Shown: positions 1 through 64,000 of the stretch, one piece after another
How positions within the stretch are numbered: position 1 is the first letter of the stretch
Layout: each line of letters begins with the position of its first letter
NCBI GenBank assembly: GCA_016234115.1
Contig: JACRHD010000060.1
Location: 41,135 to 105,134, forward strand
Length of the DNA stretch: 64,000 nucleotides
Direction: 5' to 3'
Source of the DNA: Nitrospirota bacterium
GTDB taxonomy: Bacteria; Nitrospirota; Thermodesulfovibrionia; UBA6902
Made by a program: the position numbers and the translations under genes
Notes under the pieces: model-generated
Database searches by the model: none
The model's input: the letters and a program-made list of their open reading frames with translations, nothing else
What the model was told of the DNA's origin: nothing

Positions 1-19
1 TTGACAGCCAAGGTATTTA

Positions 20-463
20 ATGTCTATGTTCATAACACGTAAAACAGATTACGCCATACGATGTATTCTTTACCTTTCAAAGGACCTTGACCGCATTGCC
101 ACTGTTGAAGAGATATCGAAAGCAGTTCATGTCCCGAAGACGTTCATGGCAAAGATACTTCAGCAACTGATGAAGGCCGGGATCGCGGGCTCTGTCCGGG
201 GTATAAAGGGAGGGTTTCAGCTTGCAAGAAATCCGGAGGACATCAACCTCCTTGAGGTCATTGAAGCCATTCAGGGTCCTTCGGCAGCCAATATATGCGC
301 TCTCGACAAGAAGGCGTGCAGTCTCAGCGGGACATGCGCCGTCCACACGGTATGGGTCGAGCTGCGCGAAGAGGTCAACAGTCGCCTGAAAAGCTGGGAT
401 TTCGGGAAACTGACGGATAGAGAAAACAGATTGTCACATAGGGCAAAATGTGATAAAAGGTAA
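20..463 (+). CDS. Rrf2-family (IscR/NsrR-like) Fe-S transcriptional regulator
   Basis: The N-terminal winged HTH reads 'TDYAIRCILYL...ISKAVHVPKTFMAKILQQLMKAGI...GGFQLAR', typical of Rrf2 proteins. Three C-terminal Cys (CALDKKACSLSGTC) are spaced like IscR/NsrR cluster ligands. It lies immediately upstream of ccoN. Confidence 0.8.
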   Translation: MSMFITRKTDYAIRCILYLSKDLDRIATVEEISKAVHVPKTFMAKILQQLMKAGIAGSVRGIKGGFQLARNPEDINLLEVIEAIQGPSAANICALDKKACSLSGTCAVHTVWVELREEVNSRLKSWDFGKLTDRENRLSHRAKCDKR

Positions 464-502
464 ATATGACATGTCTTTAACCTTTTTAAGAGGAGGCGCA
501 TC

Positions 503-1912
503 ATGAATGATTATCAATACGATAATCTGACGGTCAAAGGATTCATCACCTCCTCCATCTTCTGGGGTGTAGTAGGCATCCTCGCCGGAATCTGGATCTC
601 CATCCAGATGTGGAGTCCGTCATTGAATGTCCCCCCCTACTTCACATTCGGAAGATTGAGGGTGGTGCATACCAATATCCTGGCGTTCGGGCTCGTCCTG
701 GGATCTCTGATGGGAACATTCTACTACATCACAATGAGGCTGACCAGGAGACCTCTTCTCTTACCGAAGCTCGCAAGACTTACCTTGTATTTGTTCAACG
801 CCGCCATAGCGCTGGCCACGGTGACCCTGCTTCTTGGAATGACCCAGTCCCTTGAATACGCCGAGCTTGAATGGCCGCTCGACGTCGGGGTCGTTATTTT
901 ATGGGTGCTTTTTTCAGTCAATATTCTCGGCACTGTCATTAAAAGGAAAGAGGAACAGATGTACATCTCGCTCTGGTATATCATCGCCACGCTGATAACA
1001 ATTGCGGTGATCTACATTATCAATAACCTTTCCATCCCGGCGGGCCTCTTCAAGTCCTACCATCTTTTCGCTGGCGTCAACAGCGCCAACATCGAATGGT
1101 GGTACGGCCACAACGCGGTCGGGTCCGAACTCACAATGGCGGTCCTGGCAATATTCTATTACTTCCTGCCCAAATCCACGGGCATGCCGATATACAGCCA
1201 CAGGCTGTCGATAATCGCCTTCTGGTCGCTCGTATTCACATATCTCTGGACAGGCGCCCACCACCTTGTTTATACGCCTTTGCCGGACTGGATACAGACA
1301 CTCGGTATCGCCTTTACCGTGTTTCTCATTGCGCCGTCCTGGGGCTCGGTGGTAAACGGGTTCTATACCGTGGGCGCGGACTGGTCAAAGATGAGGACCC
1401 ATTATCTTACAAAATTCTTCATTCTCGGCATCACGTTCTACGGACTCCAGACCGTCCAGGGACCGACCCAGGGGCTCAGGGTGGTAAGCCAGTTGATCCA
1501 TTACACCGACTGGGTGCCCGGGCATGTGCATATGGGCACTATGGGATGGGACGCGCTGGTAATCGTCGCGGCCATTTACTATATCATCCCGCAGATATAT
1601 AAGACGGAGATATACAGCATAAAGATCGCAAATACCCATTTCTACCTCGTTTTGATCGGGCAACTGATCTTCTCGGTAACAATGTGGTTCACCGGGATCC
1701 AGCAAGGGGCCATGTGGAAGGCTTTAAACCCGGACGGAACGCTTAAGTACACGTTCATGGAGACCCTCGTGAAGAATTATCCCTTCTGGAAGATGAGGAC
1801 CCTTGGCGGAATTATATTCACTGTCGGGATGCTCTTTTTTATCTATAACATATACATGACGATCCGCAGGGGCAAGGAGCTGATTGCGTCAGGGGCGCAG
1901 GAGGTGGCATGA
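503..1912 (+). CDS. ccoN: cbb3-type cytochrome c oxidase subunit I (CcoN)
   Basis: 469-aa polytopic haem-copper oxidase with the conserved His ligands. It is followed by a CcoO-signature gene and a ccoGHIS-like set. An RBS (aggagg) precedes the ATG. Confidence 0.85.
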   Translation: MNDYQYDNLTVKGFITSSIFWGVVGILAGIWISIQMWSPSLNVPPYFTFGRLRVVHTNILAFGLVLGSLMGTFYYITMRLTRRPLLLPKLARLTLYLFNAAIALATVTLLLGMTQSLEYAELEWPLDVGVVILWVLFSVNILGTVIKRKEEQMYISLWYIIATLITIAVIYIINNLSIPAGLFKSYHLFAGVNSANIEWWYGHNAVGSELTMAVLAIFYYFLPKSTGMPIYSHRLSIIAFWSLVFTYLWTGAHHLVYTPLPDWIQTLGIAFTVFLIAPSWGSVVNGFYTVGADWSKMRTHYLTKFFILGITFYGLQTVQGPTQGLRVVSQLIHYTDWVPGHVHMGTMGWDALVIVAAIYYIIPQIYKTEIYSIKIANTHFYLVLIGQLIFSVTMWFTGIQQGAMWKALNPDGTLKYTFMETLVKNYPFWKMRTLGGIIFTVGMLFFIYNIYMTIRRGKELIASGAQEVA

Positions 1913-2853
1913 TGAAAGGCGAACTTTATAGAAGGCCCATACTGTTTGCTATTGTAGCTACTCTGGCCGTTCTTGTTGGAAGTATTGTTACTGCTATATA
2001 CCCGATATTTACCGAGCAGATGCATCCGAAGCTTGAAGCGCTTAAGCCCTTTACCGCCTTACAGCTTGCGGGAAGGGACATCTACCAGAGAGAAGGATGT
2101 GTTAATTGCCACACCCAGACCGTCAGGCCGCTTAAGACCGAAGTGCAGAGGTATGGCGAATACTCAAAGGCCGGGGAGTTCGCATACGACCATCCGTTTC
2201 TGTGGGGCTCCAAGAGGACCGGTCCCGACCTTGCGAGGATAGGAGGTAAATACCCCGATGCATGGCACTACAGGCATTTTGAAGATCCCGCGTCGTTCTT
2301 TGCGGAATCAAATATGCCCGCCTATGCATGGCTGAAGGACGAAAGGCTTGTTCCTTCCTCAGTGGAAGCCCACATGAAGGCGCTGAGTTTCCCGTATAAG
2401 AATGAAGAAATAGCCGCTCTTTCCGTCAAGTCGGAGCTTGACGCGCTTGTTTCTTATATGCAGGTAATAGGTACTTCCGTGGCAAAGAGACCCGTGGCAG
2501 CGACAACACATGTTGAAGTAGCAGAAGAGTCTCATCTTCAAAATCCCTTCGCAGGCGACGCGCAGGCTATAGCTTCCGGGAAAATGATCTACGCCGACAA
2601 CTGCGCAGTCTGCCATGATGATGATGCCGAAGGCGACATCGGCCCCGATCTGACCGATGATGTATTCCTTTATGCGGAAGGGGATTTACCGGATAATGAT
2701 TACTTTGAGATCATCAACAACGGCACGACGGCCGGGATAGTCGAGGAAGGACGCCGGGCAAAAGGCGGGATGCCCGCATACAAAGATGTATTAAGCAAAG
2801 ATGCGATATGGTCGGTAATCGCTTATATACGATCACTTCAGGAGAAGAAATAG
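1909..2853 (+). CDS. ccoO: cbb3 oxidase dihaem cytochrome c subunit (CcoO fused to a CcoP-like C-terminal haem domain)
   Basis: The N-terminal transmembrane segment is followed by CVNCH and the CcoO signature 'WGSKRTGPDLARIGGKY...WH..HF..P...S.MPAYAWL'. A second haem motif, CAVCHDDDAEGDIGPDL, lies in the C-terminal roughly 110 aa. The start overlaps the ccoN stop (ATGA). Confidence 0.8.
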   Translation: MMKGELYRRPILFAIVATLAVLVGSIVTAIYPIFTEQMHPKLEALKPFTALQLAGRDIYQREGCVNCHTQTVRPLKTEVQRYGEYSKAGEFAYDHPFLWGSKRTGPDLARIGGKYPDAWHYRHFEDPASFFAESNMPAYAWLKDERLVPSSVEAHMKALSFPYKNEEIAALSVKSELDALVSYMQVIGTSVAKRPVAATTHVEVAEESHLQNPFAGDAQAIASGKMIYADNCAVCHDDDAEGDIGPDLTDDVFLYAEGDLPDNDYFEIINNGTTAGIVEEGRRAKGGMPAYKDVLSKDAIWSVIAYIRSLQEKK

Positions 2854-2860
2854 AATTGTA

Positions 2861-2883
2861 GGGGCGAGGCGGCGCCTCGCCCT
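2861..2883 (+). terminator. GC-rich hairpin downstream of ccoO
   Basis: gggcgaggc-ggc-gcctcgccc is a perfect 9-bp stem located 8 nt after the stop. No U-tract follows, so this may be a stability element rather than an intrinsic terminator. Confidence 0.3.
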
Positions 2884-2963
2884 GAAGGGAGATTCACCGA
2901 ATCGCCCCTACGGGATTTCGGGTCTGACCGGAATCCGGACGAATAAAAGGAGGATGTAACTAT

Positions 2964-3413
2964 ATGTGCATGGATTACAAGAAGGAATGTTGCTGCGGCA
3001 GTAAGGTCGCCGGCTTTAATTTGAGGGACGGGGTAATGCCTGTCGGCGTTGTAAGCAGGCTTTATTGCCCCGAGTGTTCAAAGGATGTTGCTCATGACCC
3101 GGAGACTATGGTCCACGACAACGGCTGGATCATAGAATACGACATGGATGCCGCAAGGTTTATGGGCAAACAAATCTCTGTAACGAAAATTACGCCGGAT
3201 TTTCTTTTTGATGAAGGATACTGCACCTGGCGGGGAACATACCCAACGGACCACATAGATTCCGTGAGGGAGCGCGAAGAGATAATAAAACTTGCAAAGA
3301 CGGACCCTAAGAGATATTTCGCGGAAATCAGAAGATGGGGAACAGAAAGAATGGACCGCCTTGCCGCAGCCGGATGGAGGAAGGCGAATGAGCGTGAACA
3401 GTCAAAAGTTTAA
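2964..3413 (+). CDS. hypothetical Cys-rich protein
   Basis: 149-aa ORF with RBS aaggagg. It contains 'CCCGSK...CPEC' motifs. I could not recognise the family. Confidence 0.4.
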   Translation: MCMDYKKECCCGSKVAGFNLRDGVMPVGVVSRLYCPECSKDVAHDPETMVHDNGWIIEYDMDAARFMGKQISVTKITPDFLFDEGYCTWRGTYPTDHIDSVREREEIIKLAKTDPKRYFAEIRRWGTERMDRLAAAGWRKANEREQSKV

Positions 3414-3564
3414 TGGAAAGCCCGCGTGCGCGGAAAAGCCCGTGGCTTTTCCCGCGGAAATGACGTGCCCTCACTGCGGAGCGCTCGTTGAAATCTGGAA
3501 CGACGAGTACGAGGCCTCGTGCCCTCTTTGCAGAAAGACAGTGTACAGGGAGGAGTCATGGTAA
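3388..3564 (+). CDS. small zinc-ribbon protein (CxxC...CxxC)
   Basis: The ATG at 3388 is preceded by ggaggaagg. The protein reads 'MSVNSQKF...CPHCGALVEIWNDEYEASCPLCRK'. The start overlaps the stop of the upstream ORF. Confidence 0.4.
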   Translation: MSVNSQKFNGKPACAEKPVAFPAEMTCPHCGALVEIWNDEYEASCPLCRKTVYREESW

Positions 3565-3743
3565 ATGAATACGACAACTTGGAAGAGTTTGAAGCTGAAG
3601 AAACAAAAAACAAACTGCCCGCCGGCTGGCTGATACTTTTCTGGGGACTGATACTCTGGGGCATTTACTATTATGCCGCCTATAGTCCCGCCGTCAGCGG
3701 CTGGACACAGGAAAAGGCGTACGAGGAAACGTTGAAAAAATAA
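3558..3743 (+). CDS. small membrane protein resembling the CcoP N-terminus or CcoQ ('EYDN...LP.WW' plus one TM)
   Basis: RBS aggagg is followed by 'MVNEYDNLEEF...KLPAGWLILFWGLILWGIYYYAAYSP'. This pattern matches the N-terminal anchor region of CcoP, split off as a separate small subunit. Confidence 0.45.
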   Translation: MVNEYDNLEEFEAEETKNKLPAGWLILFWGLILWGIYYYAAYSPAVSGWTQEKAYEETLKK

Positions 3744-3835
3744 AGAAACCCGTTCCAACCGCTTGAGCCGCTCGAACCGCTTGAGCCGTGTAAACAGTTC
3801 AAGCGGTTCAAGCGTTAATAAAAGGAGGCTTAACC

Positions 3836-4456
3836 ATGTCAGACACATGCAGTTGTTTAGGATGCAATGTAGGCGAAACAGTACCGGACTTCAGGCTTGA
3901 GACTTACGAGCCGGCCAAGGGCGACTTCGGAGAGATCAGCCTTGAGACACTGAGGAATAATGGGAAGTGGACGATACTGTTTTTCTACCCTGCGGATTTC
4001 ACATTTGTCTGAGCTACCGAATTTGCTGCTCTGGCAGAGCAGTACGACAAGTTCAAAATGATGGACGCGGAGATCATTACAGTCAGCTCGGACACAAAGT
4101 TCGTGCACCTCGCGTGGCAGAGGGATGAAATGGAGCTGAAGGGGGTAAAATTCCCGATGGGCTCGGACACCACCGGCAAACTTGCGAGGATGTTCGGCGT
4201 TTATGATGAGAATACCGGCCTTTCATTAAGAGGCACCTTCATCATAAGTCCGGAAGGAAAGCTCATGAACTCGGAAGTCAATTTCTATAACCTCGGCAGG
4301 AACATTGACGAGCTGCTGAGAAAATTCAGGGCCAACCGCCATCTTGCGGAATACACTGCGGAGGCATGCCCTGCCCAATGGAGAAGCAACGGCGACCTGA
4401 CCCTGAAGCCTTCCGCCAAAATGGTCGGAAAGGTGCATGAAGCAATGGGGAAGTGA
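3836..4456 (+). CDS. selenocysteine-containing 2-Cys peroxiredoxin (in-frame UGA at 4010..4012 replaces the peroxidatic Cys)
   Basis: The ATG at 3836 (RBS aaggagg) opens a frame that reads ...FYPADFTFV-[TGA]-ATEFAA... and continues into ORF 4058..4456 in the same frame. The canonical peroxiredoxin motif is FTFVCPTE, so the TGA sits exactly at the peroxidatic-Cys position. The rest aligns to the AhpC/Prx fold ('VSSDTKFVHLAW', 'RGTFIISPEGKL...GRNIDELLR'). Confidence 0.75.
4026..4042 (+). promoter_or_regulatory. putative bacterial SECIS hairpin 13 nt downstream of the UGA
   Basis: ctgctct-ggc-agagcag forms a 7-bp stem with a small loop. It starts 13 nt 3' of the in-frame TGA, which is the spacing expected for a bacterial SECIS. 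Confidence 0.5.
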
Positions 4457-4520
4457 CAAGTGACGAGTAACAGGTGACAGGTGCCTTTTTACATGTTACT
4501 TGTCACTTGTTACTTGTTAC
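4453..4520. repeat. heptad-built inverted-repeat hairpin (GTGACAA GTGACGA GTAACAG GTGACAG / loop / GTTACTT GTCACTT GTTACTT)
   Basis: Four tandem GTRACRR heptads, a 14-nt spacer, then inverted copies. The first heptad contains the prx stop codon. Confidence 0.7.
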
Positions 4521-4534
4521 TATTTGGAGGATTC

Positions 4535-4630
4535 ATGGACATATCGGTCATCGCAACAATAGGTTTCACCACAATCGCAGCGCTGGGGATAGTGTTTATA
4601 TTATTAACTTCAGCCAGGAAGAGAAAATAA
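4535..4630 (+). CDS. small single-TM membrane protein (31 aa)
   Basis: RBS ggagg, then MDISVIATIGFTTIAALGIVFILLTSARKRK. It is bracketed by heptad repeats. Confidence 0.35.
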   Translation: MDISVIATIGFTTIAALGIVFILLTSARKRK

Positions 4631-4633
4631 AAT

Positions 4634-4798
4634 ATGACGTCTCAGCAGACAGCATATTTCGTCTTCGGACTCACGCTCGTTGTCATATTCACGGTAATAA
4701 TCATCTTTTACTCTTCAAAAAAGAGACACAAAGAGGTGGAGGGGCCGAAGTATAAAATGCTCGAGGATGAAGACAGAGAAGTGACGAGTGACAAGTAA
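4634..4798 (+). CDS. CcoS-like small membrane protein (divergent paralog)
   Basis: 54 aa with one TM and the tail 'EGPKYKMLEDEDRE'. The bona fide CcoS at 10202 ends 'AEKPKYRMLDDEDRQ'. The 3' end and stop of this gene lie inside a heptad repeat. Confidence 0.45.
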   Translation: MTSQQTAYFVFGLTLVVIFTVIIIFYSSKKRHKEVEGPKYKMLEDEDREVTSDK

Positions 4799-4866
4799 CA
4801 AGTGATCGGCAATTTACAAAAATCCCTCTAACTCGTTACCCGTTACTTGTTACCCGTTACTTGTTA
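4781..4866. repeat. heptad-built inverted-repeat element
   Basis: gtgacgagtgacaagtaacaagtga ... ctcgttacccgttacttgttacccgttacttgttac, running up to the ccoG start. Confidence 0.7.
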
Positions 4867-4869
4867 CTA

Positions 4870-6069
4870 ATGAAATTAAGGATACACACGTGGAGGCGTC
4901 TTGCCGGGATTGTCCAGGCGGTCATTATTATCGGTCTCCCTTTTCTCAGGACAGGCGGCGAGAGCGCGTTGCGGTTTGATATTCCGTCGCTGACGCTCCA
5001 CTTCTTCGGCGCCGGCATATGGATGGAAGATTTTTTTATCGTCCTGGTTGCCGTAATGTTCGTGACGCTTCTGCTTGCATTTATCACATTGATGTTCGGA
5101 AGGATATGGTGCGGATGGGCGTGTCCCCAGACGGTGCTCATCGATTTCACGCCCTTCGCGGACAAGATGAAATCCGGAGGCATTATATTCAAATCAGGGG
5201 CCTATGCCCTGATCTTTTTTATAAGCGTAATAGTCTCTGCAAATCTCATATGGTATTTCGTCTCGCCGTATGAATTCATAGGGAAGCTGACAGAGGGAGG
5301 TCCTGGAAATGTTACTCTTGGATTCTGGGTGGTCATGAGCGGAATCCTGTTTCTGAATTTTGCCATGCTCAGACACACCTTCTGCGCGACGGTCTGCCCT
5401 TATGCGAAACTGCAGAGCGTCCTGTTCGACGATAAGACGCTCGTTATATCCTTTGATCCGCGCAGAAAGCAAGAGTGCATGAAGTGCATGGCCTGCGTAA
5501 GGACATGTCCCGTCGGAATTGATATCAGGGAAGGGTCAAACGCCGCGTGTATAAGCTGCGCGCAGTGCATCGACGCATGCACAAACATCATGGAGCGCAG
5601 TCATAAGAAGTCCCTGATAGGATATTTCTTCGGTCTTCCGGGCACTGAGGGAAGGTTACTCCGCCGGAGCGCGGCAATCACGGGTTCGGCCTCTCTGGCG
5701 TTTCTGATTTTTTTTATATACCTTGTGCTGACACACGTTCCTCTCGACATGACCATTCTTCCCAACTACTCGTACCCTCCGCGCATCACGGCCGATGGCG
5801 GTGTCATCAACTCGTATATCCTTTCCCTTAAAAACAGGGGGAGGTCGGACGCGGAAATAGACATCACGGCAGCAGGGAAAGAAGGTGTTATCAAGTTGAC
5901 TCCCGACAGCGTACACCTCTCTGCGGGGGGACTGAAGAAATTACCTGTCTATGTACAGATTGACAATATACCAGGGAAAGAAACCCCGGTAAGCATCGAT
6001 ATATCTATAAGGTCAAAAGATTCAGGAGGCGACGCAGTCGTCAAAAAAGCAAATTTCATTATTCCGTAG
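4870..6069 (+). CDS. ccoG: cbb3 oxidase accessory 4Fe-4S membrane protein CcoG/FixG
   Basis: Carries the CcoG signature 'RIWCGWACPQT' and two ferredoxin motifs (CMKCMACVRTCP, CISCAQCIDAC). The C-terminal half is predicted periplasmic. Confidence 0.8.
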   Translation: MKLRIHTWRRLAGIVQAVIIIGLPFLRTGGESALRFDIPSLTLHFFGAGIWMEDFFIVLVAVMFVTLLLAFITLMFGRIWCGWACPQTVLIDFTPFADKMKSGGIIFKSGAYALIFFISVIVSANLIWYFVSPYEFIGKLTEGGPGNVTLGFWVVMSGILFLNFAMLRHTFCATVCPYAKLQSVLFDDKTLVISFDPRRKQECMKCMACVRTCPVGIDIREGSNAACISCAQCIDACTNIMERSHKKSLIGYFFGLPGTEGRLLRRSAAITGSASLAFLIFFIYLVLTHVPLDMTILPNYSYPPRITADGGVINSYILSLKNRGRSDAEIDITAAGKEGVIKLTPDSVHLSAGGLKKLPVYVQIDNIPGKETPVSIDISIRSKDSGGDAVVKKANFIIP

Positions 6070-6079
6070 GAAAACTAAA

Positions 6080-6137
6080 GTAACGGGTAACAAGTAACGA
6101 GTGACGAATAATTATTTAGTCACCCGTCACTTGTCAC
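6080..6137. repeat. heptad-built inverted-repeat element
   Basis: gtaacgggtaacaagtaacgagtgacga / ataattatttag / tcacccgtcacttgtcac. Confidence 0.7.
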
Positions 6138-6152
6138 TAAATGGAGTTACAT

Positions 6153-6635
6153 ATGAAAACGTTAATCATCACAGTATCAATATTCGCCCTTTCCGCTGTA
6201 GTCGGCGCCATTGTCGTCGGAGTCAATGTCTTTGACGGGGTCGTGGTTGAAAAGCCGTATGAGACGGGACTGGAATGGGACAGGATACAGAATGAACAGG
6301 CCGATTCGGGAGCGCTCAACGATAAGGGCCTCCACGCGGTTTTCGACATCAACCCGAAGCCCGTGAGGGCCATGTCCGAGCTCGTTTTCAGCATGTATCT
6401 TGAAGAATCCGGCAGACCTGTCACTGACGCTGATATTACTCTGGACCTGACGATGCCGGGAATGTTTATGGGTATCAACAGACCCGTACTTAAACACGTC
6501 AAAGACGGCAGATATGAAGGCAAGGGAGTTATCCCCGCATGTCCGCACGGGGGAAAGCAGTGGAAGGCGGAGGTGAACATTGAACGGGGCGGCAAAGTTG
6601 AGACTGCAAGTTATACTTTTGAGGTGAATCAATGA
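6153..6635 (+). CDS. FixH/CcoH-like membrane-anchored protein
   Basis: About 160 aa with an N-terminal TM. It sits between ccoG and ccoI, as fixH does. RBS ggag. Confidence 0.5.
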   Translation: MKTLIITVSIFALSAVVGAIVVGVNVFDGVVVEKPYETGLEWDRIQNEQADSGALNDKGLHAVFDINPKPVRAMSELVFSMYLEESGRPVTDADITLDLTMPGMFMGINRPVLKHVKDGRYEGKGVIPACPHGGKQWKAEVNIERGGKVETASYTFEVNQ

Positions 6636-6716
6636 CAGACAGAAAAAGGGGCAAGGGTTAAGAAAGAACCGGTCCGGGTTTTTACCCTTGACCCCTGACC
6701 CTTGACCCTCAATACT

Positions 6717-7382
6717 ATGGAACTAAGTTACACCCTCGCATTTACAACAGGCTTTCTCGGAGGCTTCGGACATTGCATAGGTATGTGCGGACCTATTATT
6801 ACAGCATATACTTTTCACAGCACTCCTGCCGGATTTTATCCGTCACCTGTCAGGAACGTTCTTCCCCACCTCTTCTACAACACAGGGCGCATTACTACGT
6901 ACATGTTCGCGGGCGCGGTAATGGGATTGACAGGTTCATTTGTGAACACGGCAGGCCGCTTAACTGGGTTTCAAAATTCAGTAGCGCTTATTGCCGGGCT
7001 CCTGATGTTAATAATGGGTATACGAATTTCAGGCATTACAGGCGGAATAACATGGCTCGAAAAACGTAACGGCCTCATTATCCGGGCAGGGAAAGGTCTG
7101 GCAGGCGGCGAAACCTTATGGATGTATTATCCCCTCGGGGCGTTATTCGGCTTTCTGCCGTGCGGCCTTTCCTATTCAGCGTTCCTGGCCGCAGCGGGAA
7201 GCGGCAGCATGCTGTCCGGCATGCTTACAACGTTCTTCTTCGGGCTCGGCACACTTCCCGCGTTACTGTTGTTCGGGCTTGCCGCCGGGTATCTGAGTAA
7301 TAAATTAAAAGGGCTGCTGTACAGATTGTCAGGAGTGATCGTCATTTTGACGGGGGGGTATTTTATTGTCAGAGCATTATAA
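6717..7382 (+). CDS. DsbD_2/UreH-like polytopic membrane protein with an HCxxMCGP motif (probable metal or thiol handling)
   Basis: Has 'GGFGHCIGMCGPII' and about six TM helices. It is located inside the ccoGHIS maturation cluster. Confidence 0.5.
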   Translation: MELSYTLAFTTGFLGGFGHCIGMCGPIITAYTFHSTPAGFYPSPVRNVLPHLFYNTGRITTYMFAGAVMGLTGSFVNTAGRLTGFQNSVALIAGLLMLIMGIRISGITGGITWLEKRNGLIIRAGKGLAGGETLWMYYPLGALFGFLPCGLSYSAFLAAAGSGSMLSGMLTTFFFGLGTLPALLLFGLAAGYLSNKLKGLLYRLSGVIVILTGGYFIVRAL

Positions 7383-7385
7383 TTC

Positions 7386-7645
7386 AAAAAAATCCCCCTT
7401 AATCCCCCTTTTTCAAAGGGGGACTTTTAGAATTCCCCTCTTTGGAAAAGACCAACAGTAGGTGCCTTAAGCAGGGGTCAGGGGGAGATTTTGTCAAAAC
7501 AAAGGTGAGTACAATGTATCCATTCAGTTATAGGGTGTATCTTTGTGCCGGAAAGAAACCCACCCCCCTCCCAGGAGGGGACCTTGTCTTTAGTCCCCTC
7601 TTGAGAGGGGTGCAGGGGTGTGTTATAACTTGTAACTGAATGGAT
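7386..7645. repeat. composite intergenic repeat (element B 7386-7425, element A 7434-7492, IR-flanked element C 7519-7645)
   Basis: B = aaaaatcccccttaatcccccttttcaaagggggactttt. A = cccctctttggaaaagaccaacagtaggtgccttaagcaggggtcaggggagatttt. C is flanked by gtatccattcagttat / aactgaatggatac and contains the palindromes cccctcttgagagggg and cccctcccaggagggg. Copies occur at 16686, 53571, 58581 and 62967. Confidence 0.75.
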
Positions 7646-7655
7646 ACAAATTCTT

Positions 7656-10097
7656 ATGCAAACATGTGACCACTGCTTACTTCAATTCCCGGACAGAGAA
7701 GCAGTCTACGGGGAAATCAAAGGCCGGAGACAGGTCTTCTGCTGTCACGGATGTATGGGTATTTTCAGTCTGATTAATGATGAGGGACTCGAAGAGTTTT
7801 ATGAGAAACGAGACTCATGGCTGCCCGGCCCCGCTTCCGACAAGCCGTGGAACGCAGCGGCCTTTACGGAACACGTGCGACAGGCCGGGAATGAACTCGA
7901 AACCGAAGTGGTCCTCGACGGCATAAGATGCGCCTCCTGCGTCTGGCTGAATGAGAAGGTCCTGGACAGGACAAAGGGAGTGACATTCGTCAGCGTCAAT
8001 TATGCCACTCATCGGGCAAGGATACGCTGGAGACCTGAAGACACCGGCCTTGATACAATCCTCAGAAGGATTGCGTCAATCGGATATACGCCTAAACCTC
8101 CTGTTGCAGCGGCATATGAAGAAGACTTGAAGGCCGGTCAGAAAGACCTTCTGATACGCCTTGGGACAGCCTCATTTTTTTCAATGCAGCTTATGCTGTA
8201 TTCCACTGCCCTTTACGCGGGATATTTCCAGGGGATTGATGAACGCACAAAAGACATTTTCCATCTCATCTCGCTGATGCTTACAACCCCCGTGCTTTTT
8301 TATTCCGGCTTTCCTTTCATAAATGGAGCGGCAAGGGGATTGCGAAACCGGGTATTCAATATGGACCTGCTTATTGTTACAGGGGCGGGCTCCGCATACC
8401 TGTACAGCATGTTCCAGATGTTTTCAGGCGGGAAGGTATATTTCGACACTGCCGCCATGATAATAACCCTCATCCTTTTAGGCAGATATATAGAGGCCGG
8501 GGCAAAGAGTAAGGCTTCACAAACAATAATCAGGCTCCTGTCTTTAAGTCCGAAGGAAGCGAAGAAAATAAAGGGGCAAGGGGCAAGGAGCAAGGGTCAA
8601 GGGTGGGGAGACACAGATTTCGAAACAGTCCTGATATCTTCTATAAAGCCGGGCGAATTGATTCAGGTGGCCCCGGGCGAGAAGATACCGCTTGACGGCA
8701 TTATGGTATCAGGATCATCAGAGGTCGATGAATCCATGCTTACAGGTGAATCAAGGCCTGTATCGAAGACAGAGGGCGCTGAGGTTTTCTGTGGTACGCA
8801 AAACTTATACGGTAACATCATTTTCGAAGTCAACAGGACCTCCGCGGACACTGTTCTTTCACAGATCATAAAGGTCGTCGGAGATGCGCAGGCGCGGCGC
8901 GCTCCGTTTCAAATGTTTGCGGACAGGGTTGTCGGCTTCTTTGTGCCGTCTGTCCTTCTTCTGAGTATCATGACATTTGCGTACCGCTTTTTAAACGGCA
9001 GCCCGGCCACCGAGGCACTGATGATTTCCATCTCCGTCCTCGTGATAGCCTGCCCGTGCGCCTTAGGTCTTGCAACGCCCCTTGCCGTACTCGCGGGCAC
9101 AACACGCGCCGCGTCAAAAGGCATATTGATCAAAGGCGGTGACGTAATAGAAATAGCAAAGAATATAGACCTTGCAGTCCTGGACAAGACAGGCACCATA
9201 ACAGAAGGCCGCCCCCTCCCCGGCCCGTTCATGACCAGAGGTCTTTCAGAAACAGAAGCCCTCAGCATCGCAGCGTCGCTTGAACGCCATTCCGAGCATT
9301 CGATAGGAAAGGCGATAGCCGGCGCGGCAAAGGGCCTTGAATTGCATGAAGTAACAGGCTTTACTGCGCATCCCGGCAAAGGAGTAAAGGGAGAGGTAAA
9401 CGGGAAGATAGCCCTCATTGGCAACAGGAGCTTCCTGGAATCTGAGGGAATCGATCTCAACCCGGACCATAGTATTCTCTCTGAATCCGTATCCCTCGAA
9501 TCAGCCGGAGCTACTGTTGTTTATTTATCTTATGACGGAGAATTCGCCGGGATATTTTCGGTGTCGGACGCCGTGCGGAAAGAAGCTGCGGAAGCAGTCC
9601 GGCTATTGCAACAGGAAGGTCTTGATGTGGAGATGATAACAGGAGATAATGGTATAACAGCATCGGCGGCGGCAAAGGATGCCTGGATAAATGAAGTAAA
9701 GGCCCGGATGTCTCCTGTTGAAAAGGCCGGTGAGATCAAAAGGATGCAGGATGTAGGAAGGCATGTGATGATGGTAGGTGACGGAATCAACGACGCTCCT
9801 GCGCTGGTGCAGGCCGACATAGGTATCGCGATGGGCAAGGGCACAGACATTGCCCTTGAAAGCTCCGACATGGTGCTGATGAGAGACGACCTCCGTCTTC
9901 TTCCCGAAGCCCTAAGCATTGCGAAAAAGACCTTCTCCGTGATCAGGCAGAATATCTTCTGGGCCTTCTTCTATAACGTGCTCGCGATTCCTCTTGCGAT
10001 AACAGGCGTCCTTCACCCTATTGCCGCAGCCGGCGCCATGGCGTTCAGCTCGTTGAGCGTGGTGGGGAATTCGTTGAGATTGTTGAGGATAAAATAA
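7656..10097 (+). CDS. ccoI: copper-translocating P1B-type ATPase CcoI/FixI
   Basis: Has the N-terminal CDHC...CCHGC motifs and an HMA-like 'GIRCASCV' motif. It also has the CPC motif (IACPCALGLATP), DKTGT, and the GDGINDAP hinge. 813 aa. Confidence 0.85.
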   Translation: MQTCDHCLLQFPDREAVYGEIKGRRQVFCCHGCMGIFSLINDEGLEEFYEKRDSWLPGPASDKPWNAAAFTEHVRQAGNELETEVVLDGIRCASCVWLNEKVLDRTKGVTFVSVNYATHRARIRWRPEDTGLDTILRRIASIGYTPKPPVAAAYEEDLKAGQKDLLIRLGTASFFSMQLMLYSTALYAGYFQGIDERTKDIFHLISLMLTTPVLFYSGFPFINGAARGLRNRVFNMDLLIVTGAGSAYLYSMFQMFSGGKVYFDTAAMIITLILLGRYIEAGAKSKASQTIIRLLSLSPKEAKKIKGQGARSKGQGWGDTDFETVLISSIKPGELIQVAPGEKIPLDGIMVSGSSEVDESMLTGESRPVSKTEGAEVFCGTQNLYGNIIFEVNRTSADTVLSQIIKVVGDAQARRAPFQMFADRVVGFFVPSVLLLSIMTFAYRFLNGSPATEALMISISVLVIACPCALGLATPLAVLAGTTRAASKGILIKGGDVIEIAKNIDLAVLDKTGTITEGRPLPGPFMTRGLSETEALSIAASLERHSEHSIGKAIAGAAKGLELHEVTGFTAHPGKGVKGEVNGKIALIGNRSFLESEGIDLNPDHSILSESVSLESAGATVVYLSYDGEFAGIFSVSDAVRKEAAEAVRLLQQEGLDVEMITGDNGITASAAAKDAWINEVKARMSPVEKAGEIKRMQDVGRHVMMVGDGINDAPALVQADIGIAMGKGTDIALESSDMVLMRDDLRLLPEALSIAKKTFSVIRQNIFWAFFYNVLAIPLAITGVLHPIAAAGAMAFSSLSVVGNSLRLLRIK

Positions 10098-10126
10098 TTA
10101 ACCACAGAGGACACAGAGAACAAAAG

Positions 10127-10191
10127 TGACAAGTGACGAGTAACAGGAGCTCAAAGAGCCCACCAGTCACTCGTTACTTGTCACTTGTTAC
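10127..10191. repeat. heptad-built inverted-repeat hairpin
   Basis: gtgacaagtgacgagtaacag / loop / gtcactcgttacttgtcacttgttac. Confidence 0.7.
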
Positions 10192-10201
10192 TTTTTATAT
10201 T

Positions 10202-10348
10202 ATGTGGAGCATACTTCTTTTAATATTTCTCACATTGTGCGCGGGGCTTGCCGCATGGCTGTTTTTCCTGTGGGCGGTCAAGAGCGGCCAGTATGATGAT
10301 GCGGAGAAGCCGAAGTATCGGATGCTTGATGATGAGGACAGACAGTGA
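10202..10348 (+). CDS. ccoS: cbb3 oxidase maturation protein CcoS/FixS
   Basis: 'MWSILLLIFLTLCAGLAAWLFFLWAVKSGQYDDAEKPKYRMLDDEDRQ' matches the CcoS consensus W..AVKSGQ(F/Y)DD.E.P. Its stop TGA is the first heptad of another half-repeat (10345-10373). Confidence 0.7.
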   Translation: MWSILLLIFLTLCAGLAAWLFFLWAVKSGQYDDAEKPKYRMLDDEDRQ

Positions 10349-10404
10349 CAAGTGACGAGTAACATGTAACAAGTTTTGCGCTTGACAACCGGAGTCCTTC
10401 GGTG

Positions 10405-10743
10405 TTAGATACCGATTATTTCATTCAACCCCTCAACTGCCAGTGCCAACTCTTCTGGAGATACCCTTCCAAGCTTCTTTCCAATTCTCTCAACAGAAAG
10501 AGTTCTAATCTGACTGATCTTAACCCAAGACCGTTTGGGTAAATATTCAAATTTTAATTCTAACGTCAAAGGAAAACCCGCATGTTGTGGCTGACTGGTA
10601 AGAGCCATAGCGATTACTGTTCCTGAACGCTCATTAAAGATATCATGACTCAAGATTAAGACAGGTCTCATGCCTGCTTGCTCATGACCACGCGTTGGAT
10701 TTAAATCAGCCCATCGAATCTCTCCCCTTAATATTTTGGCCAT
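10405..10743 (-). CDS. type II toxin, PemK/MazF-family endoribonuclease
   Basis: 'RGEIRWADLNPTRGHEQAGMRPVLILSHDIFNERSGTVIAMALTS' matches the MazF/PemK fold. It overlaps the upstream RHH gene by 16 nt. Confidence 0.8.
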   Translation of the reverse strand: MAKILRGEIRWADLNPTRGHEQAGMRPVLILSHDIFNERSGTVIAMALTSQPQHAGFPLTLELKFEYLPKRSWVKISQIRTLSVERIGKKLGRVSPEELALAVEGLNEIIGI

Positions 10744-10970
10744 TCACTTAAATCCTCGCATAATCCTTCCTCAGCCATCGCCCTCTCAAATGTTGGATCC
10801 AATTTGGCACATTCCTTTGCTAAACGATTGCGCTCCAATCTCTCTATTTTTTCATCAACCGCTTCCTGAATTGCCTGACTACGATTTGAAAAGATTTGTT
10901 CATGAACAAGATGGTCCAGGCGTTTGATAGAATCTTGTTCCAAAGTTATAGCAATTTTTGCTTTACTCAT
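10728..10970 (-). CDS. ribbon-helix-helix antitoxin (CopG/MazE-like)
   Basis: 'MSKAKIAITLEQDSIKRLDHLV...SNRSQAIQEAV' reads as an RHH motif. RBS gggaggtg. Confidence 0.7.
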   Translation of the reverse strand: MSKAKIAITLEQDSIKRLDHLVHEQIFSNRSQAIQEAVDEKIERLERNRLAKECAKLDPTFERAMAEEGLCEDLSEWPKY

Positions 10971-11492
10971 ATATTCACCTCCCGGTATTACCATATATCA
11001 TACCGAATACCGGAAATACGTTCAAGCTGCTATCATTCCACCCGTAACGGTCTTGCCATCGTGTCCCCCACCTTCAAACGATAAATTAAATTAAACAACA
11101 GTGCCGTTTCGAGTCAATGCATTTCGCTTTTAAAATATTTTTTCAAGGGCTGACCCCTTGCCGTTCTGATTTCAAGCCCCGACCCATTTGCTGCTCTTTA
11201 AAAGAGCAAAATGAAAGACTTGACCCTCATCCTTGACTCACTGTGGCACTCGTTCAACTCCATCACAAATGACAACTGTTTGTTTTTTAGAGACTTGAAA
11301 AACTGATATTCGCAATTCATCATATTACGCAGATAATACGCCCTTCGTAATATCCGGGCTCAATTACATTATGGTGGGACAAGATGCATAGGGACGCTTT
11401 ACCGTGTCATGAATTTCCGCTTGCCCACGCCTTGTTGATGAAAAGTATATTCCATCCTGGCTTCATGGTCAAGCAAATTCTTGGCAGCGGCC

Positions 11493-12509
11493 TCACAGCG
11501 TCTTCATAAACCCCTCAAGCGCCCCTATCTGTTTCCGGAGTCTTTCGAATTCCCTGAAATTCAGGGACTGGGGTCCGTCTGAAAGCGCGTGTTCCGGGTC
11601 CGGGTGCACCTCGATCATCGCGCCGTGAGCGCCCGCAGCGACAGAGGCTAAGGCCATTGACGGGACCAGGTTTCTCTTCCCGGTCGCATGACTCGGGTCG
11701 AAGATAACAGGCAGGTGAGAAATAGCCTTTACGAGAGTAATGACGGAAAGGTCTGCCGTATTGCGGGTGGCTGTCTCGAATGTCCTTATCCCCCGCTCGC
11801 AGAGAACAACTTCCGGGTTGCCCTCGAGGAGGATATATTCCGCGGAGGCTAACCATTCTTCCACGGTTGCTGAAAGCCCCCTCTTCAACAAGACCGGCTT
11901 GCGCGTCTTGCCGACTTCTTTAAGGAGGTCATAATTCTGCATATTGCGGGCGCCTATCTGGAGGACATCGACATGCTCCGAAACGAGCCCAACGTGTTCT
12001 GGGCTCATGACTTCAGTGATGGTAAGTATTCCGACCTCTTCCCCTACAGATGAAAGTATCTCAAGCCCCTCCTCCCTCAGGCCCTGGAAACTGTGAGGGC
12101 TTGTCCTCGGCTTATAGGCCCCTCCCCTCAGGACAGGGACACCGATCTTTTTGAGGAAGCGCGCCGTCCTGAAAGTCTGCTTCCTGTCCTCGACAGCGCA
12201 GGGTCCTGCAATCAGCAGGAAGGGAGACTTTCCGCCCACCTTTGTCTTTCCGCCGATTTTGACCACGGTGTCTGCGGGATGGAAGTCCCTGCTCACTAAT
12301 TTATAAGGCTTGGTAACGTGGATTATCTCTAATATCCCCTTCATGCCCCTGAAAGGAGTATCGTCCACCCATCCCTGGTTTCCTATCACTCCGATGGCAG
12401 TCCTCTCAGCGCCTGGAATCGCAACGGCCTTAAATCCAATAGAGGAGATTGTCTTTTTTACCTTCTCAACATCCTTCCCCAAAGCCGAATGGTGCATCAC
12501 TATGAGCAT
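11493..12509 (-). CDS. 3-deoxy-7-phosphoheptulonate (DAHP) synthase, class I-beta with an N-terminal regulatory (ferredoxin-like/ACT) domain
   Basis: 'LLIAGPCAVEDR', 'GGAYKPRTSPHSFQGLREEGL' and 'VIFDPSHATG' form the DAHPS/KDO8PS TIM-barrel core. Confidence 0.8.
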   Translation of the reverse strand: MLIVMHHSALGKDVEKVKKTISSIGFKAVAIPGAERTAIGVIGNQGWVDDTPFRGMKGILEIIHVTKPYKLVSRDFHPADTVVKIGGKTKVGGKSPFLLIAGPCAVEDRKQTFRTARFLKKIGVPVLRGGAYKPRTSPHSFQGLREEGLEILSSVGEEVGILTITEVMSPEHVGLVSEHVDVLQIGARNMQNYDLLKEVGKTRKPVLLKRGLSATVEEWLASAEYILLEGNPEVVLCERGIRTFETATRNTADLSVITLVKAISHLPVIFDPSHATGKRNLVPSMALASVAAGAHGAMIEVHPDPEHALSDGPQSLNFREFERLRKQIGALEGFMKTL

Positions 12510-12713
12510 GACCGACTCCTTCCCTCTTTCTTAATGCAGGCGTCCTCTAAAGAACAAAGATTTATTGTTCGCTGAGAAAAGATGGTTTATTCTAAATTCA
12601 CTGGTAGGAAATATCAAGATAATTTCGACTCTCGAAGTAACCGCTCATGCAGGGACATAGACTCCTTCCTGCCGCCCCAGGCAACTATAGTCTGTGGCAA
12701 AATGACAATCGCC

Positions 12714-13391
12714 CTAAACCGGCCTCCCAATCCTCTGATAGTTGGCCATGGATTTATTGCATATGTAACATGGCGCCAAAGGCTGTTCGGCAAGGGTAGA
12801 GCCGCAGACTTTGCATACGTAAAAATCAAACTTCATTTCTTCAATTCTGCCGACTATTACGGATAGAAAGAACCTGGCGTATTTGTTTAATTGGCCTATC
12901 AGCTCCTGGTGCTGCTGATGGGATTTCCACGAATACATGCAACAACTGACGGCCTCGTCATATGCATCGGTTTCCAGTTTCTTCAGGATATCGGGATAGA
13001 TTATTTCTATTTTTCGCATTTCTATTTGCGCGGCCTCTTTCAGGTTTTTCTTGGTATCTTTCATGTTGATTTCTATATGAATGTCCTGCACCTTTTCCCC
13101 GGAGGCTTCCAGGACAGCCTTATAATTGTCCGCGTGTATCTCCTCCGAAACAGCAAAAGCCCCAAACAGGTATGCAATATTGGGATAATTCTCCTGCAAG
13201 GCCTTGTCTTTAAAACTCTCGTAATGCTCATAAGCCGACATTTCAGCTAAATAGGCATCATGCAAGGCCGATACTGTTACGGGGCATTCCCTTAATGTCT
13301 TATGACATTCTTTTTCGCCCTGAGCGGGCAACGCATAGATAAGAGATGAAGCCATTGCAAGATGCAGAAACTGTCTTCTTGATAAATCCAT
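12714..13391 (-). CDS. rubrerythrin-family diiron protein with a twin-arginine (Tat) signal peptide and a C-terminal rubredoxin-like Cys4 domain
   Basis: N-terminus 'MDLSRRQFLHLAMASSLIYALPAQG'. Ferritin-like ExxH motifs (EEIH, KSHQQH). C-terminus CKVCG...CYIC. Confidence 0.55.
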   Translation of the reverse strand: MDLSRRQFLHLAMASSLIYALPAQGEKECHKTLRECPVTVSALHDAYLAEMSAYEHYESFKDKALQENYPNIAYLFGAFAVSEEIHADNYKAVLEASGEKVQDIHIEINMKDTKKNLKEAAQIEMRKIEIIYPDILKKLETDAYDEAVSCCMYSWKSHQQHQELIGQLNKYARFFLSVIVGRIEEMKFDFYVCKVCGSTLAEQPLAPCYICNKSMANYQRIGRPV

Positions 13392-13500
13392 ACGTCACCT
13401 CATTCAAATTTGGAATGGTTCTTAACTAAATTCTACCACTCCTTCAGGAAATATCAACCCTTGGTCCGGTCGCTACGAATACCCGTTCCGAAGCGACAGG

Positions 13501-14373
13501 CTACCAGATAATGCTCACCGCGTCCTTGACGACATCGACCTTCGCGGGCAAGGTCCCGAAATAATCCCCGTCAACCTGCACGTGGACCGTGCCTTCGGAC
13601 GTTATTTCAAGCCCTGTTGTCCTGAAATAAGAAACGTCTTTAAAAAGAAGGTGCCTTCTCCGCATTACGCCAAAGATAAAGCGCAGAATATCCTTTCTTG
13701 TCTTACCCTTGAAAACACAAACATCAACATACGGTTCAGTAATGCGGGCGTCGGGTGTGACGTAAAAAAATCCGCCGTAATTGCTTGCCTTGCCGACAAT
13801 AACGGTGTATCCCGTCAACTCACTTCCATCATATCTGATCTTAATGAGGGACGGCCCGTATCGGCCGAGGACCCTGAAACCGGACACAATGTGCGCAGCT
13901 TTGCCGGATATTTTTTTTATCATATTATTCCTGACCCCCAGCACCGTCTCCGCGTCAAACCCTATGCCCGCCATTGAAGCAAAGAACCAGCCATTGATTC
14001 TGCCGAGAGATACTCTTCTGGGGTCGCCGGACAAGGCAAGGTCCACGGCCCTGTCGATTCTTTCAGAAACGCGCAGCTCTTTTGCAAGGACATTGGTAGT
14101 GCCGAGAGGGACCAGTGCGAGTGGAATTTCAGTCAGTCTGAGGTTTGAAGAGGAAAGGACACCGTTTATCACTTCATTGAATGTGCCGTCGCCGCCGGCG
14201 GAGATGATACGGTCGACGCCAGAAAGTCCTTTTGCAAAGTTAAACGCGTCTCCTTTTTTCTGTGTAATGAACGTCTTGAGACGAGCGCTTTTTTTTAACA
14301 GGGTCTCGATCCTGTCAATTGCCCTGTATGCCCTATTCCCGGCCGCGGGATTTACGATGAGACTTACGTTCAA
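13501..14373 (-). CDS. diacylglycerol-kinase catalytic-domain lipid kinase (YegS/BmrU family)
   Basis: 'LIVNPAAG...' and 'ISAGGDGTFNEVINGV' form the DAGK_cat signature. Confidence 0.75.
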   Translation of the reverse strand: MNVSLIVNPAAGNRAYRAIDRIETLLKKSARLKTFITQKKGDAFNFAKGLSGVDRIISAGGDGTFNEVINGVLSSSNLRLTEIPLALVPLGTTNVLAKELRVSERIDRAVDLALSGDPRRVSLGRINGWFFASMAGIGFDAETVLGVRNNMIKKISGKAAHIVSGFRVLGRYGPSLIKIRYDGSELTGYTVIVGKASNYGGFFYVTPDARITEPYVDVCVFKGKTRKDILRFIFGVMRRRHLLFKDVSYFRTTGLEITSEGTVHVQVDGDYFGTLPAKVDVVKDAVSIIW

Positions 14374-15154
14374 GGATTTCCTTTAAGGTCAACATCCCTT
14401 CGCAAGGTTTGATTTTATCAATTAATACAGGGGTCATCTGGAGATATTTAATGAGTTCCTTTATCTCTCCGCCCGTGACAAAAAAGGCCCTGCCGCCATA
14501 TGGCACCCCTTTTTTCTTTATGTGCGGGAGCCTGATATACCCGTATGCGCGGCTGGCGATATATCCTGTCGTATAGTTCGGATCATCCGATATACACAGC
14601 TCTCCTAATACCATGGGGTACCTGTGGACCTTGCTGGCCAGTATCAGCGCCTCTTTAACAGTGCTGTTATCGAGAGAGAGCTTTGCCAACTGTTTTGAAA
14701 GCTGTGCCTCAGCGTTCTTTGAGATCCCCATACGGGTAACCCTGACCCCTCGAAGGAGGTCCGGTTCAAGCCTTACCCCTTCGATATCCATAAGCATGGC
14801 GCCCCTCATTGTGATTCCCATTCTGAGGGAGTTAAACGCCTCATCAATGGCCCTGTCGGTTATGCCGATTGATGAAAGTATTTTAAATGCCGCCTTGCGC
14901 ACCGCTTCCGGCCTTGTCGCATTAAGGGTGCAAAGAGGCAGGGATGAAATCCTGCCGGGCTTCTCCTTGAGCTCCTCTATTGCGATATGAATCTCATCCG
15001 CCCTTCCCTTTTCATGCGTCAACGCCCTGCCGGTATATTCCCGTACGACATCGAGAATGTCGCCTTTTTCATAAATGCCTTCGGCCCCCGACATATGAAC
15101 GCTGTTTTCAGCGGCCCTCATTCTGATACTGTAATATAAACGTCCCGACATCAA
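14333..15154 (-). CDS. bioW: 6-carboxyhexanoate--CoA ligase (pimeloyl-CoA synthetase) BioW
   Basis: 'YYSIRMRAAENSVHMSGAE' and 'EALILASKVHRYPMVLGELCISDDPNYTTGYIASRAYGYIRL...GGRAFFV' resemble the B. subtilis BioW as I recall it from memory. It sits directly upstream of bioB. Confidence 0.7.
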   Translation of the reverse strand: MMSGRLYYSIRMRAAENSVHMSGAEGIYEKGDILDVVREYTGRALTHEKGRADEIHIAIEELKEKPGRISSLPLCTLNATRPEAVRKAAFKILSSIGITDRAIDEAFNSLRMGITMRGAMLMDIEGVRLEPDLLRGVRVTRMGISKNAEAQLSKQLAKLSLDNSTVKEALILASKVHRYPMVLGELCISDDPNYTTGYIASRAYGYIRLPHIKKKGVPYGGRAFFVTGGEIKELIKYLQMTPVLIDKIKPCEGMLTLKEILERKSHRKSRGRE

Positions 15155-16131
15155 ATCTCCAGTCCCAAATCTTTAATCATCTGCAGATCGTCCCCTGTGC
15201 GCCGCCCCTGCGTCGTCAGATAATTCCCCGCCAAAAGCCCATCTGCGCCGGCATAAAATATATATGAGTTGAGGTCCCTGAGGGTCGCGGGCCTGCCGCC
15301 GCAAACCCTTATCTGGCGATCAGGGAGGACAAGCCTGTATATTGCTATTATCTTCAGGGCCTCCAGCGGACTCATCGTCTCCCTGCCTTCCAGCGGGGTG
15401 CCGGTCACGGGAGTAAAAAAATTGACCGGCACTGAATCCACCCCGAGTTCTTTCAGGGCAAAGGCCATGTCGATCCGGTCTGCCCATGATTCACCGAGAC
15501 CGAATATCCCGCCGCTGCATACGGAAAGCGCGAGAGACTTCGCGGCTTCAATGGTTTTGACTTTTTCCCGGTAGGTATGAGTAGTGCATATCTCGCTGAA
15601 AAATGCCTCGGAAGTTTCGAGATTATGATGATACCTCCTCAGTCCCGCTTCTTTCAGTTTTTCAAGTTGCCCCTTATCTAACAGTCCCAAAGTAGCGCAG
15701 GGAAGGAGTCCCGTATCCCGGACCCCGGAAATGATGTCACAGATTTTATCCAACTCCTTACCGCCGGTCTTCTTCCCGCTCGTGACTATGCAAAAGCGCC
15801 TGATTCCTGATTCTCTTGCGGACGCCGCAGCCTTAAGGACCACATCACCGTCAAGCAATGGATAGACCGGGGACCCCGTTTTACTACGCGCTGATTGGGC
15901 GCAAAAAGAACAGTCCTCGGGACATGCTCCCGATTTTGCATTAATAATGGAGCAAAGATCGACCTTATTGCCCCGAAACTTCACCCTTGTTCTGTTGGCC
16001 GATGCAAAGAGGTCGAATATTTCCGGACCGTTAATCCGTGACATATCAAGCGCGGTCTGTCTGTCTATCCCCTGGGCCGCATTCCTGGTTCCGACTCCCG
16101 TCTCCTGACCCCTGTTTCGTGTTTTCAGCAT
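15151..16131 (-). CDS. bioB: biotin synthase BioB (radical SAM)
   Basis: 'CPEDCSFCAQS' is the CxxxCxxC motif. 'YHHNLETS' and the usual C-terminal auxiliary-cluster residues are also present. Confidence 0.9.
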   Translation of the reverse strand: MLKTRNRGQETGVGTRNAAQGIDRQTALDMSRINGPEIFDLFASANRTRVKFRGNKVDLCSIINAKSGACPEDCSFCAQSARSKTGSPVYPLLDGDVVLKAAASARESGIRRFCIVTSGKKTGGKELDKICDIISGVRDTGLLPCATLGLLDKGQLEKLKEAGLRRYHHNLETSEAFFSEICTTHTYREKVKTIEAAKSLALSVCSGGIFGLGESWADRIDMAFALKELGVDSVPVNFFTPVTGTPLEGRETMSPLEALKIIAIYRLVLPDRQIRVCGGRPATLRDLNSYIFYAGADGLLAGNYLTTQGRRTGDDLQMIKDLGLEI

Positions 16132-16318
16132 GTGCTATTATCTACACACAAAAAGGCCGTTGTCAATAACGGGAGTGCTTCATATATTGGGGAGGACGGA
16201 TGTTTCCGGCGCAGCGCTTTCCCTGATCAAACAACCTGTTTTGTTTTGTTTTTAAAGGGTTAGGTGGCCTACCATAAAGTTATTCAGCAAGCGTTAAAGG
16301 CGCTATATAGTTTAAAAA

Positions 16319-16603
16319 TCAATATCCGTATCTTATATCAAAACTCTTGTACTCCCCGGTAGGTCCCTGCCATTCCTCCTCGACCTTTAATACCCTTGCG
16401 CCGACGGGACCCCTCTGGCACCATTGAACAGCCTGCATGACTTTTTCCACAGGCCCTTCAAACACCGCTTCAACATTACCGTCATGCAGGTTCCTGACCC
16501 ATCCCGTCAGCCCGAGTCTGAAGGCAGTGTCCCGTGTGCTTGCACGGAAGAAGACCCCCTGGACATATCCTTTAATGATCAGATGTACCCGGCCGTTTTC
16601 CAT
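16319..16603 (-). CDS. acyP: acylphosphatase
   Basis: 'IKGYVQGVFFRASTRDTAFRLGLTGWVRNLHDGNVEAVFEG' is the acylphosphatase signature. Confidence 0.85.
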   Translation of the reverse strand: MENGRVHLIIKGYVQGVFFRASTRDTAFRLGLTGWVRNLHDGNVEAVFEGPVEKVMQAVQWCQRGPVGARVLKVEEEWQGPTGEYKSFDIRYGY

Positions 16604-16685
16604 ATGTTAATAGGTCCTTCACAGGGCCAACGCCTCGCCCTGCCGACTGGGTCTGCGACAAAAAAGTTGGGGCTCTCAACTAATT

Positions 16686-16840
16686 CCCCTCTTTGGAAAA
16701 GACCAACAGTAGGTGCCTTAAGCAGGGGTCAGGGGAGATTTGTTGAAAACGATTATTCCGAAAAATCCCCCTTCATCCCCCTTTGCCAAAGGGGGAATAT
16801 GGCTTTACCAATAAATTTGTCGCACACCCCTGCCAACTCC
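16686..16840. repeat. composite intergenic repeat (element A 16686-16742, element B 16761-16798, truncated C-like segment about 16821-16840)
   Basis: Near-identical to the 7434-7492 and 7386-7425 copies. Confidence 0.75.
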
Positions 16841-16951
16841 TTCACTAACGCTTTATTAGATTATAAGTTATAATATTCATCTCAAATGCCACTTGCAAGC
16901 TTTTTTTTGTACTGGTAGAATTCTCTGTAGACTTAACAGCGGAGGTGTGTT

Positions 16952-18169
16952 GTGAAGTACGTAGAAATAAAGCCGGGTATCTTCTGGGTGGGCGCTATAG
17001 ACTGGGCGGTCAGGGATTTCCACGGCTACGTCACTCCGAAGGGAACGACTTACAACAATTATCTTATCCTGGACGAGCAGATCACCCTTGTCGACACGGT
17101 GAAATACGACTTTTCACACGTTACGATGGACAACATCAGGAACCTCATAGACCCGTCACGAATTGCAAACGTTATAATCAACCACATAGAGCCCGACCAC
17201 GCAAGCAGCATCGACAAGATAATGACTGTTGCGCCCGACGCGACCATTTATATTACCGATAAAGGGAAGAAAGGGCTGGACAGGCACTTTGATACATCGA
17301 AATGGAAATTCAGGATTGTAAAAACAGGAGACACTCTCAATACGGGGCGATACAATCTCGTATTTCTTGAGACCCCGATGCTTCACTGGCCGGATTCAAT
17401 GATGACGTACGTCAGGGAGGCAAAACTTCTTGTTTCGCAGGACGCCTTCGGCCAGCACCTCGCCACGTCCTCGAGGTTCGACGACGAATTTATCGAGTGC
17501 GCCTCTCATGCTGAACTTGAGGATGCCGTAATTGATTATTACGCAAACATCCTCATGCCGTTCGGCCAGTTGATAAAGACGAAAATCGCCGAGGTGCTGA
17601 AACTCGGACTTGATATAGACATGATCGCGCCGGACCACGGCGTTATATGGAGGAGCGGGCCCGGTCATATTATTCAAAAATATCTTGATCTGGCGGACGG
17701 CAAAGCGCACCTGAGCGTGGCCGTTATTTATGACACCATGTGGCACAGCACCGAGCGCATGACATTGCCCATAATGAAGGGCATCAAGGATGAAGGGGTC
17801 GATTGTAATGTGATCAAACTTCGCGCCACGCCGATGAGCGTAGCTGTTAAAGAATTCTGGAAGGCGAGAGGATGTCTTATAGGAAGCCCTACTCTCAACA
17901 ACATACTGTTTCCCACGGTAGCCGAGTTCCTTACTCATCTCCGCGGTCTCAGGCCCAAAAACAGGATAGTCGGCGCCTTCGGCAGTTTCGGCTGGGGCGG
18001 CGGGGCCGTAAAAGAGGCGTACGAAGAATTCGTAAGGATGAAGCTGAAAGTTTTCGAGCCTGGTTTTCAGGTGCTTTACAACCCCTCGGCTGAAGACGAG
18101 GTCAGGTGTTATGAATTTGCGAGGGAATTTGCCCGGAAGGTCAAGGAATATCACGCCGAATTCAAGTAA
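16952..18169 (+). CDS. flavodiiron protein (FprA / rubredoxin:oxygen oxidoreductase type; O2 or NO reductase)
   Basis: GTG start after ggaggtg. The metallo-beta-lactamase domain has 'INHIEPDHASS'. The C-terminal flavodoxin domain has 'IVGAFGSFGWGGGA'. Confidence 0.85.
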   Translation: MKYVEIKPGIFWVGAIDWAVRDFHGYVTPKGTTYNNYLILDEQITLVDTVKYDFSHVTMDNIRNLIDPSRIANVIINHIEPDHASSIDKIMTVAPDATIYITDKGKKGLDRHFDTSKWKFRIVKTGDTLNTGRYNLVFLETPMLHWPDSMMTYVREAKLLVSQDAFGQHLATSSRFDDEFIECASHAELEDAVIDYYANILMPFGQLIKTKIAEVLKLGLDIDMIAPDHGVIWRSGPGHIIQKYLDLADGKAHLSVAVIYDTMWHSTERMTLPIMKGIKDEGVDCNVIKLRATPMSVAVKEFWKARGCLIGSPTLNNILFPTVAEFLTHLRGLRPKNRIVGAFGSFGWGGGAVKEAYEEFVRMKLKVFEPGFQVLYNPSAEDEVRCYEFAREFARKVKEYHAEFK

Positions 18170-18357
18170 TTCAGCCGTCTCCTGACCCTTAATTGTCCGA
18201 AAGACCTTAACTAACTTTCAGATTTTTCTCGATTATTACTATAGGGGAATCCCTGATTTTCAAGCGCTGAAATTTAACTTATAATGTCATTACCTGAAAT
18301 TTTGGATTAATCAGTCTCTTCAAATATTTCATTAATAATTATTTTCGATAAAGCTAT

Positions 18358-18573
18358 ATGATGAATATACAAGAAATTGAAAGAAGAGTTCACGAAGTCC
18401 TCCATAATGTAAATTGGCTTATCGAACCGCATGACAGTTCCGCAGAGCTGATAGCGATAAAGGGCAGGAAGGTAATACTACGGTGCGTGGGACACTGCGC
18501 ATTCTGCGAATCAGACTGCATAAGGGTCGCCTTCAGGGAACGCCTGCCCGAAGTAAAGCTGGTCCTCCAGTAA
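18358..18573 (+). CDS. NifU-like (Nfu) Fe-S cluster assembly domain protein
   Basis: 71 aa with 'LRCVGHCAFCESDCIRVAF', i.e. an Nfu CxxC motif. Confidence 0.6.
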   Translation: MMNIQEIERRVHEVLHNVNWLIEPHDSSAELIAIKGRKVILRCVGHCAFCESDCIRVAFRERLPEVKLVLQ

Positions 18574-18585
18574 TCCGATTTATTT

Positions 18586-19239
18586 GTGCCTCCCCTTAAA
18601 AAAGAAATCATTGCCCTGCTCGAAAATAAGTCGTTCGACGTCCTGGTAGGGCTTTCACTGGCCGATAAAAAAACAATCAGTCTTCTGATTTCTCTCTCAT
18701 ACGATAAGAACGACCGGAAGGCCTGGCGGGCCATGGAAGTGATCGGTCTTGCAACCGGGAAAATCGCCGCATCAAATCCCGAGGCAGTCAGGAATATCGC
18801 CGGGAGGCTGTTGTGGATGATACGCGATGAGTCCGGCGGCATCGGCTGGAGCGCTCCGGAGATATTGGGCGAAATTGTCAGGAACAACCCGGTGCTCTGT
18901 TCGGATTTGGCCCCGATAATCGTATCATTCCATGAAGAGGAGATGCTTTGCTCCGGGGTGCTGCGCGCGATAGGCAGAATAGGACCTATAAATCCTGAAA
19001 CGGTCCGATATGCCGCGCCGATTGTCCGCTCCTACCTGAGCTCGCCTGATGATACACTCCGTGGTTACGCCGCGTGGGCGAGTGGTGAAATAGGAATCAC
19101 GGAATCTTTGAGTGAGCTTGAAGGCATCAAATCAGATAACGGCCATGTCGGATTTTATGAAGAAGGGGAAATCAGGCCAAGGACAGTGGGGGAAATCGCT
19201 TCGGCGGCGCTGGTGAAAATCAGGAGCGGACGGCGTTAA
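18586..19239 (+). CDS. HEAT-repeat protein
   Basis: GTG start. Repeated alpha-helical HEAT-like units. No catalytic motif was recognised. Confidence 0.45.
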   Translation: MPPLKKEIIALLENKSFDVLVGLSLADKKTISLLISLSYDKNDRKAWRAMEVIGLATGKIAASNPEAVRNIAGRLLWMIRDESGGIGWSAPEILGEIVRNNPVLCSDLAPIIVSFHEEEMLCSGVLRAIGRIGPINPETVRYAAPIVRSYLSSPDDTLRGYAAWASGEIGITESLSELEGIKSDNGHVGFYEEGEIRPRTVGEIASAALVKIRSGRR

Positions 19240-19904
19240 TCAATGAATGCGGCCAATTCCTGTACTATGAAATTAAACGCGAGGTATTCATTATTGCAGT
19301 AACCCTCCTCGGATACCATCTCATATGTTTCACACTCGCCCAATTGACACGCCCGGAAGACGTCCGAACAGCCCCTTTCAAATTCACCCATAATCATATA
19401 GACAACACCCCTGTTGTCATAAGGTTTTGCGAGGTCCGGTTCAATATCGATGGCCCTGTTGTAGTCACGGAGCGCCCGTTCGTATTCACCTAATGCAAAA
19501 TATGCGAGGCCCCTGTTGTTGTACGCCTTCGAGTACTCGGGATTATGCCTGATAGCATTATTGAATTCGATTATGGCACGTTCATATTGCTTAATCTGAA
19601 AGTACGCGAACCCGAGATTGCTATATGCCTTGGCATAGCCGGGATCCGAATTGACGGCCTTCCTGTACTCGCTGATGGCAAGTTCATACTGCCCCTTCAT
19701 GAAATAGACGTTCCCCTTGTCATTGTATGCCGCAGCATAATCCGGATCTATTTCGATTGCCCTGTTATATTCGACAATCGCAAGCTCATACTGCCCGTTG
19801 TCTGCATACATAATTCCCTGATTTACAAGTTCCACAGCCCTGTTATTCGAGGTGGATGCGCAGCCCGAAAGAATAAGGACAGTGATAAGGATGAATATTC
19901 TCAT
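19236..19904 (-). CDS. TPR-repeat lipoprotein
   Basis: 'MRIFILITVLILSGC' is a lipobox. At least five 34-aa TPR units follow (AIVEYNRAIEIDPDYAAAYNDKG...). The start is chosen at the Met with an upstream aggaa. The ORF could extend to 19937. Confidence 0.7.
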   Translation of the reverse strand: MRIFILITVLILSGCASTSNNRAVELVNQGIMYADNGQYELAIVEYNRAIEIDPDYAAAYNDKGNVYFMKGQYELAISEYRKAVNSDPGYAKAYSNLGFAYFQIKQYERAIIEFNNAIRHNPEYSKAYNNRGLAYFALGEYERALRDYNRAIDIEPDLAKPYDNRGVVYMIMGEFERGCSDVFRACQLGECETYEMVSEEGYCNNEYLAFNFIVQELAAFID

Positions 19905-20294
19905 CAAGGTTTCTTTCCTCATATATTTTGACGTCACGCAATAAATATACCAATGAAGTATTACGCATTATCTCATTGAATTTAAATGATATAGTCCCGT
20001 AGGGCCTAAGAATATTAAATGTTAAAGTGTAATGCATCCCTACACTATGTAAAATATTCCGTCACATCACCGAATTATTCATAAATATCGCACTCGCTGT
20101 CTGCACGACCTCATAGAACTGTCATGCCCGAAGTTCCCCCGACTAAGACCTTCGAGGGCAGGCTTAATCGGGCATCCATGGACTGTCCAAGGGTGGATTC
20201 CCGCTTACTGACTGAGGAAATGACAGGCTTCGGTAGATATTACATGTACCCACATAACTGAGCGGTTACCTGAAAGAAGGGTCGGCTTGCTGCG

Positions 20295-20340
20295 TCTAAA
20301 AAAAAACACAGGGATTACTAAACTGTAATCTCCTGTGTTT
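20295..20340 (-). terminator. rho-independent terminator of tRNA-Pro
   Basis: On the minus strand, aaacacaggagattacagtttagtaatccctgtgttttttttt forms a hairpin followed by a U-run. It lies immediately 3' of the tRNA. Confidence 0.55.
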
Positions 20341-20355
20341 ATCGGGTAATTTCTA

Positions 20356-20433
<78 letters not shown>

Positions 20434-20481
20434 TGCATGAATGATACCATACTCAGTACATTATTTATCAATTATCGTCCA

Positions 20482-21627
20482 CTAAAAAAAATCCCGGGCG
20501 CCTGCATATTCTGATCTCTTCCGGTCGATGCCGGTGTACCTCTGTTGATCATTGCAGGACTGTTTTGCCTTATATGCAATTAATTTTTCTTTTTGATCTT
20601 TGACGTGCTGATTGATGTTATCACTATTTATAAGCACGCCAAAATCCGCCGGGACCGGGGTCCCGGAGCAATTGGTCATCCTGCATACAATCAAATCGCC
20701 GACTATAGTCCTGTAATGCGATGTCTCATAATAATAATAATTGCTGGTCGTGACGGAGTTGATCCCGCTGAAGTCCCAATAATCGGTAATTTGGGCCAAT
20801 TTTTCCTTGAACAGCAGGAACCGGCACGGATCACTCTGCAAGTAAAACTTATAATGGGTCGGACTTATAAAAAAATACACGTTGAAATTATATGCTTCGG
20901 ACAGCTCTATAATTTCGTCGATATCCCGGATTGTGTCGTTTATCAAGTTCAGATAGTCGCGCTCAGCCTGCCCGCTGAACGGGTCATTGACTTCGTTAAA
21001 ACGTTCGTTATTCAAATGGCCTTCAATATTGCTTTCTATTTTCGCGTCAACTTTTTTCAGGTCCTGCATGCCGTCTTCGGGAATGCCGAATGTTACCAAC
21101 GGTTCATTATTCTTAAACCGCATATATCTGCCGATGCCGATCCGGGGCGCGGCGCACAGATACTTGATCTGGAAAATTATTCTCCTGAAGACCGATTCGT
21201 CGTACGGATGCCTCAATATCTGGCCCCTGTGATCGTCCGGCCTGAATGCATAGGATGTATTGTCCAGTCCGATAATTATGTTCTTTACAGGCAGACCTTC
21301 TTGAAGCATGATCCTGATATCTGCAAGGTGTTCGCCCGGGACGCCTTCCGAATAATTCATATTATAATATTTGCCGCCCGGTATTAAGGCGGGATTAATT
21401 TTCCCTACCCGGGAAGAACCGAATAAAAAAGAATCCCATGCATGTTTATCTTTAATAATATGCCGCATTTTCGCGTAGTGCTGATTAGGCTCATAGCCGG
21501 GCTCATAAGCCAAATCCTCCCCCGTGATCCTGAAAATTCCATACGGATCGGTCAGATAATTGTAGGACGCAACAGATATGATCGTGATCGAGGTCAGGAC
21601 AATTATTTTCAGGTAAATCCGCTTCAT
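20482..21627 (-). CDS. DltD/AlgJ-like (SGNH-type) protein partner of the MBOAT acyltransferase
   Basis: Has an N-terminal signal/anchor (MKRIYLKIIVLTSITIISVA) and a 'LFGSSRV' motif. It sits directly downstream of the MBOAT gene, where dltD and algJ normally lie. The family assignment is tentative. Confidence 0.4.
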   Translation of the reverse strand: MKRIYLKIIVLTSITIISVASYNYLTDPYGIFRITGEDLAYEPGYEPNQHYAKMRHIIKDKHAWDSFLFGSSRVGKINPALIPGGKYYNMNYSEGVPGEHLADIRIMLQEGLPVKNIIIGLDNTSYAFRPDDHRGQILRHPYDESVFRRIIFQIKYLCAAPRIGIGRYMRFKNNEPLVTFGIPEDGMQDLKKVDAKIESNIEGHLNNERFNEVNDPFSGQAERDYLNLINDTIRDIDEIIELSEAYNFNVYFFISPTHYKFYLQSDPCRFLLFKEKLAQITDYWDFSGINSVTTSNYYYYETSHYRTIVGDLIVCRMTNCSGTPVPADFGVLINSDNINQHVKDQKEKLIAYKAKQSCNDQQRYTGIDRKRSEYAGARDFF

Positions 21628-21687
21628 TCTATAATGTTTCAGTTAAAAGGAGGCGGAAACATCATATCCGCCGCCGGGTAATAAAGA

Positions 21688-23208
21688 CTAAAATTGGAAA
21701 TAAATAAATTGCTGCCCGACATCGGAAGCAAAAAAGATCATTATTAAAACAGAGCCGTAATATATCGACCAGCGAACAATAAGCGGTTTTGTCAAAAAAG
21801 CTTTTTCAATATCCGCCCTGCTCTGCGCGAAATGTATAAGCTCCAGCAGACCGATCAGGAACAGGCAGAAGATAAATTCCGAATCCGAAATTCCGAGGCC
21901 TTTGCCGAATATCGCGGCCCGAATGTTTGCCTTCATTACAATCAGCTCGTATATCGTCACGAATGTGCCGGTTATGCCGTGTGATAAAATGTAAACCGCG
22001 TCTGAAAGGCTGTTCGCCCTGAAAAAAATCCAGCCCGCGCAGACTATGCAGAACATGATGAACATGTTTACTGCGTTTCCGAAGGGGTTGTTTTCCACTA
22101 CGAGGTTTCTGATAACGGGGTTTTTGATACTGCGTGAATGCGCATTCGCATATTCCCTGATTTTATTATAGCCAATTATTACCATTCCCCAGTATACGCC
22201 GAAAACCACAAAAGTCCAGTTCGCGCCGTGCCACAGGCCGATCAGGGTCATTGCATAAAAATGCGCCTTATATTTGTTGAACATGCCGCCGGCCTTTCTC
22301 ATGTAATGCATTGCCATAGGAAAATAGAGGTAATCCTGAAACCATCTTGATAAACTGATATGCCACCTCTGCCAGAACTCCACGGGATTTTTTGAGTAAT
22401 AAGGCAAATTAAAATTCATTGTTATGTTGAATCCGATCGTTCTCGCCACTCCCCTGGCTATATCGGAATAACCTGAAAAATCACAGTAGATCTGGACCGC
22501 AAAAAAGAAGGTCGCGATGACCAGGGGGACCCCGGTATAATCGTGCGCGTTGTTGAACACCGTGTCCACAAGCACGGCGACCCTGTCGGCGATTATGACC
22601 TTTTTAAACATACCCCAGGCCGAAAGCCTTAAACCTGAAGCCACCGAATTGTATTCAAAAGTCCTTTTCTTCTTTATCTGCGGAAGCAGGTTTGTGGCCC
22701 TCTCGATGGGTCCGGCCACCAACTGGGGGAAGAACGCGACATAAAGCGCATAGTCGAGAAAATTCTTTTCCGGCTTCAGTTTCTTCCTGTAGATATCAAT
22801 GTAATAACTCATCGACTGAAAGGTATAGAAAGAGATGCCGATCGGCAAAATTATCTTAAGCGTCGATATGTTTTCCCTGAGCCCCAGCATGGACAGCAGG
22901 GCAGAAGCTTCAGCAATGAAAAAGCCGGCGTATTTAAAAAAGCCCAGCATGCCGAGACTCGCAAACAGACCTAACAGTAAAAAACGCTTTTTCCGTTTTT
23001 CATCCGCGCTTTCATCAATGAAAATTCCGCAATAATAATCAATAACGGTGCTGATGATCAACAGAGAAAGAAATTTCCAGTTCCAGCTTCCGTAAAAAAA
23101 ATAGCTCCCGGCAAGAAGAAACCTGTTCTGCAGCTTATGGGGTAGAACCCAGTATATGGCAAAGAAAAAACCGAAAAAGACCAGGAATTCCGTGCTATTG
23201 AACAGCAT
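21688..23208 (-). CDS. MBOAT-family membrane O-acyltransferase (DltB/AlgI-like)
   Basis: 506 aa and polytopic. It starts 'MLFNSTEFLVFF' as MBOATs do and carries the conserved His region (WHISLS..F). Its start overlaps the E2 stop by 1 nt. Confidence 0.85.
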   Translation of the reverse strand: MLFNSTEFLVFFGFFFAIYWVLPHKLQNRFLLAGSYFFYGSWNWKFLSLLIISTVIDYYCGIFIDESADEKRKKRFLLLGLFASLGMLGFFKYAGFFIAEASALLSMLGLRENISTLKIILPIGISFYTFQSMSYYIDIYRKKLKPEKNFLDYALYVAFFPQLVAGPIERATNLLPQIKKKRTFEYNSVASGLRLSAWGMFKKVIIADRVAVLVDTVFNNAHDYTGVPLVIATFFFAVQIYCDFSGYSDIARGVARTIGFNITMNFNLPYYSKNPVEFWQRWHISLSRWFQDYLYFPMAMHYMRKAGGMFNKYKAHFYAMTLIGLWHGANWTFVVFGVYWGMVIIGYNKIREYANAHSRSIKNPVIRNLVVENNPFGNAVNMFIMFCIVCAGWIFFRANSLSDAVYILSHGITGTFVTIYELIVMKANIRAAIFGKGLGISDSEFIFCLFLIGLLELIHFAQSRADIEKAFLTKPLIVRWSIYYGSVLIMIFFASDVGQQFIYFQF

Positions 23209-24290
23209 TATTTTCCCTGAAGCATGGTTGACAGCTCATTAAGCATGTCCGCAGCCATCATGCCATCCGCCATTTGATGATCAAAAGTCAGTATGCATTT
23301 AAAGCAGCCCGTCCCCGGCATTACCGCACAGACGCCGAGGATCGCGGATTGCATATTGTTTATTACAGGTATGAAATCAACGACTCCCCTCGACGAAATG
23401 TCCGTCACGGTAAAAGTCCCCCCAGCAAGATCATTCAATGCAAGTTCTTCCCTGAAATACCTGAGGCTGAGATCTTTTACCGTATTCGAGATGTCCTTCA
23501 CCGACATCTTATCGGCATTCCTGATCACCGGCACCTTCAGCCCCCTGCCCATATTTACGGCAAAACCGACATTGATCTCGCTGTAGACCGCGCAGACGTC
23601 TTTATCATAATAGCCGTTGAAGAGATTGTATTTCTTCAACAAACGGGACACGTTGTATATTATCAGCTCGCCGACGGCGGCCCGTACGCCTTCATTCTGA
23701 GAAATACTCCTGATATTCGCCTCAACCTTTTGAAAATCAATCATGACGCTCACACTGCTCGCTATTACCCGCCGGCTGCTTTCACGAAGTTGTCTTATCT
23801 CATATTTCTTTGCCGGACTTATTTCGACAATGTTTAAAGAAGGACAATTTTTGTCCCTGACGCCGGTCACGCTTTGAGGGCCTTTGGTTTGCAGGCCTTT
23901 TTCCGCGACCTTGGCCTTCACATCCTCGAGTTTGACTCTTACCATGCCCGCAAAGTCTTCATCCCGCAATCCATGTTCCTTCATTAATTTTGCGGCCTTG
24001 GCGGAAATGTCCAGCTTACCGTCGCGCGCCCTGCTCCCGTCGTTCACCCCGGCATCCGTCCTGATTTCGGGCATCCTGTTCTCTTTGCAAATATAAGCAA
24101 TTTCACTTCCGACCCTGACCTCATCCCCTTCCTTCACTTTATAGAAAAAGAAGCCGCTCTCTTCAGCTTCAATTTCAAATACCGCCTTCATGGTCTCCAG
24201 TGTTATTATGACTTCTCCCTTTTTGACCTCTTCCCCCGACGCAATATTCATCCTGACTATGGTTGCCACCTCGTCGTTGGTATTTTCCAT
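23208..24290 (-). CDS. dihydrolipoamide acyltransferase (E2 component of a 2-oxoacid dehydrogenase complex)
   Basis: Lipoyl domain (...LETMKA...), a peripheral-subunit-binding segment, and a catalytic domain ending in 'DHQMADG'. The start is uncertain: a TTG at 24344 would extend the ORF. Confidence 0.8.
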   Translation of the reverse strand: MENTNDEVATIVRMNIASGEEVKKGEVIITLETMKAVFEIEAEESGFFFYKVKEGDEVRVGSEIAYICKENRMPEIRTDAGVNDGSRARDGKLDISAKAAKLMKEHGLRDEDFAGMVRVKLEDVKAKVAEKGLQTKGPQSVTGVRDKNCPSLNIVEISPAKKYEIRQLRESSRRVIASSVSVMIDFQKVEANIRSISQNEGVRAAVGELIIYNVSRLLKKYNLFNGYYDKDVCAVYSEINVGFAVNMGRGLKVPVIRNADKMSVKDISNTVKDLSLRYFREELALNDLAGGTFTVTDISSRGVVDFIPVINNMQSAILGVCAVMPGTGCFKCILTFDHQMADGMMAADMLNELSTMLQGK

Positions 24291-24312
24291 TGGAACAATT
24301 ACGGCAAAACAC

Positions 24313-26277
24313 TCAGACACTGAATATCTCCTTGCAGCAATCAATAATGGTCTCCTTCGACGGCAGACATTCTTTTTCCATAGGGCCGGAACATGGAATC
24401 GGGATTTCCCCCGGGGAGACGCGACGGCTTATAAACGCCCCGGCGTCATCCCATTCTTCATTTATCCTGGCAATGACTTCAGCGCCTAAATTGAAGAACG
24501 AGGTCCCCTCTTCAACAACAATCAACTTGCGGGTCTTCTTTACTGAATCAAATACGGCCGAGATGTTCAACGGGCTCACGCTCAACGGGAATATGAGCTC
24601 AACAAGAATTTCTTCATCCCTGTACAATACTTCAGCGGCCTCTTCGGCAAGCAGCGCCATCCTGCCGAAAGCACAAATCGTAACGTCCGGCTCTCCATCG
24701 GATTTTACAACCGTTGTCGGATATGCCTCATCCGTCTCATAGACCTCAAATTCGTCTGTCGCCTCTCTGTCCCCTTTCACCGCGTATAACACCTTGTTTT
24801 CTATTATGACGGACGGATCTTTTATATTTTTAAACAACTCTGAATAAAACCGCGCTATATCTACCCGATGGTGCAGGATGTAGATATTAAGTCCCGGAAC
24901 GCCTACAATATGTTTCTCAAGGCTTTGGCTGTGAGTCGGCCCATACCCTCGCCCCGCGCCCATGGGGGTCCTGACGATCAGCGGGACAGACACCTGATCG
25001 TTATACATATGCCTGAATTTCGCGGCGTGATTGACAAGCTGATCAAAAGAGAGGGTAATAAAATCACCGAACATTATTTCTATAACCGGCTTATATCCGG
25101 CCAGGGCCAATCCGTTTCCGATGCCGACTATCCCGGCCTCGCTGATCGGCGTGTTCAGGACCCTCCCGGGAAAATCATCGGATAGTCCCTTCGTGACCTT
25201 GAACGCTCCGCCGTACGGCATCCTGATGTCTTCACCGAGAAGAATAATGCGACTGTCCTCCTTCAACCCGTCCGATAAAGCCTTATTGATGGCCTTCAGT
25301 TGAGTGTCGCCGCTTTTTGCCGCCCTTTTCAGAGAGGACAAATCAGGGAACGCCGTTCTTGCCGCATTTAGTCCGGCAAACTCCGACTGCTCCGCTTTTT
25401 CGACCGCATTTTTTATCCTGTCTGCGGCCTGACGGAGTTTCTCCTTTATTGCTTCATCATCTTTGTATTCATTTAAAAAAATATTTAACGGGTCTTTTTC
25501 TTCGTAATCCCTGATCTCGTTTATGTCTCTGTGGTCGTCGCCTTTTGAGTGCGCCCGCAGCCTGTACGTCAAGACCCTGAAAAAGACCGGCTCGCATTCT
25601 TTTCGCACATGGTCCGAGGCCCTTTTCATATCGGCAATAAGCTTCTCATATTCCCAGGTATTGCCTTCAAAGACCTTTATCCCGAAAGCCGACGCCCTGC
25701 CGGCGATTGAACCGGAAAGGGTCTCATGTTGTGATGTGGACTGGGAATAGCCGTTATCTTCCAGAACAATCAGCAAAGGGAGCGCCCATTTTGAGGCCAT
25801 GTTCATGGTTTCATACACTACACCTTGCCCCAGGGTCCCGTCTCCGATGCAAACTACGGTGATTGTGTCTTTTCCATCGAGCTTCTGTCCCAGCGCCATC
25901 CCCGCCGCAACAGGCGCTATCCCCCCCTGCACCCCGTTTGAAAAGAAGTTCCGTCCGCATAAATGCTGGCTGCCGCCTATCCCCCCGCAAATGCCGTTCG
26001 ACTTGCCCATAATCTCAGCCAACAGCCCTTCGATATCATTCGTCTTTGCGATATAATGCCCGTGACATCTGTGGTTTGAGAAAATCACGTCTTCATCATT
26101 TAACGCATTTGCAACGGCAAGCGCGGAAAACTCCTGCCCTACGCAGGTGTGGGTCGTTCCAAAGAGTTTCCCTTTGCGGTAGAGATCCAAAAGGGTCTCC
26201 TCCGTACATCTTATCGTATAGGCCTTTAAAAGAAAATCGTTCAAATCTTCCATGCGCTCGTTACATTCTCTGTTCAA
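24313..26277 (-). CDS. TPP-dependent 2-oxoacid dehydrogenase E1 component, fused alpha+beta subunits
   Basis: The N-terminal half is E1-alpha ('CIGDGTLGQG...LLIVLEDNGYSQST', the TPP GDG...N motif). The C-terminal half is E1-beta ('MPYGGAFKVTKGL...TPISEAGIVGIGNGLALAGYKP'). 654 aa. Confidence 0.8.
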   Translation of the reverse strand: MNRECNERMEDLNDFLLKAYTIRCTEETLLDLYRKGKLFGTTHTCVGQEFSALAVANALNDEDVIFSNHRCHGHYIAKTNDIEGLLAEIMGKSNGICGGIGGSQHLCGRNFFSNGVQGGIAPVAAGMALGQKLDGKDTITVVCIGDGTLGQGVVYETMNMASKWALPLLIVLEDNGYSQSTSQHETLSGSIAGRASAFGIKVFEGNTWEYEKLIADMKRASDHVRKECEPVFFRVLTYRLRAHSKGDDHRDINEIRDYEEKDPLNIFLNEYKDDEAIKEKLRQAADRIKNAVEKAEQSEFAGLNAARTAFPDLSSLKRAAKSGDTQLKAINKALSDGLKEDSRIILLGEDIRMPYGGAFKVTKGLSDDFPGRVLNTPISEAGIVGIGNGLALAGYKPVIEIMFGDFITLSFDQLVNHAAKFRHMYNDQVSVPLIVRTPMGAGRGYGPTHSQSLEKHIVGVPGLNIYILHHRVDIARFYSELFKNIKDPSVIIENKVLYAVKGDREATDEFEVYETDEAYPTTVVKSDGEPDVTICAFGRMALLAEEAAEVLYRDEEILVELIFPLSVSPLNISAVFDSVKKTRKLIVVEEGTSFFNLGAEVIARINEEWDDAGAFISRRVSPGEIPIPCSGPMEKECLPSKETIIDCCKEIFSV

Positions 26278-26482
26278 TTATGGAAATAATTCTGCCGATA
26301 CTGTTCATTTCCGTCGCATCAGAGCCGTCAAACCTTAAATTAAATTCCCTCTCCAGTGCCACGAGGAACTCAATATGCTTCATTGAATCCCATTTGCTCT
26401 CCGTCTCTCTGCTTAATTCACTGTTGAAAGCTATCGCTCCTTTAAAGACGTCCTCGAAAACTCTCCTGATCCGCTCTTGCAC
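26261..26482 (-). CDS. acyl/peptidyl carrier protein (ACP-like)
   Basis: 73 aa with 'DSMKHIEFLVALEREF'; the Ser in this DS(L/M) motif would carry the phosphopantetheine. Its stop overlaps the E1 start by 17 nt. Confidence 0.65.
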   Translation of the reverse strand: MQERIRRVFEDVFKGAIAFNSELSRETESKWDSMKHIEFLVALEREFNLRFDGSDATEMNSIGRIISIIEQRM

Positions 26483-26731
26483 CTGTCATTTACTCCCGGT
26501 CCATTGTGTTATGATGGATATTGAATAATTAATGAAGTTCCCGCGATTATCCATCGCGGTTAAAACGTAGAAATTGCTCCGGCCATTTATTAATTTTAAC
26601 AATAACATCGGGCCAACTGCAAATATCACTTCAGTGTTTCAGAGGCATGACCGCAAGTCCTTCGGCTACTTGAGTCCAAATGCTGTTTTCAGGATGACGG
26701 CAAATACTTATGGCAATAAAACGGGCGTCTC

Positions 26732-28216
26732 TCATACATGCCTGTTTATAATCTCATGGGCAAATGCCATGATAGTCCCCTGTGGGTTCTTTCCGATGCT
26801 GGAAGGCAGCACGCTCGCATCCGTCACTAATATATTGTCCATTTTCCACAGCTTACCGTCGGGATTTACTGCAGACACGGCAGGATCGGTTCCCATAGGA
26901 CATGAAGCCATGATATGGACGGTAACAATCTCGAGATTTTCAGGTCTGACCCGGTCAAGGGTCTGTTCCAGCTCGGGAAGCGATCTGATCTTTCCGGCCC
27001 CGGTGACCGGCATATAGAGCTCAATCGCCCCGGCCTGAAACAGCAGCTTGGCCGTTCTCCTCAGGGCCAGCTTGATCATTGACAGGTCATCAGGATCAAA
27101 CCTGTATGTTACCAACGGCTGATCTCCAAACCGGCTTGAAATATGCGCGACGCTTTTGGGCCGGATCATGGCCGTAAAAATCCCCAGATTTTCATAATTG
27201 CTCAATACCGAATTGATTTCTTCATTAGTATGCTGAGACAGTGTCATGGCTACATAGTGACGTTTAATATTTGAAGCCATAATCAAAAGACCTTCACGGT
27301 CAAACTCCTGCATCTGCACCGTGAACATCGTGCCCTGCTCCGCGTTGAGTCTGTCTTTAAAGCGGGCGACGACTTTAAGGTTCATATGGAACTGAAGATT
27401 ACGACCGGCCAGGCCCGAAATTCCGCTGCGGCGCAGCAAATGGGGGGTCTGGACGGCGCCGCCTGCCACCACCAGGTGATCAAACGATATTTCGATGCGT
27501 TTTGGTCCTCCGCCCATGACACGTACTATAATTTTTCTCGCCTTCCCGCCGGAATGGATAATCCGGACGGCGCGACATCGTGAAAAAATACGGGCGCCGT
27601 TATTCAAGGCCCTCGGAAGGTATGTCACAAGGGCGCTCTGTTTGGCGCCTGATATGCACCCGGTCGGACACGAGTTGCCGTTCTTGCAATCATTGACCGC
27701 TCGCGTGGCCATATCGCATTTCCAGCCCAACTCTTCCGAAGCCTTCAGAAGTTTCATTGAATCGAGATTTCCATTTTCCTCAATTTCATGTCTTACTACA
27801 TGCAGGTCCCTTTCAACCGTCTCGAAATACTTCTTCAGTTCATTCAGACCATACCCTTTTAAACCATAATCATTCTGCCACTCGTCAAGGACCCAGGAAG
27901 GAGTATGACAAATCAGGGCGCCGTTTATAACGGTGCCGCCGCCGACACAACAACCTTCGGCGAGCGCGATGGATGGTTTGCCGAGAAGAGGGAATACTCC
28001 CCGGTTTCTATAAAGTTGCGCCGTCATTGCGCTGATATCGGAGGTGTAGGATTCAGTCGGAAAATATCCGCCTTCTTCCAGGAAAATGACGTCCCGTCCC
28101 CTCTCGGCAAGCAATGCCCCCGCCACGCTTCCCCCTGCGCCGGTCCCGACTATCAGATACTGACAGCGGTAAGCCTTTTCAGTATAGTCTTGTCTGTCCA
28201 GAATCGAGTCTTTCAC
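26732..28216 (-). CDS. GMC-family FAD oxidoreductase (choline/alcohol dehydrogenase-like)
   Basis: Has the N-terminal 'YLIVGTGAGGSVAGALLAE' FAD fold and a C-terminal GMC domain. Confidence 0.8.
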   Translation of the reverse strand: MKDSILDRQDYTEKAYRCQYLIVGTGAGGSVAGALLAERGRDVIFLEEGGYFPTESYTSDISAMTAQLYRNRGVFPLLGKPSIALAEGCCVGGGTVINGALICHTPSWVLDEWQNDYGLKGYGLNELKKYFETVERDLHVVRHEIEENGNLDSMKLLKASEELGWKCDMATRAVNDCKNGNSCPTGCISGAKQSALVTYLPRALNNGARIFSRCRAVRIIHSGGKARKIIVRVMGGGPKRIEISFDHLVVAGGAVQTPHLLRRSGISGLAGRNLQFHMNLKVVARFKDRLNAEQGTMFTVQMQEFDREGLLIMASNIKRHYVAMTLSQHTNEEINSVLSNYENLGIFTAMIRPKSVAHISSRFGDQPLVTYRFDPDDLSMIKLALRRTAKLLFQAGAIELYMPVTGAGKIRSLPELEQTLDRVRPENLEIVTVHIMASCPMGTDPAVSAVNPDGKLWKMDNILVTDASVLPSSIGKNPQGTIMAFAHEIINRHV

Positions 28217-28256
28217 GGTAACTGTTATGGTCCTCTCAATATCGATACACTATATT

Positions 28257-28613
28257 TTAATGGTCCGGCGATAAGGGAAGGCTGTCAAACAGTTTCAAAA
28301 AAGCCATGGAGCGGACTAACTTGTTTAACATGCCGAAAGCAGGAATGAACCGGACGCTTCGCAGAAAGGAAGAGCGTTTTTCAGCCGGCAACAGGTTTAA
28401 TTTGCGTCCCGTAGTAATCAGACAGAGCAGGCCGGTTACAATGGCGAGAATTCTGACGGGTAAATGAAAATACCAGGGAAGGTTTGTTACTACATCGGAG
28501 ACGAACTGAAAGACGCCCTCCGCCGTATTGGAATTCCTTTTCTGCATGATTTGATACTGCCTCAAGGATTCTATGTTTTCCAGGACCATGCCTGCCAGCA
28601 CACTCTTCCACAT
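28257..28613 (-). CDS. hypothetical protein (possibly single TM)
   Basis: ORF-only call in the 435-nt gap between the GMC and aminotransferase genes. No motif recognised. Confidence 0.2.
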   Translation of the reverse strand: MWKSVLAGMVLENIESLRQYQIMQKRNSNTAEGVFQFVSDVVTNLPWYFHLPVRILAIVTGLLCLITTGRKLNLLPAEKRSSFLRSVRFIPAFGMLNKLVRSMAFLKLFDSLPLSPDH

Positions 28614-28652
28614 AAGCTTACCTGTTTGACCTGCGGTCTTAAACTGAATTGA

Positions 28653-30086
28653 TTATTTCTTTAAAACTTTTTGTTTGAGAAAATTCAAAATTAAAGTAAG
28701 CTTGCCGATTGCCAATGTCCTGTCCAGGGCATCGAGAAACGTATCCAATTCTTCATCAGATACAATTAAAGAAGGCGAGATGATAAGAGATATTTCTCTA
28801 TTATCACCAAAGAACGTTAAAACATTATGCGCGCTGAAAAGTTCCGATATAACGGAACCGGTGATTAATTTGGACAGAAATCGTTCATCCTTAAACACCT
28901 TTGCAGGTATTAAACTGATTAAAGACTTGACAAATGAGTTGATATCTTTATTGAAAATGACCCCATGCAATGCCCCGCTGCCTCTTACGTCATTTATCAA
29001 GTCAGGGTATTTACCCTGAAGCCTCTTTAAACCGTTACTCAAACGCAGGTGAATTCTCTTTGACTTGCCGACGTAATCGTCATCAACAATTATATTGATT
29101 GCTTCTATGGCCGTTATGCATTCTTCGCCGAAACCGCTGAAAGTGGTGCTGTGCAACGTTGCTTCATTCAGATTATCATATGCCTTGCGAAATAAAGGAG
29201 TACGCGTCGTGTAACCGGATATTGAAGACTTGCCGCCTCCAAAGGATTTTGAGAAAGTGACAATGTCCGGGATCGCGCCTTTTCCGATGAAATTGAACAG
29301 CTCACCGGTCTTTGCCCAGCCGGTGTATACCTCGTCAAAGATCAGAATAATCCCCTCGCCGCTGCAAATTCCGCGCAGCTCTTTTAAGAAGTCCGCGGAA
29401 CATTCCCGTAGACTGCTAGCGCTGAAGGGCTCAAGGATTATGGCATAGATATCGGATTTCCCGTTGGGCTTACGAATCTTCGCGACAAGATCTTTAATAC
29501 TTTCAATATTGCCGTACTCAAAACATTCTATATTTGGAATGGTGGGGAAATTATATACCAATTCCGGCGAGCCTGTCAGTCCCGCGGCTCCCAATAATTT
29601 GCCGTGAAAGGATATGTCGGCGTGCAAAATATGTTTTCTGTCCCCGTCATGGTATTTATAAGCAAGCTTGACTGCCCCCTCCACTGCTTCAGCTCCGGAA
29701 TTGCAAAAGAAACTTATATTCAGATCTTCCGGCATCAGCCTGGCTATATTGTGACTTAACCCCGCAATATACGGCGACAGAAAATTCTTGTGGACCTCCA
29801 TCTTCTTCTGTTTCTGAAATTCCACTCGCGCGGCAAGTATCCGCGGATGGTTGTGTCCGTGATTAAGCACTCCTATCCCGCCGGTAAAATCGAGAATCTT
29901 CCGGCCGTCCGATGTGTAAATGTACATCCCCTCGGCATGGCTGGCAACCGCCCTGCCGAAACCGAAAGAACCGATCAATTCGACCTGGCTCTTGTTGAAA
30001 TATTCCCTGTACAGCTCCTGGATCTTTTCAATATCAAATTCCGCGCATTCCTGCCATCTGTATAATTTGCCTGTGGGGGGTTGCAT
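28653..30086 (-). CDS. class-III PLP aminotransferase (omega-aminotransferase family)
   Basis: 'GGIGVLNHGHNHP', 'DEVYTGWAKTG' and 'TFSKSFGGG' match the class-III aminotransferase fold. Confidence 0.8.
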   Translation of the reverse strand: MQPPTGKLYRWQECAEFDIEKIQELYREYFNKSQVELIGSFGFGRAVASHAEGMYIYTSDGRKILDFTGGIGVLNHGHNHPRILAARVEFQKQKKMEVHKNFLSPYIAGLSHNIARLMPEDLNISFFCNSGAEAVEGAVKLAYKYHDGDRKHILHADISFHGKLLGAAGLTGSPELVYNFPTIPNIECFEYGNIESIKDLVAKIRKPNGKSDIYAIILEPFSASSLRECSADFLKELRGICSGEGIILIFDEVYTGWAKTGELFNFIGKGAIPDIVTFSKSFGGGKSSISGYTTRTPLFRKAYDNLNEATLHSTTFSGFGEECITAIEAINIIVDDDYVGKSKRIHLRLSNGLKRLQGKYPDLINDVRGSGALHGVIFNKDINSFVKSLISLIPAKVFKDERFLSKLITGSVISELFSAHNVLTFFGDNREISLIISPSLIVSDEELDTFLDALDRTLAIGKLTLILNFLKQKVLKK

Positions 30087-30276
30087 TATTCCGGTTACCT
30101 CATAATTTTAAAGTTTGTATTATTGTCGGGAGCGCTTCTCCGCCGTGAAACTTCGCAGAGATTTTACTTACTTAATCACCGGCCACCCAACTCGTCAATT
30201 ATTATATATTATTTTTTTTACTAATATCAAAATAAACAATCATAGGGGCAAATATAGTCTTATTGCCGGAGCAGGG

Positions 30277-31626
30277 CTAATCCATTCCTATCTGACCGGA
30301 CAGGGATGATCCCAACGGCACCATAGAAGACTTTATGCCGACTTTTCTGCAGGCCCGGGCCGCTGTCCTGATCGCATTATTACAGCTCCTTTCATCAGGA
30401 TAAATATGGCTCATGTTGACGACATACATATTCTTGACCGGGGTCTCACAATTCGGCACTATGCCGGAATAATTGAGTCCGCATATTGTTGCGGCCGTTT
30501 TCGCGCGAAAGACATAAGTATTTTTTATCCATGACTCATTGAACCGCGGGTTGATCCTGTTTAACGGCGCGATCATCCGATGCAGAATTTCACTGTTTGT
30601 CGCCGAGGCAATATCGGCATCACCGGCAAAGTATCTCGAAAGGTACAAAATATGACTGCCGTTATACTTGTCCGGGGATATAAAATTGGTATGCTCAATA
30701 ATTCCGCCGAAAGGGAACCCGGGGTCGGCAATGTTGAGCCAGTATATATGGCTGAGAGGTCGGTCCATCTCCAGGATGGTGCAAACTGCGCTGCTGTATC
30801 TGATTCGGGACAGTTCATCCGCATATTCAGATGCGGTCTCCCTTAATAATGGAGTTAGATGCGTCGCGGCTATCGTCGCAAGGAAAAGCCCGCCGGTATA
30901 CGGGCCTCTTGTTGTTTCCACCGCGCACAGCGTATTGGCCTTTATCACCAATTTTGTCAGCCGCGCGTTCAATATGATCTTTACCCCCAGGTTTGTCAAA
31001 CTTCTTTCGAGGGTGTCCGTCAATATCTGCAGACTTCCTTCAATATACCCGAGCTGCTCTCCTGTTCCCTTGCGGGAATTCATTCTCTGCTTAAGGCGTC
31101 CTACCATCCAGGCAGCAGGCACTTTGTCCGCATGGGAGCCGAACTTTATTTCAAGCAGCGGCCTCCATATCGAATCAGTAACATTCCTTCCGGTATATCT
31201 GTAAAACCATTCCAGGGCTGAAACGCCTTCCCATTTTCTCCAGTCCGTCAGCTTACCGAGATAAATACTGGTAAGAAGGAACCGTATTTTGTCCGCTGCG
31301 CCCAGAGGAGTGAACCCGAGGAGGTCTTTCAGTCCGTTGAAATCGTAGATTTTATTATTTCGGAATATGCCTACCGTTGTTTTTTTGAAATCAATCCTGT
31401 CACTTAAGTTCAATTCCCTTAATAACCACAACAGTTCCGCGTCATTGGTAAAACAGTGATGGTAGTAATGCTCCAACAGGCTGCCGCCGATCTGAAAAGT
31501 ACTCATTAAACCGCCTAACTGCGGGCCGCCTTCCAGCAAGGTCACTTCCCATCCGTCTTTGGCCGCAAGATAAGCAGAGGAAAGCCCTGTTATTCCTCCT
31601 CCGATAATGGTTATTTTCTTCCGCAT
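30277..31626 (-). CDS. FAD-dependent oxidoreductase (amine oxidase / phytoene desaturase superfamily)
   Basis: 'KKITIIGGGITGLSSAYLAAKDGWEVTLLE' is a Rossmann FAD-binding N-terminus. 449 aa. Confidence 0.7.
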   Translation of the reverse strand: MRKKITIIGGGITGLSSAYLAAKDGWEVTLLEGGPQLGGLMSTFQIGGSLLEHYYHHCFTNDAELLWLLRELNLSDRIDFKKTTVGIFRNNKIYDFNGLKDLLGFTPLGAADKIRFLLTSIYLGKLTDWRKWEGVSALEWFYRYTGRNVTDSIWRPLLEIKFGSHADKVPAAWMVGRLKQRMNSRKGTGEQLGYIEGSLQILTDTLERSLTNLGVKIILNARLTKLVIKANTLCAVETTRGPYTGGLFLATIAATHLTPLLRETASEYADELSRIRYSSAVCTILEMDRPLSHIYWLNIADPGFPFGGIIEHTNFISPDKYNGSHILYLSRYFAGDADIASATNSEILHRMIAPLNRINPRFNESWIKNTYVFRAKTAATICGLNYSGIVPNCETPVKNMYVVNMSHIYPDERSCNNAIRTAARACRKVGIKSSMVPLGSSLSGQIGMD

Positions 31627-31696
31627 CCGCTTTATGATTTTTATGTCCGGCCTGAACTGACGGCATAATCACGCAAAGTGATTATGCCCGTTATAC

Positions 31697-32680
31697 TCAT
31701 AACGGGTTAGACGGCGGCTTTGTCGATAAGCCCAGGTGTTGTTTAATGATCCATCGGGGCCGCTGTTTGACTTCATCATAGATTCTTCCGAGATACTGCC
31801 CTATAATCCCCAAAAAGATCAGTTGAACTCCTCCGAGGAAAAGGATCGTGACGTGGGTTGAAAATCCGGGCTTGAGCCCTATCCCCAAAGATTCGAAAAA
31901 GTCCCTGAAAATATATTGCAGCACAAGTAAAATAATGCCGAGAAAAGACAAAGCTGAAGTCCATAAACCGATATTGGTAGCCATTGACAGTGGAAGAGTT
32001 GAAAAAGATATTATGCCGTCCAGGGCCAGACGGCGCAATCTTTTGAAATCATACTTTGACTCTCCGGCAGTCCTTGCGTGCCTTTCATAGGCGAGGCCTG
32101 TTTGCCTGAACCCGGCCCATGCCCTCAATCCCCGTACAAACCTGTTTCTCTCTGGCATGGTATTTAAGATATCGACTATCTTCCGGTCCATGATACAAAA
32201 GTCACCTGAGTCCAGCGGCAGATCAAAATCTATCATTCTCGACAATAACCGGTAGAACGTCCAGTAGCTGATTTTCTTGAGGATCCCTTCTTTCCGGTGC
32301 TCTCTGACTGCGTACACTATGTCGTAACCATCCAGCCACTTTTTTATAAAACGATGGATTTCTTCCGGCGGGTCCTGCAGGTCAGCGTCAATAACAATGA
32401 CCGCGTCCCCTGTCGCATGAAATATGCCGGCTGAAACCGCCGTCTGATGTCCGAAGTTGCGGGAAAAAGAAAGTGCGGACCATCTCGGGTCATTCGCGTG
32501 CTGGGTGCTCAGCAGCGCCCAGGTGTTGTCATGAGAACCGTCGTCGATGCAAATAATTTCCCAATCAACCCCCCAGCCTTCAGCCGCGTCCGTCATTCTC
32601 CGGAAAAGCTCAGGAAGCACATCCTGTTCATTATAACAGGGGATAACAACAGATATTTTATACTTTTCTCTTCCGTTCAT
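31697..32680 (-). CDS. GT2 polyprenyl-phosphate glycosyltransferase (GtrB/ArnC/DPM1-type, C-terminal 2 TM)
   Basis: 'VVIPCYNE', 'IICIDDGSHDNT', 'DADLQDPPE', and a C-terminal hydrophobic pair of helices. Confidence 0.8.
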   Translation of the reverse strand: MNGREKYKISVVIPCYNEQDVLPELFRRMTDAAEGWGVDWEIICIDDGSHDNTWALLSTQHANDPRWSALSFSRNFGHQTAVSAGIFHATGDAVIVIDADLQDPPEEIHRFIKKWLDGYDIVYAVREHRKEGILKKISYWTFYRLLSRMIDFDLPLDSGDFCIMDRKIVDILNTMPERNRFVRGLRAWAGFRQTGLAYERHARTAGESKYDFKRLRRLALDGIISFSTLPLSMATNIGLWTSALSFLGIILLVLQYIFRDFFESLGIGLKPGFSTHVTILFLGGVQLIFLGIIGQYLGRIYDEVKQRPRWIIKQHLGLSTKPPSNPL

Positions 32681-32717
32681 TCTGAAATCAATCTGTCAAA
32701 CAGACGATGCCGTCATT

Positions 32718-33419
32718 CTACACTTTTTTTCGGGAATAAATCTTGATAGGTGTATCCGGATTTTCATAATGCGAATAAACAACAGAGAAATTCTTTTTTG
32801 TTATAATGCCTTCGTTTTGAGGACCAAAATAAATTATGATACAATCAATAAGTTTGAGTTCGTCGAATTTATTCAACAGAATTTCCAGCATTTCATCCTT
32901 AAACGGCGCATACAGAAAAAATATCAGTGAATTCGTTTTCCGGTCCCTGCTGAAATCAGTTATTAAGTTCGGGAAATCGACATCTCTGACATTTTGATTA
33001 ACAATTTTCATTTTGGCATGAGGCGGTAAATATTTTTTGAGGTTTTGACTGCACAGCTCCGCGAGTTTATTGGATTGCTCAATCCCTATTAACCGGTTGA
33101 AGCCGATGGAGAACGAATAATACAGGGCCCTGCCCGGACCACATCCGATGTCAAAAAAGATTGAATCCTGAAAATCGGTTACTATATTTTTCAGTTGATT
33201 CAGGGACTTGGTAAGGATAAAATACGGGGCGGGCACGTAAGGATCGGAGAGCCTGCTGTCTTCATCACTGATATCCAGTTCCTGAGGCTCAACGACAAAA
33301 AAATATTTAAACCCGGGATGTCTTATCAAAAAAAACAGTTCATAAACGGATCCGATGATTAATGGTTTTAATCCCCAATCATTTTTTGTCTTGATGACCT
33401 GTTTTATTATTGAAATCAA
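32718..33419 (-). CDS. class I SAM-dependent methyltransferase
   Basis: 'FFDIGCGPGRALYY' is motif I. The segment is markedly AT-rich. Confidence 0.6.
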   Translation of the reverse strand: MISIIKQVIKTKNDWGLKPLIIGSVYELFFLIRHPGFKYFFVVEPQELDISDEDSRLSDPYVPAPYFILTKSLNQLKNIVTDFQDSIFFDIGCGPGRALYYSFSIGFNRLIGIEQSNKLAELCSQNLKKYLPPHAKMKIVNQNVRDVDFPNLITDFSRDRKTNSLIFFLYAPFKDEMLEILLNKFDELKLIDCIIIYFGPQNEGIITKKNFSVVYSHYENPDTPIKIYSRKKV

Positions 33420-33568
33420 AGTATGATTGATGATGACAAGAAATCGCTTCTCAAGCTATAGTGAATTATAGCAGAAAAATCCGGACACTTGTCAATATTT
33501 CATTAATTTTCTCAATTAATTGCGATTGTATTTTATAGCTCGGGCTTTGTATAATTACAACATCATTC

Positions 33569-35158
33569 ATGAAACCATATAAGACGTATTTTGAAGATAA
33601 ATATGAAATATGCATATATGGCCTACTGTTCATATCAGCCCTCGCGGCCGCCCTCCTTGCAGTAAAAAATATAAGAATATCTCCTGACTCGATGATATAT
33701 GCGCTGATTTCACAGGAGATACGGTCCGGCAATGGAATAACACTGCCGATAATTTATGATCTGAACGACAATTACGCCTTTATCGACGGGGCGGTCCCGT
33801 ATCTCGCTCAGCCCCCCCTTCTGCCGATGCTTTTCGCCTTATTGGGCGGGGTCACACCGCAAAATTTCCTGGCCGCACAGATAATTAATGTGATCAGTCA
33901 TGTGGCTACTGCGTTTTTCAGTTTTCTCTTAATGAAAAAATTATACGATAATAAGGCCGTTGCCCTGCTGACCGGGATACTCGTCTCCGTTTCCCTTCCT
34001 CTGGTGTCTAATGCCCACTCCATGTTGAGTGAATCGTTATTTGTCGCATTAACGACTGCGGCGTTATATTTTATAGTCTTGACGCGACATTCCGGCGGTC
34101 ATCAGTCAATCCGATATTATTTCATTGCGAGTATCTGCGCCGGCGCCGCTATTTCAACAAGGTTTGCCGGAGTGGCCCTGATACCAGTATTTTTGTGGGA
34201 AGTCTTTGTCCTGGTAAGGAACAAAAGCATAAAGTCAAAAGGCGCGGCCGCCGTCTTATCGGCAATGCTGCCTCTGATTGCCATCGGAGCGCTTTTCATT
34301 CGTAACTACTTTGTGTCGGGCACAATAGTAGGCTGGAACCCATATGCTTCCGAGAGGCCTTATACCGAAGCCCTTACAGGCACTTTGAAGATGCTATTTC
34401 TGCAATTTCAATTAGGAGGACATCTTGTTGCGCCGTTCATGGCGGCATCTGTTTTATTTATTCTGTATATTGTCGCGACTACTGATGGAAGAAAAAAAAT
34501 GACAGAGTGCGTTCATTCAGGACTGGACCTGCTTGTAGTTTTCATGCTGAGCTATACGGCGCTGATTACTCATGCACTGGCCAGGGTGCAGCCGCTTTTT
34601 GAAGTGCGATATATTTCTCCTTTGGCGCCTTTCTTATTTATAATTTGTATTCTTGTCATCGTTGTTTTATGGGACGTGATAAGATTTAAAGGGTTCTCCA
34701 AACTATCATTATTCGGAATGATATTGTCTCTCGGCATAATAATATTCGGTAATCTTTATAAGACGTGCTTGAATGCGGAGCCGTTATTTTCCCGTCAGAC
34801 CGGGCATTACCGGATACTGAATTCCCCTACGTACAACTGGATTAAACAGAATTATGATGAAGACGTCGTCATTACGACCAACAGACCGTTTCATCTCAGC
34901 TTTTTCGGGGGATATCCGACGGTAAGATTATCGCACAGGAGATTTAACAGGAATGATTATCTTCCTGATAACATGGAATCATTTCTGCCGGCCCGAATGT
35001 CCAGATTCGGATCGCGGGTGCTTGTCTTGTTTGAAGAAGTAGATGAGCAGAATGAAGGAAGTTATCTTACGGGACTGTTCAATAAGAGAGAAGGCGACGA
35101 CCGCTTTGTATTAATGCAAAAATTACCTGACGGGGTCATATATAATCTCAAGGAATAA
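33569..35158 (+). CDS. GT-C fold membrane glycosyltransferase (ArnT/PMT-like)
   Basis: 529 aa. The N-terminal polytopic region has many TM helices. A periplasmic C-terminal domain follows. The family call comes from topology and context. Confidence 0.5.
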   Translation: MKPYKTYFEDKYEICIYGLLFISALAAALLAVKNIRISPDSMIYALISQEIRSGNGITLPIIYDLNDNYAFIDGAVPYLAQPPLLPMLFALLGGVTPQNFLAAQIINVISHVATAFFSFLLMKKLYDNKAVALLTGILVSVSLPLVSNAHSMLSESLFVALTTAALYFIVLTRHSGGHQSIRYYFIASICAGAAISTRFAGVALIPVFLWEVFVLVRNKSIKSKGAAAVLSAMLPLIAIGALFIRNYFVSGTIVGWNPYASERPYTEALTGTLKMLFLQFQLGGHLVAPFMAASVLFILYIVATTDGRKKMTECVHSGLDLLVVFMLSYTALITHALARVQPLFEVRYISPLAPFLFIICILVIVVLWDVIRFKGFSKLSLFGMILSLGIIIFGNLYKTCLNAEPLFSRQTGHYRILNSPTYNWIKQNYDEDVVITTNRPFHLSFFGGYPTVRLSHRRFNRNDYLPDNMESFLPARMSRFGSRVLVLFEEVDEQNEGSYLTGLFNKREGDDRFVLMQKLPDGVIYNLKE

Positions 35159-35340
35159 TGTTGTCAGTGTGTGGGCCTTAACACTCTGAATTTTGGGCAT
35201 CTTTATCACTTATAAATCTCTATACGGTTTCCGCGTCGTCAAATCGCGGAAGGGCTTTATCCGCCTTCCTTTAAGTTCTTTTGAAAAATAATATATAATA
35301 TATACACTTATATAAAACAGGGGCTGACCTGAGAAGGTTT

Positions 35341-36402
35341 ATGAAAGATTTCTACAAAGGCAAAAACATATTATTGACAGGCGCCGCAGGCACTGTAGGA
35401 AGAGAACTCGTAAGACAACTTATCGCTTTTGGGCCTTCCGAGCTCCGTTTGATGGACAACAATGAAACAGAGATGTTCTTTCTTATGGAAGAATACAGAA
35501 ATGACCATGTGTTCTGTTTTCTCGGCGATATAAGAGACAGGGACAAGCTGGAAAAATTGTCAAAGGACGTGGATATAATCATTCACTCCGCGGCCTTCAA
35601 ACATGTTTATCTGTCCGAATATAATCCATTCGACGTAGTGCAGACAAATATAATCGGAGTTGAAAATATTATAAGAGCGGCGACCTCGGGCAATGTGAAA
35701 CTTCTCCTGTTTACAAGCAGCGACAAAGCTGTAAATCCTACTAATGTTATGGGCACCTCCAAACTTATGGGTGAAAGGCTGATAACCGCCGCGTCCGCCG
35801 TGCGAAATAACAGCAATACCATTTTCAGCAGCACCAGGTTCGGCAATGTTCTCGGGTCAAGAGGTTCCGTAGTTCCTTTATTCATGAAACAGATCAGAAA
35901 AGGCGGTCCCGTGACCATTACGGACAAGAGAATGACCAGATTTGTCATGACCATAGAAGAAGCCGCAAGATTGGTGCTGCAATCAGTCCTGATCGCAAAA
36001 GGGGGTGAAGTTTTCATTACAAAAATGCCGGTCGTAAGAATACCCGACCTTGCCGAAGCAATGATAAAGCTGCTTGCGCCAAAGTATGGTTATAAACCTG
36101 CGGACATTAAAACCGTTGAAATCGGGATGAAGGCCGGTGAAAAGTTATATGAGGAGCTGATGAGCGATCAGGAGGTCCCGCGCTCCATGGAATTAAAAGA
36201 TATGTTTGTGGTGACCCCGGCTTTCAAGGCGCTTTTTCAGTCAATAAAACATGAATATCCCGACACCGTTTCCAATAAAATAGAGAGGTCTTATATATCG
36301 GAGAATGAAACACCATTGAATGTATATGAGATTGAAAAATATCTTATTGAAAACAGGGTGATCGAGAAAGTTGAAGAATTTTCCTACGGCAGCAGTGTTT
36401 GA
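35341..36402 (+). CDS. polysaccharide biosynthesis protein CapD/PseB-like (UDP-GlcNAc 4,6-dehydratase-type SDR)
   Basis: 'KNILLTGAAGTVGREL' plus a characteristic CapD/FlaA1 core ('FTSSDKAVNPTNVMGTSKLMGERL'). Confidence 0.75.
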   Translation: MKDFYKGKNILLTGAAGTVGRELVRQLIAFGPSELRLMDNNETEMFFLMEEYRNDHVFCFLGDIRDRDKLEKLSKDVDIIIHSAAFKHVYLSEYNPFDVVQTNIIGVENIIRAATSGNVKLLLFTSSDKAVNPTNVMGTSKLMGERLITAASAVRNNSNTIFSSTRFGNVLGSRGSVVPLFMKQIRKGGPVTITDKRMTRFVMTIEEAARLVLQSVLIAKGGEVFITKMPVVRIPDLAEAMIKLLAPKYGYKPADIKTVEIGMKAGEKLYEELMSDQEVPRSMELKDMFVVTPAFKALFQSIKHEYPDTVSNKIERSYISENETPLNVYEIEKYLIENRVIEKVEEFSYGSSV

Positions 36403-36518
36403 GTATTTTTATCCGGCCGCGGACGAACGTTCTGCCGGCCTGCATGCAGGCGCCTTCGTCGGCTTATTAGTGGGGAAATAATAATTTATCATCATCAGGT
36501 CAATAACGGAGGTGCTGC

Positions 36519-37667
36519 TTGAAAATTCTGATCTTGGGCGCTGACGGTTATTTAGGCTGGCCCAGTTGTTTATATTTTTCCCGGAGAGACCACGAAGTTA
36601 CCGGAGTTGATAACTACTTCCGCCGCAACGCCGCAACGGAACTCGACTGTGAATCCCTAATACCCGCGCCCAATCTTCTTCAAAGGGCGAATATATGGAA
36701 AGAAGTCACGGGCAGAAGCATCAAAGTGCATATAGGGGACATTACCAATTACGAGTTTCTCCTGTCCTTATTCAGAGAATACAATCCTGACGCGGTCATT
36801 CACTATGCGGAACAGCCTTCCGCTCCTTATTCCATGATGAGCCGGGACAAGGCCGCTTTTACTGTGCAGAACAATCTTATCAGCACTCTTAACATAATGT
36901 ACGCGGTAAAAGAGGTCAATCCGGAATGTCACATCATTAAGCTCGGGACCATGGGAGAATACGGCACGCCGAATATCGATATTGAAGAGGGTTGGCTGGA
37001 AATAGAGCATAACAGCCGCAAAGACAGGTTTCTGTTTCCAAGACAGGCAGGTTCGTTGTATCACACGACAAAGGTCCAGGACACGGACATGATCTGGTTT
37101 TACGTCAGGACATGGGGCCTCGGAGTGACGGACCTGATGCAGGGGCCCGTGTACGGACTTTCCACCGAAGAGACGGACCTCGACCCCCGGCTGACGCCGA
37201 GCTTCCACTACGATGAAATATTCGGGACTGTTTTAAACAGATTCATAGTCCAGGCTGTTGCGGGATATCCCCTTACGGTCTTCGGAAAAGGCAACCAGAC
37301 AAGGGGATTTTTGAACTTAAGAGACACCATGCAGTGCGTTTATTTGTCCGCCTCACGGCCTGCCGCCCGTGGACAGCTCAGGGTCTTCAACCAGTTGACG
37401 GAACAATTTTCAGTTAATCAGCTTGCGGAGAAAGTAAAAATAGTCGGGGACAGGCTTGGTTATAATGTTGTGATCAAGCATATTAATAATCCGAGAGTCG
37501 AGAAAGAAGACCATTACTACAATGTAAAATATACGGGACTCTTTGACCTGGGACTGAAACCTCATTATCTGACGGATGAAATCCTTGAAAGCTTTTTCGC
37601 AGTTACGGACACATATAAGGACCTTATCAACAGGGACGCTTTCTTCAGAGGCGTAAGTTGGAAATAA
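36519..37667 (+). CDS. UDP-sulfoquinovose synthase (SQD1/SqdB-like)
   Basis: 'KLGTMGEYGTPNIDIEEG', 'EQPSAPYSM' and 'YHTTKVQDTDMIWF' closely match the SQD1 signature blocks as I recall them from memory. The N-terminus is GADGYLGWP. Confidence 0.7.
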   Translation: MKILILGADGYLGWPSCLYFSRRDHEVTGVDNYFRRNAATELDCESLIPAPNLLQRANIWKEVTGRSIKVHIGDITNYEFLLSLFREYNPDAVIHYAEQPSAPYSMMSRDKAAFTVQNNLISTLNIMYAVKEVNPECHIIKLGTMGEYGTPNIDIEEGWLEIEHNSRKDRFLFPRQAGSLYHTTKVQDTDMIWFYVRTWGLGVTDLMQGPVYGLSTEETDLDPRLTPSFHYDEIFGTVLNRFIVQAVAGYPLTVFGKGNQTRGFLNLRDTMQCVYLSASRPAARGQLRVFNQLTEQFSVNQLAEKVKIVGDRLGYNVVIKHINNPRVEKEDHYYNVKYTGLFDLGLKPHYLTDEILESFFAVTDTYKDLINRDAFFRGVSWK

Positions 37668-37752
37668 CACTTCTTACTGAATAATTTCGATATGGAACCA
37701 ATAATGAAGCCCCGCTGTATTTTTTTGCCGGGCTTGCCGCATGGGCCGTTAA

Positions 37753-38061
37753 ATGATAAATAACGAAAATATCTTACAGGCCGTTATAGAGACTATCGAT
37801 GAATTAAACGGGCAACTGCCGAAAGAGCAACGATTGGAGAAGTCTGCCGACACGGCCCTTTTCGGCAATGAGGGGCCGCTGGATTCTTTAGGTTTAGTCA
37901 GCCTGATTACGACGTTGGAACAAAAAATCGAAGAGAAGTCAGGGAAGCCGGTAACCATACTTGAGGAATTGGAAGCCCTTGAAAATGAAAATCCCTTTGA
38001 AACGGTCAGGACCCTGGTCGCATATGTCGCTTCCTCTTTAGAGCAAAGGGGACATGAATAA
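37753..38061 (+). CDS. acyl carrier protein
   Basis: 'GPLDSLGLVSLITTLE' is the phosphopantetheine-attachment DSL motif. Its stop overlaps the FkbH-like start. Confidence 0.65.
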   Translation: MINNENILQAVIETIDELNGQLPKEQRLEKSADTALFGNEGPLDSLGLVSLITTLEQKIEEKSGKPVTILEELEALENENPFETVRTLVAYVASSLEQRGHE

Positions 38062-39751
38062 ACAAAAGGTCAGGTGCGTATTAATATCCGATTTCAACCT
38101 GGATATTTTTTCCGGATATTTAAGCAATGATGAAGAGCTTCCTGCCGTCGCTGCCGTCGCCGCTCCCTTCGGCCAGGTAACACAGCTCCTGGTGCAGGAA
38201 GACCCGGAGTACTGGAACGGCAATACCGACTTTGCTTTTATCTGGACCAGACCGGAAGGAGTCATTAAGTCCTTTAATGACCTTCTCGCTTACAACCCGC
38301 ATTCAATAGCGGACATCCTTGATGAAGTCGATCAATTCGCCTCTCTATTGCTGAAGCTTTGCGACAGGGTAAGGTTCGTATTTGTTCCCGCCTGGATTAA
38401 GTCCTTCAACAGGGGGTCCGGCCTGCTTGACATGAAAAAGGACGTCGGCATTGCGAATATTTTAATGCAAATGAACTTGAGACTGTGTGAAATATTCGAG
38501 CAAAGATCCAATATTTACCTGCTTGACTCACAAAACTGGGTAAACGCCGCAGGCAAGTACGCCTTCAATCCGAGGTTATGGTACAGGGGGAAGATCGCCT
38601 TTGGAAACGACGTTTACAAGGCTGCGGTAAGGGACATAAAATCCGCCATAAGGGGCCTGGAAGGACTTTCAAAAAAGGTCCTTGTTCTTGATCTGGACAA
38701 TACCTTGTGGGGTGGGGTTGTCGGCGACCTCGGATGGGAGGGCATTGTATTGGGCGGACATGATCCGATAGGTGAAGCGTTTGCGGACTTTCAGCGCGCT
38801 TTAAAAGCATTGTCGAATCGGGGCGTCCTGCTGGCAATAGTAAGCAAGAATGAAGAACCTGTCGCGCTGGAGGCAATAAATAAACATCCTGAAATGGTCC
38901 TGAGATTGAAAGACTTCGCCGGATGGAGGATCAACTGGCTGGACAAGGCCTCCAATATTGCAGACCTGATCGCGGACCTGAACCTTGGTCTCCAGTCAGT
39001 GGTCTTTATCGATGACAATCCAATGGAACGGGCAAGGGTCAGAGAGACCCTGTCCGAGGTGCTTGTCCCTGAATGGCCCGAAGACATTATGCTGTACACA
39101 AGTACGCTCCTCGGTCTGCGCTGTTTTGACAGTCCTTCACTGAGTAAGGAAGACACTGAAAGAACAAAGATGTATATTTCGGAGAAACAGCGAAAGGAGC
39201 TCAGGAAAAGTCTCGGCTCTTTTGATGAATGGCTGGGCAGCCTGGAGACCAGGACCAGCGTGGAAGAATTGAACAGGGTCAATCTTCAAAGGACTGCGCA
39301 GTTGTTAAACAAGACCAGTCAAATGAACCTCTCAACAAGAAGGCTGTCCGAACGGGAGCTTGCCGACTGGGCGGATGAAGACTACCGGAAACTCTGGACT
39401 TTTCGCGTATCGGACAAACTGGGAGATTCAGGTCTTACCGGCATTATCAGTCTTGAAGTAATAAACAAAACAGGGCGAATCGTGGATTTCGTTCTGAGTT
39501 GCAGGGTCATAGGCCGCAAGGTTGAAGAAGCGATGCTCTTTACCGTTATTGACTACGCGCGCGGCCTGGGTTTAGATGAGCTTGTAGCGGAATTTTTGCC
39601 GACGCAAAAAAACAAACCCTGCCTGGACTTCTGGAAAAGATCAGGTTTTGATTTTGATGTCCGGAGAAATTCCTTTACGTGGGACGTGGAAAGAGATTTT
39701 CAAATGCCGGAACACATTGAAATCCTGACGACTGAACACGTTGACGAGTAA
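38054..39751 (+). CDS. FkbH-like HAD-IIIC protein (glyceryl-S-ACP synthase family)
   Basis: 'VLVLDLDNTLWGGVVGDLGWEGIVLGG...AIVSKNEE' is the HAD-IIIC core. A C-terminal acyltransferase-like domain follows. 565 aa. Confidence 0.8.
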   Translation: MNKQKVRCVLISDFNLDIFSGYLSNDEELPAVAAVAAPFGQVTQLLVQEDPEYWNGNTDFAFIWTRPEGVIKSFNDLLAYNPHSIADILDEVDQFASLLLKLCDRVRFVFVPAWIKSFNRGSGLLDMKKDVGIANILMQMNLRLCEIFEQRSNIYLLDSQNWVNAAGKYAFNPRLWYRGKIAFGNDVYKAAVRDIKSAIRGLEGLSKKVLVLDLDNTLWGGVVGDLGWEGIVLGGHDPIGEAFADFQRALKALSNRGVLLAIVSKNEEPVALEAINKHPEMVLRLKDFAGWRINWLDKASNIADLIADLNLGLQSVVFIDDNPMERARVRETLSEVLVPEWPEDIMLYTSTLLGLRCFDSPSLSKEDTERTKMYISEKQRKELRKSLGSFDEWLGSLETRTSVEELNRVNLQRTAQLLNKTSQMNLSTRRLSERELADWADEDYRKLWTFRVSDKLGDSGLTGIISLEVINKTGRIVDFVLSCRVIGRKVEEAMLFTVIDYARGLGLDELVAEFLPTQKNKPCLDFWKRSGFDFDVRRNSFTWDVERDFQMPEHIEILTTEHVDE

Positions 39752-39843
39752 GCGAGACCGGGCATGGTCTATATCATGCCCTGCAGAGGAACGATGCCTA
39801 TACTGTTGAAAAAAGTTATACTATCTTTCTGGAACAAGCACAC

Positions 39844-41265
39844 ATGAAACATCGCAGATTCACTTCAGATGATCAGCTCGCCTTTGCGGAACTGTCGGGC
39901 GATTATAATCCTTTGCACATAGACGCGATTGCCGCCCGCAGGTCTCTTTTCGGCGCGCAGGTGGTGCATGGAATACATTCTCTGTTATGGGGTCTGGATT
40001 GGTGGCTGGAGGGAAAGACATCATCAATACAATTTCGTTCAGTGAAGACTGTTTTTCCCAAACCGGTCAGGGTCGGCGACCAGGTAAGTCTGTTGATTGA
40101 GAATCATGGCGAAAGGCGCTCTACGATTAAGTTGCAAAGCGGCGGCTCGACGGCATCGATAACGGACATTGAATGGACTGAGGCCGGGGAAGGCAGCAGC
40201 GACTTTATTAAAGCGGGTTTCCCGGACAGGCGGCAGCCGCGCTGCTTATCGGATAATGAAATAGAGACGGCCTCGGGGACTTTGGACCTGTATTTGAATA
40301 TTGAAGCGGCGGGAAAGATATTTCCCAACCTTGTCGGATGCGTCTCTCCATTGCAGATTGCGATTATTTTAAGCACTACCAGATTGGTCGGCGTTGAGTG
40401 TCCGGGGGCGCGTTCAATGTATTCTTCCCTGAATTTGTCCTCAAACGACCTGTCTGACGGCGCAACAATGAAATATGAAGTCACAAAACTCGACAGGCGT
40501 TTCGGGCTGGCATCTATCAGTGTATCGGCCCCCGGCATGGCCGGCGCCATAAAGGCATTTATCCGGCCGTCTCATCAGGACCAGGCCGCCTGCCTGGAGT
40601 TGAAGAAATTCGTTGAGAGTAATGAGTTTAAGGGCCAGCGCGCGCTGGTCATAGGAGGGTCCCGGGGCCTGGGCGAAGTGTCCGCAAAACTCCTGGCTGC
40701 CGGAGGAGCGGACGTGAAAATAACCTATCATCAGGGAATGGATGACGCCCTGCGCGTTGTCGGGGACATCAATTCCAACGGCGGAATTTCCGGAAGCATC
40801 CATGTCAATGTGTTGTCCCCTGAACAGGATTCCCTTCTTTCATCTCTCGACGGCTGGGCCCCTACTCATTTGTACTATTTTGCCACCCGTTTCATATTTT
40901 CAGGAGTTAAAGGAGTATTTTCAGGAGAGTTGTTCACTGACTTCTGCGATTATTATATTTTCGGTTTTATTAATATCGTAGACCGGTTGCGACGCCTGGG
41001 GCTGAGGAATGTTTTCTATCCGTCGACCGTCGCCATTGACGAACTGCCCCCGGACATGGGAGAGTATACGGCAGCCAAGACGGCAGGCGAAGTGCTGTGC
41101 ATGTATTTGAAGAAAGGCAATAAAGACATGACGGTCTACTGCCCCCGGCTCGATAGAATGAGCACTGATCAGACAGTCAGTTTATTACATATCAGGAGCC
41201 ATGATCCTGCGCCGGTCATGCTGGAACATTTGAGAAAATTCAGGGACGCATCAGCTCCAAAATAA
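39844..41265 (+). CDS. MaoC-like hot-dog dehydratase fused to a short-chain dehydrogenase/reductase
   Basis: N-terminus 'FAELSGDYNPLHID...VVHGI' is the MaoC dehydratase. C-terminus 'ALVIGGSRGLGEVSAKLLAAGGADV' is an SDR. Confidence 0.7.
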   Translation: MKHRRFTSDDQLAFAELSGDYNPLHIDAIAARRSLFGAQVVHGIHSLLWGLDWWLEGKTSSIQFRSVKTVFPKPVRVGDQVSLLIENHGERRSTIKLQSGGSTASITDIEWTEAGEGSSDFIKAGFPDRRQPRCLSDNEIETASGTLDLYLNIEAAGKIFPNLVGCVSPLQIAIILSTTRLVGVECPGARSMYSSLNLSSNDLSDGATMKYEVTKLDRRFGLASISVSAPGMAGAIKAFIRPSHQDQAACLELKKFVESNEFKGQRALVIGGSRGLGEVSAKLLAAGGADVKITYHQGMDDALRVVGDINSNGGISGSIHVNVLSPEQDSLLSSLDGWAPTHLYYFATRFIFSGVKGVFSGELFTDFCDYYIFGFINIVDRLRRLGLRNVFYPSTVAIDELPPDMGEYTAAKTAGEVLCMYLKKGNKDMTVYCPRLDRMSTDQTVSLLHIRSHDPAPVMLEHLRKFRDASAPK

Positions 41266-41287
41266 CACTTGATACAATGGACCTAAA

Positions 41288-42364
41288 GTGGTTAAATGCA
41301 TAATTCGGGAAGCCGGCGATGACGACATCGAGGGCATAGCCCGGCTCCGGCTCAGGATCAAAGAGTTTCAGCCGATTGAAACAGAAGAATATACGGCTTT
41401 CTGGAAAAGCTGGATCAAGGACAACCCCCGGTCAGGGCAGAAAGTCTTTGTAGCAGTGGACGACAAAGGCGGGATTGTAGGTCATTACGCCATGGTCGCC
41501 TATGATTTTAGAAGGGACGGTAATACATTAGTGGGTGGATTTGTCGGACAACTGATGGTGGACGAAGACTACAGGAATGCGCTCATATTCCCCAAAATGC
41601 TGTTGAAGCTCCTCAGAGAATATAAAGACGCCGGCGTAGATTTCGTGTACAGCCTGAGCAACAGACAGGAAGTGGTAACGGCGCATCAGTCCTTTGGTTT
41701 TCGTAAAATCGGCGTACTGTCTGTTTATGCAAGACCATACAAATTTACAAAAATAGGCGGCCATCTTATAAAAAACAAGCTGTTGTATTCAACAATGAAA
41801 CCTTTTCTCCTGCTTGCTGAAAAGGTCGTTCCCTTAATCGGTTTCGCGGGCAGCAGTCGGTTGAAGGTAAAAGAGATATCAAAATTCGACGCAAGCGTTG
41901 ATAAGTTTATTGAAGAGGTCCGGCTCTATTTTCCTTATTGTATTGTCCGCAATGCCGCTGTGCTTAATTGGCTGACGCTCGGCTCTCCCGCGAGAAAATA
42001 CAGGGCATTGATTGCTGAAGAAGAGGGAAATTTTTCCGGATATGTAGTGGTCCGTCGTATGAAAATGAAACAGTTTGACGTCCTGGCCATTGTGGACATA
42101 TTATTCTCGCCGGAACGCCCGGACGTAGGGAAGGCGCTCCTGAAGGCCGCCCACGGTATCGCCCGTCAGATGCAGGTCGACATGACGAATTGTCTGCTGA
42201 GTTCCCATGACCCGCTGTACCCGACGCTGAAGAAATGCGGCTATTACAAGACACCGGAATCGATCGCGCTGTTTATTCATGAACAGAAAGGCGCGGTCCC
42301 TCAATTTACGGAAGACTCATTTTTCAGGTGGCACCTGACCTGGCTTGATCATGATTCCGTATAG
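41288..42364 (+). CDS. GNAT-like acyltransferase with a C-terminal extension
   Basis: Weak GNAT motif A region (GGFVGQLMVDEDYRNALIFPKML). 358 aa. Confidence 0.4.
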   Translation: MVKCIIREAGDDDIEGIARLRLRIKEFQPIETEEYTAFWKSWIKDNPRSGQKVFVAVDDKGGIVGHYAMVAYDFRRDGNTLVGGFVGQLMVDEDYRNALIFPKMLLKLLREYKDAGVDFVYSLSNRQEVVTAHQSFGFRKIGVLSVYARPYKFTKIGGHLIKNKLLYSTMKPFLLLAEKVVPLIGFAGSSRLKVKEISKFDASVDKFIEEVRLYFPYCIVRNAAVLNWLTLGSPARKYRALIAEEEGNFSGYVVVRRMKMKQFDVLAIVDILFSPERPDVGKALLKAAHGIARQMQVDMTNCLLSSHDPLYPTLKKCGYYKTPESIALFIHEQKGAVPQFTEDSFFRWHLTWLDHDSV

Positions 42365-42515
42365 GGACCGTCAAATCGGGAAGATGATCAGGATGGAATG
42401 ATTTTATGTTAGTATGTCGGATGAAACTGGCTGAATGTCCGGATCCATTTGCATAGATCGATGTCGCTGTCGCATATTTAATTTATTGGTAATTATAACT
42501 CTTAAATAAATTTAA

Positions 42516-43925
42516 ATGAATAAAATCCTACTTGTTAATCCTCCTTACAATCTGGAAGTTTATAAAGAGAACAAGAATTTTTCCGTCCACCCTCCTGTAG
42601 GGCTGGCTTACCTGGCGAGTTTCATAAAGGGGCACGGATATGACGTCGAACTTATTGACGCCAATGCCCTCAACATGTCCAAAAATGAGCTCATCGATCT
42701 TCTCATTAATCATCCTGCCGGCATTATCGGAATTACAAGCGTGACCGCTACTATTAATCTTGTATGCCGTATCTGTGACAAGGTCAAAGAGAGCTCAGGC
42801 AAGGTATTGATCATAGGCGGACAACATGCGACATTTAAGGCCGAAGAAATATTGGCGGGCTGCAAATCAATTGACTATATAGTGCGCGGCGAAGGGGAGA
42901 TGACCCTGCTTCGCCTGTTGAACAGATTGAAGATCAATAAAACGGCAAGAGGACTAATGGGGATTACTTACTCTGAAGAAAACAGGACAATTTCAAACCC
43001 GCCCCGCCCTCCGATAAAGAACATAAATAAATTGCCGTTCCCCGCCTGGGAACTTTTGCCGAGATCGAGATACCGTCTTAACGGGTTCCAGGACATCGGA
43101 TTCAAGGGTGAACAATTAGGGAAGCTGATTTCCACGAGGGGCTGCCCCAATAAATGCACCTTCTGTTCGTCCGCTCATTTTTGGGGCAAACCGCGCTTTA
43201 GAAATGTTGATAATATTTTCGAGGAATTAGTGTTTCTGACGCAGAAATTAAAGGTCAGGCACATAGATTTTATGGACGACTGCCTGACGATTCCCGTTTC
43301 GAGATTCAGGGAATTATGCAACAGGATCATCGGGAACAATTTGAATTTTAAATGGAGTTGTTACTCAAGGGTCCAGAATATAAACGAAGAGCTTGTCCAA
43401 TTGATGAAAAAGGCGGGATGCTTCATGGTGCTGCTCGGGATTGAAAGCGGCAACCAGGAGATAATAAACAGCATCAGGAAGAATATTACACTGGAACAGG
43501 TCACTAACGCGGTAAAGCTGTTTAAAAAATATGATATCGACTGTCTCGGTTTTTTTATGGTCGGCCTGCCGAAGGACACCAAAGAAACGGTCCGTGAAAC
43601 AGTCGATTTTGCCAGGAAATTAAACCTCGACTTCCCTTTCTTTTCAGTCACGACGCCTTTCCCGGGCACCGAGCTGTATGACTGGTTTATGTCGAGCAAT
43701 CTTTCCCCCGGCAGTTTTCAATGGAGCCAGCTTTCCACACATGGGGCGACTGTTTATCGCACGGAGAATTTGTCTTCCGAAGAAATCAAAAAACTGTATG
43801 ATTACGCCATAAGAAAATGCTATCTCGACCCGGCTTTTATTACAAAGCTGATAATAAAAATGATTAAAAACCCGTACAAGCTTTCGAGGTACTGGAAATT
43901 ATTCAGGACCTTCATAAATGTCTGA
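42516..43925 (+). CDS. B12-binding radical SAM protein (class B radical SAM)
   Basis: The N-terminal B12-binding domain reads ILLVNPPY...VGLAYLASF. The radical-SAM cluster motif is 'STRGCPNKCTFCSS'. Confidence 0.8.
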   Translation: MNKILLVNPPYNLEVYKENKNFSVHPPVGLAYLASFIKGHGYDVELIDANALNMSKNELIDLLINHPAGIIGITSVTATINLVCRICDKVKESSGKVLIIGGQHATFKAEEILAGCKSIDYIVRGEGEMTLLRLLNRLKINKTARGLMGITYSEENRTISNPPRPPIKNINKLPFPAWELLPRSRYRLNGFQDIGFKGEQLGKLISTRGCPNKCTFCSSAHFWGKPRFRNVDNIFEELVFLTQKLKVRHIDFMDDCLTIPVSRFRELCNRIIGNNLNFKWSCYSRVQNINEELVQLMKKAGCFMVLLGIESGNQEIINSIRKNITLEQVTNAVKLFKKYDIDCLGFFMVGLPKDTKETVRETVDFARKLNLDFPFFSVTTPFPGTELYDWFMSSNLSPGSFQWSQLSTHGATVYRTENLSSEEIKKLYDYAIRKCYLDPAFITKLIIKMIKNPYKLSRYWKLFRTFINV

Positions 43926-44005
43926 CGTAATAATTCAACCGGCGATAAAATCCGTCAAATAGAAAGCGTGTCCTGAGCCGCCCGGATGGCGACCCCGCTC
44001 TGCCG

Positions 44006-46654
44006 TCATGTTTTTTCCTGGGGATAAACCTCAAGTTCATCAATGTATAATTTTCCTTCAGGCGCCTCTATCCTTATATATCTGTCAAGCCGGGGCCCTT
44101 CGAAAATGACGCTCAGGGGAGCATTCGGGCTTTTTCCCTGGACAACGGCATTCACCCGCTCCCATTTCAGGCCGTCCTGCGAAAGGTGGATTTCCGGCCG
44201 GGGGCTTATTTCGCCGTACAGTACGATTGACTTAATCGCCTCTTTGTCGTTCAGATCGACAATCACGACCCTATCAAAGCCTGCTGCTCCAAGAGGAATG
44301 CCGGAGCCTTTTCCGGTATCGCCGTCAACAACATTGCTGCTGTGCCACTGCAAATAAGAAAGGCTGGGGAGCGTGTACCCGGAGGTCTGTTTGCCGTATG
44401 CAATATTTACCGGGGCCCCGGGAGGGGCGTAGGTCCACCGGTATCGCGTATGAAGATCGTCTCCGGAATATAAGCTGTTGTACCAGCGAACGGACCCTGC
44501 CGTTGCGAACATTATAACGACAAAAAAACAGATCACCCGCGAATACCCCCCAAAAGCGCGCGAACACGCGTACAGCCCGATTACAATAAAAGTCGCGCAG
44601 GTAAGCAACACCCCCCACAGAAAAGGACCGCTCCAGTACCTGAATTCTATATCGCTCCCGCCGGCGGGGACCTCAACGGCATGGGCCGCTCCGTTTGCTC
44701 TGTATACGTGCGCCCTTTCACCATTCACCCACGCGCGCCAGTGGCCCGTATAGGGATAAGAAAGGCCGAACAACGCAGGCGCCTCTGAACTTACATGGAA
44801 CCGCAGCCGGTTAAAAGAACTGTACGTCAGCTCCACCGAGCCCTGTTTCATATCTTCCGCGCCCTCTGTTAATTTCTCCGCGCTGTTCGAATCAAACTCC
44901 TCGATAAAAATTTGCTGCGGCCGTCTATTCCCCCGCATTCGGACATACGCCTCATCCTGACTTGCTACGGGTATGACCTGCGTAAATATCCTGCCGACAA
45001 AAGGCTCCATGAATGAACGTGAGAGGTGGTCCAATACCACGCGGTGCTGAGTATTGGGACAATCATGAAAACCATATCCGAGGTCCTTTTCCTTTTGGGC
45101 CTTTAACTGCTCAAAAGACGGCATATCTTTCTTCTTTTCTATCCATATCCCATATTGGAGGGTCATCCCGATCTGCAATAGCGCGGTGACGCATAGAATA
45201 ATACCCGTGACACGCGTCAATCGTGAATTTATCTTATAAAAGACGAGCGCTGAAAGCGAAAGCAGTCCAAGGAAGACGGTAGTAATTTCTATCCGGAAGG
45301 GGACATTTCTTATAACGTGGGGCAGGAAATCCCCGAATTTCGGCCTTAATAAAAATAATATCAGTAAATAAAGCGGCAGCAATATTGAAGCGGCTGTTGC
45401 AAGCAGCCTGTAGGGAGGCACTGCCAAAGACAGACCCTTTACGCGAACGGAAAATGGTTCCGCCTTCAGCATCCAGGCCAGGACCATCATTATGATCGAG
45501 GGGGCCAACAGGGAAATTCGTCCCGTGCTTCCCAGAGACGACACAAGGGGTATATACTTGTGCGACCAGACGTATACGGGAGTTCCCGGACCCTGAATAA
45601 AAAAAAGAGAATACAACAATATCCCCCACAGAAGCCATATTGCGCGGGGGATATTCACCCTGAAAAATCGCAGCAGGGGCAATAACAGGGCGATTATTAT
45701 TAATGATGAGCCGCCGAATGAACCGATCAGGTCCGCGAAAAAGGGCATAAAATAATTATTCAACGCGCCGGCCATCGTTTCAGAAGGGTCCAGACCCGGT
45801 CCGATTAAACCGGCGGATTGCGAATACGAAATATTGTTTCTGACAAATTCAAAGTAAAACGGAACAAAATATGCGGACGACAACAATATACCCGCGCCAA
45901 TGAATAATACGACCCTTGCCAGGAAAGTCGAACTGTTCATGGCGGTAAAATCCCTGTCGTGCGCCATGGCCGGAAGAATAAAGGGTATAACGAGCGTAAA
46001 TATCCCCGCCGCGATAAACCCATAAACCATCATAGGCGGGTGGCCGCTGCACGCAAGCATATACGTAACGCCCGTGATACTCAGCGGCCCGCTCCATTTC
46101 GACGGGCTGACGTAGTATCGCCCTATCATCGCGCAGAGCAAAAGATGACCAGTAAACGCCTCCAGAGACGAGCCGTAACGAAACGCCTCCAGCATGCGCA
46201 TGTTATAAACAGTTATCAGTGAAAGTACAAAAGAAAAAAGCGTATTAAGCCGTATTTGTCTCAAAAATAAAAATAACGCCAATTGAGTAAGCCCGAGGCT
46301 CAAAATACGCAGGAACGTATTCCACTCGAGCGCCTTTCCGTTCCAGTAACCGGGGAAAAGCGAAGCTACGCGGGATATCGGATGAAAAATCTGACCTAAG
46401 GTAAGCGCGCTTGTGGAATGTCCCAGATGATAACCGGGCGCGTAAAGCGGATATGAGCCGGTCTTAATGGAAAATAAAAGCTCTACCTGCTCGGTGACCG
46501 GGTGCAGGGGATAGTCTTTTGACAGGGTAAAATCAGAAACAAAAGGCGCCATCCAGAAGAGCATGAGAAAAGGAAGTACTATAATGAAACAACATAAGAA
46601 TATATTTCTCTCGGACAGTGACGCCTTTTCATCTTTATTTCCGGGTGATATCAT
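44006..46654 (-). CDS. large polytopic membrane protein, YfhO/GT-C-like, with a C-terminal beta-rich (carbohydrate-binding-like) domain
   Basis: 882 aa. The first 650 aa or so has at least 15 predicted TM helices. The soluble C-terminus ends '...RYIRIEAPEGKLYIDELEVYPQ'. Size and topology resemble YfhO/GtrC-type transferases. Confidence 0.4.
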   Translation of the reverse strand: MISPGNKDEKASLSERNIFLCCFIIVLPFLMLFWMAPFVSDFTLSKDYPLHPVTEQVELLFSIKTGSYPLYAPGYHLGHSTSALTLGQIFHPISRVASLFPGYWNGKALEWNTFLRILSLGLTQLALFLFLRQIRLNTLFSFVLSLITVYNMRMLEAFRYGSSLEAFTGHLLLCAMIGRYYVSPSKWSGPLSITGVTYMLACSGHPPMMVYGFIAAGIFTLVIPFILPAMAHDRDFTAMNSSTFLARVVLFIGAGILLSSAYFVPFYFEFVRNNISYSQSAGLIGPGLDPSETMAGALNNYFMPFFADLIGSFGGSSLIIIALLLPLLRFFRVNIPRAIWLLWGILLYSLFFIQGPGTPVYVWSHKYIPLVSSLGSTGRISLLAPSIIMMVLAWMLKAEPFSVRVKGLSLAVPPYRLLATAASILLPLYLLILFLLRPKFGDFLPHVIRNVPFRIEITTVFLGLLSLSALVFYKINSRLTRVTGIILCVTALLQIGMTLQYGIWIEKKKDMPSFEQLKAQKEKDLGYGFHDCPNTQHRVVLDHLSRSFMEPFVGRIFTQVIPVASQDEAYVRMRGNRRPQQIFIEEFDSNSAEKLTEGAEDMKQGSVELTYSSFNRLRFHVSSEAPALFGLSYPYTGHWRAWVNGERAHVYRANGAAHAVEVPAGGSDIEFRYWSGPFLWGVLLTCATFIVIGLYACSRAFGGYSRVICFFVVIMFATAGSVRWYNSLYSGDDLHTRYRWTYAPPGAPVNIAYGKQTSGYTLPSLSYLQWHSSNVVDGDTGKGSGIPLGAAGFDRVVIVDLNDKEAIKSIVLYGEISPRPEIHLSQDGLKWERVNAVVQGKSPNAPLSVIFEGPRLDRYIRIEAPEGKLYIDELEVYPQEKT

Positions 46655-46715
46655 TTTTTAAACTTCAGACTGCGCGCCTTGAACGGATCTTTCATGTTCA
46701 GGCGCTGCCGTTTCA

Positions 46716-48137
46716 TCAGATCGCTAAAATAATTATTATTACCACCAATAATACGATAGACTGACTTACCCTGTCTCTCAGGGCGAACATGATCGGATCA
46801 TCAGTCATTTCTCCCCGTCCGGTTTTCAGCCAAAGCCGGCTGATCCAGTGTAAAAGTAAAGGACATATCAACCAGAGCACCTTCGGCCTGGAATAAAGTG
46901 TCGTAACGTCCGGGCTGTTGAGATACAGGGCGACAACAATGATAGAAAGATAACCGCTTGCAATACCCATCGCATGTAAATAGTTCAGATCGGTAACGAT
47001 ATAGTCTCTTCCTTTGGCCCTTTCCCTTCCGGTCTTGTCTATGGTGACGAGCTCTGAACAGCGCTTTACCAGCGCGAGACTATAGAAAATAAAGATTGAA
47101 AATGCGATAAACCAGAAGGAGAGAGCGACATTCATGACCTCCCCGCCTGCAATGACCCGGATGGTATACAATCCGGCCAGCACCAGAACATCGATCAACA
47201 TGTAGGCCTTCAGGCGTATTGTGTACGCCAGCGTCAATATCAGATACGCCGTCAGAACGCCGAAGAACCTCCAATCGAGAATGAATGCAATCGTCAGGCC
47301 CATTAATGGAAGAAGCAGCATAATTACGCTTCCGGATATAATGGAAATATCTCCTGAAGCGAACGGCCGGTTTCTTTTTCTCGGATGATTACGGTCCGAC
47401 GGCAAATCAAAAAAGTCGTTGAACAGGTAGCCCCCCGACGCGCAAAGATTGAAGGCGGCGAAGCCCGCTAACCCTTTCATGATCATTGGCATGTTGTTCC
47501 ATTCATGCGCCGTAAAAAGAGGGACAAAGAGCAGGAGATTTTTCAGCCATTGATAGACCCTGATGGCCCTGAGATACACTATAAAACCGCCGCTCCCGCT
47601 TTTAAAGACCTTATGGACATCCGACGTCTTCCCGGCTTTTCTCAGGACGGCCCCTCCCGGATTCACAAGAATGGCCTTCCGGGCATATGGAAAGATATTC
47701 AGATCGACCCTGGAATTGCCGACATAGTCAAAACCCTTGCTGCCGTACTTCTGAAGAAATATTTCAAGTTTCCGTTTTGCGGTAATATTGACGTCCCTGT
47801 CGCTCGCCAGCACAGCGGAGAAAATTCCGAGATGGTTCGCGACACCCGTCGCCAGATTTATCGATGATCCCGTTGCCAGTATCAATTCCCGTCCCTTATG
47901 ACGCTCGCCGCGCAGGAAATCCAGGAAATCATTATTGAACGGCAACAGACCGAAGTCTATATCCACGCGCGCCGCTATCTGGTATTTCAGATAAGATTTC
48001 CCTTTCCAGAGCCAATATGGAATGATAAAAATAAAGAGGGGGTTGCGCTTCAATAAGGCATAACAGCTCTCATACAACAAATCACTTTTGATTAATGTCC
48101 CGTCAAGGTCGACAATAAGTGGTGTTGCCTGACTCAT
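46716..48137 (-). CDS. HAD-IB hydrolase fused to a UbiA-family prenyltransferase (decaprenyl-phosphate phosphoribosyltransferase-like)
   Basis: N-terminus 'LIVDLDGTLIKSD' is the HAD. C-terminal polytopic UbiA domain with the Asp-rich 'NDFFDLPSDRNHPRKRNRP' motif. Confidence 0.7.
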   Translation of the reverse strand: MSQATPLIVDLDGTLIKSDLLYESCYALLKRNPLFIFIIPYWLWKGKSYLKYQIAARVDIDFGLLPFNNDFLDFLRGERHKGRELILATGSSINLATGVANHLGIFSAVLASDRDVNITAKRKLEIFLQKYGSKGFDYVGNSRVDLNIFPYARKAILVNPGGAVLRKAGKTSDVHKVFKSGSGGFIVYLRAIRVYQWLKNLLLFVPLFTAHEWNNMPMIMKGLAGFAAFNLCASGGYLFNDFFDLPSDRNHPRKRNRPFASGDISIISGSVIMLLLPLMGLTIAFILDWRFFGVLTAYLILTLAYTIRLKAYMLIDVLVLAGLYTIRVIAGGEVMNVALSFWFIAFSIFIFYSLALVKRCSELVTIDKTGRERAKGRDYIVTDLNYLHAMGIASGYLSIIVVALYLNSPDVTTLYSRPKVLWLICPLLLHWISRLWLKTGRGEMTDDPIMFALRDRVSQSIVLLVVIIIILAI

Positions 48138-48164
48138 ATCACGTATAGCTAAGTCCTATTTCAT

Positions 48165-48893
48165 TCATGCGCCCGGTCCTGTCTGTTTGAATATCTTTTT
48201 ATAGACCCTGAACATGTCCTTAATGCTGTTGGTAATATGTCTCCTTGACATAACACTTGATTCCCCGAAGGTCCTCGGATAAGTTTGAATGCCCGCCTCT
48301 CCTATCGGGTATCCTCTCACCATTGCATTAATGATTATTTCAGCGCCGATAAATGCGCTGTTGGATATCAGCTTCATATCTTTCACGACGCTTGAGCGGA
48401 TTACTTTCAGGCCGCAATTATGATCACGTAAATGCGACTTAAATAACGTCCTGATAATGCAATTATATACGAAAGATATAAATGTCCGTAACGTGCCGTA
48501 TATTTTGGAATAACGAAACGTTACAATCAGGTCATAATGATGGAACAATTTCGACAGATGGTACAATTCGTTCACGTCATACTGGTTGTCCCCGTCGGTA
48601 AAACAGATCCATTCATACTCAAGCGAATATTTAAAGCCGGTCTGAAGCGCGGCGCCGTATCCGAGGTTCTTCTCATGATGCACTGATATGATATCGGGAT
48701 ATTTCTTTGCTAATTCATCCGCTATCGCCCCTGACCTGTCGGGGCTCGCATCGTCAACGATGATCACTTTGTAACGCGCCGCTACATCGGACAGGACCTT
48801 GAGCGACTTCATGGCGACTGTTTCAACTGTCCCCTCGTCGCGATAAACGGGGAAAAAAATCGCTATGGAAGGTTTTTCAGAAATATTATTCAA
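48165..48893 (-). CDS. GT2 glycosyltransferase (DPM1/GtrB-like catalytic domain, no C-terminal TM)
   Basis: 'IAIFFPVYRDEGTV' and 'IIVDDASPDRS' place it in the GT2 family. Confidence 0.75.
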   Translation of the reverse strand: MNNISEKPSIAIFFPVYRDEGTVETVAMKSLKVLSDVAARYKVIIVDDASPDRSGAIADELAKKYPDIISVHHEKNLGYGAALQTGFKYSLEYEWICFTDGDNQYDVNELYHLSKLFHHYDLIVTFRYSKIYGTLRTFISFVYNCIIRTLFKSHLRDHNCGLKVIRSSVVKDMKLISNSAFIGAEIIINAMVRGYPIGEAGIQTYPRTFGESSVMSRRHITNSIKDMFRVYKKIFKQTGPGA

Positions 48894-49026
48894 TTAATTT
48901 TCCCGCAAACATGTTAGAAACAGTAAGACAAGCATTTTACTATTATATACCGCTCTTGAATTACGGCCGCTGAAGCCTGCACATAATCCATATTCTGAAT
49001 GTTGACTGCGTCTGGTAAGGGACCGG

Positions 49027-50484
49027 CTAATGACTGAGCTGGTTCTTTGCTTCAAAATATTTTCTTTTTATAAATAGTGTTGATAAAAGACCATACATGC
49101 CCTTAGCCATAATTATGATAAACCTGGCCCCGGTCATTCGCTTCAGGTAAGACAGTATGATTCGCGGCCTGAAATAAAATCTTCTGTAGGTGGACTGATT
49201 AATCCTGATGAGCTCTTCACGGGTAAAGCCCTCGGCCACAAAAGTCGCGTTCAGCGTCGTCATCGCGTCCCAATCCTCTGCGAAGGTCCCAAACCGGTGT
49301 ATGTCCCTGTACGCGGGAGAGCCCGGGTAAGGAGTAAAAATGGTGAAAGCCATATCGTCCAGGGGAAGCTCCAGAGCAAGGTCGATGGTCTTTTTAAGGG
49401 TTTCATGCGTCTCCCGGGGCATCCCCATCATGAAATAGCCCTTCATGCCGATGCCGGCCTTCTTTGTCATTTCCGTCGTCTTATAGACCTGCTCCAGTTT
49501 GATCGATTTCAATAATGAATCGAGTATTGCCTGATCACCGCTTTCAATTCCGTAGCATATTTGCCAACACCCCGCTTGCTTCATCAGCTCGAGCATCTCG
49601 GGCGTAACACCGGTGACGCGAGAGAGACAACTCCAGGTCAGGTCGATTTTTTCATCTATCAGCCTTTGACAAAACGCCATCACGCGCTTTCGATTGACGG
49701 TAAAGGTGTCATCGTTGATCTGAAATTCCTTGATGCCGTATTTCTTCGTCAACAAATAAATATATTCGAATAAATAATCGAGGGAATATTGACGGATTAC
49801 CCTCCCATGAATCTCGTTTGTACAAAAAGTACATTGTCCGGGACACCCGCGGGTCGTCATGACGGTAACGGCGGGCGTGCGCTTGACGCTGAAATACGGC
49901 GGTATATATGAGGATTTCAAATCCGGGAACAAATCAACGGCCGGCAGAGGCAGCCAATCAAGGTCTTTAATAAGCTCTCGCCGTTGGGAAAGAGAGACCT
50001 CATTGCCTTTTTTCCAGATCAAACCGTTTATTTCAGCAAACCGGTCTTTTGAGGGGTTGGAAAGATGCAATAATTCAAGCATGGTAATTTCACCCTCTCC
50101 GATTACGCCGACGTCAAATTCCGAATATCGCTTTATGGTGGCCTCAGGCGCGCATGAAATATGCGGGCCCCCTATTACAGTGAGCACGCCCGGCAGAGTT
50201 CGCTTTGCTATCCCGGCGACCCTGGCGGCATCGGAAATCGCAATAGTCGGCGCCGTCAAGCCGACAATTCTGGGCCTGCAGTCGTCAAGGTATTTGCCCA
50301 GTTCATCATCGTTGAGGTCCGTGACTCCCATGTCGAGAATCCTGACCTTAAAACCGTCACGTCTCGCCACGGCAGCAATGCAGGCCAGCCCCGTCTGGAA
50401 AGATTTGCCCCCGCATATTGCGAAATGGCCATATCGTTTTGTCATGCTCAGTGGTGGATCGATCAGAAGAAGGTCGATAGACAT
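49027..50484 (-). CDS. B12-binding radical SAM protein
   Basis: N-terminal B12 domain (LLLIDPP...) plus the cluster motif 'TTRGCPGQCTFCTNE'. Confidence 0.8.
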   Translation of the reverse strand: MSIDLLLIDPPLSMTKRYGHFAICGGKSFQTGLACIAAVARRDGFKVRILDMGVTDLNDDELGKYLDDCRPRIVGLTAPTIAISDAARVAGIAKRTLPGVLTVIGGPHISCAPEATIKRYSEFDVGVIGEGEITMLELLHLSNPSKDRFAEINGLIWKKGNEVSLSQRRELIKDLDWLPLPAVDLFPDLKSSYIPPYFSVKRTPAVTVMTTRGCPGQCTFCTNEIHGRVIRQYSLDYLFEYIYLLTKKYGIKEFQINDDTFTVNRKRVMAFCQRLIDEKIDLTWSCLSRVTGVTPEMLELMKQAGCWQICYGIESGDQAILDSLLKSIKLEQVYKTTEMTKKAGIGMKGYFMMGMPRETHETLKKTIDLALELPLDDMAFTIFTPYPGSPAYRDIHRFGTFAEDWDAMTTLNATFVAEGFTREELIRINQSTYRRFYFRPRIILSYLKRMTGARFIIIMAKGMYGLLSTLFIKRKYFEAKNQLSH

Positions 50485-50656
50485 AGTTGTAGCATCCTTT
50501 TTACTGTTTTAGTGTGTGTAATATTTTAATATATACATTGTTTTTAAAGCAAAGTTTCATATTACCTGTGTCATATTACCTGTAATATGATTACACTCTG
50601 AAAAAAACATGAGATTGATCGACATGCCGGCATTTGATCAATAAACATGTCCCGGT

Positions 50657-52381
50657 TTATTTTTTTTCAATCCAGTAGTTGTTAAGAACAAGAACATCAA
50701 GCCCATTAGTAAAAAAACAGGCAATAGCGTCTCTCGGCCTGGCAATCATCGGCTGGCCCCTGAGGTTAAAAGAGGTATTCATCACTACAGGATGACCTGT
50801 AAGGGATTTTAGTTCATTCAGCATCTCCCAGTACCTGGGATTGGCCTCTCTTTCAACGGTCTGCGGTCTTACACTATTGTCGACATGAACGACTGAAGGA
50901 ACCAAGTCTTTCATCCCGGGCCTGGCCTGATAAGCGACAATCATGAACTCGGCGTCTTCGGCGTCTTCAAGATAGTCCTGCTTGTGCTCCGTCATAAGTG
51001 ACGGGCAAAAAGGCCTCCACGGCTCGCGGAATTTGACCCTTATATTGACCTTGTCTTTCATCTCGGGATCACACGGATTTGCAAGTATCGACCGGTGTCC
51101 CAGGGCCCGGGCGCCGAATTCCAGCGCGCCGTCGAAGTGGGCGACGATTTTACCTTCACTGATCGCTTCGGCAATCTTTCTCGCCATATTGTCCGGACTG
51201 GAATATTTTACCCCGGCAATTTCAAGTTCCTTCCTGATTTCCTCATCAGTCGAAGAAGGGCCGTAATAAACATTTTTCAATTTATGGGGCCTCCATTCCC
51301 CGAGTTTGTGAGACAGCGCTATTGCGGCCCCCAGCGCGGACCCGGCGTCACTCGACGCGGGTTGTGCGAAAATTTTATCAACATAGGGCGAATGCCTGAT
51401 GACCCCGTTCATCTTACAGTTCAGGCCGACCCCGCCGGCTACGCACACATTTCTGATCTTTCCGTTGCCGGTCGCCGTCCTGACTATATTCAGCACGGCT
51501 TTTTCGAGGGTGTCCTGGACAGTAAAGGCAATATCTTTAATTTTTTGATTCAACGGCTCCCCGTAATATCTCGGGGGACCAAAGAGCGCTGCGAGTTTAT
51601 CCGAGTAATGCTTGCCCGCGTCGTGAGTCCCCAATAACAGATACGAAGGGTCTATTTCGTAACCGTCGGAAGATATCCTGATTACCTTTGCTATTTTTTC
51701 TTCCCATTCGGCGACCCTGTTGCCGTAAGGGGCGAGACCCATTACCTTGCCTTCGTCGCGATACGGAACAAATCCCAGGTAATCGGTCATTCCAGCATAG
51801 AACCAGCCGAGAGAATGCGGGATGTCGATTGATTTGATTAATCTGTAATTGCCGCCTTTTGCATGCCATACGCTTGTGCTCAAGTGCTCGCCGGAGCCGT
51901 CGATAATTATAACGGCCGCTTCGTCAAACCCGGACAACAAATAGGTTGAAGCGACGTGTGATTCATGGTGCTCGATAAACTCGATCCTCGGTATCTTTCC
52001 TTTCAGTCCCACCCGCCTCAAACCTTCCCTGGTCTTTGCCGTGATCGTGCCGGGTAGATAATCTAAAATCTGGTATACCCCCTCACGGACGCCCCCGTCA
52101 CTCTTGCCCGATAAGCCGTATTTTAAAAACTGTTTTCCGAAAAATAACGGCATCCTGATTCTATAAGCCGTGCTGTCCCAGCCCCACGCAATATAATCGA
52201 TATCGTCCAGCGTGAGTTTTGCTTTTTCCAGACACCACCTGGCAGCCATACCGGGGAACATGAAATGGGCCCCCTTGAAGTTGATCATGCGCTCTTCTTC
52301 AACGAAGCCCACGAGTTGACCGTCAACTACCAGAGCGGCAGCCGGGTTATATCCGAAACCTAACAACCCCAGTATCTTCAA
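50657..52381 (-). CDS. carbamoyltransferase (NodU/CmcH family)
   Basis: 'MKILGLLGFGYNPAAALVVDGQLVGFVEEER' is the N-terminal Kae1/YgjD-like domain. A C-terminal carbamoyltransferase domain follows. 574 aa. Confidence 0.8.
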   Translation of the reverse strand: MKILGLLGFGYNPAAALVVDGQLVGFVEEERMINFKGAHFMFPGMAARWCLEKAKLTLDDIDYIAWGWDSTAYRIRMPLFFGKQFLKYGLSGKSDGGVREGVYQILDYLPGTITAKTREGLRRVGLKGKIPRIEFIEHHESHVASTYLLSGFDEAAVIIIDGSGEHLSTSVWHAKGGNYRLIKSIDIPHSLGWFYAGMTDYLGFVPYRDEGKVMGLAPYGNRVAEWEEKIAKVIRISSDGYEIDPSYLLLGTHDAGKHYSDKLAALFGPPRYYGEPLNQKIKDIAFTVQDTLEKAVLNIVRTATGNGKIRNVCVAGGVGLNCKMNGVIRHSPYVDKIFAQPASSDAGSALGAAIALSHKLGEWRPHKLKNVYYGPSSTDEEIRKELEIAGVKYSSPDNMARKIAEAISEGKIVAHFDGALEFGARALGHRSILANPCDPEMKDKVNIRVKFREPWRPFCPSLMTEHKQDYLEDAEDAEFMIVAYQARPGMKDLVPSVVHVDNSVRPQTVEREANPRYWEMLNELKSLTGHPVVMNTSFNLRGQPMIARPRDAIACFFTNGLDVLVLNNYWIEKK

Positions 52382-52469
52382 ATTATTTCTCCTTCATCCG
52401 TCCAGTCTTATATTAGCACATTATTTTTTAACGTATCAAAAACCGGCAAAGGCATCGACCTTGGGCCGG

Positions 52470-53249
52470 CTATCTCTTGTGCATATCATATATTTCCGAC
52501 ATATAGCAGAATCTGTAACCCTTCCTGACGACGCCCTCCAGAAAGTTCATGCACAAATCAATCCCGCTATATTTGTTCCGGCTGTAGATGAGCTTCCAGA
52601 TAAGGGGCAGTTTGTCAAAAGATTTTTCGTTGATAATGAAATCATGTAAATGTGAGCCGAAACATGCGACCTCGGGGAGGGAGAGTCTATTATAAAAATC
52701 AAGCCCCAGCAATTTGATATATGAAATTGAAAGAGTAAGCCTGAAAGGAGGCAGCGATGTAAAGGGGATCTCCATGATTCCGGAATTATCATAGTAATGA
52801 ATATTTTTGTTTCTGAGAAGATATTTAAACGGATTGGGGAAATAGGACGGGATTAAACTCGAGTCATAAGAAAAGCCGTGCCTTTCAAGCGCTTTTATCC
52901 CTGAATCGGAAATCTTGCCGCGGGGAGCGCGATACCCTCTGGGCTGCCTTTTGAAATAATCAAGATAAACCGCCTTTGCCCTCGCGATTTCATCCTCTGA
53001 ATCCGGGACGTCAAAATTATGAGAGTAACTGTGCGGTTCAATTTCACAAGCATATTTTTCAAACAATTTAACGACGTTCGGAAATAATTCAAATATTTCG
53101 CCCACGGTAAATACCGTCATCTTTACATCAAGAGAACTCAATGCCGACAATATCTCTTCTACCTTGCCCAGGTCTTTGAAAATTTCATATCCGCCCACCA
53201 CTCCGGCGTAATCAGCCTCAAGGTCCATGGTAAACGAGAAAAGTTTCAA
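52470..53249 (-). CDS. polysaccharide deacetylase (CE4; ArnD-like)
   Basis: 'FTMDLEADY' and 'HSYSHNF' are CE4 motifs. Confidence 0.75.
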   Translation of the reverse strand: MKLFSFTMDLEADYAGVVGGYEIFKDLGKVEEILSALSSLDVKMTVFTVGEIFELFPNVVKLFEKYACEIEPHSYSHNFDVPDSEDEIARAKAVYLDYFKRQPRGYRAPRGKISDSGIKALERHGFSYDSSLIPSYFPNPFKYLLRNKNIHYYDNSGIMEIPFTSLPPFRLTLSISYIKLLGLDFYNRLSLPEVACFGSHLHDFIINEKSFDKLPLIWKLIYSRNKYSGIDLCMNFLEGVVRKGYRFCYMSEIYDMHKR

Positions 53250-53570
53250 ACCCTACCCTCCCGCAGTTCGCGCGGGCCCATTTGTTTCGGATTTGCTCCG
53301 GGACGAGACGGACCCATGGACCAGCGGCATTCTCTGTCGACTTTATGGACAGGATCAATATTGTTCATCACCGGGCAATCCCCTGTTTTTCTCACGGCCG
53401 ACGATCGGTTCCTTTGAAGGACTCATAGACAATATTACGTAATGTTTTATTATATCCTTTAATTCGCCGGTATATAAAGCCGGGGACGTTTTTCCATCCG
53501 GCATTTATTCAAAGCAGGAACCTATGACCCCCTTATTAATACAAACGCAAAATGTATAGTTACATTTTAA

Positions 53571-53668
53571 AAAATCTCCCATGACCCCTGCTTAAGGCGC
53601 CTACTGTCGGTCTTTTCCAAAGAGGGGATTAGTCTCCCCCTTTGAAAAAGGGATGAAGGGGGATTTTA
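53571..53668. repeat. composite intergenic repeat, reverse orientation (element A 53571-53632, element B 53633-53668)
   Basis: Reverse complements match the 7434-7492 and 16761-16798 copies. Confidence 0.75.
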
Positions 53669-53677
53669 TAACTTTAC

Positions 53678-55204
53678 TTATTGCGTTTGTATTAGTATTT
53701 CATAAATACCGAATGTCCTCTCCAGCGCATAGTTAGTCGAAATGTAATTATCAAGCAAATCTATTTTCGTGTCGATGCTGCTGAGATTAGGCTCATGCCG
53801 CAAGCGGGCGGCCAGAACAACAAGCCGGGGGGGACTTGCTTCAAATTCCCTGATCACTTCCTCCTGTACCTCTGCTGAAGTATGGACCCCCGGATTAAGC
53901 ACATGGTATCTTGAAGCGCAGTTCCTCTGCGCAAGAAAGTAAATTATTACGTCGTTGAAAACAAACTGATCGTGATTTGTCACTCCGACATATATTTTGT
54001 CGTCTTTTACGGTGTTGCTCTTTATGTATAATACGGCATCCCTGAGGTCCGAATCTATTACTGAATATCTCGCCCTCTCAATGTCGGGATTGACGGCCTC
54101 CACAACGTAACCGTTCGTGCGAGACAGGAGCATCATGATGACACTGACCGGTTTGGACAAGGTAATGCCGAAGACAACGACAAACAGCATATAGACCAAT
54201 CTGTTATAACCCGCGCTCAGCGACAGTCCTCTCGTCAATATATGGAGTAAAAGCGGGGCCAGTAAAATGCCGCTCAGCGCAACCGGAAGCAGGTGTACGA
54301 CGTCCGACCTGGTCCTTGCCTGATTAAAACAGAATATGCCGATGAGGGAGATAATAAGCAACGAATATGCCGTTGCATCATCTCTTTTGCGTTTTATCAT
54401 GCCGACAGACATAACAGCGCCCGTCACAAGGACTGACGGAAATATAAAGAAAGGAAGGTTCCACCTTGAAAAAGAAGGATAAGGAAGCGCCTGTTTCTCA
54501 AGAAAAGCTAACGGGATAAGGACCAGATCGTTAAACAATTCCCCTGCAGCAGAGTTCATGACAAAATAGACCAGCACAGGCAGCCCTGTCATGAGTCCGC
54601 CTGATATGAATGTGATCGGCGCAGCCCATGAACGTCTCTCAATTATGCTTCTGATTATCAGTACAATAGAAATCGCGATAGAAGCGTATCCTCCCAGATC
54701 ATGCCGAAACAGGACGGCGCAGGCGATAGAGACCGCGCTCAGGATTACATAGTAATTCTTTTGCTCCATCATATACCGCGTCAGCAAATAAACGCTTACA
54801 AATATAAACAGCATGGCGGGATACACCGGGTACGCGGGGAAACTGCTGTGCTGCAGCCAGACAAGCGACATAATCCAGCCTGGCAGCGCAATCTTCTCCG
54901 AAGCTATGAGGTTGATAATAAGAAAAATAGTCATCGAAAGGAGCGCCTTTATCACAAGGTCATATACTCTTTCAGTGAAGACCGATACCCCGAAGACTTT
55001 AAAGAGAGCGGCCAGGGCATAAAGCTGTCCCACCGGGTATTCCGAGGAAAAATCCTTATGCGGGACCTGTCCCTCCAATATCCTCTCCGCCCCGACCAGT
55101 ATTACCGCTTCATCATATGGGGCCAGGGGCAAATTGATTACGGGGAGATAATAAATGATGGCAATAACAAACAGAATTGCCGGGAACAGATATTTTTTGC
55201 GCAT
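53678..55204 (-). CDS. GT-C fold membrane glycosyltransferase (ArnT-like)
   Basis: Polytopic, about 510 aa, with an N-terminal 'LAPYDEAV' loop region typical of ArnT/PMT. The start could be at 55249 in the longer ORF. Confidence 0.5.
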   Translation of the reverse strand: MRKKYLFPAILFVIAIIYYLPVINLPLAPYDEAVILVGAERILEGQVPHKDFSSEYPVGQLYALAALFKVFGVSVFTERVYDLVIKALLSMTIFLIINLIASEKIALPGWIMSLVWLQHSSFPAYPVYPAMLFIFVSVYLLTRYMMEQKNYYVILSAVSIACAVLFRHDLGGYASIAISIVLIIRSIIERRSWAAPITFISGGLMTGLPVLVYFVMNSAAGELFNDLVLIPLAFLEKQALPYPSFSRWNLPFFIFPSVLVTGAVMSVGMIKRKRDDATAYSLLIISLIGIFCFNQARTRSDVVHLLPVALSGILLAPLLLHILTRGLSLSAGYNRLVYMLFVVVFGITLSKPVSVIMMLLSRTNGYVVEAVNPDIERARYSVIDSDLRDAVLYIKSNTVKDDKIYVGVTNHDQFVFNDVIIYFLAQRNCASRYHVLNPGVHTSAEVQEEVIREFEASPPRLVVLAARLRHEPNLSSIDTKIDLLDNYISTNYALERTFGIYEILIQTQ

Positions 55205-55211
55205 ATTGCGT

Positions 55212-56321
55212 TTAATCAATATCGTCCAGAATCTCCTGCAGCGCGGCAATGACTATTCCCTGTTCTTCATCGGAGAAGGAAGGATACATCGGCAAATTGA
55301 AGATCTCACCGGCGGCCTTTTCCGTATGGGGCAGGTCTCCCGTCCGGTAGCCCAGATACCTGTAACCCGTCATGGAATGAATGGGCCACGGATAGTTTAT
55401 GTTGACGAAAATATCTTTTGATTGAAGCCGGGACATGATCCCGTCCCTCCGGGGATGACGACAAACGTACAAATGATAAACATGCTCATTGCCCGGCATG
55501 GTCTCAGGCAGAGAGAGGCTTGTCATTGCTAAAGATTGATCATATTTATGCGCAATTTCTCTTCTGCGCGCAATATATTCATCGAGGTGAGACAACTTGC
55601 GCAAAAGGATTTCAGCGTGCAGTTCATCAAGCCGTGAATTATAGCCGCTTTCTTCCGAATAATACGTTTTCTCCATGCCGTAGAAGCGAAGGCGTCGCAT
55701 TTTGCTGTAGAGATTTTCATCGTTTGTCAATATCATGCCGCCGTCGCCGAAGCCGCCCAACACCTTGGTAGGGTAAAATGAAAAAGCGGCAAGGTCCGAC
55801 ATGGAGCCCGCCTTAATGCCGTTGAACGACGCCCCGTGACACTGGGCGCAATCTTCAATAACTCTTAAACCGTGGGCGCGGGCGATATCATTCACGCCTT
55901 TCATATCGACGCATTGGCCGTAGAGATGGACCGGCAGGATGCATTTTGTATTCTCCGTAATTGCCTTCTCAATCAAAGAAGTGTCCATAAGGTATGTCTC
56001 GGGGTCGATGTCGACAAAGACAGGCCTGGCCCCTGCTGCGACAATAGCTGAAACAGTCGGGACCGCCGTATTTGCGACCGTGATTACCTCATCGCCGGCG
56101 CCTATTCCCAGGGCCTTAAGACCGAGAAAGAGCGCGTCCGTGCCGCTGTTGACTCCCACGCCGAAATTCACTCCGCAGTACGCGGCAAAAGCTTCTTCAA
56201 AATTCTTTACGCTGTCTCCCAGGATCAGGCGCCCTGAACTCAACACCTTCTCGATAGCAGCGTGAATCTCTTCCTTTTCTTTCTCGTATTCCCTGAGATA
56301 GTCCCACACTCTTATGGTCAT
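55212..56321 (-). CDS. DegT/DnrJ/EryC1/StrS-family PLP sugar aminotransferase (ArnB-like)
   Basis: 'NSGTDALFLGLKAL', 'YGQCVDMKGV' and 'FSFYPTKVLG' match the fold type I sugar aminotransferase. Confidence 0.85.
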   Translation of the reverse strand: MTIRVWDYLREYEKEKEEIHAAIEKVLSSGRLILGDSVKNFEEAFAAYCGVNFGVGVNSGTDALFLGLKALGIGAGDEVITVANTAVPTVSAIVAAGARPVFVDIDPETYLMDTSLIEKAITENTKCILPVHLYGQCVDMKGVNDIARAHGLRVIEDCAQCHGASFNGIKAGSMSDLAAFSFYPTKVLGGFGDGGMILTNDENLYSKMRRLRFYGMEKTYYSEESGYNSRLDELHAEILLRKLSHLDEYIARRREIAHKYDQSLAMTSLSLPETMPGNEHVYHLYVCRHPRRDGIMSRLQSKDIFVNINYPWPIHSMTGYRYLGYRTGDLPHTEKAAGEIFNLPMYPSFSDEEQGIVIAALQEILDDID

Positions 56322-56429
56322 TTTCTTCTCACATGAAACAGTTTAAATGCGGTTAGTTGTTGCCCCGAATCTTTCATGGCCCCGGTCAAATCGTAATTTA
56401 TTTAAAAAATATCTTATGAAGCCCGGATT

Positions 56430-57446
56430 TCAATAGTCCCAGTAGTGGCTGCCGTACTTCCTGTAATATTCCAGAGAAGCGGCCAGTCCGTCTTCAATTG
56501 ATGTCCCGGGCTCCCATCCCAGCAGCGACCGGATTTTTCCGTAGTCTCCGTAATAATCCCCTATATCTATCTGCTTCCGTTCAGGCGGGAAAGGAACAAT
56601 GGAATACGACCCGGCCTTGTTGATTTTTATCAGCAGGGCCGCCAGGTCCTTCAGATTAATATGGTCATTGCAACCCGTATTGAAAATCTGACCATACGCT
56701 TCCTCTCTTATCGCCGACATCAAAAAGGCATCTACGATGTCCTCTACAAAATTAAAGTCGCGTAATTGTCTTCCATCGCCGAACACCTTGATTTCTTCCC
56801 CGGAGATAAGCTGCTTTATCCAGATACCCAGAAAAGTCTGTCTGGCGTCCTTCACGCGCATGCGCGGACCATAGGTGTTGGTCAAACGCAGTGAACAGGA
56901 CCTGATCCCATAAACATTATTGTAAAGGATGTGATACCATTCCCCGGCCATTTTGTTTATACCGTTGACGTCCGTAGGATGAAGCAAATGACGCTCGTCA
57001 ACAGGCAGGTAATCGGGCACTCCATACATTTGCCGGGTGCTGGCAAAGACAATTTTTATGGAAGGATTATAGTGGCGGCATGTCTCTAATATGGACAACT
57101 GCGCCCGGCAATTGATCTCCAGGTCCGTGTAAGGATCGACCATCGAGTCGGCATGGGCCGTCTGTCCCGCTAAATTGAACAGATAGTCTTTCCCCTTTAT
57201 AAGATATCGCATGCTGTATATGTCCCTTACATCGGCTATATTTACTTCAACCTCTTTTTCAATGTCCCTGATATTAAATAAATTGCCCCCGTATTCCGGA
57301 ATAAGCGAATCCACTAATAAAACCTGGGCGCCGTACTCAACCAGGCGGTGGGCCAGGTTTGAACCTATAAAACCCAGTCCGCCGGTAATAATGACCTTCT
57401 TGTTCCTGAATTTCTCAAGTCCCGTTGCTTTATTCATGAGCCTCAT
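56430..57446 (-). CDS. NAD-dependent epimerase/dehydratase (UDP-glucuronate decarboxylase / ArnA C-terminal-domain-like)
   Basis: 'VIITGGLGFIGSNL' and the 'YxxxK' motif mark an extended SDR. It is embedded in Arn-like gene context. Confidence 0.75.
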   Translation of the reverse strand: MRLMNKATGLEKFRNKKVIITGGLGFIGSNLAHRLVEYGAQVLLVDSLIPEYGGNLFNIRDIEKEVEVNIADVRDIYSMRYLIKGKDYLFNLAGQTAHADSMVDPYTDLEINCRAQLSILETCRHYNPSIKIVFASTRQMYGVPDYLPVDERHLLHPTDVNGINKMAGEWYHILYNNVYGIRSCSLRLTNTYGPRMRVKDARQTFLGIWIKQLISGEEIKVFGDGRQLRDFNFVEDIVDAFLMSAIREEAYGQIFNTGCNDHINLKDLAALLIKINKAGSYSIVPFPPERKQIDIGDYYGDYGKIRSLLGWEPGTSIEDGLAASLEYYRKYGSHYWDY

Positions 57447-58380
57447 ATGCTTTTCTGATCGTATATTGGGGCTTTTTATTGAGAGACAGAAAAATCCTTC
57501 CGATATATTCTCCGACCATTCCGAGCATTACCAACTGTATTCCGCCGAAAATGGAGATTGAAACAAAGAGGCTCGCGAAACCTACCGGGATATCGGGACT
57601 CAGGAGTTTTTCAATAGCAGTATAAATGCCCAACAGCAATCCGACGGAAGCAAATATAAGACCCAGGAAAATGGAAATCCTCAACGGCAGGACGGAAAAA
57701 TTTGTAAACATATTCAGCCACAGCGAAACCAGTTTTTTGATCGTATAGCCTGAGCGCCCCTCCCGCCGCTCGCCATGCTCCACCCTCACCGTCCCGATCT
57801 TGTCGGTAGTCTGTAATACTAATCCGTCTATGTACGGAAAGGGGGCCTGATACTTGATGATTTCCCTTACGAGGAATTTATTCAGGACCTTGAAACTCGA
57901 AAGGTACAGACCGGCCGGTTTATGCAGCATAAGGCCCGCGACCTTGTTATGAAACCAGCTCCCCCAGTTCCTGAACAGCGAATGTTTCTTCTTGTCATAA
58001 TATGAGTAAACCACGTCATACTCGCCGTCTAACGCCTTATCGACAAGTTTAACGACCTCGCTTATCGGGTTCTGAAAATCATCATCCATGATGACGACAT
58101 AGTCCCCCGTGACCTTATTTAATCCGGCCATCACCCCATTATGTTCTCCGACGTTTTTTGATAATGAATAAAACCGTACTGTCTCTCTGTATTTTTCAAA
58201 CAGGGCGACGCACGCCTCTTCCGAACGGTCGGCCGAATTGTCGTTTACGAGCACAACTTCGAGCTTGTAAAGAGGCCCCAAATCCCTGATAAGTCCTTCA
58301 ACCAGGCTCCCGATAGTATTTTCAGAGTTGTAGACCGGAATTAAAATGGATAATGCAATTGAGGGGTCTTTTTTGTTCAT
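57430..58380 (-). CDS. GT2 polyprenyl-phosphate amino-sugar transferase (ArnC-like)
   Basis: 'LSILIPVYNSE', 'VVLVNDNSADRS' and 'DDDFQNP' are GT2 motifs. Two C-terminal TM helices are present. 316 aa. Confidence 0.8.
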   Translation of the reverse strand: MNKKDPSIALSILIPVYNSENTIGSLVEGLIRDLGPLYKLEVVLVNDNSADRSEEACVALFEKYRETVRFYSLSKNVGEHNGVMAGLNKVTGDYVVIMDDDFQNPISEVVKLVDKALDGEYDVVYSYYDKKKHSLFRNWGSWFHNKVAGLMLHKPAGLYLSSFKVLNKFLVREIIKYQAPFPYIDGLVLQTTDKIGTVRVEHGERREGRSGYTIKKLVSLWLNMFTNFSVLPLRISIFLGLIFASVGLLLGIYTAIEKLLSPDIPVGFASLFVSISIFGGIQLVMLGMVGEYIGRIFLSLNKKPQYTIRKAYEAHE

Positions 58381-58580
58381 TAATCCGGTTTCGATAAGAT
58401 ATTCTCAATTCATCAAAAAATCTGAACCATCTCTGTTCTGCAAACAGGTCTCTTAATGATTTCGTCTCAACGACGTCATACCATTTGTTTCTTTGAAGAA
58501 ATCTTCTACGGATTTAATGTCTTAAATACAATTCAATAACTTATAAAGTATAGCAAATAACACAAAGTAAAAAATAGGTA

Positions 58581-58725
58581 TTCCCTGTAACCCTCAGTTA
58601 CGAGTTATAACACACCCCTGCGCCCCTCTCAAGAGGGGAATAAAGACAAGTCCCCTCCTGGGAGGGGTAAGGGGTGGTTTTCTTTCCGGCACACATATCC
58701 ACCACGTAACTGAAGGGGTCACGTA
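58581..58725. repeat. IR-flanked element C, reverse orientation
   Basis: Reverse complement of 7546-7640, including cccctctcaagagggg and cccctcctgggagggg. Flanked by ccctcagttacg / cgtaactgaagggg. Confidence 0.75.
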
Positions 58726-58802
58726 GCGGAATGACTTATATTTCCTAAAATATTATAATAAGAAAAGTTTATTTTCTATCATCCGGTGAAAAATAGCTGA
58801 TA

Positions 58803-60251
58803 ATGCCCCGAGCACTGACAAGCCTGAACGCCAAAGAGGTGAAATTCCTTCGGTCCGCCCTGACCGAGGAAAACGCCTTCATGACGACCCGTGATTGTCT
58901 TCAGTGGCTTGAGCATCGGAGAAAGCAGACCCATGTTCAAATTGAGCAGATACCGTTTGCCAAATTGCGTAAATGGTATTTTGATAAAGATACCGGTAAC
59001 TTACGCCATGAAAGCGGGCGTTTCTTTTCCATTGAAGGAGCTCATGTAAAGACGAACTATGGTTTTGTGTCTGAATGGTCGCAGCCTATTATAAATCAGC
59101 CTGAAATAGGCATTCTTGGAATTATTACCAGAGAGATCAACGGCATCCTTTATTTCCTCATGCAGGCAAAGATCGAGCCGGGGAATATAAATTACGTCCA
59201 GCTTTCTCCGACACTGCAGGCCACAAAAAGCAACTATACCAAAATACATAAAGGGGCGTCCCCCGAATATCTCGAATATTTCACGGACAGCTCAAAGAGC
59301 AGGGTCCTTTCAGACCAGTTACAATCCGAACAGGGCGCCAGGTTCCTGAAAAAGAGGAACAGGAACATCATAGTCGAGATCGACGATAATATACTTTTAA
59401 AAGATAACTTCTGCTGGCTGACCCTTGGACAGATCATCAGATTGATGGAATACGATAATGTGGTAAACATGGACACCCGGACAGTGATCTCCGGAATTCA
59501 GTTCGGCTCCCTCTGCCCGGAGCAGATAGAGCTGTACATTAAAAGCGACTTTCACCGAAAGGAACATACCATGTTTCAGCCGGATATTTTGACGTCGATG
59601 TTTGATAATACAAGTGCCCGGAACACCATAGACGACATTATATCCTGGATAACGGGACTGAAAACAAGATATGAATTGAACGTGGAAAATGTCCCCCTGA
59701 ACAGCGTCCGGGAATGGCAGAAAGACGATTATGCGATCCACCACAAGACAAAAAACTTTTTTTCAGTCATCGCAGTTCTGGTAGAAATAGAAAACCGCGA
59801 AGTCGCTTCATGGACACAGCCGCTAATCAGGGCCGCGCAGGAAGGTATAATATCGTTCCTCATGAAGAAATTCAGCGGGGTATCTCATTTCCTTGTTCAG
59901 GCCAAACTGGAGGCAGGCAATTTCGACATCCTCGAAATGGCCCCGACGGTCCAGTGCATTACCGGCAATTACCGTAATGCCCCTTCCGATAAGCGCCCTC
60001 CCTTTCTGGATTATGTGTTAAATGCGAGAGAAGATCAAATAAAGTATTCAACTTATCAATCCGAGGAAGGCGGCAGGTTTTACCGTGAACAAAACAGGAA
60101 TCTTATCATTGAAGTCGATGATTCCTTTCCGGCGGCCGTTCCCGACAATTATATCTGGATGACATTGAACCAGTTAAAGCAGTTTATCAAGTATAATAAT
60201 TACCTGAATATTCAGGCGCGCACGCTGCTGTCTGCGATTGGTCTCAAGTAA
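58803..60251 (+). CDS. NDP-hexose 2,3-dehydratase (EvaA/TylX3 family, tandem Nudix-like halves)
   Basis: Two homologous halves ('ILGIITREINGILYFLMQAKIEPGN' and 'ISFLMKKFSGVSHFLVQAKLEAGNF'). About 480 aa. Confidence 0.8.
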   Translation: MPRALTSLNAKEVKFLRSALTEENAFMTTRDCLQWLEHRRKQTHVQIEQIPFAKLRKWYFDKDTGNLRHESGRFFSIEGAHVKTNYGFVSEWSQPIINQPEIGILGIITREINGILYFLMQAKIEPGNINYVQLSPTLQATKSNYTKIHKGASPEYLEYFTDSSKSRVLSDQLQSEQGARFLKKRNRNIIVEIDDNILLKDNFCWLTLGQIIRLMEYDNVVNMDTRTVISGIQFGSLCPEQIELYIKSDFHRKEHTMFQPDILTSMFDNTSARNTIDDIISWITGLKTRYELNVENVPLNSVREWQKDDYAIHHKTKNFFSVIAVLVEIENREVASWTQPLIRAAQEGIISFLMKKFSGVSHFLVQAKLEAGNFDILEMAPTVQCITGNYRNAPSDKRPPFLDYVLNAREDQIKYSTYQSEEGGRFYREQNRNLIIEVDDSFPAAVPDNYIWMTLNQLKQFIKYNNYLNIQARTLLSAIGLK

Positions 60252-60260
60252 CACAACAAG

Positions 60261-61235
60261 TTGATGAAAAAAATAAATATCGGCGTCATCGGATGCGCAA
60301 ACGTAGCTGAAAGATGCATGCTGCCGGCCATAAAGGCGGCGAATGAATTTGAATTGATTGCCGTCGCCAGTCGTAACAGGGAAAAAGCCGCAAACCTTGC
60401 CGCAAAATTCTCATGTGAGGCAATCGAGGGTTACGCGGACATATTGAACAGGGACGATATCGACGCCGTATATGTGCCGTTGCCCACCGGATTGCATGAA
60501 GAATGGCTCATAAAAGCGCTTAGGAAAGGCAAGCACGTGCTGTCCGAGAAATCTCTGACAACGGATTACGCGTCGGCAAAAAAAGTAATCGACGAGGCCG
60601 AAATCAGGCAGTTACTGGTAATGGAGGATTTCATGTTTCCGTATCATCGCCAGCATGCCTTTGTCAAAAAGCTGCTCCTGGACGGCGAAATCGGAGATGT
60701 GTACTTCTTTAAAAGCTCCTTTGGGTTTCCTCCGAGGGGCAAGGATGATATCCGTTATGACAGGAAACTGGGCGGCGGCGCGCTTTTGGACGCAGGCGCT
60801 TATGTCGTAAAGGCGACCCAGATGTTTCTCGGACGAGATCTCACACTGCTCGGCGCCTTCCTGAAATACGACGGACGACTTGACGTGGACATTTACGGCG
60901 GGGCGATGTTTACGAACAATAAGGACCAAATCTCCCACGTCAGCTTCAGTTTTGATAATTATTACCAGTGCAGCTATGAAATATGGGGGAGCAAGGGCAA
61001 GATAACAGCGGACAGGGCATTTACCCCCCCGCCGAATTTCGCCCCGACAATCGTGCTGGAAAAACAGGACCACAGGCAGGAATTCGTCATAGCGCCGGAC
61101 AATCACTTCGTTAACATCCTGAAAGAATTTCACAGGGCGATACGGGAGAACGATTTCCGCCGCCACTGGGATGAAGCATTAACGCAGGCAAAATTACTCG
61201 ATCAGATAAGGGAGAACCATGCAAGATCAGATTAG
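60261..61235 (+). CDS. Gfo/Idh/MocA-family oxidoreductase (NDP-hexose 3-ketoreductase-like)
   Basis: 'INIGVIGCANVAERCMLPAI' is a Rossmann N-terminus. Its position after the 2,3-dehydratase is typical of a 3-ketoreductase. Confidence 0.7.
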   Translation: MMKKINIGVIGCANVAERCMLPAIKAANEFELIAVASRNREKAANLAAKFSCEAIEGYADILNRDDIDAVYVPLPTGLHEEWLIKALRKGKHVLSEKSLTTDYASAKKVIDEAEIRQLLVMEDFMFPYHRQHAFVKKLLLDGEIGDVYFFKSSFGFPPRGKDDIRYDRKLGGGALLDAGAYVVKATQMFLGRDLTLLGAFLKYDGRLDVDIYGGAMFTNNKDQISHVSFSFDNYYQCSYEIWGSKGKITADRAFTPPPNFAPTIVLEKQDHRQEFVIAPDNHFVNILKEFHRAIRENDFRRHWDEALTQAKLLDQIRENHARSD

Positions 61236-62322
61236 GAAACCGATATATGTTACGCAGCCGTCGCTGCCCCCCCTGGACGAATATACGCGTATCCTTGAAG
61301 GTGTCTGGGAAAGAGGCATACTGACTCATAACGGTCCAATGGTCCAGCTCCTGGAAAAAGAACTTATCGACTATCTACATGTGCCGAACCTCGTTGCTGT
61401 TACAAACGGGACCATTGCAATACAATTAGCCATTCGCGCCCTGAATTTAGAGGGAGAAATAATTACGACCCCGTTTACCTGGATAGCCACGGCCAGCGCG
61501 ATCATGTGGGAAAAATGCAGGCCTGTTTTTGCGGACGTTCAGCCGGACACATTTAACATAGACCCTCAGAGGATCGAAGAGAAGATCACCGACAGGACGT
61601 CCGCGATAATACCCGTTCATGTATTCAGCAATCCCTGTGACGTGGAGGCCATACAAAAAATCGCCGATAAGCACAATTTGAAGGTCATATACGACGCCGC
61701 CCATGCCATGTGCGTCGACTACAACGGGAAATCCCTGCTTGAATACGGGGACATTACTGCGACCAGTTTTCATGCCACCAAGATTTTTCAGTCAGGCGAA
61801 GGGGGCGCCTGTATTACAAAAGACAGGGAATTATTCGAGCGTCTCCGGAGACTCCGCTTTTTCGGTCACGACGAGAAGAAGGACATTGTCGACGAGGGGC
61901 TGAACGGAAAAATGACGGAGGTCCATGCCGCCCTTGGACTGGCAAGCCTGAAGTGGCTGGACAAGGTTTTGCATGACAGAAGAGAAAAATATGAATTATA
62001 CATGTCCCTTTTGGAGAACTGCGGCTTCATCGAATTTCAGAATTTTCCGCCGGATTCATATAACTACAGCTATATGCCTGTTCTGCTGGAAAACGAAGAG
62101 CAGTTACTTGCGCTTACGGAGCATTTGAACGGACACAACATTTATCCAAGGAGATATTTTCATCCTTCCTTAAATACTGTTGATGTCGTCTCATCAAAGG
62201 AGCATTTTCCGGTCGCGGAGGACCTGGCATCGAGGATATTGTGCCTGCCTCTGTTTTATACTCTGAAGAAGACGGACATTGAATATATTTGCGGTTTAAT
62301 CATCAACTGCCGGCGCCGATAA
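61219..62322 (+). CDS. DegT-family PLP sugar aminotransferase (C-3 aminotransferase-like)
   Basis: 'VAVTNGTIAIQLAIRAL', 'FHATKIF' and 'GEGGA' mark fold type I. Confidence 0.85.
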   Translation: MQDQIRKPIYVTQPSLPPLDEYTRILEGVWERGILTHNGPMVQLLEKELIDYLHVPNLVAVTNGTIAIQLAIRALNLEGEIITTPFTWIATASAIMWEKCRPVFADVQPDTFNIDPQRIEEKITDRTSAIIPVHVFSNPCDVEAIQKIADKHNLKVIYDAAHAMCVDYNGKSLLEYGDITATSFHATKIFQSGEGGACITKDRELFERLRRLRFFGHDEKKDIVDEGLNGKMTEVHAALGLASLKWLDKVLHDRREKYELYMSLLENCGFIEFQNFPPDSYNYSYMPVLLENEEQLLALTEHLNGHNIYPRRYFHPSLNTVDVVSSKEHFPVAEDLASRILCLPLFYTLKKTDIEYICGLIINCRRR

Positions 62323-62333
62323 AATAAGGAGCC

Positions 62334-62894
62334 TTGATTTTGAATAAATATGGCATTCCATACGTACGAATTTTTGAGCCTGCGGTCATCATTAATATCG
62401 AAAACATAGAGTTCGGCAAGTACGTCATGATCGACAGTTTCGTCCTTATCCAGGCCAAAAGGAAGATTAAAATAGGGGACCATGTTCATATCCCCTCTTT
62501 TTCATCAATCACGGGAGGCGGCAAGCTTGTAATGGAGGATTATTCCGGTTTGTCCTCAGGGGTAAGGATATTTACGGGGAGCGATGACTTTAAAGATTGG
62601 GGGTTCGGTAACCCGACTATAGATGAAAGGTTCAGGAATGTCAAAATCGGCGAGGTGATCATCAGGAAATTTGCTATCGTCGGGGCCAACAGTGTGGTGC
62701 TCCCGGATGTTGAAATCGGGGAAGGGGCTGCTGTCGGCGCGGGCTCTGTGGTGACTAAAAACCTGGAGCCGTGGGGGATATATATCGGGAACAGGAAAAT
62801 CGGAGAGCGTAACAGGAAAGACGTGCTGAAGAACTTTGAAAACTTTCTGACGACCAGCGAACCGGAAAGGACAGGGCCATTTTTCAGACAATAA
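62334..62894 (+). CDS. left-handed beta-helix (hexapeptide-repeat) sugar N-acetyltransferase
   Basis: Hexapeptide repeats 'IGDHVHI...VRIFTG...VKIGEVIIRKFAIVGANSVVLPDVEIGEGAAVGAGSVV'. Probable TTG start (62334 or 62340) after aaggag. Confidence 0.65.
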   Translation: MILNKYGIPYVRIFEPAVIINIENIEFGKYVMIDSFVLIQAKRKIKIGDHVHIPSFSSITGGGKLVMEDYSGLSSGVRIFTGSDDFKDWGFGNPTIDERFRNVKIGEVIIRKFAIVGANSVVLPDVEIGEGAAVGAGSVVTKNLEPWGIYIGNRKIGERNRKDVLKNFENFLTTSEPERTGPFFRQ

Positions 62895-62966
62895 GCAATT
62901 TATTTTCCGGATCATCGTGGAAAAGCGCGGGTAAAAACCCCTGAATTTGGATATGATTAATTGTAT

Positions 62967-62995
62967 CCCCCCTTTTTCAAAGGGGGAGACGGCAC
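62967..62995. repeat. element-B fragment (cccccctttttcaaagggggagacggcac)
   Basis: Shares the palindrome with the B copies at 7386, 16761 and 53633. Confidence 0.6.
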
Positions 62996-63024
62996 AGGTT
63001 ATACAATGATTTGAGCATCGCAAC

Positions 63025-63963
63025 ATGAACGACATAGATTATTCAATAATAATTCCTGTTTATTACAATGAAGGTTCAATAGAAAAGACTTTCAATATTT
63101 TACATGAGAAAGTGATTTCGATAAATAAAGGGTTGAACTGCGAATTGATATTCATCGACGACGGGTCAAGAGATAATTCGTTTAATGAAATATCGGGACT
63201 GAAGGAAAAATATCCGGACTTGATAAGGGTGATCAAGTTTACGCGTAATTTCGGCCAGGTAGCGGCAATTTATGCCGGATATCAATATGCCAGGGGCAAA
63301 TGCCTGATCAATATTTCGGCCGATTTACAGGACCCGCCGGAGCTTATTAATGAAATGATCGACTGCCATTTAAAGGACAAATATGAAATTGTCATTTGCA
63401 CCCGTGAAGCGAGAGAAGACTCCTATTTTCAGAGAAAGACCTCCGGCATTTTTTACAAGCTGATAAGAAAACTCTCCTTTCCCGATATGCCGTCGGGCGG
63501 CTTTGATTTTGTATTGATAAGCGACAAGGTGAAAGACATCATATTGGAGAAAAGAGAAGCAAACCCTTTCTGGCAGGGACACCTGCTGTGGACGGGCCAT
63601 CGGACCAGATTTATTCCATATAAAAGAAGCGAAAGAGAAATCGGAACATCCAGATGGACCTTTTCAAAAAAGATCAAATACCTGATAGACGGCGTAACGA
63701 GCTACTCCTATTTCCCCCTGAGACTGATGTCCGTGGTCGGCGGCCTGGTGGCGTTAGTGGGTTTTCTGTACGCCGTCTTCATAATATTCGCACGAATCTT
63801 CGGCGACGTCGTTCCGTTCGGCTGGGCGCCGATAATGGTAGTTGTGCTGCTTCTTTCCGGCATTCAAATGTTGATGCTGGGGATCGTGGGGGAATACCTC
63901 TGGCGGGTATTGGACCAGGTCAGAAACAGGCAGCCGTATATTATTGAGAACATCTGGTATTGA
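63025..63963 (+). CDS. GT2 polyprenyl-phosphate glycosyltransferase (GtrB/ArnC-type, C-terminal 2 TM)
   Basis: 'IIIPVYYNE', 'LIFIDDGSRDNS' and 'ADLQDPPE' are GT2 motifs. C-terminal hydrophobic helices are present. Confidence 0.8.
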   Translation: MNDIDYSIIIPVYYNEGSIEKTFNILHEKVISINKGLNCELIFIDDGSRDNSFNEISGLKEKYPDLIRVIKFTRNFGQVAAIYAGYQYARGKCLINISADLQDPPELINEMIDCHLKDKYEIVICTREAREDSYFQRKTSGIFYKLIRKLSFPDMPSGGFDFVLISDKVKDIILEKREANPFWQGHLLWTGHRTRFIPYKRSEREIGTSRWTFSKKIKYLIDGVTSYSYFPLRLMSVVGGLVALVGFLYAVFIIFARIFGDVVPFGWAPIMVVVLLLSGIQMLMLGIVGEYLWRVLDQVRNRQPYIIENIWY

Positions 63964-64000
63964 AAATTGAGGGTCGCTAACTCATCTTAACATTAAAATA

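Follow-up and report, generated by a model that had tools for sequence, protein, structure and literature searches.

Closest described systems

Several described systems are relevant to the locus analyzed here. In the Arn (PmrHFIJKLM) pathway, which modifies lipid A with L-Ara4N, an ArnC-type GT2 attaches the amino sugar to undecaprenyl phosphate, and a GT-C enzyme then transfers it outside the membrane. Three-component systems (GtrA/GtrB/GtrC, undP-pentofuranose, and mycobacterial DprE1/DprE2) combine a polyprenyl-P-sugar synthase with a flippase and a GT-C, and auxiliary cytoplasmic enzymes that alter the undecaprenyl-P-sugars diversify these systems (PMC11127046). Outside membrane systems, the FAD dehydrogenase GenQ and the class-III aminotransferase GenB1 lead to 6'-amino sugars (PMC4039129). 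In the literature that we searched, there was no description of a Gtr/Arn-like system with an alcohol-to-aldehyde-to-amine module.

The stretch analyzed here (64,000 nucleotides of a Nitrospirota contig, hereafter the window) contains an 8.4-kb set of about eight genes (26734-35158; cassette A) that is separable from the neighboring cassette B. We lean toward reading cassette A as a system for extracytoplasmic envelope glycosylation with a tailored, probably amino, sugar on polyprenyl phosphate, and not as a supplier of precursors to cassette B.

Organization of the locus

The minus-strand unit of cassette A begins with a gene for a SAM-methyltransferase-like protein (32718..33419, 233 aa), followed by genes for a GtrB/ArnC-type GT2, a polyisoprenyl-phosphate glycosyltransferase (31697..32680, 327 aa), a PDS/PPOX-like FAD flavoprotein of the PRK07233 family (30277..31626, 449 aa), a class-III (omega-type) PLP aminotransferase (28653..30086, 477 aa), a single-pass membrane protein (28257..28613, 118 aa), and, as the last gene, a GMC-fold FAD dehydrogenase for which a 3Fe-4S site is predicted (26732..28216, 494 aa). 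A GT-C-fold glycosyltransferase gene (33569..35158, 529 aa) lies divergently on the plus strand. Two further GT2 cassettes, with classical amino-sugar or nucleotide-sugar enzymes, are also present in the window.

The ORFs named in an earlier note on this DNA are present at its coordinates and are indeed all on one strand, and profile searches bore out their families (GMC, class-III aminotransferase, amine-oxidase-type FAD, and GT2). Since this is the minus strand, the GT2 gene, described there as following the three enzymes, is actually upstream of them in the direction of transcription; the 118-aa ORF between the aminotransferase and GMC genes had been overlooked. The gaps were said to be short, which holds between the GT2 and flavoprotein genes (70 bp) and on either side of the 118-aa ORF (39 and 40 bp), but not between the flavoprotein and aminotransferase genes (190 bp) or the GMC and ACP genes (249 bp).

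Separation of cassettes A and B

Cassette B, adjacent to and co-oriented with cassette A in this window, consists of genes for an ACP, E1, E2, an MBOAT, and a 381-aa protein (p381) that has no family match in profile searches. Locus L081, the closest relative, is colinear with window 35158-26734 over its positions 3106-11483 (77%), the block ending at the GT-C stop codon. There, an LPG_synthase_TM gene comes after cassette A, and the unit has a GAF/HisKA/HD sensor gene on one side and rimP-nusA-recG on the other, with no ACP, E1, E2, or MBOAT gene beside it and no MBOAT within 10 kb. L088 carries ACP-E1-E2-MBOAT-p381 with 70% nucleotide identity to window 26508-20674 and lacks cassette A; between its CapD and ACP genes lies just one methyltransferase gene and no gene of cassette A. 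The L081 alignment stops at 26734 and the L088 alignment begins at 26508, placing the junction (26509..26733, without a counterpart in either locus) exactly in the GMC-ACP gap. The earlier note had looked to this gap for a terminator or promoter. No terminator-like site was seen on its minus strand, so cotranscription with cassette B is possible; its RNA fold is not unusual (z = -0.31), and it has no Rfam match.

The note had proposed that the GMC enzyme, flavoprotein, and aminotransferase make a 2-oxoacid for E1/E2 or aminate the ACP-borne acyl unit before MBOAT transfer, which we now consider very improbable. Transamination does turn the amino donor into a 2-oxoacid, and the genes are adjacent and on the same strand, with no terminator-like site in the intervening 249 bp. 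However, when cassette-B homologues were sought within 10 kb in 80 loci with GMC homologues, no locus (0/80) contained an ACP, E1, E2, MBOAT, or p381 homologue. Homologues thus occur without the ACP and MBOAT genes, the very outcome that the note had set against its own proposal. Both variants are further contradicted by the separation of the cassettes in L081, where cassette A stands between housekeeping genes, and in L088, and by a cassette junction that falls between the GMC and ACP genes.

One locus, L123, does have an MBOAT within cassette A, inserted after the small ORF and before the GMC gene, so the cassette is not wholly independent of MBOAT-type acylation, and a shared glycan target of that acylation is conceivable. 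This offers some support to the precursor proposal, but the protein is a different MBOAT, a paralogue with 36% identity, accompanied by an unrelated partner gene and by no ACP, E1, or E2. Glycan loci in general often carry MBOAT pairs (e.g., L088 and L107). The L123 pair could also fit independent cassettes that converge on one product, with cassette B acylating the sugar or amine of cassette A outside the membrane. The adjacency and shared orientation seen here are consistent with such convergence, as is the absence, from both the window and L081, of the cytoplasmic GNAT or formyltransferase found in other lineages. Even so, we regard it as improbable, given that no MBOAT lies within 10 kb of the L081 cassette, that cassette B exists without cassette A in L088, and that MBOAT pairs are common in such loci.

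Predicted enzymes of cassette A

The GMC protein matches GMC_oxred_N (157 bits) and GMC_oxred_C (74 bits) in profile searches, and its AF2 model (pLDDT 82.5) finds as top Foldseek matches the large subunit of fructose dehydrogenase (8jej, 9e-28) and the alpha subunit of Burkholderia cepacia FAD-GDH (8grj); the fold is also near that of choline oxidase. C177, C183, and C187 are invariant in the family and form a C-x5-C-x3-C motif, and the likewise invariant H434 is followed 43 residues further by Asn477, at a position occupied by Asn or Ser in the family. In BcGDH, Cys212/218/222 and His476/Asn519 have the same spacings (PMC6719666). From motif spacing and fold, we predict an enzyme with a 3Fe-4S site of the sugar-dehydrogenase kind. 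The 118-aa protein, with one hydrophobic segment (47-69) and no Pfam or NCBIfam match, is kept across phyla; its homologues, with the conserved motifs LPWYFR and P.FG.L.KLVRS.AFL.LFD, lie between the aminotransferase and GMC genes in 15 non-actinobacterial loci, and in at least five Streptomyces-group loci the same slot holds an ORF of about 146 aa with one helix (one locus checked). We propose that it is the small subunit, or membrane anchor, of the GMC dehydrogenase.

The aminotransferase (Aminotran_3, 217 bits) contains the motifs DEV...TG and FSKSFGGG (Lys) and by sequence appears nearest to enzymes of aldehydes and terminal amines: among named families, PigE (237 bits) and putrescine aminotransferase (229 bits) come closest, each scoring under cut-off, and its closest solved structures are YgjG (4uox, 6e-49) and PigE (4ppm). 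In the 190-bp gap, 115 nt 5' of the aminotransferase start, is the sequence TTGATA-N18-TATAAT (30201..30230, minus strand; 11/12 consensus matches). Both hexamers are kept 5' of the gene in L081 and L083, in the latter although no flavoprotein gene precedes it. This looks like a conserved promoter-like element of the aminotransferase's own, which argues further against a role tied to the ACP.

The flavoprotein matches Amino_oxidase (81 bits) and NCBIfam NF005560/PRK07233 (446 bits, cut-off 252), and its AF2 model (pLDDT 89) resembles PDS (5mog, TM 0.81) and PPOX, the top Foldseek matches, at 14-18% identity. Among 10 contexts of homologues outside Actinomycetota, a GT2 gene is adjacent in 9, a PMT/PMT_2 GT-C is nearby in 6, and LPG_synthase_TM in 3; the protein is nearly always a partner of a GtrB/ArnC-type GT2. 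The GT2 itself (Glycos_transf_2, 117 bits) has C-terminal membrane helices at 234-262 and 272-298 and matches over its full length the solved Synechocystis GtrB (5ekp, 1.9e-84) and ArnC (5.7e-56), scoring under the equivalog cut-offs of PgfS (264 versus 500) and ArnC (196 versus 529). It is kept beside the flavoprotein, aminotransferase, and GMC genes in Nitrospirota, Gamma- and Alphaproteobacteria, and some 30 Actinomycetota loci, and the link to polyprenyl-phosphate glycosylation drawn in the earlier note therefore stands.

The GT-C protein is ArnT/PMT_2-like (PMT_2, 36.8 bits, cut-off 26.1; PMT, 26.7 bits), with at least 11 hydrophobic segments by hydropathy, and has counterparts in the same position in L081 (64% identity) and L123 (54%). 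We propose it as the final transferase, acting outside the membrane. The 233-aa protein scores slightly under cut-off for Methyltransf_25 (22.5 bits) and Methyltransf_11 (21.1 bits) and is 73% and 67% identical to its L081 and L123 counterparts; it contains the class-I motif FDIGCGPG and is a putative SAM methyltransferase.

Conservation of the module and its possible substrates

An aminotransferase gene, scored as a neighbor if within 1.5 kb, stands beside the GMC gene in 49 of the 80 surveyed loci (51-86% identity), and 33 of these 49, from four phyla, also contain the adjacent GT2-flavoprotein pair. The pair occurs in three arrangements: it is colinear in the loci of Nitrospirota and Actinomycetota, whereas L007 has it divergent and with a GtrA gene, and L014 has it convergent. 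Streptomyces clusters have no GT-C nearby and instead contain LacI, MFS, and DegT genes. Amine-modifying neighbors, namely a GNAT (8 loci), a formyltransferase (L014), or a NodS-like methyltransferase (L083/L084), indicate that the product is probably an amine; the GNAT or formyltransferase gene comes after the GMC gene. In L005 and L006, an aminotransferase-small ORF-GMC-GNAT module stands alone among housekeeping genes (ATP synthase or glnA), so the module can do without the GT2, and its substrate may be ubiquitous, soluble or lipid. In L010 and L012, a gene near the module encodes a membrane protein that includes a spermine-synthase domain.

These lone modules would suit a soluble, ubiquitous substrate, and tailoring might take place on a nucleotide sugar before the GT2 acts, in an Arn-like manner, for example, with a UDP-6-amino-6-deoxyhexose that is then loaded on polyprenyl phosphate. 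The formyltransferase or GNAT after the GMC gene recalls N-formylation by ArnA before ArnC, the two other GT2 cassettes of the window use nucleotide-sugar enzymes, and every sugar transamination known to us has a soluble substrate. We nevertheless think this order unlikely, while giving it some weight: the conserved single-pass protein that partners the dehydrogenase points to action at the membrane, cassette A in the window and L081 includes neither an N-protecting acyltransferase (GNAT or formyltransferase) nor a dedicated nucleotide-sugar gene, and modification after loading has precedent (PMC11127046).

Alternatively, the substrate of the aminotransferase-small ORF-GMC module may be an alcohol or amine other than a sugar, such as an amino alcohol, polyamine, or lipid head group, with adjacency to the GT2 due to the clustering of envelope loci only. 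The closest characterized aminotransferases, putrescine aminotransferase and PigE, would agree with this, as would the proximity of the GMC fold to choline oxidase, the lone GNAT modules beside ATP synthase or glnA genes, and the spermine-synthase-domain neighbor. It seems decidedly doubtful, however, because the module accompanies the GT2-flavoprotein pair across four phyla, in three arrangements, lies inside glycan loci in L083, L122, L003, and L014, and has formyltransferase and NodS-like partners typical of sugar amines, and because the best fold matches of the GMC enzyme are sugar dehydrogenases.

Proposed pathway

Under our preferred reading, tailoring of a lipid-linked sugar for the envelope, the GT2 would use a nucleotide sugar to charge polyprenyl phosphate with a common sugar at the cytoplasmic face. 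The GMC FAD/3Fe-4S dehydrogenase, anchored by the 118-aa protein, would then oxidize a hydroxymethyl group to the aldehyde, passing electrons to the membrane and not to O2, and the omega-aminotransferase would turn this product into a primary amine, with C6 of a hexose as the possible site by analogy. The PDS/PPOX-like flavoprotein may add a further redox reaction, acting on either the lipid-linked intermediate or the carrier, and N-methylation of the amine may fall to the methyltransferase-like protein. Once the sugar has been flipped, the divergent GT-C would move it to an envelope acceptor. The flippase-like LPG_synthase_TM gene occurs in relatives and is absent from the window, where tblastn with LPG_synthase_TM and GtrA queries found no recognizable flippase. 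This absence counts against the reading, as do the lone modules of L005 and L006, the Streptomyces clusters with no GT-C found nearby, and the low identity of the flavoprotein's fold matches.

Comparison with known systems

For cassette B alone, the comparable systems are QncN/QncL/QncM, in which E1/E2-type enzymes put a two-carbon unit on a stand-alone ACP (PMC6335953), and Dlt, where an MBOAT likewise sits with a carrier protein; the cassette-B MBOAT is DltB-like, though at 166 bits it stays short of the DltB cut-off of 375 bits, and DltA is absent from cassette B.

The dehydrogenase of cassette A shares with the B. cepacia FAD-GDH gamma-alpha-beta complex and Gluconobacter fructose dehydrogenase a GMC catalytic subunit, the C-x5-C-x3-C motif, the His/Asn spacing, and a small-subunit gene directly upstream, and these membrane-bound FAD sugar dehydrogenases are its top Foldseek matches. 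However, those complexes are periplasmic and include a hitchhiker subunit that bears a Tat signal as well as a multihaem cytochrome c subunit, whereas cassette A lacks a cytochrome gene, its small protein has one helix and no twin-arginine signal, and the dehydrogenase is partnered with an aminotransferase of the cytoplasm. GenQ/GenB1 (Neo11/NeoB-type) parallels the proposed module in its described reaction, CH2OH -> CHO -> CH2NH2, by an FAD dehydrogenase and a class-III aminotransferase (PMC4039129), yet it acts on soluble pseudo-oligosaccharides in antibiotic gene clusters, and a small membrane subunit or FeS motif is not reported there.

Three-component systems are matched by the full-length similarity of the GT2 to GtrB and by the GtrA gene in L007. 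In cassette A, however, the auxiliary enzymes are a dehydrogenase/transaminase and a PDS-like flavoprotein instead of an SDR or the DprE1/E2 epimerases, and the candidate flippase of its relatives, which the window lacks, is LPG_synthase_TM. The Arn pathway obtains its amine through NAD-dependent ArnA and DegT-type ArnB, whereas in cassette A the amino group would come from a class-III aminotransferase and an FAD/FeS GMC enzyme; cassette A has no ArnA, ArnD, or ArnE/F, an additional PDS/PPOX-like flavoprotein, and a GT2 well under the ArnC cut-off. Nonetheless, cassette A resembles Arn in its ArnC-type GT2 and its GT-C, and its sister loci place an N-formyl- or N-acetyltransferase beside the amination genes, as in ArnA.

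Gene organization and cassette boundaries

The genes at window positions 26734 to 35158 (cassette A) are a predicted Gtr/Arn-type lipid-linked glycosylation system, assembled from two uncharacterized but widespread modules. All open reading frames (ORFs) named in the earlier note were confirmed in position, and all are encoded by the minus strand. Read in transcriptional order, the row opens with a methyltransferase (MTase)-like protein (233 aa), followed by a GT2 (31697-32680), a flavoprotein of the Amino_oxidase type (30277-31626, 449 aa), a class-III aminotransferase (28653-30086, 477 aa), a 118-aa protein (28257-28613) that was missing from the first description, and a GMC enzyme with both GMC domains (26732-28216, 494 aa). 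The GT2 thus lies upstream of the three enzymes and not after them as had been proposed, and the short gaps described between genes hold except for those between the flavoprotein and aminotransferase (190 bp) and between the GMC and ACP genes (249 bp). The gene for a GT-C glycosyltransferase (PMT_2/PMT, 529 aa) starts at 33569 in the opposite direction, and the 149-bp divergent region has promoter-like hexamers on both strands.

After the 249-bp gap, the minus-strand row continues as cassette B (20482-26482), comprising ACP, a fused E1 alpha-beta, E2, a DltB-like MBOAT scoring below cut-off, and p381 (381 aa), which matches no family and has a hydrophobic segment at its N terminus. A tRNA-Pro (CGG; 20357-20433, minus strand) directly follows this last gene; inserted islands are commonly bounded by tRNA genes. 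The tRNA is the sole Rfam match at 20-36 kb, and no E. coli genome matched 20.4-33.5 kb in a megablast search. The minus strand of the GMC-ACP gap displays no terminator-like site, its fold is not more stable than that of shuffled sequences (z = -0.31), and it has no Rfam match, so that cassette A and the ACP genes may possibly share one transcript.

Comparison loci from other genomes and metagenomic contigs (L numbers) separate the two cassettes. The closest relative, L081, whose GMC protein is 81% identical, is colinear with window positions 35158-26734 at 77% nucleotide identity, and the aligned span in this DNA comparison has the stop codons of the GT-C and GMC genes as its exact limits. 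A flippase-like LPG_synthase_TM gene follows the cassette in L081, where a GAF/HisKA/HD sensor gene and rimP-nusA-recG flank the unit and ACP, E1, E2, and MBOAT genes are absent from the locus. The metagenomic contig L088, on the other hand, encodes ACP-E1-E2-MBOAT-p381 with 70% nucleotide identity to window positions 26508-20674, as well as the CapD gene (76%) that in the window sits beyond the GT-C gene; between CapD and ACP it harbors only one SAM-methyltransferase gene. As judged from these two alignments, the window is an L088-like backbone in which cassette A (8.4 kb) separates CapD from ACP, with the 249-bp gap as the junction. In L123, a Nitrospirota relative, cassette A borders the same CapD/epimerase genes with the other of its two ends, which indicates that the cassette has moved or been inverted.

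L123 also contains, as an insertion that separates the small ORF from the GMC gene (6813-9967), a 376-aa protein without a family match and an MBOAT. It is therefore possible that MBOAT-type acylation and cassette A share a glycan target, a reading favored by the position of this pair inside the cassette. The L123 MBOAT is a paralogue (36% identical to that of the window), its partner gene is unrelated, and ACP/E1/E2 are absent from the locus. We considered p381 as a protein of the same type as the L123 partner and rejected this, as no BLASTP similarity was found.

Synteny across genomes

Scanning with the GMC alignment, one genome per species, yielded 80 loci. In 49 of them the GMC gene has an aminotransferase orthologue (51-86% identical) no more than 1.5 kb away, and a GT2-flavoprotein pair adjoins in 33 of these 49. 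Homologues of ACP, E1, E2, MBOAT, or p381 occur in none of the 80. The earlier note had proposed that the three enzymes feed the E1/E2/ACP pathway, and had named homologues occurring elsewhere without the ACP/MBOAT genes as a finding that would speak against it. This is the pattern observed across the 80 loci and, with the L081 cassette likewise lacking these genes, the proposal is not supported. The neighboring ACP-E1-E2-MBOAT genes must consequently be interpreted on their own terms. An E1/E2-type loading of ACP is known from QncN/L/M (PMC6335953). Cassette B resembles it and adds a Dlt-like MBOAT. It looks like a system in which E1/E2 load the ACP and the MBOAT exports the acyl group, a gene combination that appears to be undescribed.

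The triad of aminotransferase, small ORF, and GMC enzyme was found in Nitrospirota, Chloroflexota, Myxococcota, Lentisphaerota, Bacteroidota, Omnitrophota, and Elusimicrobiota, in Alpha-, Gamma-, and Deltaproteobacteria (including one Pelagibacteraceae genome), and in approximately 30 Streptomyces, Kitasatospora, Embleya, and Amycolatopsis genomes. The five-gene set of GT2, flavoprotein, and triad is colinear in Nitrospirota and Actinomycetota, divergent and accompanied by a GtrA gene in the gammaproteobacterium L007, and convergent in the alphaproteobacterium L014. These three different arrangements point to functional coupling of the five genes rather than to mere inheritance of a single arrangement. 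In the approximately 30 actinomycete genomes (L018-L052; e.g., L019 2966-11497) the set forms a compact GT2-flavoprotein-aminotransferase-small ORF-GMC cluster, in Streptomyces with overlapping stop and start codons of neighboring genes, for which our literature search found no description. LacI, MFS, and DegT genes often precede it. A more distant GMC clade (L049-L080; 32-37% identical) retains the C-x5-C-x3-C motif and has no adjoining aminotransferase, and so this predicted FeS-bearing GMC subfamily is wider than the alcohol-to-amine module discussed below.

A predicted membrane-tethered dehydrogenase and its aminotransferase

The aminotransferase matches Aminotran_3 (217.5 bits; cut-off, 30.5) and contains the FSKSFGGG motif with the PLP lysine as well as DEV..TG. 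It is nearest to PigE (237.5; cut-off, 850) and putrescine aminotransferase (228.6; cut-off, 612), scoring below both equivalog cut-offs. Both of these enzymes have terminal aldehydes and amines as substrates.

The N- and C-terminal domains of the GMC enzyme exceed their Pfam gathering scores (157.4 against 23 and 73.7 against 24.6), and the FAD-binding motif GTGAGG lies at residues 24-29. Within the family, H434 is invariant, and the position of N477 (in KNPQGT) is occupied by Asn or Ser. C177-x5-C183-x3-C187 is also invariant in the alignment, and the C-x5-C-x3-C motif is present in nearly all ORFs of the family, Streptomyces included. In the FAD-dependent glucose dehydrogenase of B. cepacia (BcGDH), Cys212/218/222 are the 3Fe-4S ligands and His476/Asn519 the catalytic pair (PMC6719666). 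The Cys spacing and the 43-residue His/Asn spacing are identical in the window enzyme, for which such a cluster is predicted. An AF2 model (pLDDT 82.5) is nearest to the large subunit of membrane-bound fructose dehydrogenase (FDH) and the alpha subunit of B. cepacia FAD-glucose dehydrogenase (FAD-GDH), followed by choline oxidase and HMF oxidase.

As in B. cepacia FAD-GDH, where the small-subunit gene is located directly upstream, a small ORF precedes the GMC gene of the window; it encodes one membrane helix. We rejected its assignment as a Tat hitchhiker subunit since the twin-arginine motif is absent. FAD-GDH/FDH complexes combine such a Tat-signal small subunit with a multihaem cytochrome c subunit, whereas here neither is recognizable and cassette A contains no cytochrome c gene. 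Taking together the FeS-type motif, the fold, the helix-bearing small ORF, and the absence of a Tat signal and cytochrome, we read the GMC enzyme as a probable cytoplasm-facing, membrane-tethered dehydrogenase and not an oxidase, which suits an anaerobic host.

The neighbors of the triad at other loci modify amines: GNAT (8 loci), a formyltransferase (1 locus), and a NodS-like N-methyltransferase (L083/L084). This supports a predicted direction of alcohol to aldehyde to amine. The substrate may, however, be a nucleotide sugar or a non-sugar molecule. Aminotransferase-small ORF-GMC-GNAT modules stand alone in a Lentisphaeria MAG (L005 8142-12134), flanked by ATP synthase genes, and in a Chloroflexota MAG (L006 8095-12090), between glnA and trigger factor. 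The triad thus can do without this GT2, and the placement among housekeeping genes suggests that the substrate there is a ubiquitous molecule. The lipid-carrier reading is further weakened by the Streptomyces clusters with their LacI, MFS, and DegT genes, as no GT-C gene was seen within 10 kb of the actinomycete clusters.

A recurring GT2-flavoprotein-GT-C core

With regard to the lipid-linked reading itself, the GT2 matches the solved Synechocystis GtrB 5ekp over its full length (1.9e-84, residues 7-322) and ArnC (5.7e-56), and displays two C-terminal hydrophobic membrane helices (234-298). It thereby passes as a polyisoprenyl-phosphate glycosyltransferase of the GtrB/ArnC/DPMS type, and the link to polyprenyl-phosphate glycosylation drawn in the earlier note is upheld. 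The GT-C protein (PMT_2, 36.8 bits, cut-off 26.1; PMT, 26.7 bits, cut-off 22.7) is a polytopic membrane protein with at least 11 hydrophobic segments. Neither its sequence nor that of p381 has a match in the PDB. A tblastn search of the window with GtrA and LPG_synthase_TM homologues found no flippase, which again weakens the lipid-carrier reading; relatives do have flippase-type genes, namely LPG_synthase_TM (L081, L087, L121) or GtrA (L007).

The flavoprotein belongs to NCBIfam NF005560/PRK07233 (445.8 bits; cut-off, 252), a family named only "hypothetical protein," and is covered entirely by Amino_oxidase in the Pfam alignment. It scores under the equivalog cut-offs for HpnE (72/283), PPOX (47/98), and the CrtI family (25/238). 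Its AF2 model (pLDDT 89) is nearest in fold to plant phytoene desaturase (TM 0.81) and also resembles protoporphyrinogen oxidases, these fold matches having TM 0.72-0.81 at 14-18% identity; both kinds of enzyme have hydrophobic, membrane-associated substrates. Similarity to UDP-galactopyranose mutase was considered and discarded, this enzyme ranking 30th or lower among the fold matches, behind PDS, PPOX, and MAO.

Gene neighborhoods of the flavoprotein were compared at ten loci that do not belong to Actinomycetota (the window, L081, L085, L086, L087, L119, L120, L121, L007, and L014). A GtrB-type GT2 adjoins the flavoprotein in nine, a PMT/PMT_2 GT-C is nearby in six, and LPG_synthase_TM in three, while the tailoring genes differ, one set consisting of B12-radical-SAM enzymes. 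In Bacteroidota, the GT-C, GT2, and flavoprotein genes are accompanied by ACP, two KAS III, PglD_N, and a Rieske oxygenase in L085 (763-9368), and by WbqC and an ATP-grasp enzyme in L120 (1042-8332). These gene sets suggest a recurring GT2-flavoprotein-(flippase-like)-GT-C core, with the triad as a candidate for one among several tailoring modules that can be exchanged. In line with an exchangeable triad, a promoter-like TTGATA-N18-TATAAT element in the 190-bp gap ahead of the aminotransferase gene is conserved in L081. It is likewise kept in L083, whose triad is part of another glycan locus without the flavoprotein gene.

Other glycan genes in the window

Two further GtrB/ArnC-type GT2s are encoded in the window, respectively 26% and 33% identical to that of cassette A. 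The first (within 53678-58380, minus strand) is found with an epimerase, a DegT aminotransferase, and a 523-aa protein without a family match, and the second (within 58803-63963, plus strand) with an NDP-hexose 2,3-dehydratase, a GFO oxidoreductase, a DegT aminotransferase, and a hexapeptide acetyltransferase. Since both are located beside classical amino-sugar enzymes, attachment of an amino sugar to a lipid carrier appears as a recurrent theme in this genome, which brings the number of predicted lipid-carrier amino-sugar cassettes in the window to at least three. The remainder of the large glycan locus (35341-43925, plus strand, and 49027-52381, minus strand) comprises CapD/PseB-like, epimerase, FkbH-like, MaoC dehydratase, GNAT, two B12-binding radical-SAM, and carbamoyltransferase genes.

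Proposed pathway and comparison with known systems

The pathway that we propose, and regard as somewhat more likely than not, is the following. The GT2 would put a common sugar on polyprenyl phosphate, the anchored dehydrogenase would oxidize a hydroxymethyl group, and the aminotransferase would produce the amine. The flavoprotein and the MTase-like protein could add further modifications, and the GT-C enzyme would transfer the sugar outside the membrane. A literature search found no description of this gene combination. If the proposal is true, it would provide a role for two widespread families without described function, the triad and the PRK07233 flavoprotein as partner of a GtrB-type GT2. 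In a more specific version, which we regard as rather unlikely, amination takes place on the lipid-linked sugar, converting polyprenyl-P-hexose to polyprenyl-P-6-amino-6-deoxyhexose by a membrane-tethered FAD/3Fe-4S dehydrogenase, with electrons passing to the membrane, and an omega-transaminase, before GT-C delivers the sugar to the envelope. Amination would then be one element of a modular GT2-flavoprotein-GT-C system of wide distribution whose tailoring sets can be swapped, common to anaerobic Nitrospirota, Proteobacteria, and Streptomyces. It would also represent a previously undescribed, oxygen-independent route to cationic surface modification; cationic sugar modifications confer resistance to polymyxins and host peptides.

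Precedents exist for this logic. The FAD dehydrogenase GenQ and the class-III aminotransferase GenB1 together form 6'-amino sugars (PMC4039129). With this aminoglycoside pair, and with Neo11/NeoB, the window genes would have the reaction logic alone in common, and no 2-deoxystreptamine genes were seen in the gene context of the cassette. In three-component systems, auxiliary enzymes modify undecaprenyl-P-sugars (PMC11127046). Such Gtr-type systems have a dedicated flippase beside the GT2 and GT-C, which tblastn did not find in the window. The same logic underlies the Arn pathway as well as KdnA/KdnB for Kdo8N. Membership in an Arn operon is not indicated, as the GT2 scores 196 against an ArnC equivalog cut-off of 529 and the ArnA, ArnB (DegT type), ArnD, and ArnE/F families are not present within 26.7-35.2 kb. 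In the Arn pathway, ArnA is an NAD-dependent dehydrogenase/decarboxylase and ArnB a DegT-type aminotransferase. If the proposed route is true, a flavin/iron-sulfur dehydrogenase and an omega-transaminase would replace this ArnA and ArnB chemistry, and bacteria would have, besides Arn, a mechanistically distinct way of attaching amino sugars to a lipid carrier with which to decorate the envelope.

Follow-up and report, generated by a model that had tools for sequence, protein, structure and literature searches.

What does an uncultured Nitrospirota bacterium do with several predicted polyprenyl-phosphate sugar synthases and several GT-C glycosyltransferases that are encoded side by side? The genes lie in a 64-kb stretch of its chromosome ("the window"). 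A preliminary description of the window had proposed parallel three-component systems for periplasmic glycosylation, and all seven of the open reading frames (ORFs) that it flagged are present where it placed them. We propose that the part of the window beyond about 26.7 kb is probably a chromosomal locus for envelope glycans, which uses lipid-monophosphate-linked sugars as donors. The mechanism itself is well known; the number of systems and the predicted sugars are what is unusual here. From the families and folds assigned to the proteins, the order of the genes, and their conservation in relatives, we infer the identities of the sugars, which donors go with which GT-C proteins, the direction of flow, and which acceptor is used.

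Donor synthases and GT-C transferases

The locus has five predicted donor synthases (one of them a candidate) and three polytopic GT-C proteins. We name genes by their first coordinate.

31697..32680, minus strand: donor synthase 1, a GtrB/ArnC/PgfS-type GT2 with a two-helix C-terminal anchor; DAD motif at VIDADLQDP
46716..48137, minus strand: donor synthase 2, a HAD phosphatase fused to a UbiA-type polyprenyl-phosphate phosphoribosyltransferase
48165..48893, minus strand: donor synthase 3 (candidate), an anchorless short GT2 (242 amino acids) resembling Dpm1/PpgS
57430..58380, minus strand: donor synthase 4, an ArnC/GtrB-type GT2 with a two-helix anchor; leads a conserved core operon
63025..63963, plus strand: donor synthase 5, a GtrB/PgfS-type GT2 with a two-helix anchor
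33569..35158, plus strand: GT-C transferase 1, PMT_2 / GT39-GT83-like; opens a plus-strand operon
44006..46654, minus strand: GT-C transferase 2, a YfhO-family membrane domain with a C-terminal CBM32/F-lectin-like module
53678..55204, minus strand: GT-C transferase 3, 508 amino acids from Met16 (the ORF itself starts at 55249)

The preliminary description counted at least four GtrB/ArnC-type GT2s, anchored at 31697, 57430, and 63025 and anchorless at 48165. We agree, but it overlooked a fifth synthase, the HAD-UbiA fusion 46716. All four GT2s match Glycos_transf_2 from Pfam (E = 1e-21 to 1e-33; 1e-25 to 1e-33 for the anchored proteins). The ArnC and PgfS models from NCBIfam align over the full length of the anchored proteins, all of which have a pair of hydrophobic segments around residues 235–295. 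The catalytic motifs are DAD, DDD, and ADLQD in these three and DGD in the fourth. 57430 aligns end-to-end with solved structures of ArnC (9hwj, 9bhc, and 8vxh) and GtrB (5ekp), with E around 1e-36 to 1e-38: its residues 8–310 correspond to ArnC 8–312, and its residues 5–309 align to GtrB. We found no hydrophobic segment in 48165, and hence no membrane anchor. Its orthologs are equally short (232–236 amino acids, 86–89% identity), so this is a genuine short form and not a truncation. The best matches of 48165 in PDB are the catalytic region of ArnC (E = 1e-11) and a Dol-P-Man synthase from Pyrococcus, and it has weak NCBIfam matches to Dol-P-hexose transferase and PpgS. These matches place the GT2s in the family of polyprenyl-phosphate glycosyltransferases (ArnC/GtrB/PgfS). 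The GT2s are just 20–33% identical to each other, so they are not redundant copies, which would have spoken against separate systems. The scores against the NCBIfam models for ArnB, ArnC, PgfS, and PseC are all well below the equivalog cut-offs, so the specificities of those enzymes cannot be transferred to the window's enzymes.

The claim of at least three GT-C-type proteins also holds, for 33569 by its match to PMT_2, for 53678 by its fold, and more weakly for 44006. 33569 matches PMT_2 (36.8 bits, gathering score 26.1) and PMT (26.7 bits, also above the cut-off), and it is 100% identical to MBI5741709.1 from a Nitrospirota MAG, which is annotated as "glycosyltransferase family 39 protein". 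53678 has no significant match in Pfam. Its AlphaFold model (pLDDT 91, pTM 0.92) was compared to known structures with Foldseek, and the best 31 matches are all GT-C. STT3, DPY19, ArnT, AglB, PglB, and AftA are found at E = 1e-7 to 4e-4 with TM scores of 0.5–0.58 (E = 4e-6 for the ArnT structure 5f15), and ALG9 is also among the top matches. In the family of 53678, D31-E32 after the first transmembrane helix is almost invariant, and PF13231 is present in some homologs. 44006 matches YfhO (PF09586) at 33.6 bits (gathering score 28.5), although this covers only positions 739–835 of the 835 in the profile; 46 of 49 homologs of 44006 match it too. The structural matches of 44006 to AftD, Emb, and ArnT have probabilities of 0.96–1.0 but TM scores of 0.2–0.27. 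D47 is almost invariant in this family. Comparing profiles to profiles gave no detectable similarity among 33569, 44006, and 53678, and at this level they are not paralogs of each other. The most likely pairings are 31697 with 33569, 57430 with 53678, and 46716 with 44006.

44006 adjoins no GT2; its neighbor is the HAD-UbiA fusion, whose predicted product is polyprenyl-P-ribofuranose. 46716 matches NF006088 (609.5 bits, cut-off 351 bits), its HAD motif DLDGT is at residues 10–14, and its UbiA part is similar to Rv3806c of Mycobacterium tuberculosis (8j8j, E = 2e-25) and retains the NDxxDxxxD motif, YLFNDFFDLPSD. The fusion of HAD (PRP) to UbiA (PPPRS), with these catalytic motifs conserved, is also the architecture of ORF15 from the O1/O2 pentofuranose system of Citrobacter youngae, which is biochemically characterized (PMC11127046). 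That system comprises ORF15 (PRP-PPPRS), ORF14 (MATE), and ORF12, a GT136 with a CBM, and ORF15 works with this kind of GT-C, with a C-terminal CBM (PMC11127046). Similarly, 44006 is adjacent to the fusion and ends in a beta-rich carbohydrate-binding module. AftD and Emb are its best structural matches and also recall mycobacterial DPPRS with Aft/Emb. However, there is no MATE flippase (no MatE match among the window's ORFs), and unlike in the pentofuranose and mycobacterial systems, no SDR or DprE1/E2-type epimerase adjoins 46716. Also, 44006 is YfhO-like by Pfam, and it may or may not share the GT136 family of ORF12. Besides the window, two loci from related assemblies (L005 and L006) have HAD-UbiA next to the YfhO-like GT-C, and the pairing was found in three of seven distinct loci examined. 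In L001–L003, the YfhO-like gene lies directly after the 508-amino-acid GT-C, with no HAD-UbiA within 10 kb, so the pairing is not universal.

Genes for modifying the sugars

Distinct tailoring genes do flank each donor synthase, as the preliminary description had stated, but two of the cassettes that it named need correcting: the methyltransferase is not a conserved cassette, and the "Arn-like set" gives no indication of Ara4N. The genes of the first system, from 26.7 to 44 kb, are:

26732..28216, minus strand: GMC-family FAD oxidoreductase (Pfam GMC_oxred_N/C)
28257..28613, minus strand: 118-amino-acid protein with one hydrophobic segment
28653..30086, minus strand: class-III (omega) aminotransferase (Pfam Aminotran_3, 217 bits)
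30277..31626, minus strand: FAD/NAD-binding flavoprotein of the uncharacterized PRK07233 family (NF005560, 445.8 bits, cut-off 252)
32718..33419, minus strand: AT-rich methyltransferase-like ORF (sub-threshold matches to Methyltransf_25/11 only)
35341..43925, plus strand: tailoring operon after GT-C transferase 1, comprising the next seven genes
35341, plus strand: PseB/FnlA-like 4,6-dehydratase
36519, plus strand: UDP-sulfoquinovose-synthase-like SDR
37753, plus strand: ACP-like 102-amino-acid protein
38054, plus strand: FkbH-like loader
39844, plus strand: MaoC dehydratase-SDR fusion
41288, plus strand: GNAT
42516, plus strand: B12-radical SAM protein

The first three genes form a conserved block in L083 and L091: the oxidoreductase is 71–73% identical and syntenic, the 118-amino-acid protein 67–68% identical and syntenic, and the aminotransferase 79–80% identical. 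The nearest NCBIfam models to the aminotransferase are PigE and putrescine aminotransferases. A GMC enzyme and a class-III aminotransferase would fit a route from alcohol to aldehyde to amine. The logic may be analogous to 6'-amination of aminoglycosides by a GMC-type dehydrogenase and a class-III aminotransferase, such as NeoQ and NeoB; a difference is that in the window, a GtrB-type GT2 and a GT-C accompany the two enzymes. L083 has homologs of the flavoprotein (77% identity) and of GT2 31697 (79%), and the latter is transcribed away from the GT-C homolog, as 31697 is from 33569 in the window. In L090 and L091, the position of the flavoprotein is held by UDP-galactopyranose mutase (GLF) beside a short GT2. 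The operon's genes lie behind the GT-C homolog in L090 as well (55–88% identity), and at least the first two do so in L091, where the contig then ends. The conserved partners in this system are the oxidoreductase, the aminotransferase, the flavoprotein, and the operon that follows the GT-C gene. The methyltransferase-like ORF is a lone AT-rich gene (GC 0.373; GC3 0.427, versus about 0.56 in its neighbors) with no homolog in any locus examined; in the syntenic L083, it is missing, and only about 250 bp separate the GT2 homolog from that of the GT-C. It is probably a recent insertion.

Around the core operon, which GT2 57430 leads, and next to 63025 are:

49027..53249, minus strand: stretch comprising the next three genes
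49027, minus strand: B12-radical SAM protein
50657, minus strand: NodU/CmcH-type carbamoyltransferase (84% identical in L001 and L002)
52470, minus strand: CE4 polysaccharide deacetylase, ArnD family type (66% identity in L001 and L002)
55212..57446, minus strand: stretch comprising the next two genes
55212, minus strand: DegT-family sugar 4-aminotransferase (PseC 276 bits, ArnB 223 bits, both sub-equivalog)
56430, minus strand: atypical extended SDR
58803..62894, plus strand: deoxy-amino-sugar cassette, comprising the next four genes
58803, plus strand: NDP-hexose 2,3-dehydratase
60261, plus strand: GFO/IDH/MocA oxidoreductase
61219, plus strand: DesI-like DegT aminotransferase
62334, plus strand: hexapeptide acetyltransferase

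The order GT2-SDR-DegT-GT-C is kept in L001, L002, L003, L005, L007, and L008 (60–86% identity), and the cytoplasmic enzymes of the operon are 75–86% identical across Nitrospirota and Omnitrophota assemblies. In L001 and L002, homologs of the carbamoyltransferase and the deacetylase are also near the core operon. The locus resembles the Arn (PmrHFIJKLM) and Lgm/Flm systems in having an ArnC-like GT2, an ArnB-like DegT, an ArnD-type CE4, and a GT-C that matches ArnT. However, the scores are all far below the equivalog cut-offs (223 versus 631 bits for the aminotransferase against ArnB, 153 versus 529 for the GT2 against ArnC, and 46.9 versus 777 for the SDR against ArnA), and the resemblance is at the family level only. 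The SDR's best match in PDB is UDP-hexose 4-epimerase, with UXS and RmlB at about 100–106 bits. Its catalytic tyrosine is replaced by asparagine, and this substitution is conserved in five orthologs. No ORF from 26 to 64 kb contains a formyltransferase domain. Given this absence, the poor score against ArnA, and the altered SDR, Ara4N is not indicated. Unlike Arn, the window also lacks ArnE/F and has a carbamoyltransferase attached. The missing tyrosine also counts against the route that we propose below, in which a 4-keto intermediate would have to form. No signal peptides were detected in the proteins encoded from 49027 to 53249, and a CE4 deacetylase without a hydrophobic N-terminus fits action at the cytoplasmic face, as in ArnD.

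The dehydratase, oxidoreductase, and aminotransferase of the deoxy-amino-sugar cassette are syntenic in L011 and L012 (72–80% identity) and in L043 and L051 (38–60%). As the window ends at this point, the GT-C partner of 63025 is out of view. Orthologs of 63025 usually adjoin an aminotransferase, an acetyltransferase, and a large polytopic protein, which matches PMT_2 in L012 and L013. L012 (78% identity) has two PMT_2 proteins immediately after the homolog; the ortholog in most other relatives has a polytopic protein nearby, again large (about 470–810 amino acids) and sometimes with TPR repeats. There is probably a fourth GT-C just past the end of the window.

Flippases and a proposed route

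The systems were described as three-component, yet the locus has no flippase gene, so we see two components and not three. Specifically, no GtrA, ArnE/F, MATE, or MprF-type flippase is encoded between 26 and 64 kb. A small multi-helix ORF like ArnE/F is absent as well; the only small membrane ORF is 28257. We considered 28257 as a GtrA-type flippase and ruled this out, as it has a single hydrophobic segment and no significant match in Pfam or NCBIfam. Genes for synthesis of an acceptor (Wzx/Wzy, ABC transporter, initiating phosphoglycosyltransferase, or WaaL) are likewise absent from the window; both absences count against our explanation.

In the Gtr systems of Shigella and Salmonella phages and in CsbB/GtcA/YfhO of Bacillus and Listeria, the GT2 makes a polyprenyl-P-sugar, from which the GT-C takes the sugar for transfer outside the cytoplasm. 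The window shares with these the GtrB-type GT2 with a two-helix anchor (including the full-length match to GtrB) and the GT-C, including a YfhO-family member. In contrast, the window lacks a GtrA/GtcA gene, several systems are clustered, and the donors are apparently modified amino or deoxy sugars rather than Glc or GlcNAc. The host is a diderm, and the YfhO-like protein has an added CBM32 module.

We propose that at the cytoplasmic face, five enzymes would each attach one sugar to polyprenyl phosphate. 31697, 57430, 63025, and the Dpm1-like 48165 would load it, and 46716 would make polyprenyl-P-ribofuranose from PRPP. The neighboring genes would make or remodel the sugars: a 4-amino sugar, with possible ArnD-like de-N-acylation and carbamoylation; a 2-deoxy acetamido sugar, via the 2,3-dehydratase; an amine from an alcohol, via the GMC oxidoreductase and the omega-transaminase; and a branch with acylation by ACP, FkbH, and GNAT and a sulfoquinovose-synthase-like step. 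Flippases encoded outside this locus would flip the donors. 33569, 53678, and 44006, with its lectin-like module, would then pass the sugars to periplasmic acceptors, candidates for which are lipid A or core, some other polysaccharide, and protein.

Alternative explanations and the acceptor

One reading, along the lines of the preliminary description, is that the locus is a recently acquired, strain-variable, and possibly phase-variable island of independent seroconversion modules. We consider this improbable, and for the locus as a whole it is largely refuted. The segment at 32.7–33.6 kb is indeed conspicuously AT-rich: at 32700–33600, GC is 0.361 versus a mean of 0.475 (z = -3.7), the lowest of any 900-bp window in the 64 kb. 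Horizontal acquisition is plausible only for the methyltransferase gene there, which is compositionally foreign and absent from L083. Also, a tRNA-Pro (20357–20433) adjoins the start of the locus, and the order of modules varies among relatives, and L090 and L091 have a different donor cassette next to the 33569-type GT-C. However, all of the other genes in the locus have GC3 of 0.48–0.61, near that of housekeeping genes (0.53–0.71). Most modules are shared with related Nitrospirota and Omnitrophota assemblies, in varied arrangements, at 55–89% identity, and at least three other assemblies have all three GT-C families together, on contigs of the same length. Sequence composition and conservation indicate that, the methyltransferase excepted, the modules are not recently acquired. 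Phase variation is unsupported, as simple-sequence repeats and homopolymers over 9 nt are absent. No integrase or transposase is among the locus's ORFs.

If the locus is for envelope glycans, as we propose, what would the acceptor be? Conceivably, and with considerable doubt, the locus is a single apparatus for remodeling lipid A or core, like Arn, Lgm/Flm, or Rgt of Rhizobium, in which several GT-Cs add charged sugars. Amino, carbamoylated, or sulfonated sugars would tune the charge of the outer membrane, constitutively rather than variably. The family-level likeness to Arn, up to the match of a GT-C to ArnT, would fit. So would the high conservation of the core operon's cytoplasmic enzymes, which is typical of core envelope traits, and the sulfatase/LtaS-EptA-type membrane enzymes in the relatives' loci. 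In the Rgt system, several GT-Cs draw on one polyprenyl-P donor. However, the lack of a formyltransferase and the poor similarity to ArnA seem inconsistent with this explanation, lipid A genes are not adjacent, and the lectin-type CBM of 44006 suggests a polysaccharide acceptor. Among PMT_2 and PgfS-like relatives, proteins are acceptors too.

We also considered that the GT-Cs might be PMT or PgfM-type protein O-glycosyltransferases that use lipid-linked monosaccharides to modify S-layer, pilin, or other envelope proteins. This seems unlikely to us. 33569 does match PMT and PMT_2 and carries the public annotation GT39, and the D-E pair after the first transmembrane helix in the 508-amino-acid family presumably resembles the loop-1 motif of PMT. 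But the fold matches are non-discriminating, with PMT below OST, ArnT, and AftA, and the window has no candidate Ser/Thr-rich acceptor or S-layer gene. PgfS is the top NCBIfam model for 31697 and 63025, yet the scores (203–264 bits) are far under the 500-bit cut-off; PgfS belongs to the streptococcal protein-glycosylation system (compare PMC11092751).

Returning to an envelope glycan, we speculate, at long odds, that the clustered systems are a lineage-conserved extracytoplasmic assembly line rather than decorations that act independently. In it, several GT-Cs, including an AftD/Emb-like protein with a lectin module, would build or heavily elaborate a periplasmic heteroglycan from five polyprenyl-monophosphate donors. 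Among these would be ribofuranose, a 2-deoxy acetamido sugar, and, via the SDR without the catalytic tyrosine, an amino sugar. If true, this assembly line would be a diderm analog, in Nitrospirota and Omnitrophota, of arabinan synthesis in mycobacteria.

Donor synthases and their GT-C transferases

The main observation of the preliminary description, several GT2s and GT-C-type proteins in one region, stands; its interpretation holds in part and needs corrections. All of the ORFs that it named are present. It counted at least four GT2 donor synthases, and these we keep, but with 46716 the total becomes five candidate lipid-linked-sugar synthases. (Genes are named by their start coordinates in the window.) As described, 31697, 57430, and 63025 are anchored GT2s: each has a Glycos_transf_2 domain, a DXD motif, and two C-terminal hydrophobic helices. 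All three align over their whole length with the ArnC and PgfS models, and 57430 matches solved ArnC and GtrB chains with E values of about 1e-36 to 1e-38. The fourth GT2, 48165, does lack the anchor. Its nearest solved relatives are the catalytic region of ArnC and an archaeal Dol-P-Man synthase. Because its 232–236-aa orthologs are 86–89% identical, 48165 is a genuine short form.

The additional synthase had been overlooked:

46716-48137: HAD-UbiA fusion (passes NCBIfam equivalog NF006088)

The UbiA half is similar to decaprenyl-phosphate phosphoribosyltransferase from M. tuberculosis (8j8j; E = 2e-25) and keeps the NDxxDxxxD motif, and the HAD half carries the DLDGT catalytic motif. On this basis 46716 is the fifth candidate. 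Its architecture is that of ORF15 of Citrobacter youngae, which was demonstrated biochemically to form polyprenyl-P-ribofuranose from PRPP, and whose partners are a MATE flippase and a GT-C with a C-terminal CBM (PMC11127046). In the window, 46716 lies directly upstream of 44006, a GT-C with a CBM32/F-lectin-type domain at its C-terminal end. The same adjacency is found in L005 and L006 (L numbers denote homologous loci fetched from related Nitrospirota or Omnitrophota assemblies). The likeliest partner of 44006 is the neighboring phosphoribosyltransferase, not a GT2. The lectin module favors a glycan acceptor for 44006. For the polyprenyl-P-ribofuranose pathway, which was described recently, this YfhO-type protein is a candidate second partner.

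All three polytopic proteins are indeed GT-C-type, with evidence that differs in strength. 33569 passes both PMT_2 and PMT. (Its 529-aa product, encoded by 33569-35158, has the same sequence as MBI5741709.1 at 100% identity, which is annotated as "glycosyltransferase family 39 protein" and is from a 142-kb contig of a Nitrospirota MAG.) 44006 is above the YfhO gathering score, over the C-terminal end of the profile only; over its full length, its structure is closest to AftD, EmbA/B/C, and ArnT (high probability, low TM-scores). For 53678 (508 aa from Met16), Pfam gives no significant match, but its predicted fold (pLDDT 91) has GT-C enzymes as all of its top 31 matches in the PDB. We also considered that 53678 might be an oligosaccharyltransferase. 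Although STT3 is the top match, we rejected this because the sequence has no WWD motif. Plain sequence searches of the three proteins against the PDB gave chance-level matches only.

The GT2 and GT-C genes are not redundant copies. The anchored GT2s have diverged (25–33% pairwise identity), and 48165 is 20–36% identical to them in partial alignments. 33569, 44006, and 53678 are dissimilar to each other both by BLAST and by profile-profile comparison, which is evidence against paralogy. The three GT-Cs are distinct lineages, with no duplicated copies.

The proposal that these are three-component systems fared less well, as we did not detect a GtrA, SMR, MATE, or MprF-TM type flippase gene in 26–64 kb. 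A 118-aa ORF was considered as a GtrA-type flippase and rejected, given that it has one hydrophobic segment and no family match. In L083, an MprF-type LPG_synthase_TM protein (4604-5581, 174 bits) is encoded directly after the GtrB-type GT2; it is a flippase candidate for the lipid-linked sugar, and the window has no similar gene at the equivalent place. Lipid A or core, a polysaccharide, and a protein are all possible acceptors. Acceptor-building genes are absent from the window, and a literature search on lipid A or ArnT of Thermodesulfovibrio found nothing relevant. We also noticed that sulfatase/LtaS-EptA-type proteins (502–685 aa) recur in L001, L002, L006, L090, and L091; none is encoded in the window.

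The core operon and its predicted amino sugar

The best-conserved portion of the locus is the operon of 57430 (GT2), 56430 (SDR), 55212 (DegT), and 53678 (GT-C). Its order is kept in L001, L002, L003, L005, L007, and L008, with 73–86% identity for the cytoplasmic enzymes and 60–71% for the GT-C. In the window it is followed by a CE4 deacetylase (ArnD family type) and a carbamoyltransferase, both of which are also nearby in L001 and L002.

This set had been called Arn-like, but it does not make up an Arn pathway. No formyltransferase domain is found anywhere in the locus. The SDR (56430-57446) scores just 47 bits against ArnA, and among solved structures it is closest to a UDP-hexose 4-epimerase. 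Furthermore, the catalytic tyrosine of the YxxxK motif is replaced by asparagine (VNGINK), and where dehydratases have STDE, it has STRQ(M/I)YG (TRQ for TDE). Both replacements are present in all five of the orthologs that we examined. These features point to some 4-amino sugar as the product, which may be a pentose or a 6-deoxyhexose. In such a pathway, an SDR with this asparagine would have to provide the neighboring aminotransferase with its 4-keto substrate. 56430 is a candidate for an extended SDR family with a replaced catalytic tyrosine.

The minus-strand run is tightly packed except for a 430-bp gap between 53678 and the deacetylase (53250-53680). The gap has no convincing ORF and no match in Rfam, and a promoter-like site at 53478-53449 is at chance level.

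Tailoring cassettes of the other systems

In system 1, the GT2 31697 and the GT-C 33569 are divergently transcribed. The GT-C heads an operon:

33569 onward, plus strand: GT-C, PseB/FnlA-like dehydratase, UDP-sulfoquinovose-synthase-like SDR, ACP-like protein, FkbH, MaoC-SDR fusion, GNAT, B12-radical SAM

In L090 and L091, most of these genes are likewise found after the homolog of the GT-C (55–88% identity). The SDR (36519-37667) is 80–88% identical in these two loci. It matches UDP-sulfoquinovose synthase over its full length with 457.5 bits, under the 575-bit cut-off; this close relationship hints at a sulfonated sugar or a related 6-modified one. Within the operon, 37753-42364 encodes an ACP-like 102-aa protein with a DSLG motif, an FkbH-type loader, a MaoC dehydratase-SDR fusion, and a 358-aa GNAT, and looks like a carrier-protein-dependent acylation branch. 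L090 has a glyoxalase-family gene in place of the MaoC-SDR.

Beside the 33569-type GT-C, L090 (6059-7924) and L091 (7802-9670) have a short GT2 and UDP-galactopyranose mutase (GLF), where the window has an anchored GtrB-type GT2 and a PRK07233 flavoprotein. It seems that the donor module has been swapped and is exchangeable; given this swap, the PRK07233 protein might be mutase-like itself. In L083, about 250 bp separate the facing homologs of the GT2 (79%) and the GT-C (56%), and no methyltransferase lies in that interval. Next come homologs of the window's flavoprotein (77%), class-III aminotransferase (79%), 118-aa protein (68%), and GMC oxidoreductase (71%). By analogy, the GMC oxidoreductase and the omega-type aminotransferase would fit a route that turns a primary alcohol into an amine, and they are a candidate tailoring pair of this kind linked to a GtrB/GT-C system.

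Two paralogous B12-binding radical SAM proteins (42516-43925 and 49027-50484; 31% identical) each end a tailoring run, and relatives have further copies. Their best models (BchE, HpnJ, and PhpK) are all far under the cut-offs. We rejected a role in hopanoid side-chain biosynthesis, since the HpnJ-like radical SAM proteins score about 200 bits, far under the cut-off of 577 bits, and no cyclase is encoded in the window.

System 4 lies at the end of the window:

58803-63963: 2,3-dehydratase, GFO-family oxidoreductase, DesI-like aminotransferase, acetyltransferase, GtrB-type GT2 (63025)

The dehydratase, oxidoreductase, aminotransferase, and GT2 are kept in L011 and L012 (72–80% identity) and more distantly in L043 and L051. 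The gene content predicts a lipid-linked acetamido-trideoxyhexose, as proposed previously. In L012, two PMT_2 proteins directly follow the GT2 homolog, and most other relatives have a large polytopic protein (about 470–810 aa) near it, so the GT-C partner of 63025 is probably just beyond position 64000. System 4 is a candidate for periplasmic delivery of a 2-deoxy amino sugar.

Genomic setting and implications

Ordinary chromosomal genes occupy 1–20 kb (a cbb3 oxidase cluster, DAHP synthase, biotin synthesis, rubrerythrin, and a flavodiiron protein), and the glycan-related region runs from after a tRNA to the end of the window:

20357-20433: tRNA-Pro, border of the glycan-related region
20482-26277, minus strand: fused E1 alpha-beta (654 aa), lipoyl-E2 (378 aa), DltB-like MBOAT, and a 381-aa protein, in one run adjoining the tRNA

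The MBOAT scores 166 bits against TIGR04091, and the 381-aa protein has no match in Pfam. This run, which is absent from every fetched relative, might form a system for extracytoplasmic O-acylation that is supplied by a 2-oxoacid dehydrogenase. As for the cbb3-type oxidase cluster (20-10097), it is complete (ccoN, fused ccoO-P, ccoG, FixH-like, DsbD-like, and P-type ATPase) and is accompanied by an Rrf2 regulator, in a genome that otherwise has markers of an anaerobe (rubrerythrin, flavodiiron protein, and BioW). The Rfam scan detected the tRNA alone. Promoters and terminators were predicted in no excess over shuffled sequences, so operon boundaries are based on gene spacing and strand only.

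Was the locus acquired horizontally? The segment at 32.7–33.6 kb, noted before as AT-rich, has the lowest GC content of any 900-bp stretch in the window (z = -3.7). The methyltransferase ORF there has a GC3 of 0.43, versus about 0.56 in its neighbors, has sub-threshold Pfam matches only, and lacks homologs in all of the fetched loci; the best reading is that it was inserted locally. Horizontal acquisition is plausible for this ORF alone, as the other genes have GC3 of 0.48–0.61, near that of housekeeping genes. At least three other assemblies also have the three GT-C families on contigs of equal length (82,176, 123,533, and 147,295 bp), and for the 123,533-bp contig we confirmed this directly: L001 and L090 belong to one record. 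Together, these results indicate that the clustering is a lineage trait with rearrangements and not a recent island. Nor did we find signs of the suggested phase variation: there is no simple-sequence repeat and no homopolymer of over 9 nt. The closest loci elsewhere are from Thermodesulfovibrionia, Nitrospirae, and Omnitrophota assemblies; a scan of the genome collection with a single protein gave 3 loci only.

The mechanism, with lipid-monophosphate donors and GT-C transferases, is the established one, and our findings leave it unchanged. What sets this locus apart is how densely the systems are clustered, which donor sugars are predicted, the putative pairing of a phosphoribosyltransferase with a YfhO-type GT-C, and an SDR without the catalytic tyrosine. 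We know of no experimental work on the envelope glycans of Thermodesulfovibrionia-type Nitrospirota and Omnitrophota. The locus predicts that these bacteria make unusually heavy use of lipid-monophosphate donors and GT-C transferases, and the candidate enzymes could serve glycoengineering as well as the annotation of many "hypothetical" GT-C proteins in metagenomes.

Follow-up and report, generated by a model that had tools for sequence, protein, structure and literature searches.

A conserved gene set pairing an SQD1-family enzyme with carrier-protein acylation genes, a candidate envelope glycan tailoring operon of a Nitrospirota bacterium

Seven co-directional ORFs on the + strand, named in an initial annotation of this DNA, were all found at their expected positions in the window (the whole 64-kb stretch that was analysed) and carry the predicted domains. 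They encode a short soluble UDP-GlcNAc C6-dehydratase of the CapD/Pen class (35341..36402), an SQD1-family enzyme of the Pro101 subtype, putatively a UDP-6-sulfo-6-deoxyhexose synthase (36519..37667), a dedicated acyl carrier protein of 102 aa (37753..38061), an FkbH-type HAD-IIIC glyceryl-carrier loader (38054..39751), a MaoC (R-hydratase-type) dehydratase fused to an SDR ketoreductase (39844..41265), a predicted carrier-dependent tandem-GNAT N-acyltransferase (41288..42364), and a class B (B12-binding) radical SAM enzyme (42516..43925). The close spacing described earlier was also recovered, with successive gaps of 116, 85, -8 (an overlap), 92, 22, and 151 nt, and the seven genes may be transcribed together as an operon. 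The unit probably starts at an upstream ArnT-like GT-C glycosyltransferase gene (PMT_2; 33569..35158, + strand; PF13231, E = 5.9e-9) and would then extend from 33569 to 43925. This gene is co-directional with the set and divergent from a methyltransferase gene ending at 33419.

The linkage of SQD1 and FkbH genes is found again in five further, independent contigs (L004, L090, L091, L093, and L175), whose proteins share 55–88% identity with the window set. All six contigs, including the window, keep the core order of SQD1, no or one inserted gene, carrier, FkbH, tailoring gene, and GNAT. Changes around this core include an inserted membrane Sulfatase-family gene, an inserted HEPN gene, and a replaced tailoring gene. 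Since the core order persists despite such insertions and gene swaps, the linkage looks selected. At least 10 further contigs are apparently common to the three homologue match lists. In L004 and L175, the set is immediately preceded by an orthologue of the GT-C gene (42% and 57% identity, respectively).

The first gene of the set had been called PseB/CapD-like. Its product (Polysacc_synt_2, E = 1.7e-97) does belong to the CapD/Pen class. True PseB identity was rejected, as the protein reaches 278 bits on TIGR03589, where the cut-off is 407, and has Met instead of the catalytic Tyr; the FnlA equivalog cut-off was failed as well. Its best PDB match is Pen (6BWC, 284 bits), followed by FnlA (207), CapE (203), and FlaA1 (200), and it contains the motif SSDK...VMGTSK, i.e., [ST]DK..Mx3K. 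Pen, its best solved relative, is the UDP-GlcNAc 5,6-dehydratase that acts with a second SDR, Pal, in Bacillus thuringiensis. Here too the dehydratase gene is followed by a second extended-SDR gene, whose product could conceivably act on a 5,6-ene. However, that second enzyme is of the SQD1 family and not the Pal family, and the dehydratase, like CapE, FnlA, and PglF, has Met for the catalytic Tyr. The dehydratase gene is also found directly upstream of Pro101-subtype SQD1 genes in other phyla, and in Jettenia and others the two genes form a pair with no FkbH gene.

The SQD1-like protein proved to be a genuine SQD1-family member and no generic epimerase. It matches PDB 1QRR over its full length (E = 8.6e-135), whereas the next-best SDR structure reaches only E = 4e-9, and it shares 50% amino acid identity with Arabidopsis SQD1. 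The KLGTMGEYGTPNIDIEEG block pointed out in the initial annotation is present, and H96, T145, M146, E148, Y149, Y182, H183, K186, and Q209 are all kept. The sole signature residue that is changed is Arg101, which is replaced by Pro. Pro occupies this position in 120/120 closest homologues and predominates in the family; among 89 diverse representatives, 65 retain all other signature residues. Arg is present at position 101 in the two enzymes that have been assayed, SQD1 and Agl3, and the R101A mutant of Agl3 is inactive. On the NF041015 profile, the protein scores 457.5 bits, under a cut-off of 575 that Arabidopsis SQD1 itself does not reach either (484.7 bits). With SQD1 (Arabidopsis, 1QRR) and Agl3 (Sulfolobus acidocaldarius) the protein has in common the GxxGxxG motif, the T145/Y182/K186 triad, M146-G-E148-Y149, H183, and Q209. 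It differs from them in Pro101, and its gene is partnered by a UDP-GlcNAc C6-dehydratase and a carrier acylation cassette instead of SqdX/SQD2 or Agl N-glycosylation genes. No SqdX/SQD2-type (GT4) or other SQ transferase and no sulfite-supply gene were identified in the 64-kb window. The earlier suggestion of a sulfonated hexose agrees with the SQD1-family signature, but Arg101 is absent and the habitual pairing with a UDP-GlcNAc C6-dehydratase suggests that the sugar may differ from canonical sulfoquinovose.

The carrier protein retains the DSL serine (Ser45 in an LDSLGL motif), shows weak similarity to DltC, and is 44–46% identical to the carriers of two adenylase-type loci, L173 and L174. 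In most related loci, the carrier gene is directly upstream of FkbH. In the window the two genes overlap, as had been noticed, by 8 nt (carrier stop TAA at 38059-38061, FkbH ATG at 38054), and FkbH is translationally coupled to the carrier. The loader scores 280.6 bits on TIGR01686 (cut-off 146.65) and matches PDB 3SLR with E = 2e-46. Its catalytic residues, DxDxT (D213, D215, T217) and C483, are intact and invariant in a 12-sequence alignment (A1). Like FkbH/OzmB-type glyceryl-ACP loaders, it combines the HAD DxDxT motif with a C-terminal Cys domain and a dedicated carrier, but it has an additional FkbH_N domain at its N terminus, a feature shared with Bacteroides BF1531. The carrier-FkbH pair is common as a module of glycan loci, mostly without SQD1, and the carrier-FkbH-MaoC-SDR set is also found without SQD1 in most lineages. 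In agreement with the initial annotation, the scanned ORFs of at least 150 aa (positions 500-64000) contained no ketosynthase or PKS domain, and the window contains no NRPS or tetronate genes.

The MaoC-SDR protein contains PF01575 (residues 4-94, E = 2.6e-16), has intact hydratase (GDYNPLH) and SDR (GGSRGLG and YTAAK) motifs, and shows structural matches to PhaJ, MFE-2, and FabG. The proposed processing of a glyceryl-carrier by a dehydratase/reductase is reasonable. The tailoring enzyme for the carrier-bound C3 unit is exchangeable: in L175 and L088, a Glyoxalase_4/VOC gene takes the place of MaoC-SDR. In FkbH-type loading modules, the conversion of glyceryl to D-lactyl is done by DH and KR domains. 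By analogy with such modules of trans-AT PKSs (FR901464 and bryostatin; D-lactyl-ACP), in which a dehydratase and a ketoreductase also adjoin the loader, MaoC-SDR may convert glyceryl-carrier to lactyl-carrier. In contrast to those modules, there is no PKS here, the enzymes are free-standing, the dehydratase is of the MaoC type and not a PKS DH domain, and the acyl group is proposed to pass to the tandem-GNAT and not to a ketosynthase. D-lactyl-ACP from FkbH-type loading modules is modelled in PMC7901079, citing Zhang et al. (2011).

The enzyme annotated as a GNAT-like acyltransferase (Acetyltransf_9) is indeed of GNAT type, and the assignment can be refined to a tandem-GNAT N-acyltransferase tied to a carrier. 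Its AF2 model (pLDDT 90.9) retrieved N-myristoyltransferases (TM 0.60-0.67) and the Eis-like 2HV2 in Foldseek, and the predicted fold is a tandem-GNAT, NMT/Eis-like one. The family is tiny (71 clusters), and its gene lies next to the carrier gene in all loci examined, with FkbH and adenylase (AMP-binding) loaders alike. Such an identity implies amide formation on an amino group, and the acceptor would be an amine. UDP-sulfoquinovose has no amino group, and the two modules may therefore act on separate residues. A polysaccharide deacetylase gene, whose product would free an amine, adjoins the GNAT gene in L004, L091, L174, and L175 and is absent from that place in the window. In Nod factor (NodF/NodB/NodA) and lipid A (LpxC/LpxD) synthesis, N-deacetylation is followed by ACP-dependent N-acylation of a GlcN residue. 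Likewise, a dedicated carrier is proposed here as the acyl donor to a sugar amine, and the deacetylase gene stands beside the transferase gene in the four related loci. Unlike in those systems, the acyl group here would be a C3 hydroxy acid from a glycolytic intermediate instead of a fatty acid, no deacetylase gene adjoins the GNAT gene in the window, and the tandem-GNAT fold is unrelated to NodA and LpxD.

The final gene encodes the radical SAM enzyme (PF02310 and PF04055), which has a CPNKCTFC cluster motif, sub-threshold matches to BchE, HpnJ, and PhpK, and a match of 86 bits to AprD4 in the PDB. An orthologue with 88% identity directly follows the GNAT gene in L175; L091 has no radical SAM gene and L004 has a different one.

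Upstream, a GT2 gene on the - strand (31697..32680) encodes a protein that matches PgfS (263.8 bits) and ArnC (195.8 bits) along the full length, in each case under cut-off. It probably performs the lipid-carrier loading step and may belong to the unit; an orthologue, 75% identical, is present in the L004 locus. A GMC oxidoreductase and a class-III (omega) aminotransferase, the latter PigE- and putrescine-aminotransferase-like, are encoded at 26732..30086 (- strand; Pfam matches). Their orthologues in L004 share 63% and 75% identity, and none were found in the searched stretches of L091 and L175. The pair could possibly provide an alcohol-to-amine step, and its membership of the unit is uncertain. 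The surrounding 30 kb contain four GT2 modules, additional genes of GT-C-like type, an Arn-like set, and a deoxy-aminosugar set with a 2,3-dehydratase. Such an island, made up of polyprenyl-phosphate sugar modules, suggests an envelope glycan and not a lipid or polyketide. Of the product formerly described as an envelope glycan or lipid, the glycan is therefore favored by the GT-C and GT2 genes, while the lipid is disfavored by the lack of an SqdX/SQD2-type transferase in the window.

Family memberships, catalytic motifs, the modelled tandem-GNAT fold, gene order, and its conservation are established here. On this basis, we propose, with a probability of roughly 0.5, that the region, probably 33569-43925, is a cell-envelope glycan tailoring operon in which a nucleotide-sugar module and a C3 hydroxy-acyl module are linked. 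In the sugar module, the dehydratase and the SQD1-family enzyme would yield a 6-deoxy-6-sulfo hexose nucleotide, the latter by the SQD1 mechanism of C4 oxidation, 5,6-elimination, addition of sulfite to the 4-keto-5,6-ene, and reduction. In the acyl module, a C3 hydroxy-acyl donor would be built on the carrier. FkbH would dephosphorylate 1,3-bisphosphoglycerate and load the glyceryl group onto the phosphopantetheine arm, the MaoC dehydratase would strip the 3-OH to give enol-pyruvoyl/pyruvoyl-carrier, and the fused SDR would reduce this to lactyl-carrier. The tandem-GNAT may then transfer the acyl group to a sugar amino group, and the radical SAM enzyme may add a further modification, e.g., C-methylation. 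The finished sugar would be placed on polyprenyl phosphate by the GT2 and attached to its acceptor beyond the cytoplasmic membrane by the GT-C enzyme. Each enzyme type is already known; the pairing of an SQD1-family enzyme with carrier-protein acylation is itself an undescribed combination. The earlier interpretation was thus partly supported, its SQD1, FkbH, no-PKS, and linkage elements being kept, its lipid option not, and its sulfoquinovosyl option becoming less certain.

A tentative alternative, less probable than the linked operon, is that the glycan island houses two cassettes that are independent of each other. The dehydratase and SQD1-like enzyme would make one residue, the carrier, FkbH, MaoC-SDR, and GNAT would N-acylate another amino sugar, either in that glycan or in a separate one, and adjacency would reflect the modular build of glycan loci and not one chemical product. 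Each half does occur alone: the dehydratase-SQD1 pair in Wzx/Wzy loci (Jettenia and GCA_014874185), carrier-FkbH in many phyla in loci that lack SQD1, sometimes together with MaoC-SDR, and the GNAT-like gene with an adenylase in L173 and L174, again without SQD1. The window also holds at least three other sugar modules. Within the clade, however, SQD1 stays directly upstream of the carrier in six contigs, with no more than one gene between them, even where neighbors have been inserted or swapped.

It is improbable that no sulfur is involved and that the two SDR enzymes follow a Pen/Pal-like route that yields a 6-deoxy-HexNAc, either 4-keto or epimerised, and that this sugar would then be aminated or deacetylated and N-acylated. 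The missing Arg101, essential in Agl3, would fit this, as would the release of a 5,6-ene by Pen for Pal, the weak match to Pal (6BWL), and the translational coupling of the dehydratase and SQD1-like genes in Jettenia. Yet the SQD1-specific T-M-G-E-Y, Y-H-x-x-K, and Q209 are all intact, whereas ordinary dehydratases have an acid/base pair, e.g., DE or DK, where SQD1 has M-G (PMC8987622, Table 1). Pro101 is moreover the usual family state, and the 453 bits to SQD1 far exceed the 24 bits to Pal. It is very improbable that the set produces a small secondary metabolite or the head group of a sulfolipid (SQDG-like or glycerate-based), in which glyceryl-carrier would serve as building block and not decoration, although characterised FkbH enzymes in the literature found all serve polyketide or tetronate pathways and the classic role of SQD1 is sulfolipid synthesis. 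Against it stand the lack of KS, PKS, NRPS, tetronate, and SqdX/SQD2-type GT4 genes in the window, the modelled N-acyltransferase fold of the transferase, and the neighbors, all glycan genes around GT-C and GT2 enzymes.

The proposed glycan operon resembles the flagellin glycosylation locus of Campylobacter jejuni 11168, where cj1299-cj1304 comprise acpP2, an epimerase, the FkbH-domain gene cj1302, fabH2, and acpP3, in that an FkbH-domain gene and carrier proteins lie within a glycan locus. No function of cj1302 is reported in the literature found on that locus. N-glyceroyl sugars do exist, as glyceroyl-modified nonulosonic acids such as Pse5Am7Gra of Tannerella, and their genetic basis has been termed unresolved in the literature. 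The C. jejuni locus differs in having no SQD1, MaoC-SDR fusion, or tandem GNAT, and the sugars of C. jejuni 11168 and Tannerella are nonulosonic acids, whereas an SQD1-product sugar is predicted here.

Seven co-directional ORFs were found on the forward strand of the window, with the domains that the initial annotation had named for them. Pfam and NCBIfam searches identified a Polysacc_synt_2 protein of the CapD/Pen dehydratase class (35341-36402), an SQD1-like protein matched over its full length by a UDP-sulfoquinovose synthase model (36519-37667), a weakly DltC-like carrier of 102 aa (37753-38061), an FkbH/HAD-IIIC protein exceeding its curated cut-off (38054-39751), a protein with an N-terminal MaoC and a C-terminal SDR domain (39844-41265), a GNAT protein (41288-42364), and a B12-binding radical SAM protein (42516-43925). 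The intergenic gaps are 116, 85, -8, 92, 22, and 151 nt, and the expected overlap of the FkbH start with the carrier stop is seen in the sequence. A promoter and terminator scan gave counts not above the shuffled expectation and 0 terminators in the intergenic gaps; the set is a putative operon.

As first proposed, the SQD1-like protein is a member of the SQD1 family and not a generic epimerase. It matches the Arabidopsis SQD1 structure (1QRR) end to end over residues 2-382 (E 8.6e-135), whereas the next SDR structure reaches only E 4.4e-9, and it shares 50% identity with Arabidopsis SQD1. Residues H96, T145, M146, E148, Y149, Y182, H183, K186, and Q209 (SQD1 numbering) are kept, the SQD1-specific motifs KLGTMGEYG (T-M-G-E-Y) and LYHTTK (Y-H) are present, and the catalytic T145/Y182/K186 are intact. 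Of 89 full-length family representatives (SQD1 set P0241-P0390, 50% clustering level), 69-86 keep the residues at the catalytic and signature positions. The protein scores 457.5 bits against NCBIfam NF041015 (cut-off 575 bits), but this failure was dropped as an argument against SQD1. Arabidopsis SQD1 itself scores 484.7 bits; the proven family thus extends below the cut-off, which says nothing on the SQD1-like protein.

The sole exception among the signature residues is Arg101, which is Pro in the SQD1-like protein (AEQPSAPY) and in 119/119 readable motifs among its best 120 homologues. The R101A mutant of Agl3 is inactive (PMC4388408). Among the 89 representatives residue 101 is Pro in 65 and Arg in 18, so that Arg101 may not be a defining residue of the family; it partly co-varies with residue 208, Arg occurring with Asn or His and Pro with Met. 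The Arg essential in Agl3 is thus missing from 65 of these proteins, both assayed enzymes of the family (SQD1 and Agl3) are Arg-type, and most annotation of the family amounts to inference. Judged by sequence, it is plausible that the Pro-type majority sulfonates. Automatic "UDP-sulfoquinovose synthase" labels span Arg-type and Pro-type proteins alike. No SqdX/SQD2-type GT4 was found in the window, and an ArnC/PgfS-like GT2 (31697-32680) is only a candidate SQ transferase.

The dehydratase had been described as PseB/CapD-like. Its CapD/Pen-class assignment stands and strict PseB does not, with 278 against a required 407.75 bits for TIGR03589 and a Met for Tyr; the FnlA equivalog is failed as well. 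The motif is SDK...MxxxK, with Met in VMGTSK where [ST]DK..Yx3K has Tyr, a type also present in CapE, FnlA, and PglF (review PMC8987622). Among solved structures, Pen, the B. thuringiensis UDP-GlcNAc 5,6-dehydratase, is closest, with 284 bits compared to about 200 for FlaA1, CapE, and FnlA. In six of seven informative loci, a dehydratase orthologue (54-85% identity) lies directly 5' of the SQD1-like gene. In the related contigs L002/L003 (Candidatus Jettenia) and L005/L006 (GCA_014874185), the dehydratase gene overlaps a Pro101 SQD1-like gene by 4 nt, at 8865-11149 or the equivalent position, within Wza/Wzc/Wzx/Wzy polysaccharide loci from which FkbH genes are absent. The pair is conserved by itself across phyla, and its upstream placement and overlaps suggest that the two enzymes cooperate. 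The two may share the work on a GlcNAc-derived 5,6-ene in the manner of Pen and Pal, which is only a lead. The rule that the Pro101 subtype always accompanies a CapD-like gene was rejected, since one Anaerolineae Pro-type gene (L170/L171) is flanked by histidine-biosynthesis genes and lacks a CapD-like neighbour.

The FkbH protein scores 280.6 bits against TIGR01686 (cut-off 146.65) and 65.6 bits against the HAD-IIIC model (cut-off 35.75). In an alignment of 12 FkbH sequences (A1, 58-71% identity), both the HAD motif I DLDNT (D213, D215, T217; consensus DLDDT) and the acyl-enzyme Cys of the C-terminal domain (C483, in LSCRV) are invariant, and the catalytic DxDxT and Cys are accordingly retained. 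The carrier beside it, whose stop overlaps the FkbH start, bears the phosphopantetheinyl-serine motif LDSLGL, which fits the dedicated carrier that had been postulated. In the glycan loci examined, the pairing of a 102-aa carrier with an FkbH gene that follows and overlaps it is nearly universal as a two-gene module; it was seen in Omnitrophota, Planctomycetota, Acidobacteriota, Gemmatimonadota, Bacteroidota, Clostridia, and several archaeal groups. Its partners vary: one Omnitrophica genome has it in a nonulosonic-acid-like locus, and many of the more distant loci carry MBOAT genes. In C. jejuni 11168 an FkbH-domain gene, cj1302, lies within the flagellin glycosylation locus. The literature searched contained no report of FkbH in polysaccharide or O-antigen pathways, and the genetic basis of N-glyceroyl sugars has been called unresolved. 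The carrier/FkbH pair is a very widespread (dozens of phyla, archaea, Campylobacter), essentially uncharacterised glycan-locus module and a concrete candidate for how bacterial sugars acquire N-glyceroyl and other C3 acyl groups of this kind.

The MaoC half of the fusion protein contains the hydratase motif GDxNPxH, and the SDR half contains Gly-rich and YxxxK motifs. FkbH-containing loading modules, such as those of the FR901464 and bryostatin systems, yield D-lactyl-ACP. By analogy to these modules we infer a lactyl-carrier as the outcome of tailoring, in which a glyceryl-carrier would be converted to an enol-pyruvoyl- or pyruvoyl-carrier and then to the lactyl-carrier. No paper linking FkbH and lactyl-ACP was found in the literature searched. 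The step is swappable: a 134-aa Glyoxalase_4/VOC protein stands in for MaoC-SDR in L088 and also in L175, where the rest of the locus is orthologous. Cultured organisms that carry FkbH together with MaoC-SDR are Arhodomonas sp. AD133 and Salinisphaera sp. G21_0 (L029 and L071). A metagenome scan with the MaoC-SDR protein as sole query returned 0 confirmed relatives and was rerun with the FkbH alignment as query.

The GNAT-like protein belongs to a strikingly small family (71 clusters among 5.8 billion). Its AF2 model (pLDDT 90.9, pTM 0.89) has two GNAT-fold halves per chain, and Foldseek aligned it with N-myristoyltransferases (E 2e-16, TM 0.60-0.67, about 370 columns) and also with the Eis-like 2HV2. 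According to this model the predicted architecture is a tandem GNAT (NMT/Eis/MshD-like). Because the nearest solved relatives are acyl-thioester-to-amine transferases, we infer that the protein probably catalyses the same type of transfer. A 368-aa GNAT in L124 was rejected as a homologue, the profile comparison being not significant (probability 9%).

More distant members of the GNAT-like family (41-43% identity) are encoded in L173 (7606-11074) and L174 (6768-11068), where the order is carrier, SDR, AMP-binding adenylase, and tandem GNAT; in L174 a deacetylase gene precedes the GNAT-like gene. Neither locus has FkbH or SQD1, and their carriers are 44-46% identical to that of the window. Carrier and tandem GNAT are therefore the fixed pair, around which loading by FkbH or by an adenylase, and tailoring by MaoC-SDR, VOC, or SDR, are interchangeable, a testable logic for sugar N-acyl diversity. 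A Polysacc_deac_1 gene adjoins the GNAT-like gene in L004, L091, L174, and L175, an arrangement that recalls N-deacetylation followed by N-acylation in NodB/NodA and LpxC/LpxD. No deacetylase adjoins the GNAT-like gene in the window, the nearest (52470-53249) being only 27-29% identical, and this is a gap in the model. Both L173 and L174 also carry a Sulfatase-family neighbour without the formylglycine motif, and L174 several B12 radical SAM genes.

The radical SAM protein of the window matches PF02310 (E 1.7e-20) and PF04055 (E 8.9e-25) and contains CxxxCxxC as C210-x3-C214-x2-C217. With both the B12-binding domain and this core present, its assignment to class B is upheld, and it reaches no equivalog cut-off. 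The orthologue in L175 is 88% identical, and the gene is present or absent among related loci.

Co-localisation of SQD1 with the FkbH genes is confined to the clade whose FkbH is at least 66% identical to that of the window. The order SQD1, zero or one gene, carrier, FkbH, a variable gene, and GNAT is shared by the window, L004, L090, L091, L093, and L175. It withstands insertion of membrane Sulfatase-family and HEPN genes, replacement of MaoC-SDR by VOC, and variation in whether the radical SAM gene is present, and at least 10 further contigs, matched by their lengths, are common to all three homologue hit lists. This persistence argues for selection on the SQD1-FkbH linkage at the level of gene order, and does not prove placement of sulfonate and acyl group on the same residue. 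The HEPN-domain gene of L093 forms a toxin-antitoxin-like pair with a small ORF (3544-4625) between the SQD1-like and carrier genes, the rest of the order being intact. An almost syntenic copy of the locus is found in L004 (JAWCQT010000015.1, GCA_038869635.1), labelled Candidatus Nitrosotenuis, an archaeon; eight proteins are shared with the window at 51-78% identity, which indicates either mis-binning or inter-domain transfer. The Sulfatase-family neighbour in L004, L091, L173, L174, and L175 was considered as a link to sulfur chemistry and rejected, the C/S-x-P-x-R formylglycine motif being absent from 4/4 sequences checked. In L004 and L091 the N-termini of the proteins are long and hydrophobic, and these neighbours look like Thr-type alkaline-phosphatase-superfamily transferases. 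No homologue was found in the window.

The seven genes are surrounded by further sugar genes. Upstream and co-directional is a PMT_2 GT-C gene (33569-35158, forward strand) with orthologues in L004 and L175, and on the opposite strand are the ArnC/PgfS-like GT2, a methyltransferase, a PigE/putrescine-type omega-aminotransferase, and a GMC oxidoreductase, 4/4 conserved in L004. Four GT2 genes are distributed across 30 kb (31697-32680, 48165-48893, 57430-58380, and 63025-63963); the first two have NCBIfam matches to ArnC/GtrB-type polyprenyl-phosphate glycosyltransferases and the last two match Pfam GT2 only. GT-C-like genes at 33569-35158, 44006-46654, and possibly 53678-55249 are each next to their own sugar-tailoring genes, and a YfhO-like GT-C lies downstream of the seven-gene set. 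A HAD-UbiA fusion resembling decaprenyl-phosphate phosphoribosyltransferase (46716-48137, reverse strand) qualifies for the PRK08238 equivalog with 609 bits, a hint of a mycobacterial-type polyprenyl-phospho-pentose donor in a Nitrospirota genome. A second class-B B12 radical SAM protein (31% identical to the first), a NodU/CmcH-type carbamoyltransferase, and a polysaccharide deacetylase are encoded at 49027-53249 (reverse strand), adjoined by an Arn-like set of DegT, epimerase, and GT2 (55212-58380). The genes at 58803-62894 (forward strand), for an NDP-hexose 2,3-dehydratase, a GFO/IDH/MocA ketoreductase, a DegT aminotransferase, and a hexapeptide acetyltransferase, form a complete-looking putative route to a 3-acetamido-2,3,6-trideoxyhexose and are followed by the fourth GT2. 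To our knowledge, such a route is unusual outside antibiotic producers. The GT2/GT-C arrangement resembles a modular island that serves to decorate glycans in the periplasm.

The initial annotation proposed a sulfo-sugar and acyl-carrier module for an envelope glycan or lipid. This stands in part: with the set lying among polyprenyl-phosphate-sugar modules that span approximately 30 kb, an envelope glycan is more likely than a lipid or polyketide, and from its gene content the locus is classified as a putative glycan tailoring cluster. A route to methoxymalonyl-ACP or a tetronate (FkbG-K, PKS) was rejected, as no FkbK/FkbI-type dehydrogenases, O-methyltransferase, or PKS/FabH-like enzyme was found in the scanned ORFs. 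The earlier statement that there is no PKS agrees with the absence of any ketosynthase, PKS, or condensing enzyme from every sizeable ORF scanned in the window. As a specific product of the glycan cluster, we propose that the Pro101 SQD1-like enzyme and the CapD/Pen dehydratase might make an undescribed UDP-2-acetamido-2,6-dideoxy-6-sulfo-hexose ("N-acetyl-sulfoquinovosamine"), which would be deacetylated, C3-reacylated, and exported on polyprenyl phosphate; this full scheme is unlikely as it stands, with a probability of roughly 12%. The dehydratase would supply UDP-GlcNAc-5,6-ene, to which the SQD1-like enzyme would add sulfite. The sulfo-amino sugar would then be N-deacetylated and receive a lactyl or glyceryl group derived from 1,3-bisphosphoglycerate via the dedicated carrier, a NodB/NodA-like N-acyl exchange with a glycolysis-derived C3 unit. 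Export on polyprenyl phosphate would decorate the envelope in Nitrospirota and related uncultured bacteria. The literature searched gave no example of a C6-sulfonated GlcNAc from nature. All component families are known; new relative to that literature are the joining of an SQD1-type enzyme to an FkbH carrier cassette with a dedicated tandem-GNAT transferase, the modular carrier and GNAT logic, and the pairing of dehydratase and SQD1.

Sulfoquinovose ranks among the major organosulfur compounds, and its known occurrence is chiefly in lipids of photosynthetic membranes and in a few archaeal N-glycans. The conservation of an SQD1-type gene in loci for envelope glycans, in non-photosynthetic Nitrospirota as well as anammox and other bacteria, would suggest additional, unaccounted sources of C-sulfonated sugars.

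Two other gene clusters were observed in the window. At 20482-26277 (reverse strand), a fused E1 (alpha/beta, 654 aa) and an E2 (lipoyl and catalytic domains, 378 aa) of a 2-oxoacid dehydrogenase adjoin an MBOAT protein (506 aa) and an unknown 381-aa protein, with no E3 gene among the neighbouring genes scanned. The E1/E2 and MBOAT genes could be a further acyl-donor system for extracytoplasmic O-acylation. A cbb3-type oxidase cluster at 503-10097 (forward strand), encoding CcoN, a CcoO/P fusion, a CcoG-like protein, DsbD_2, and a copper P-type ATPase, indicates a microaerophilic source organism.
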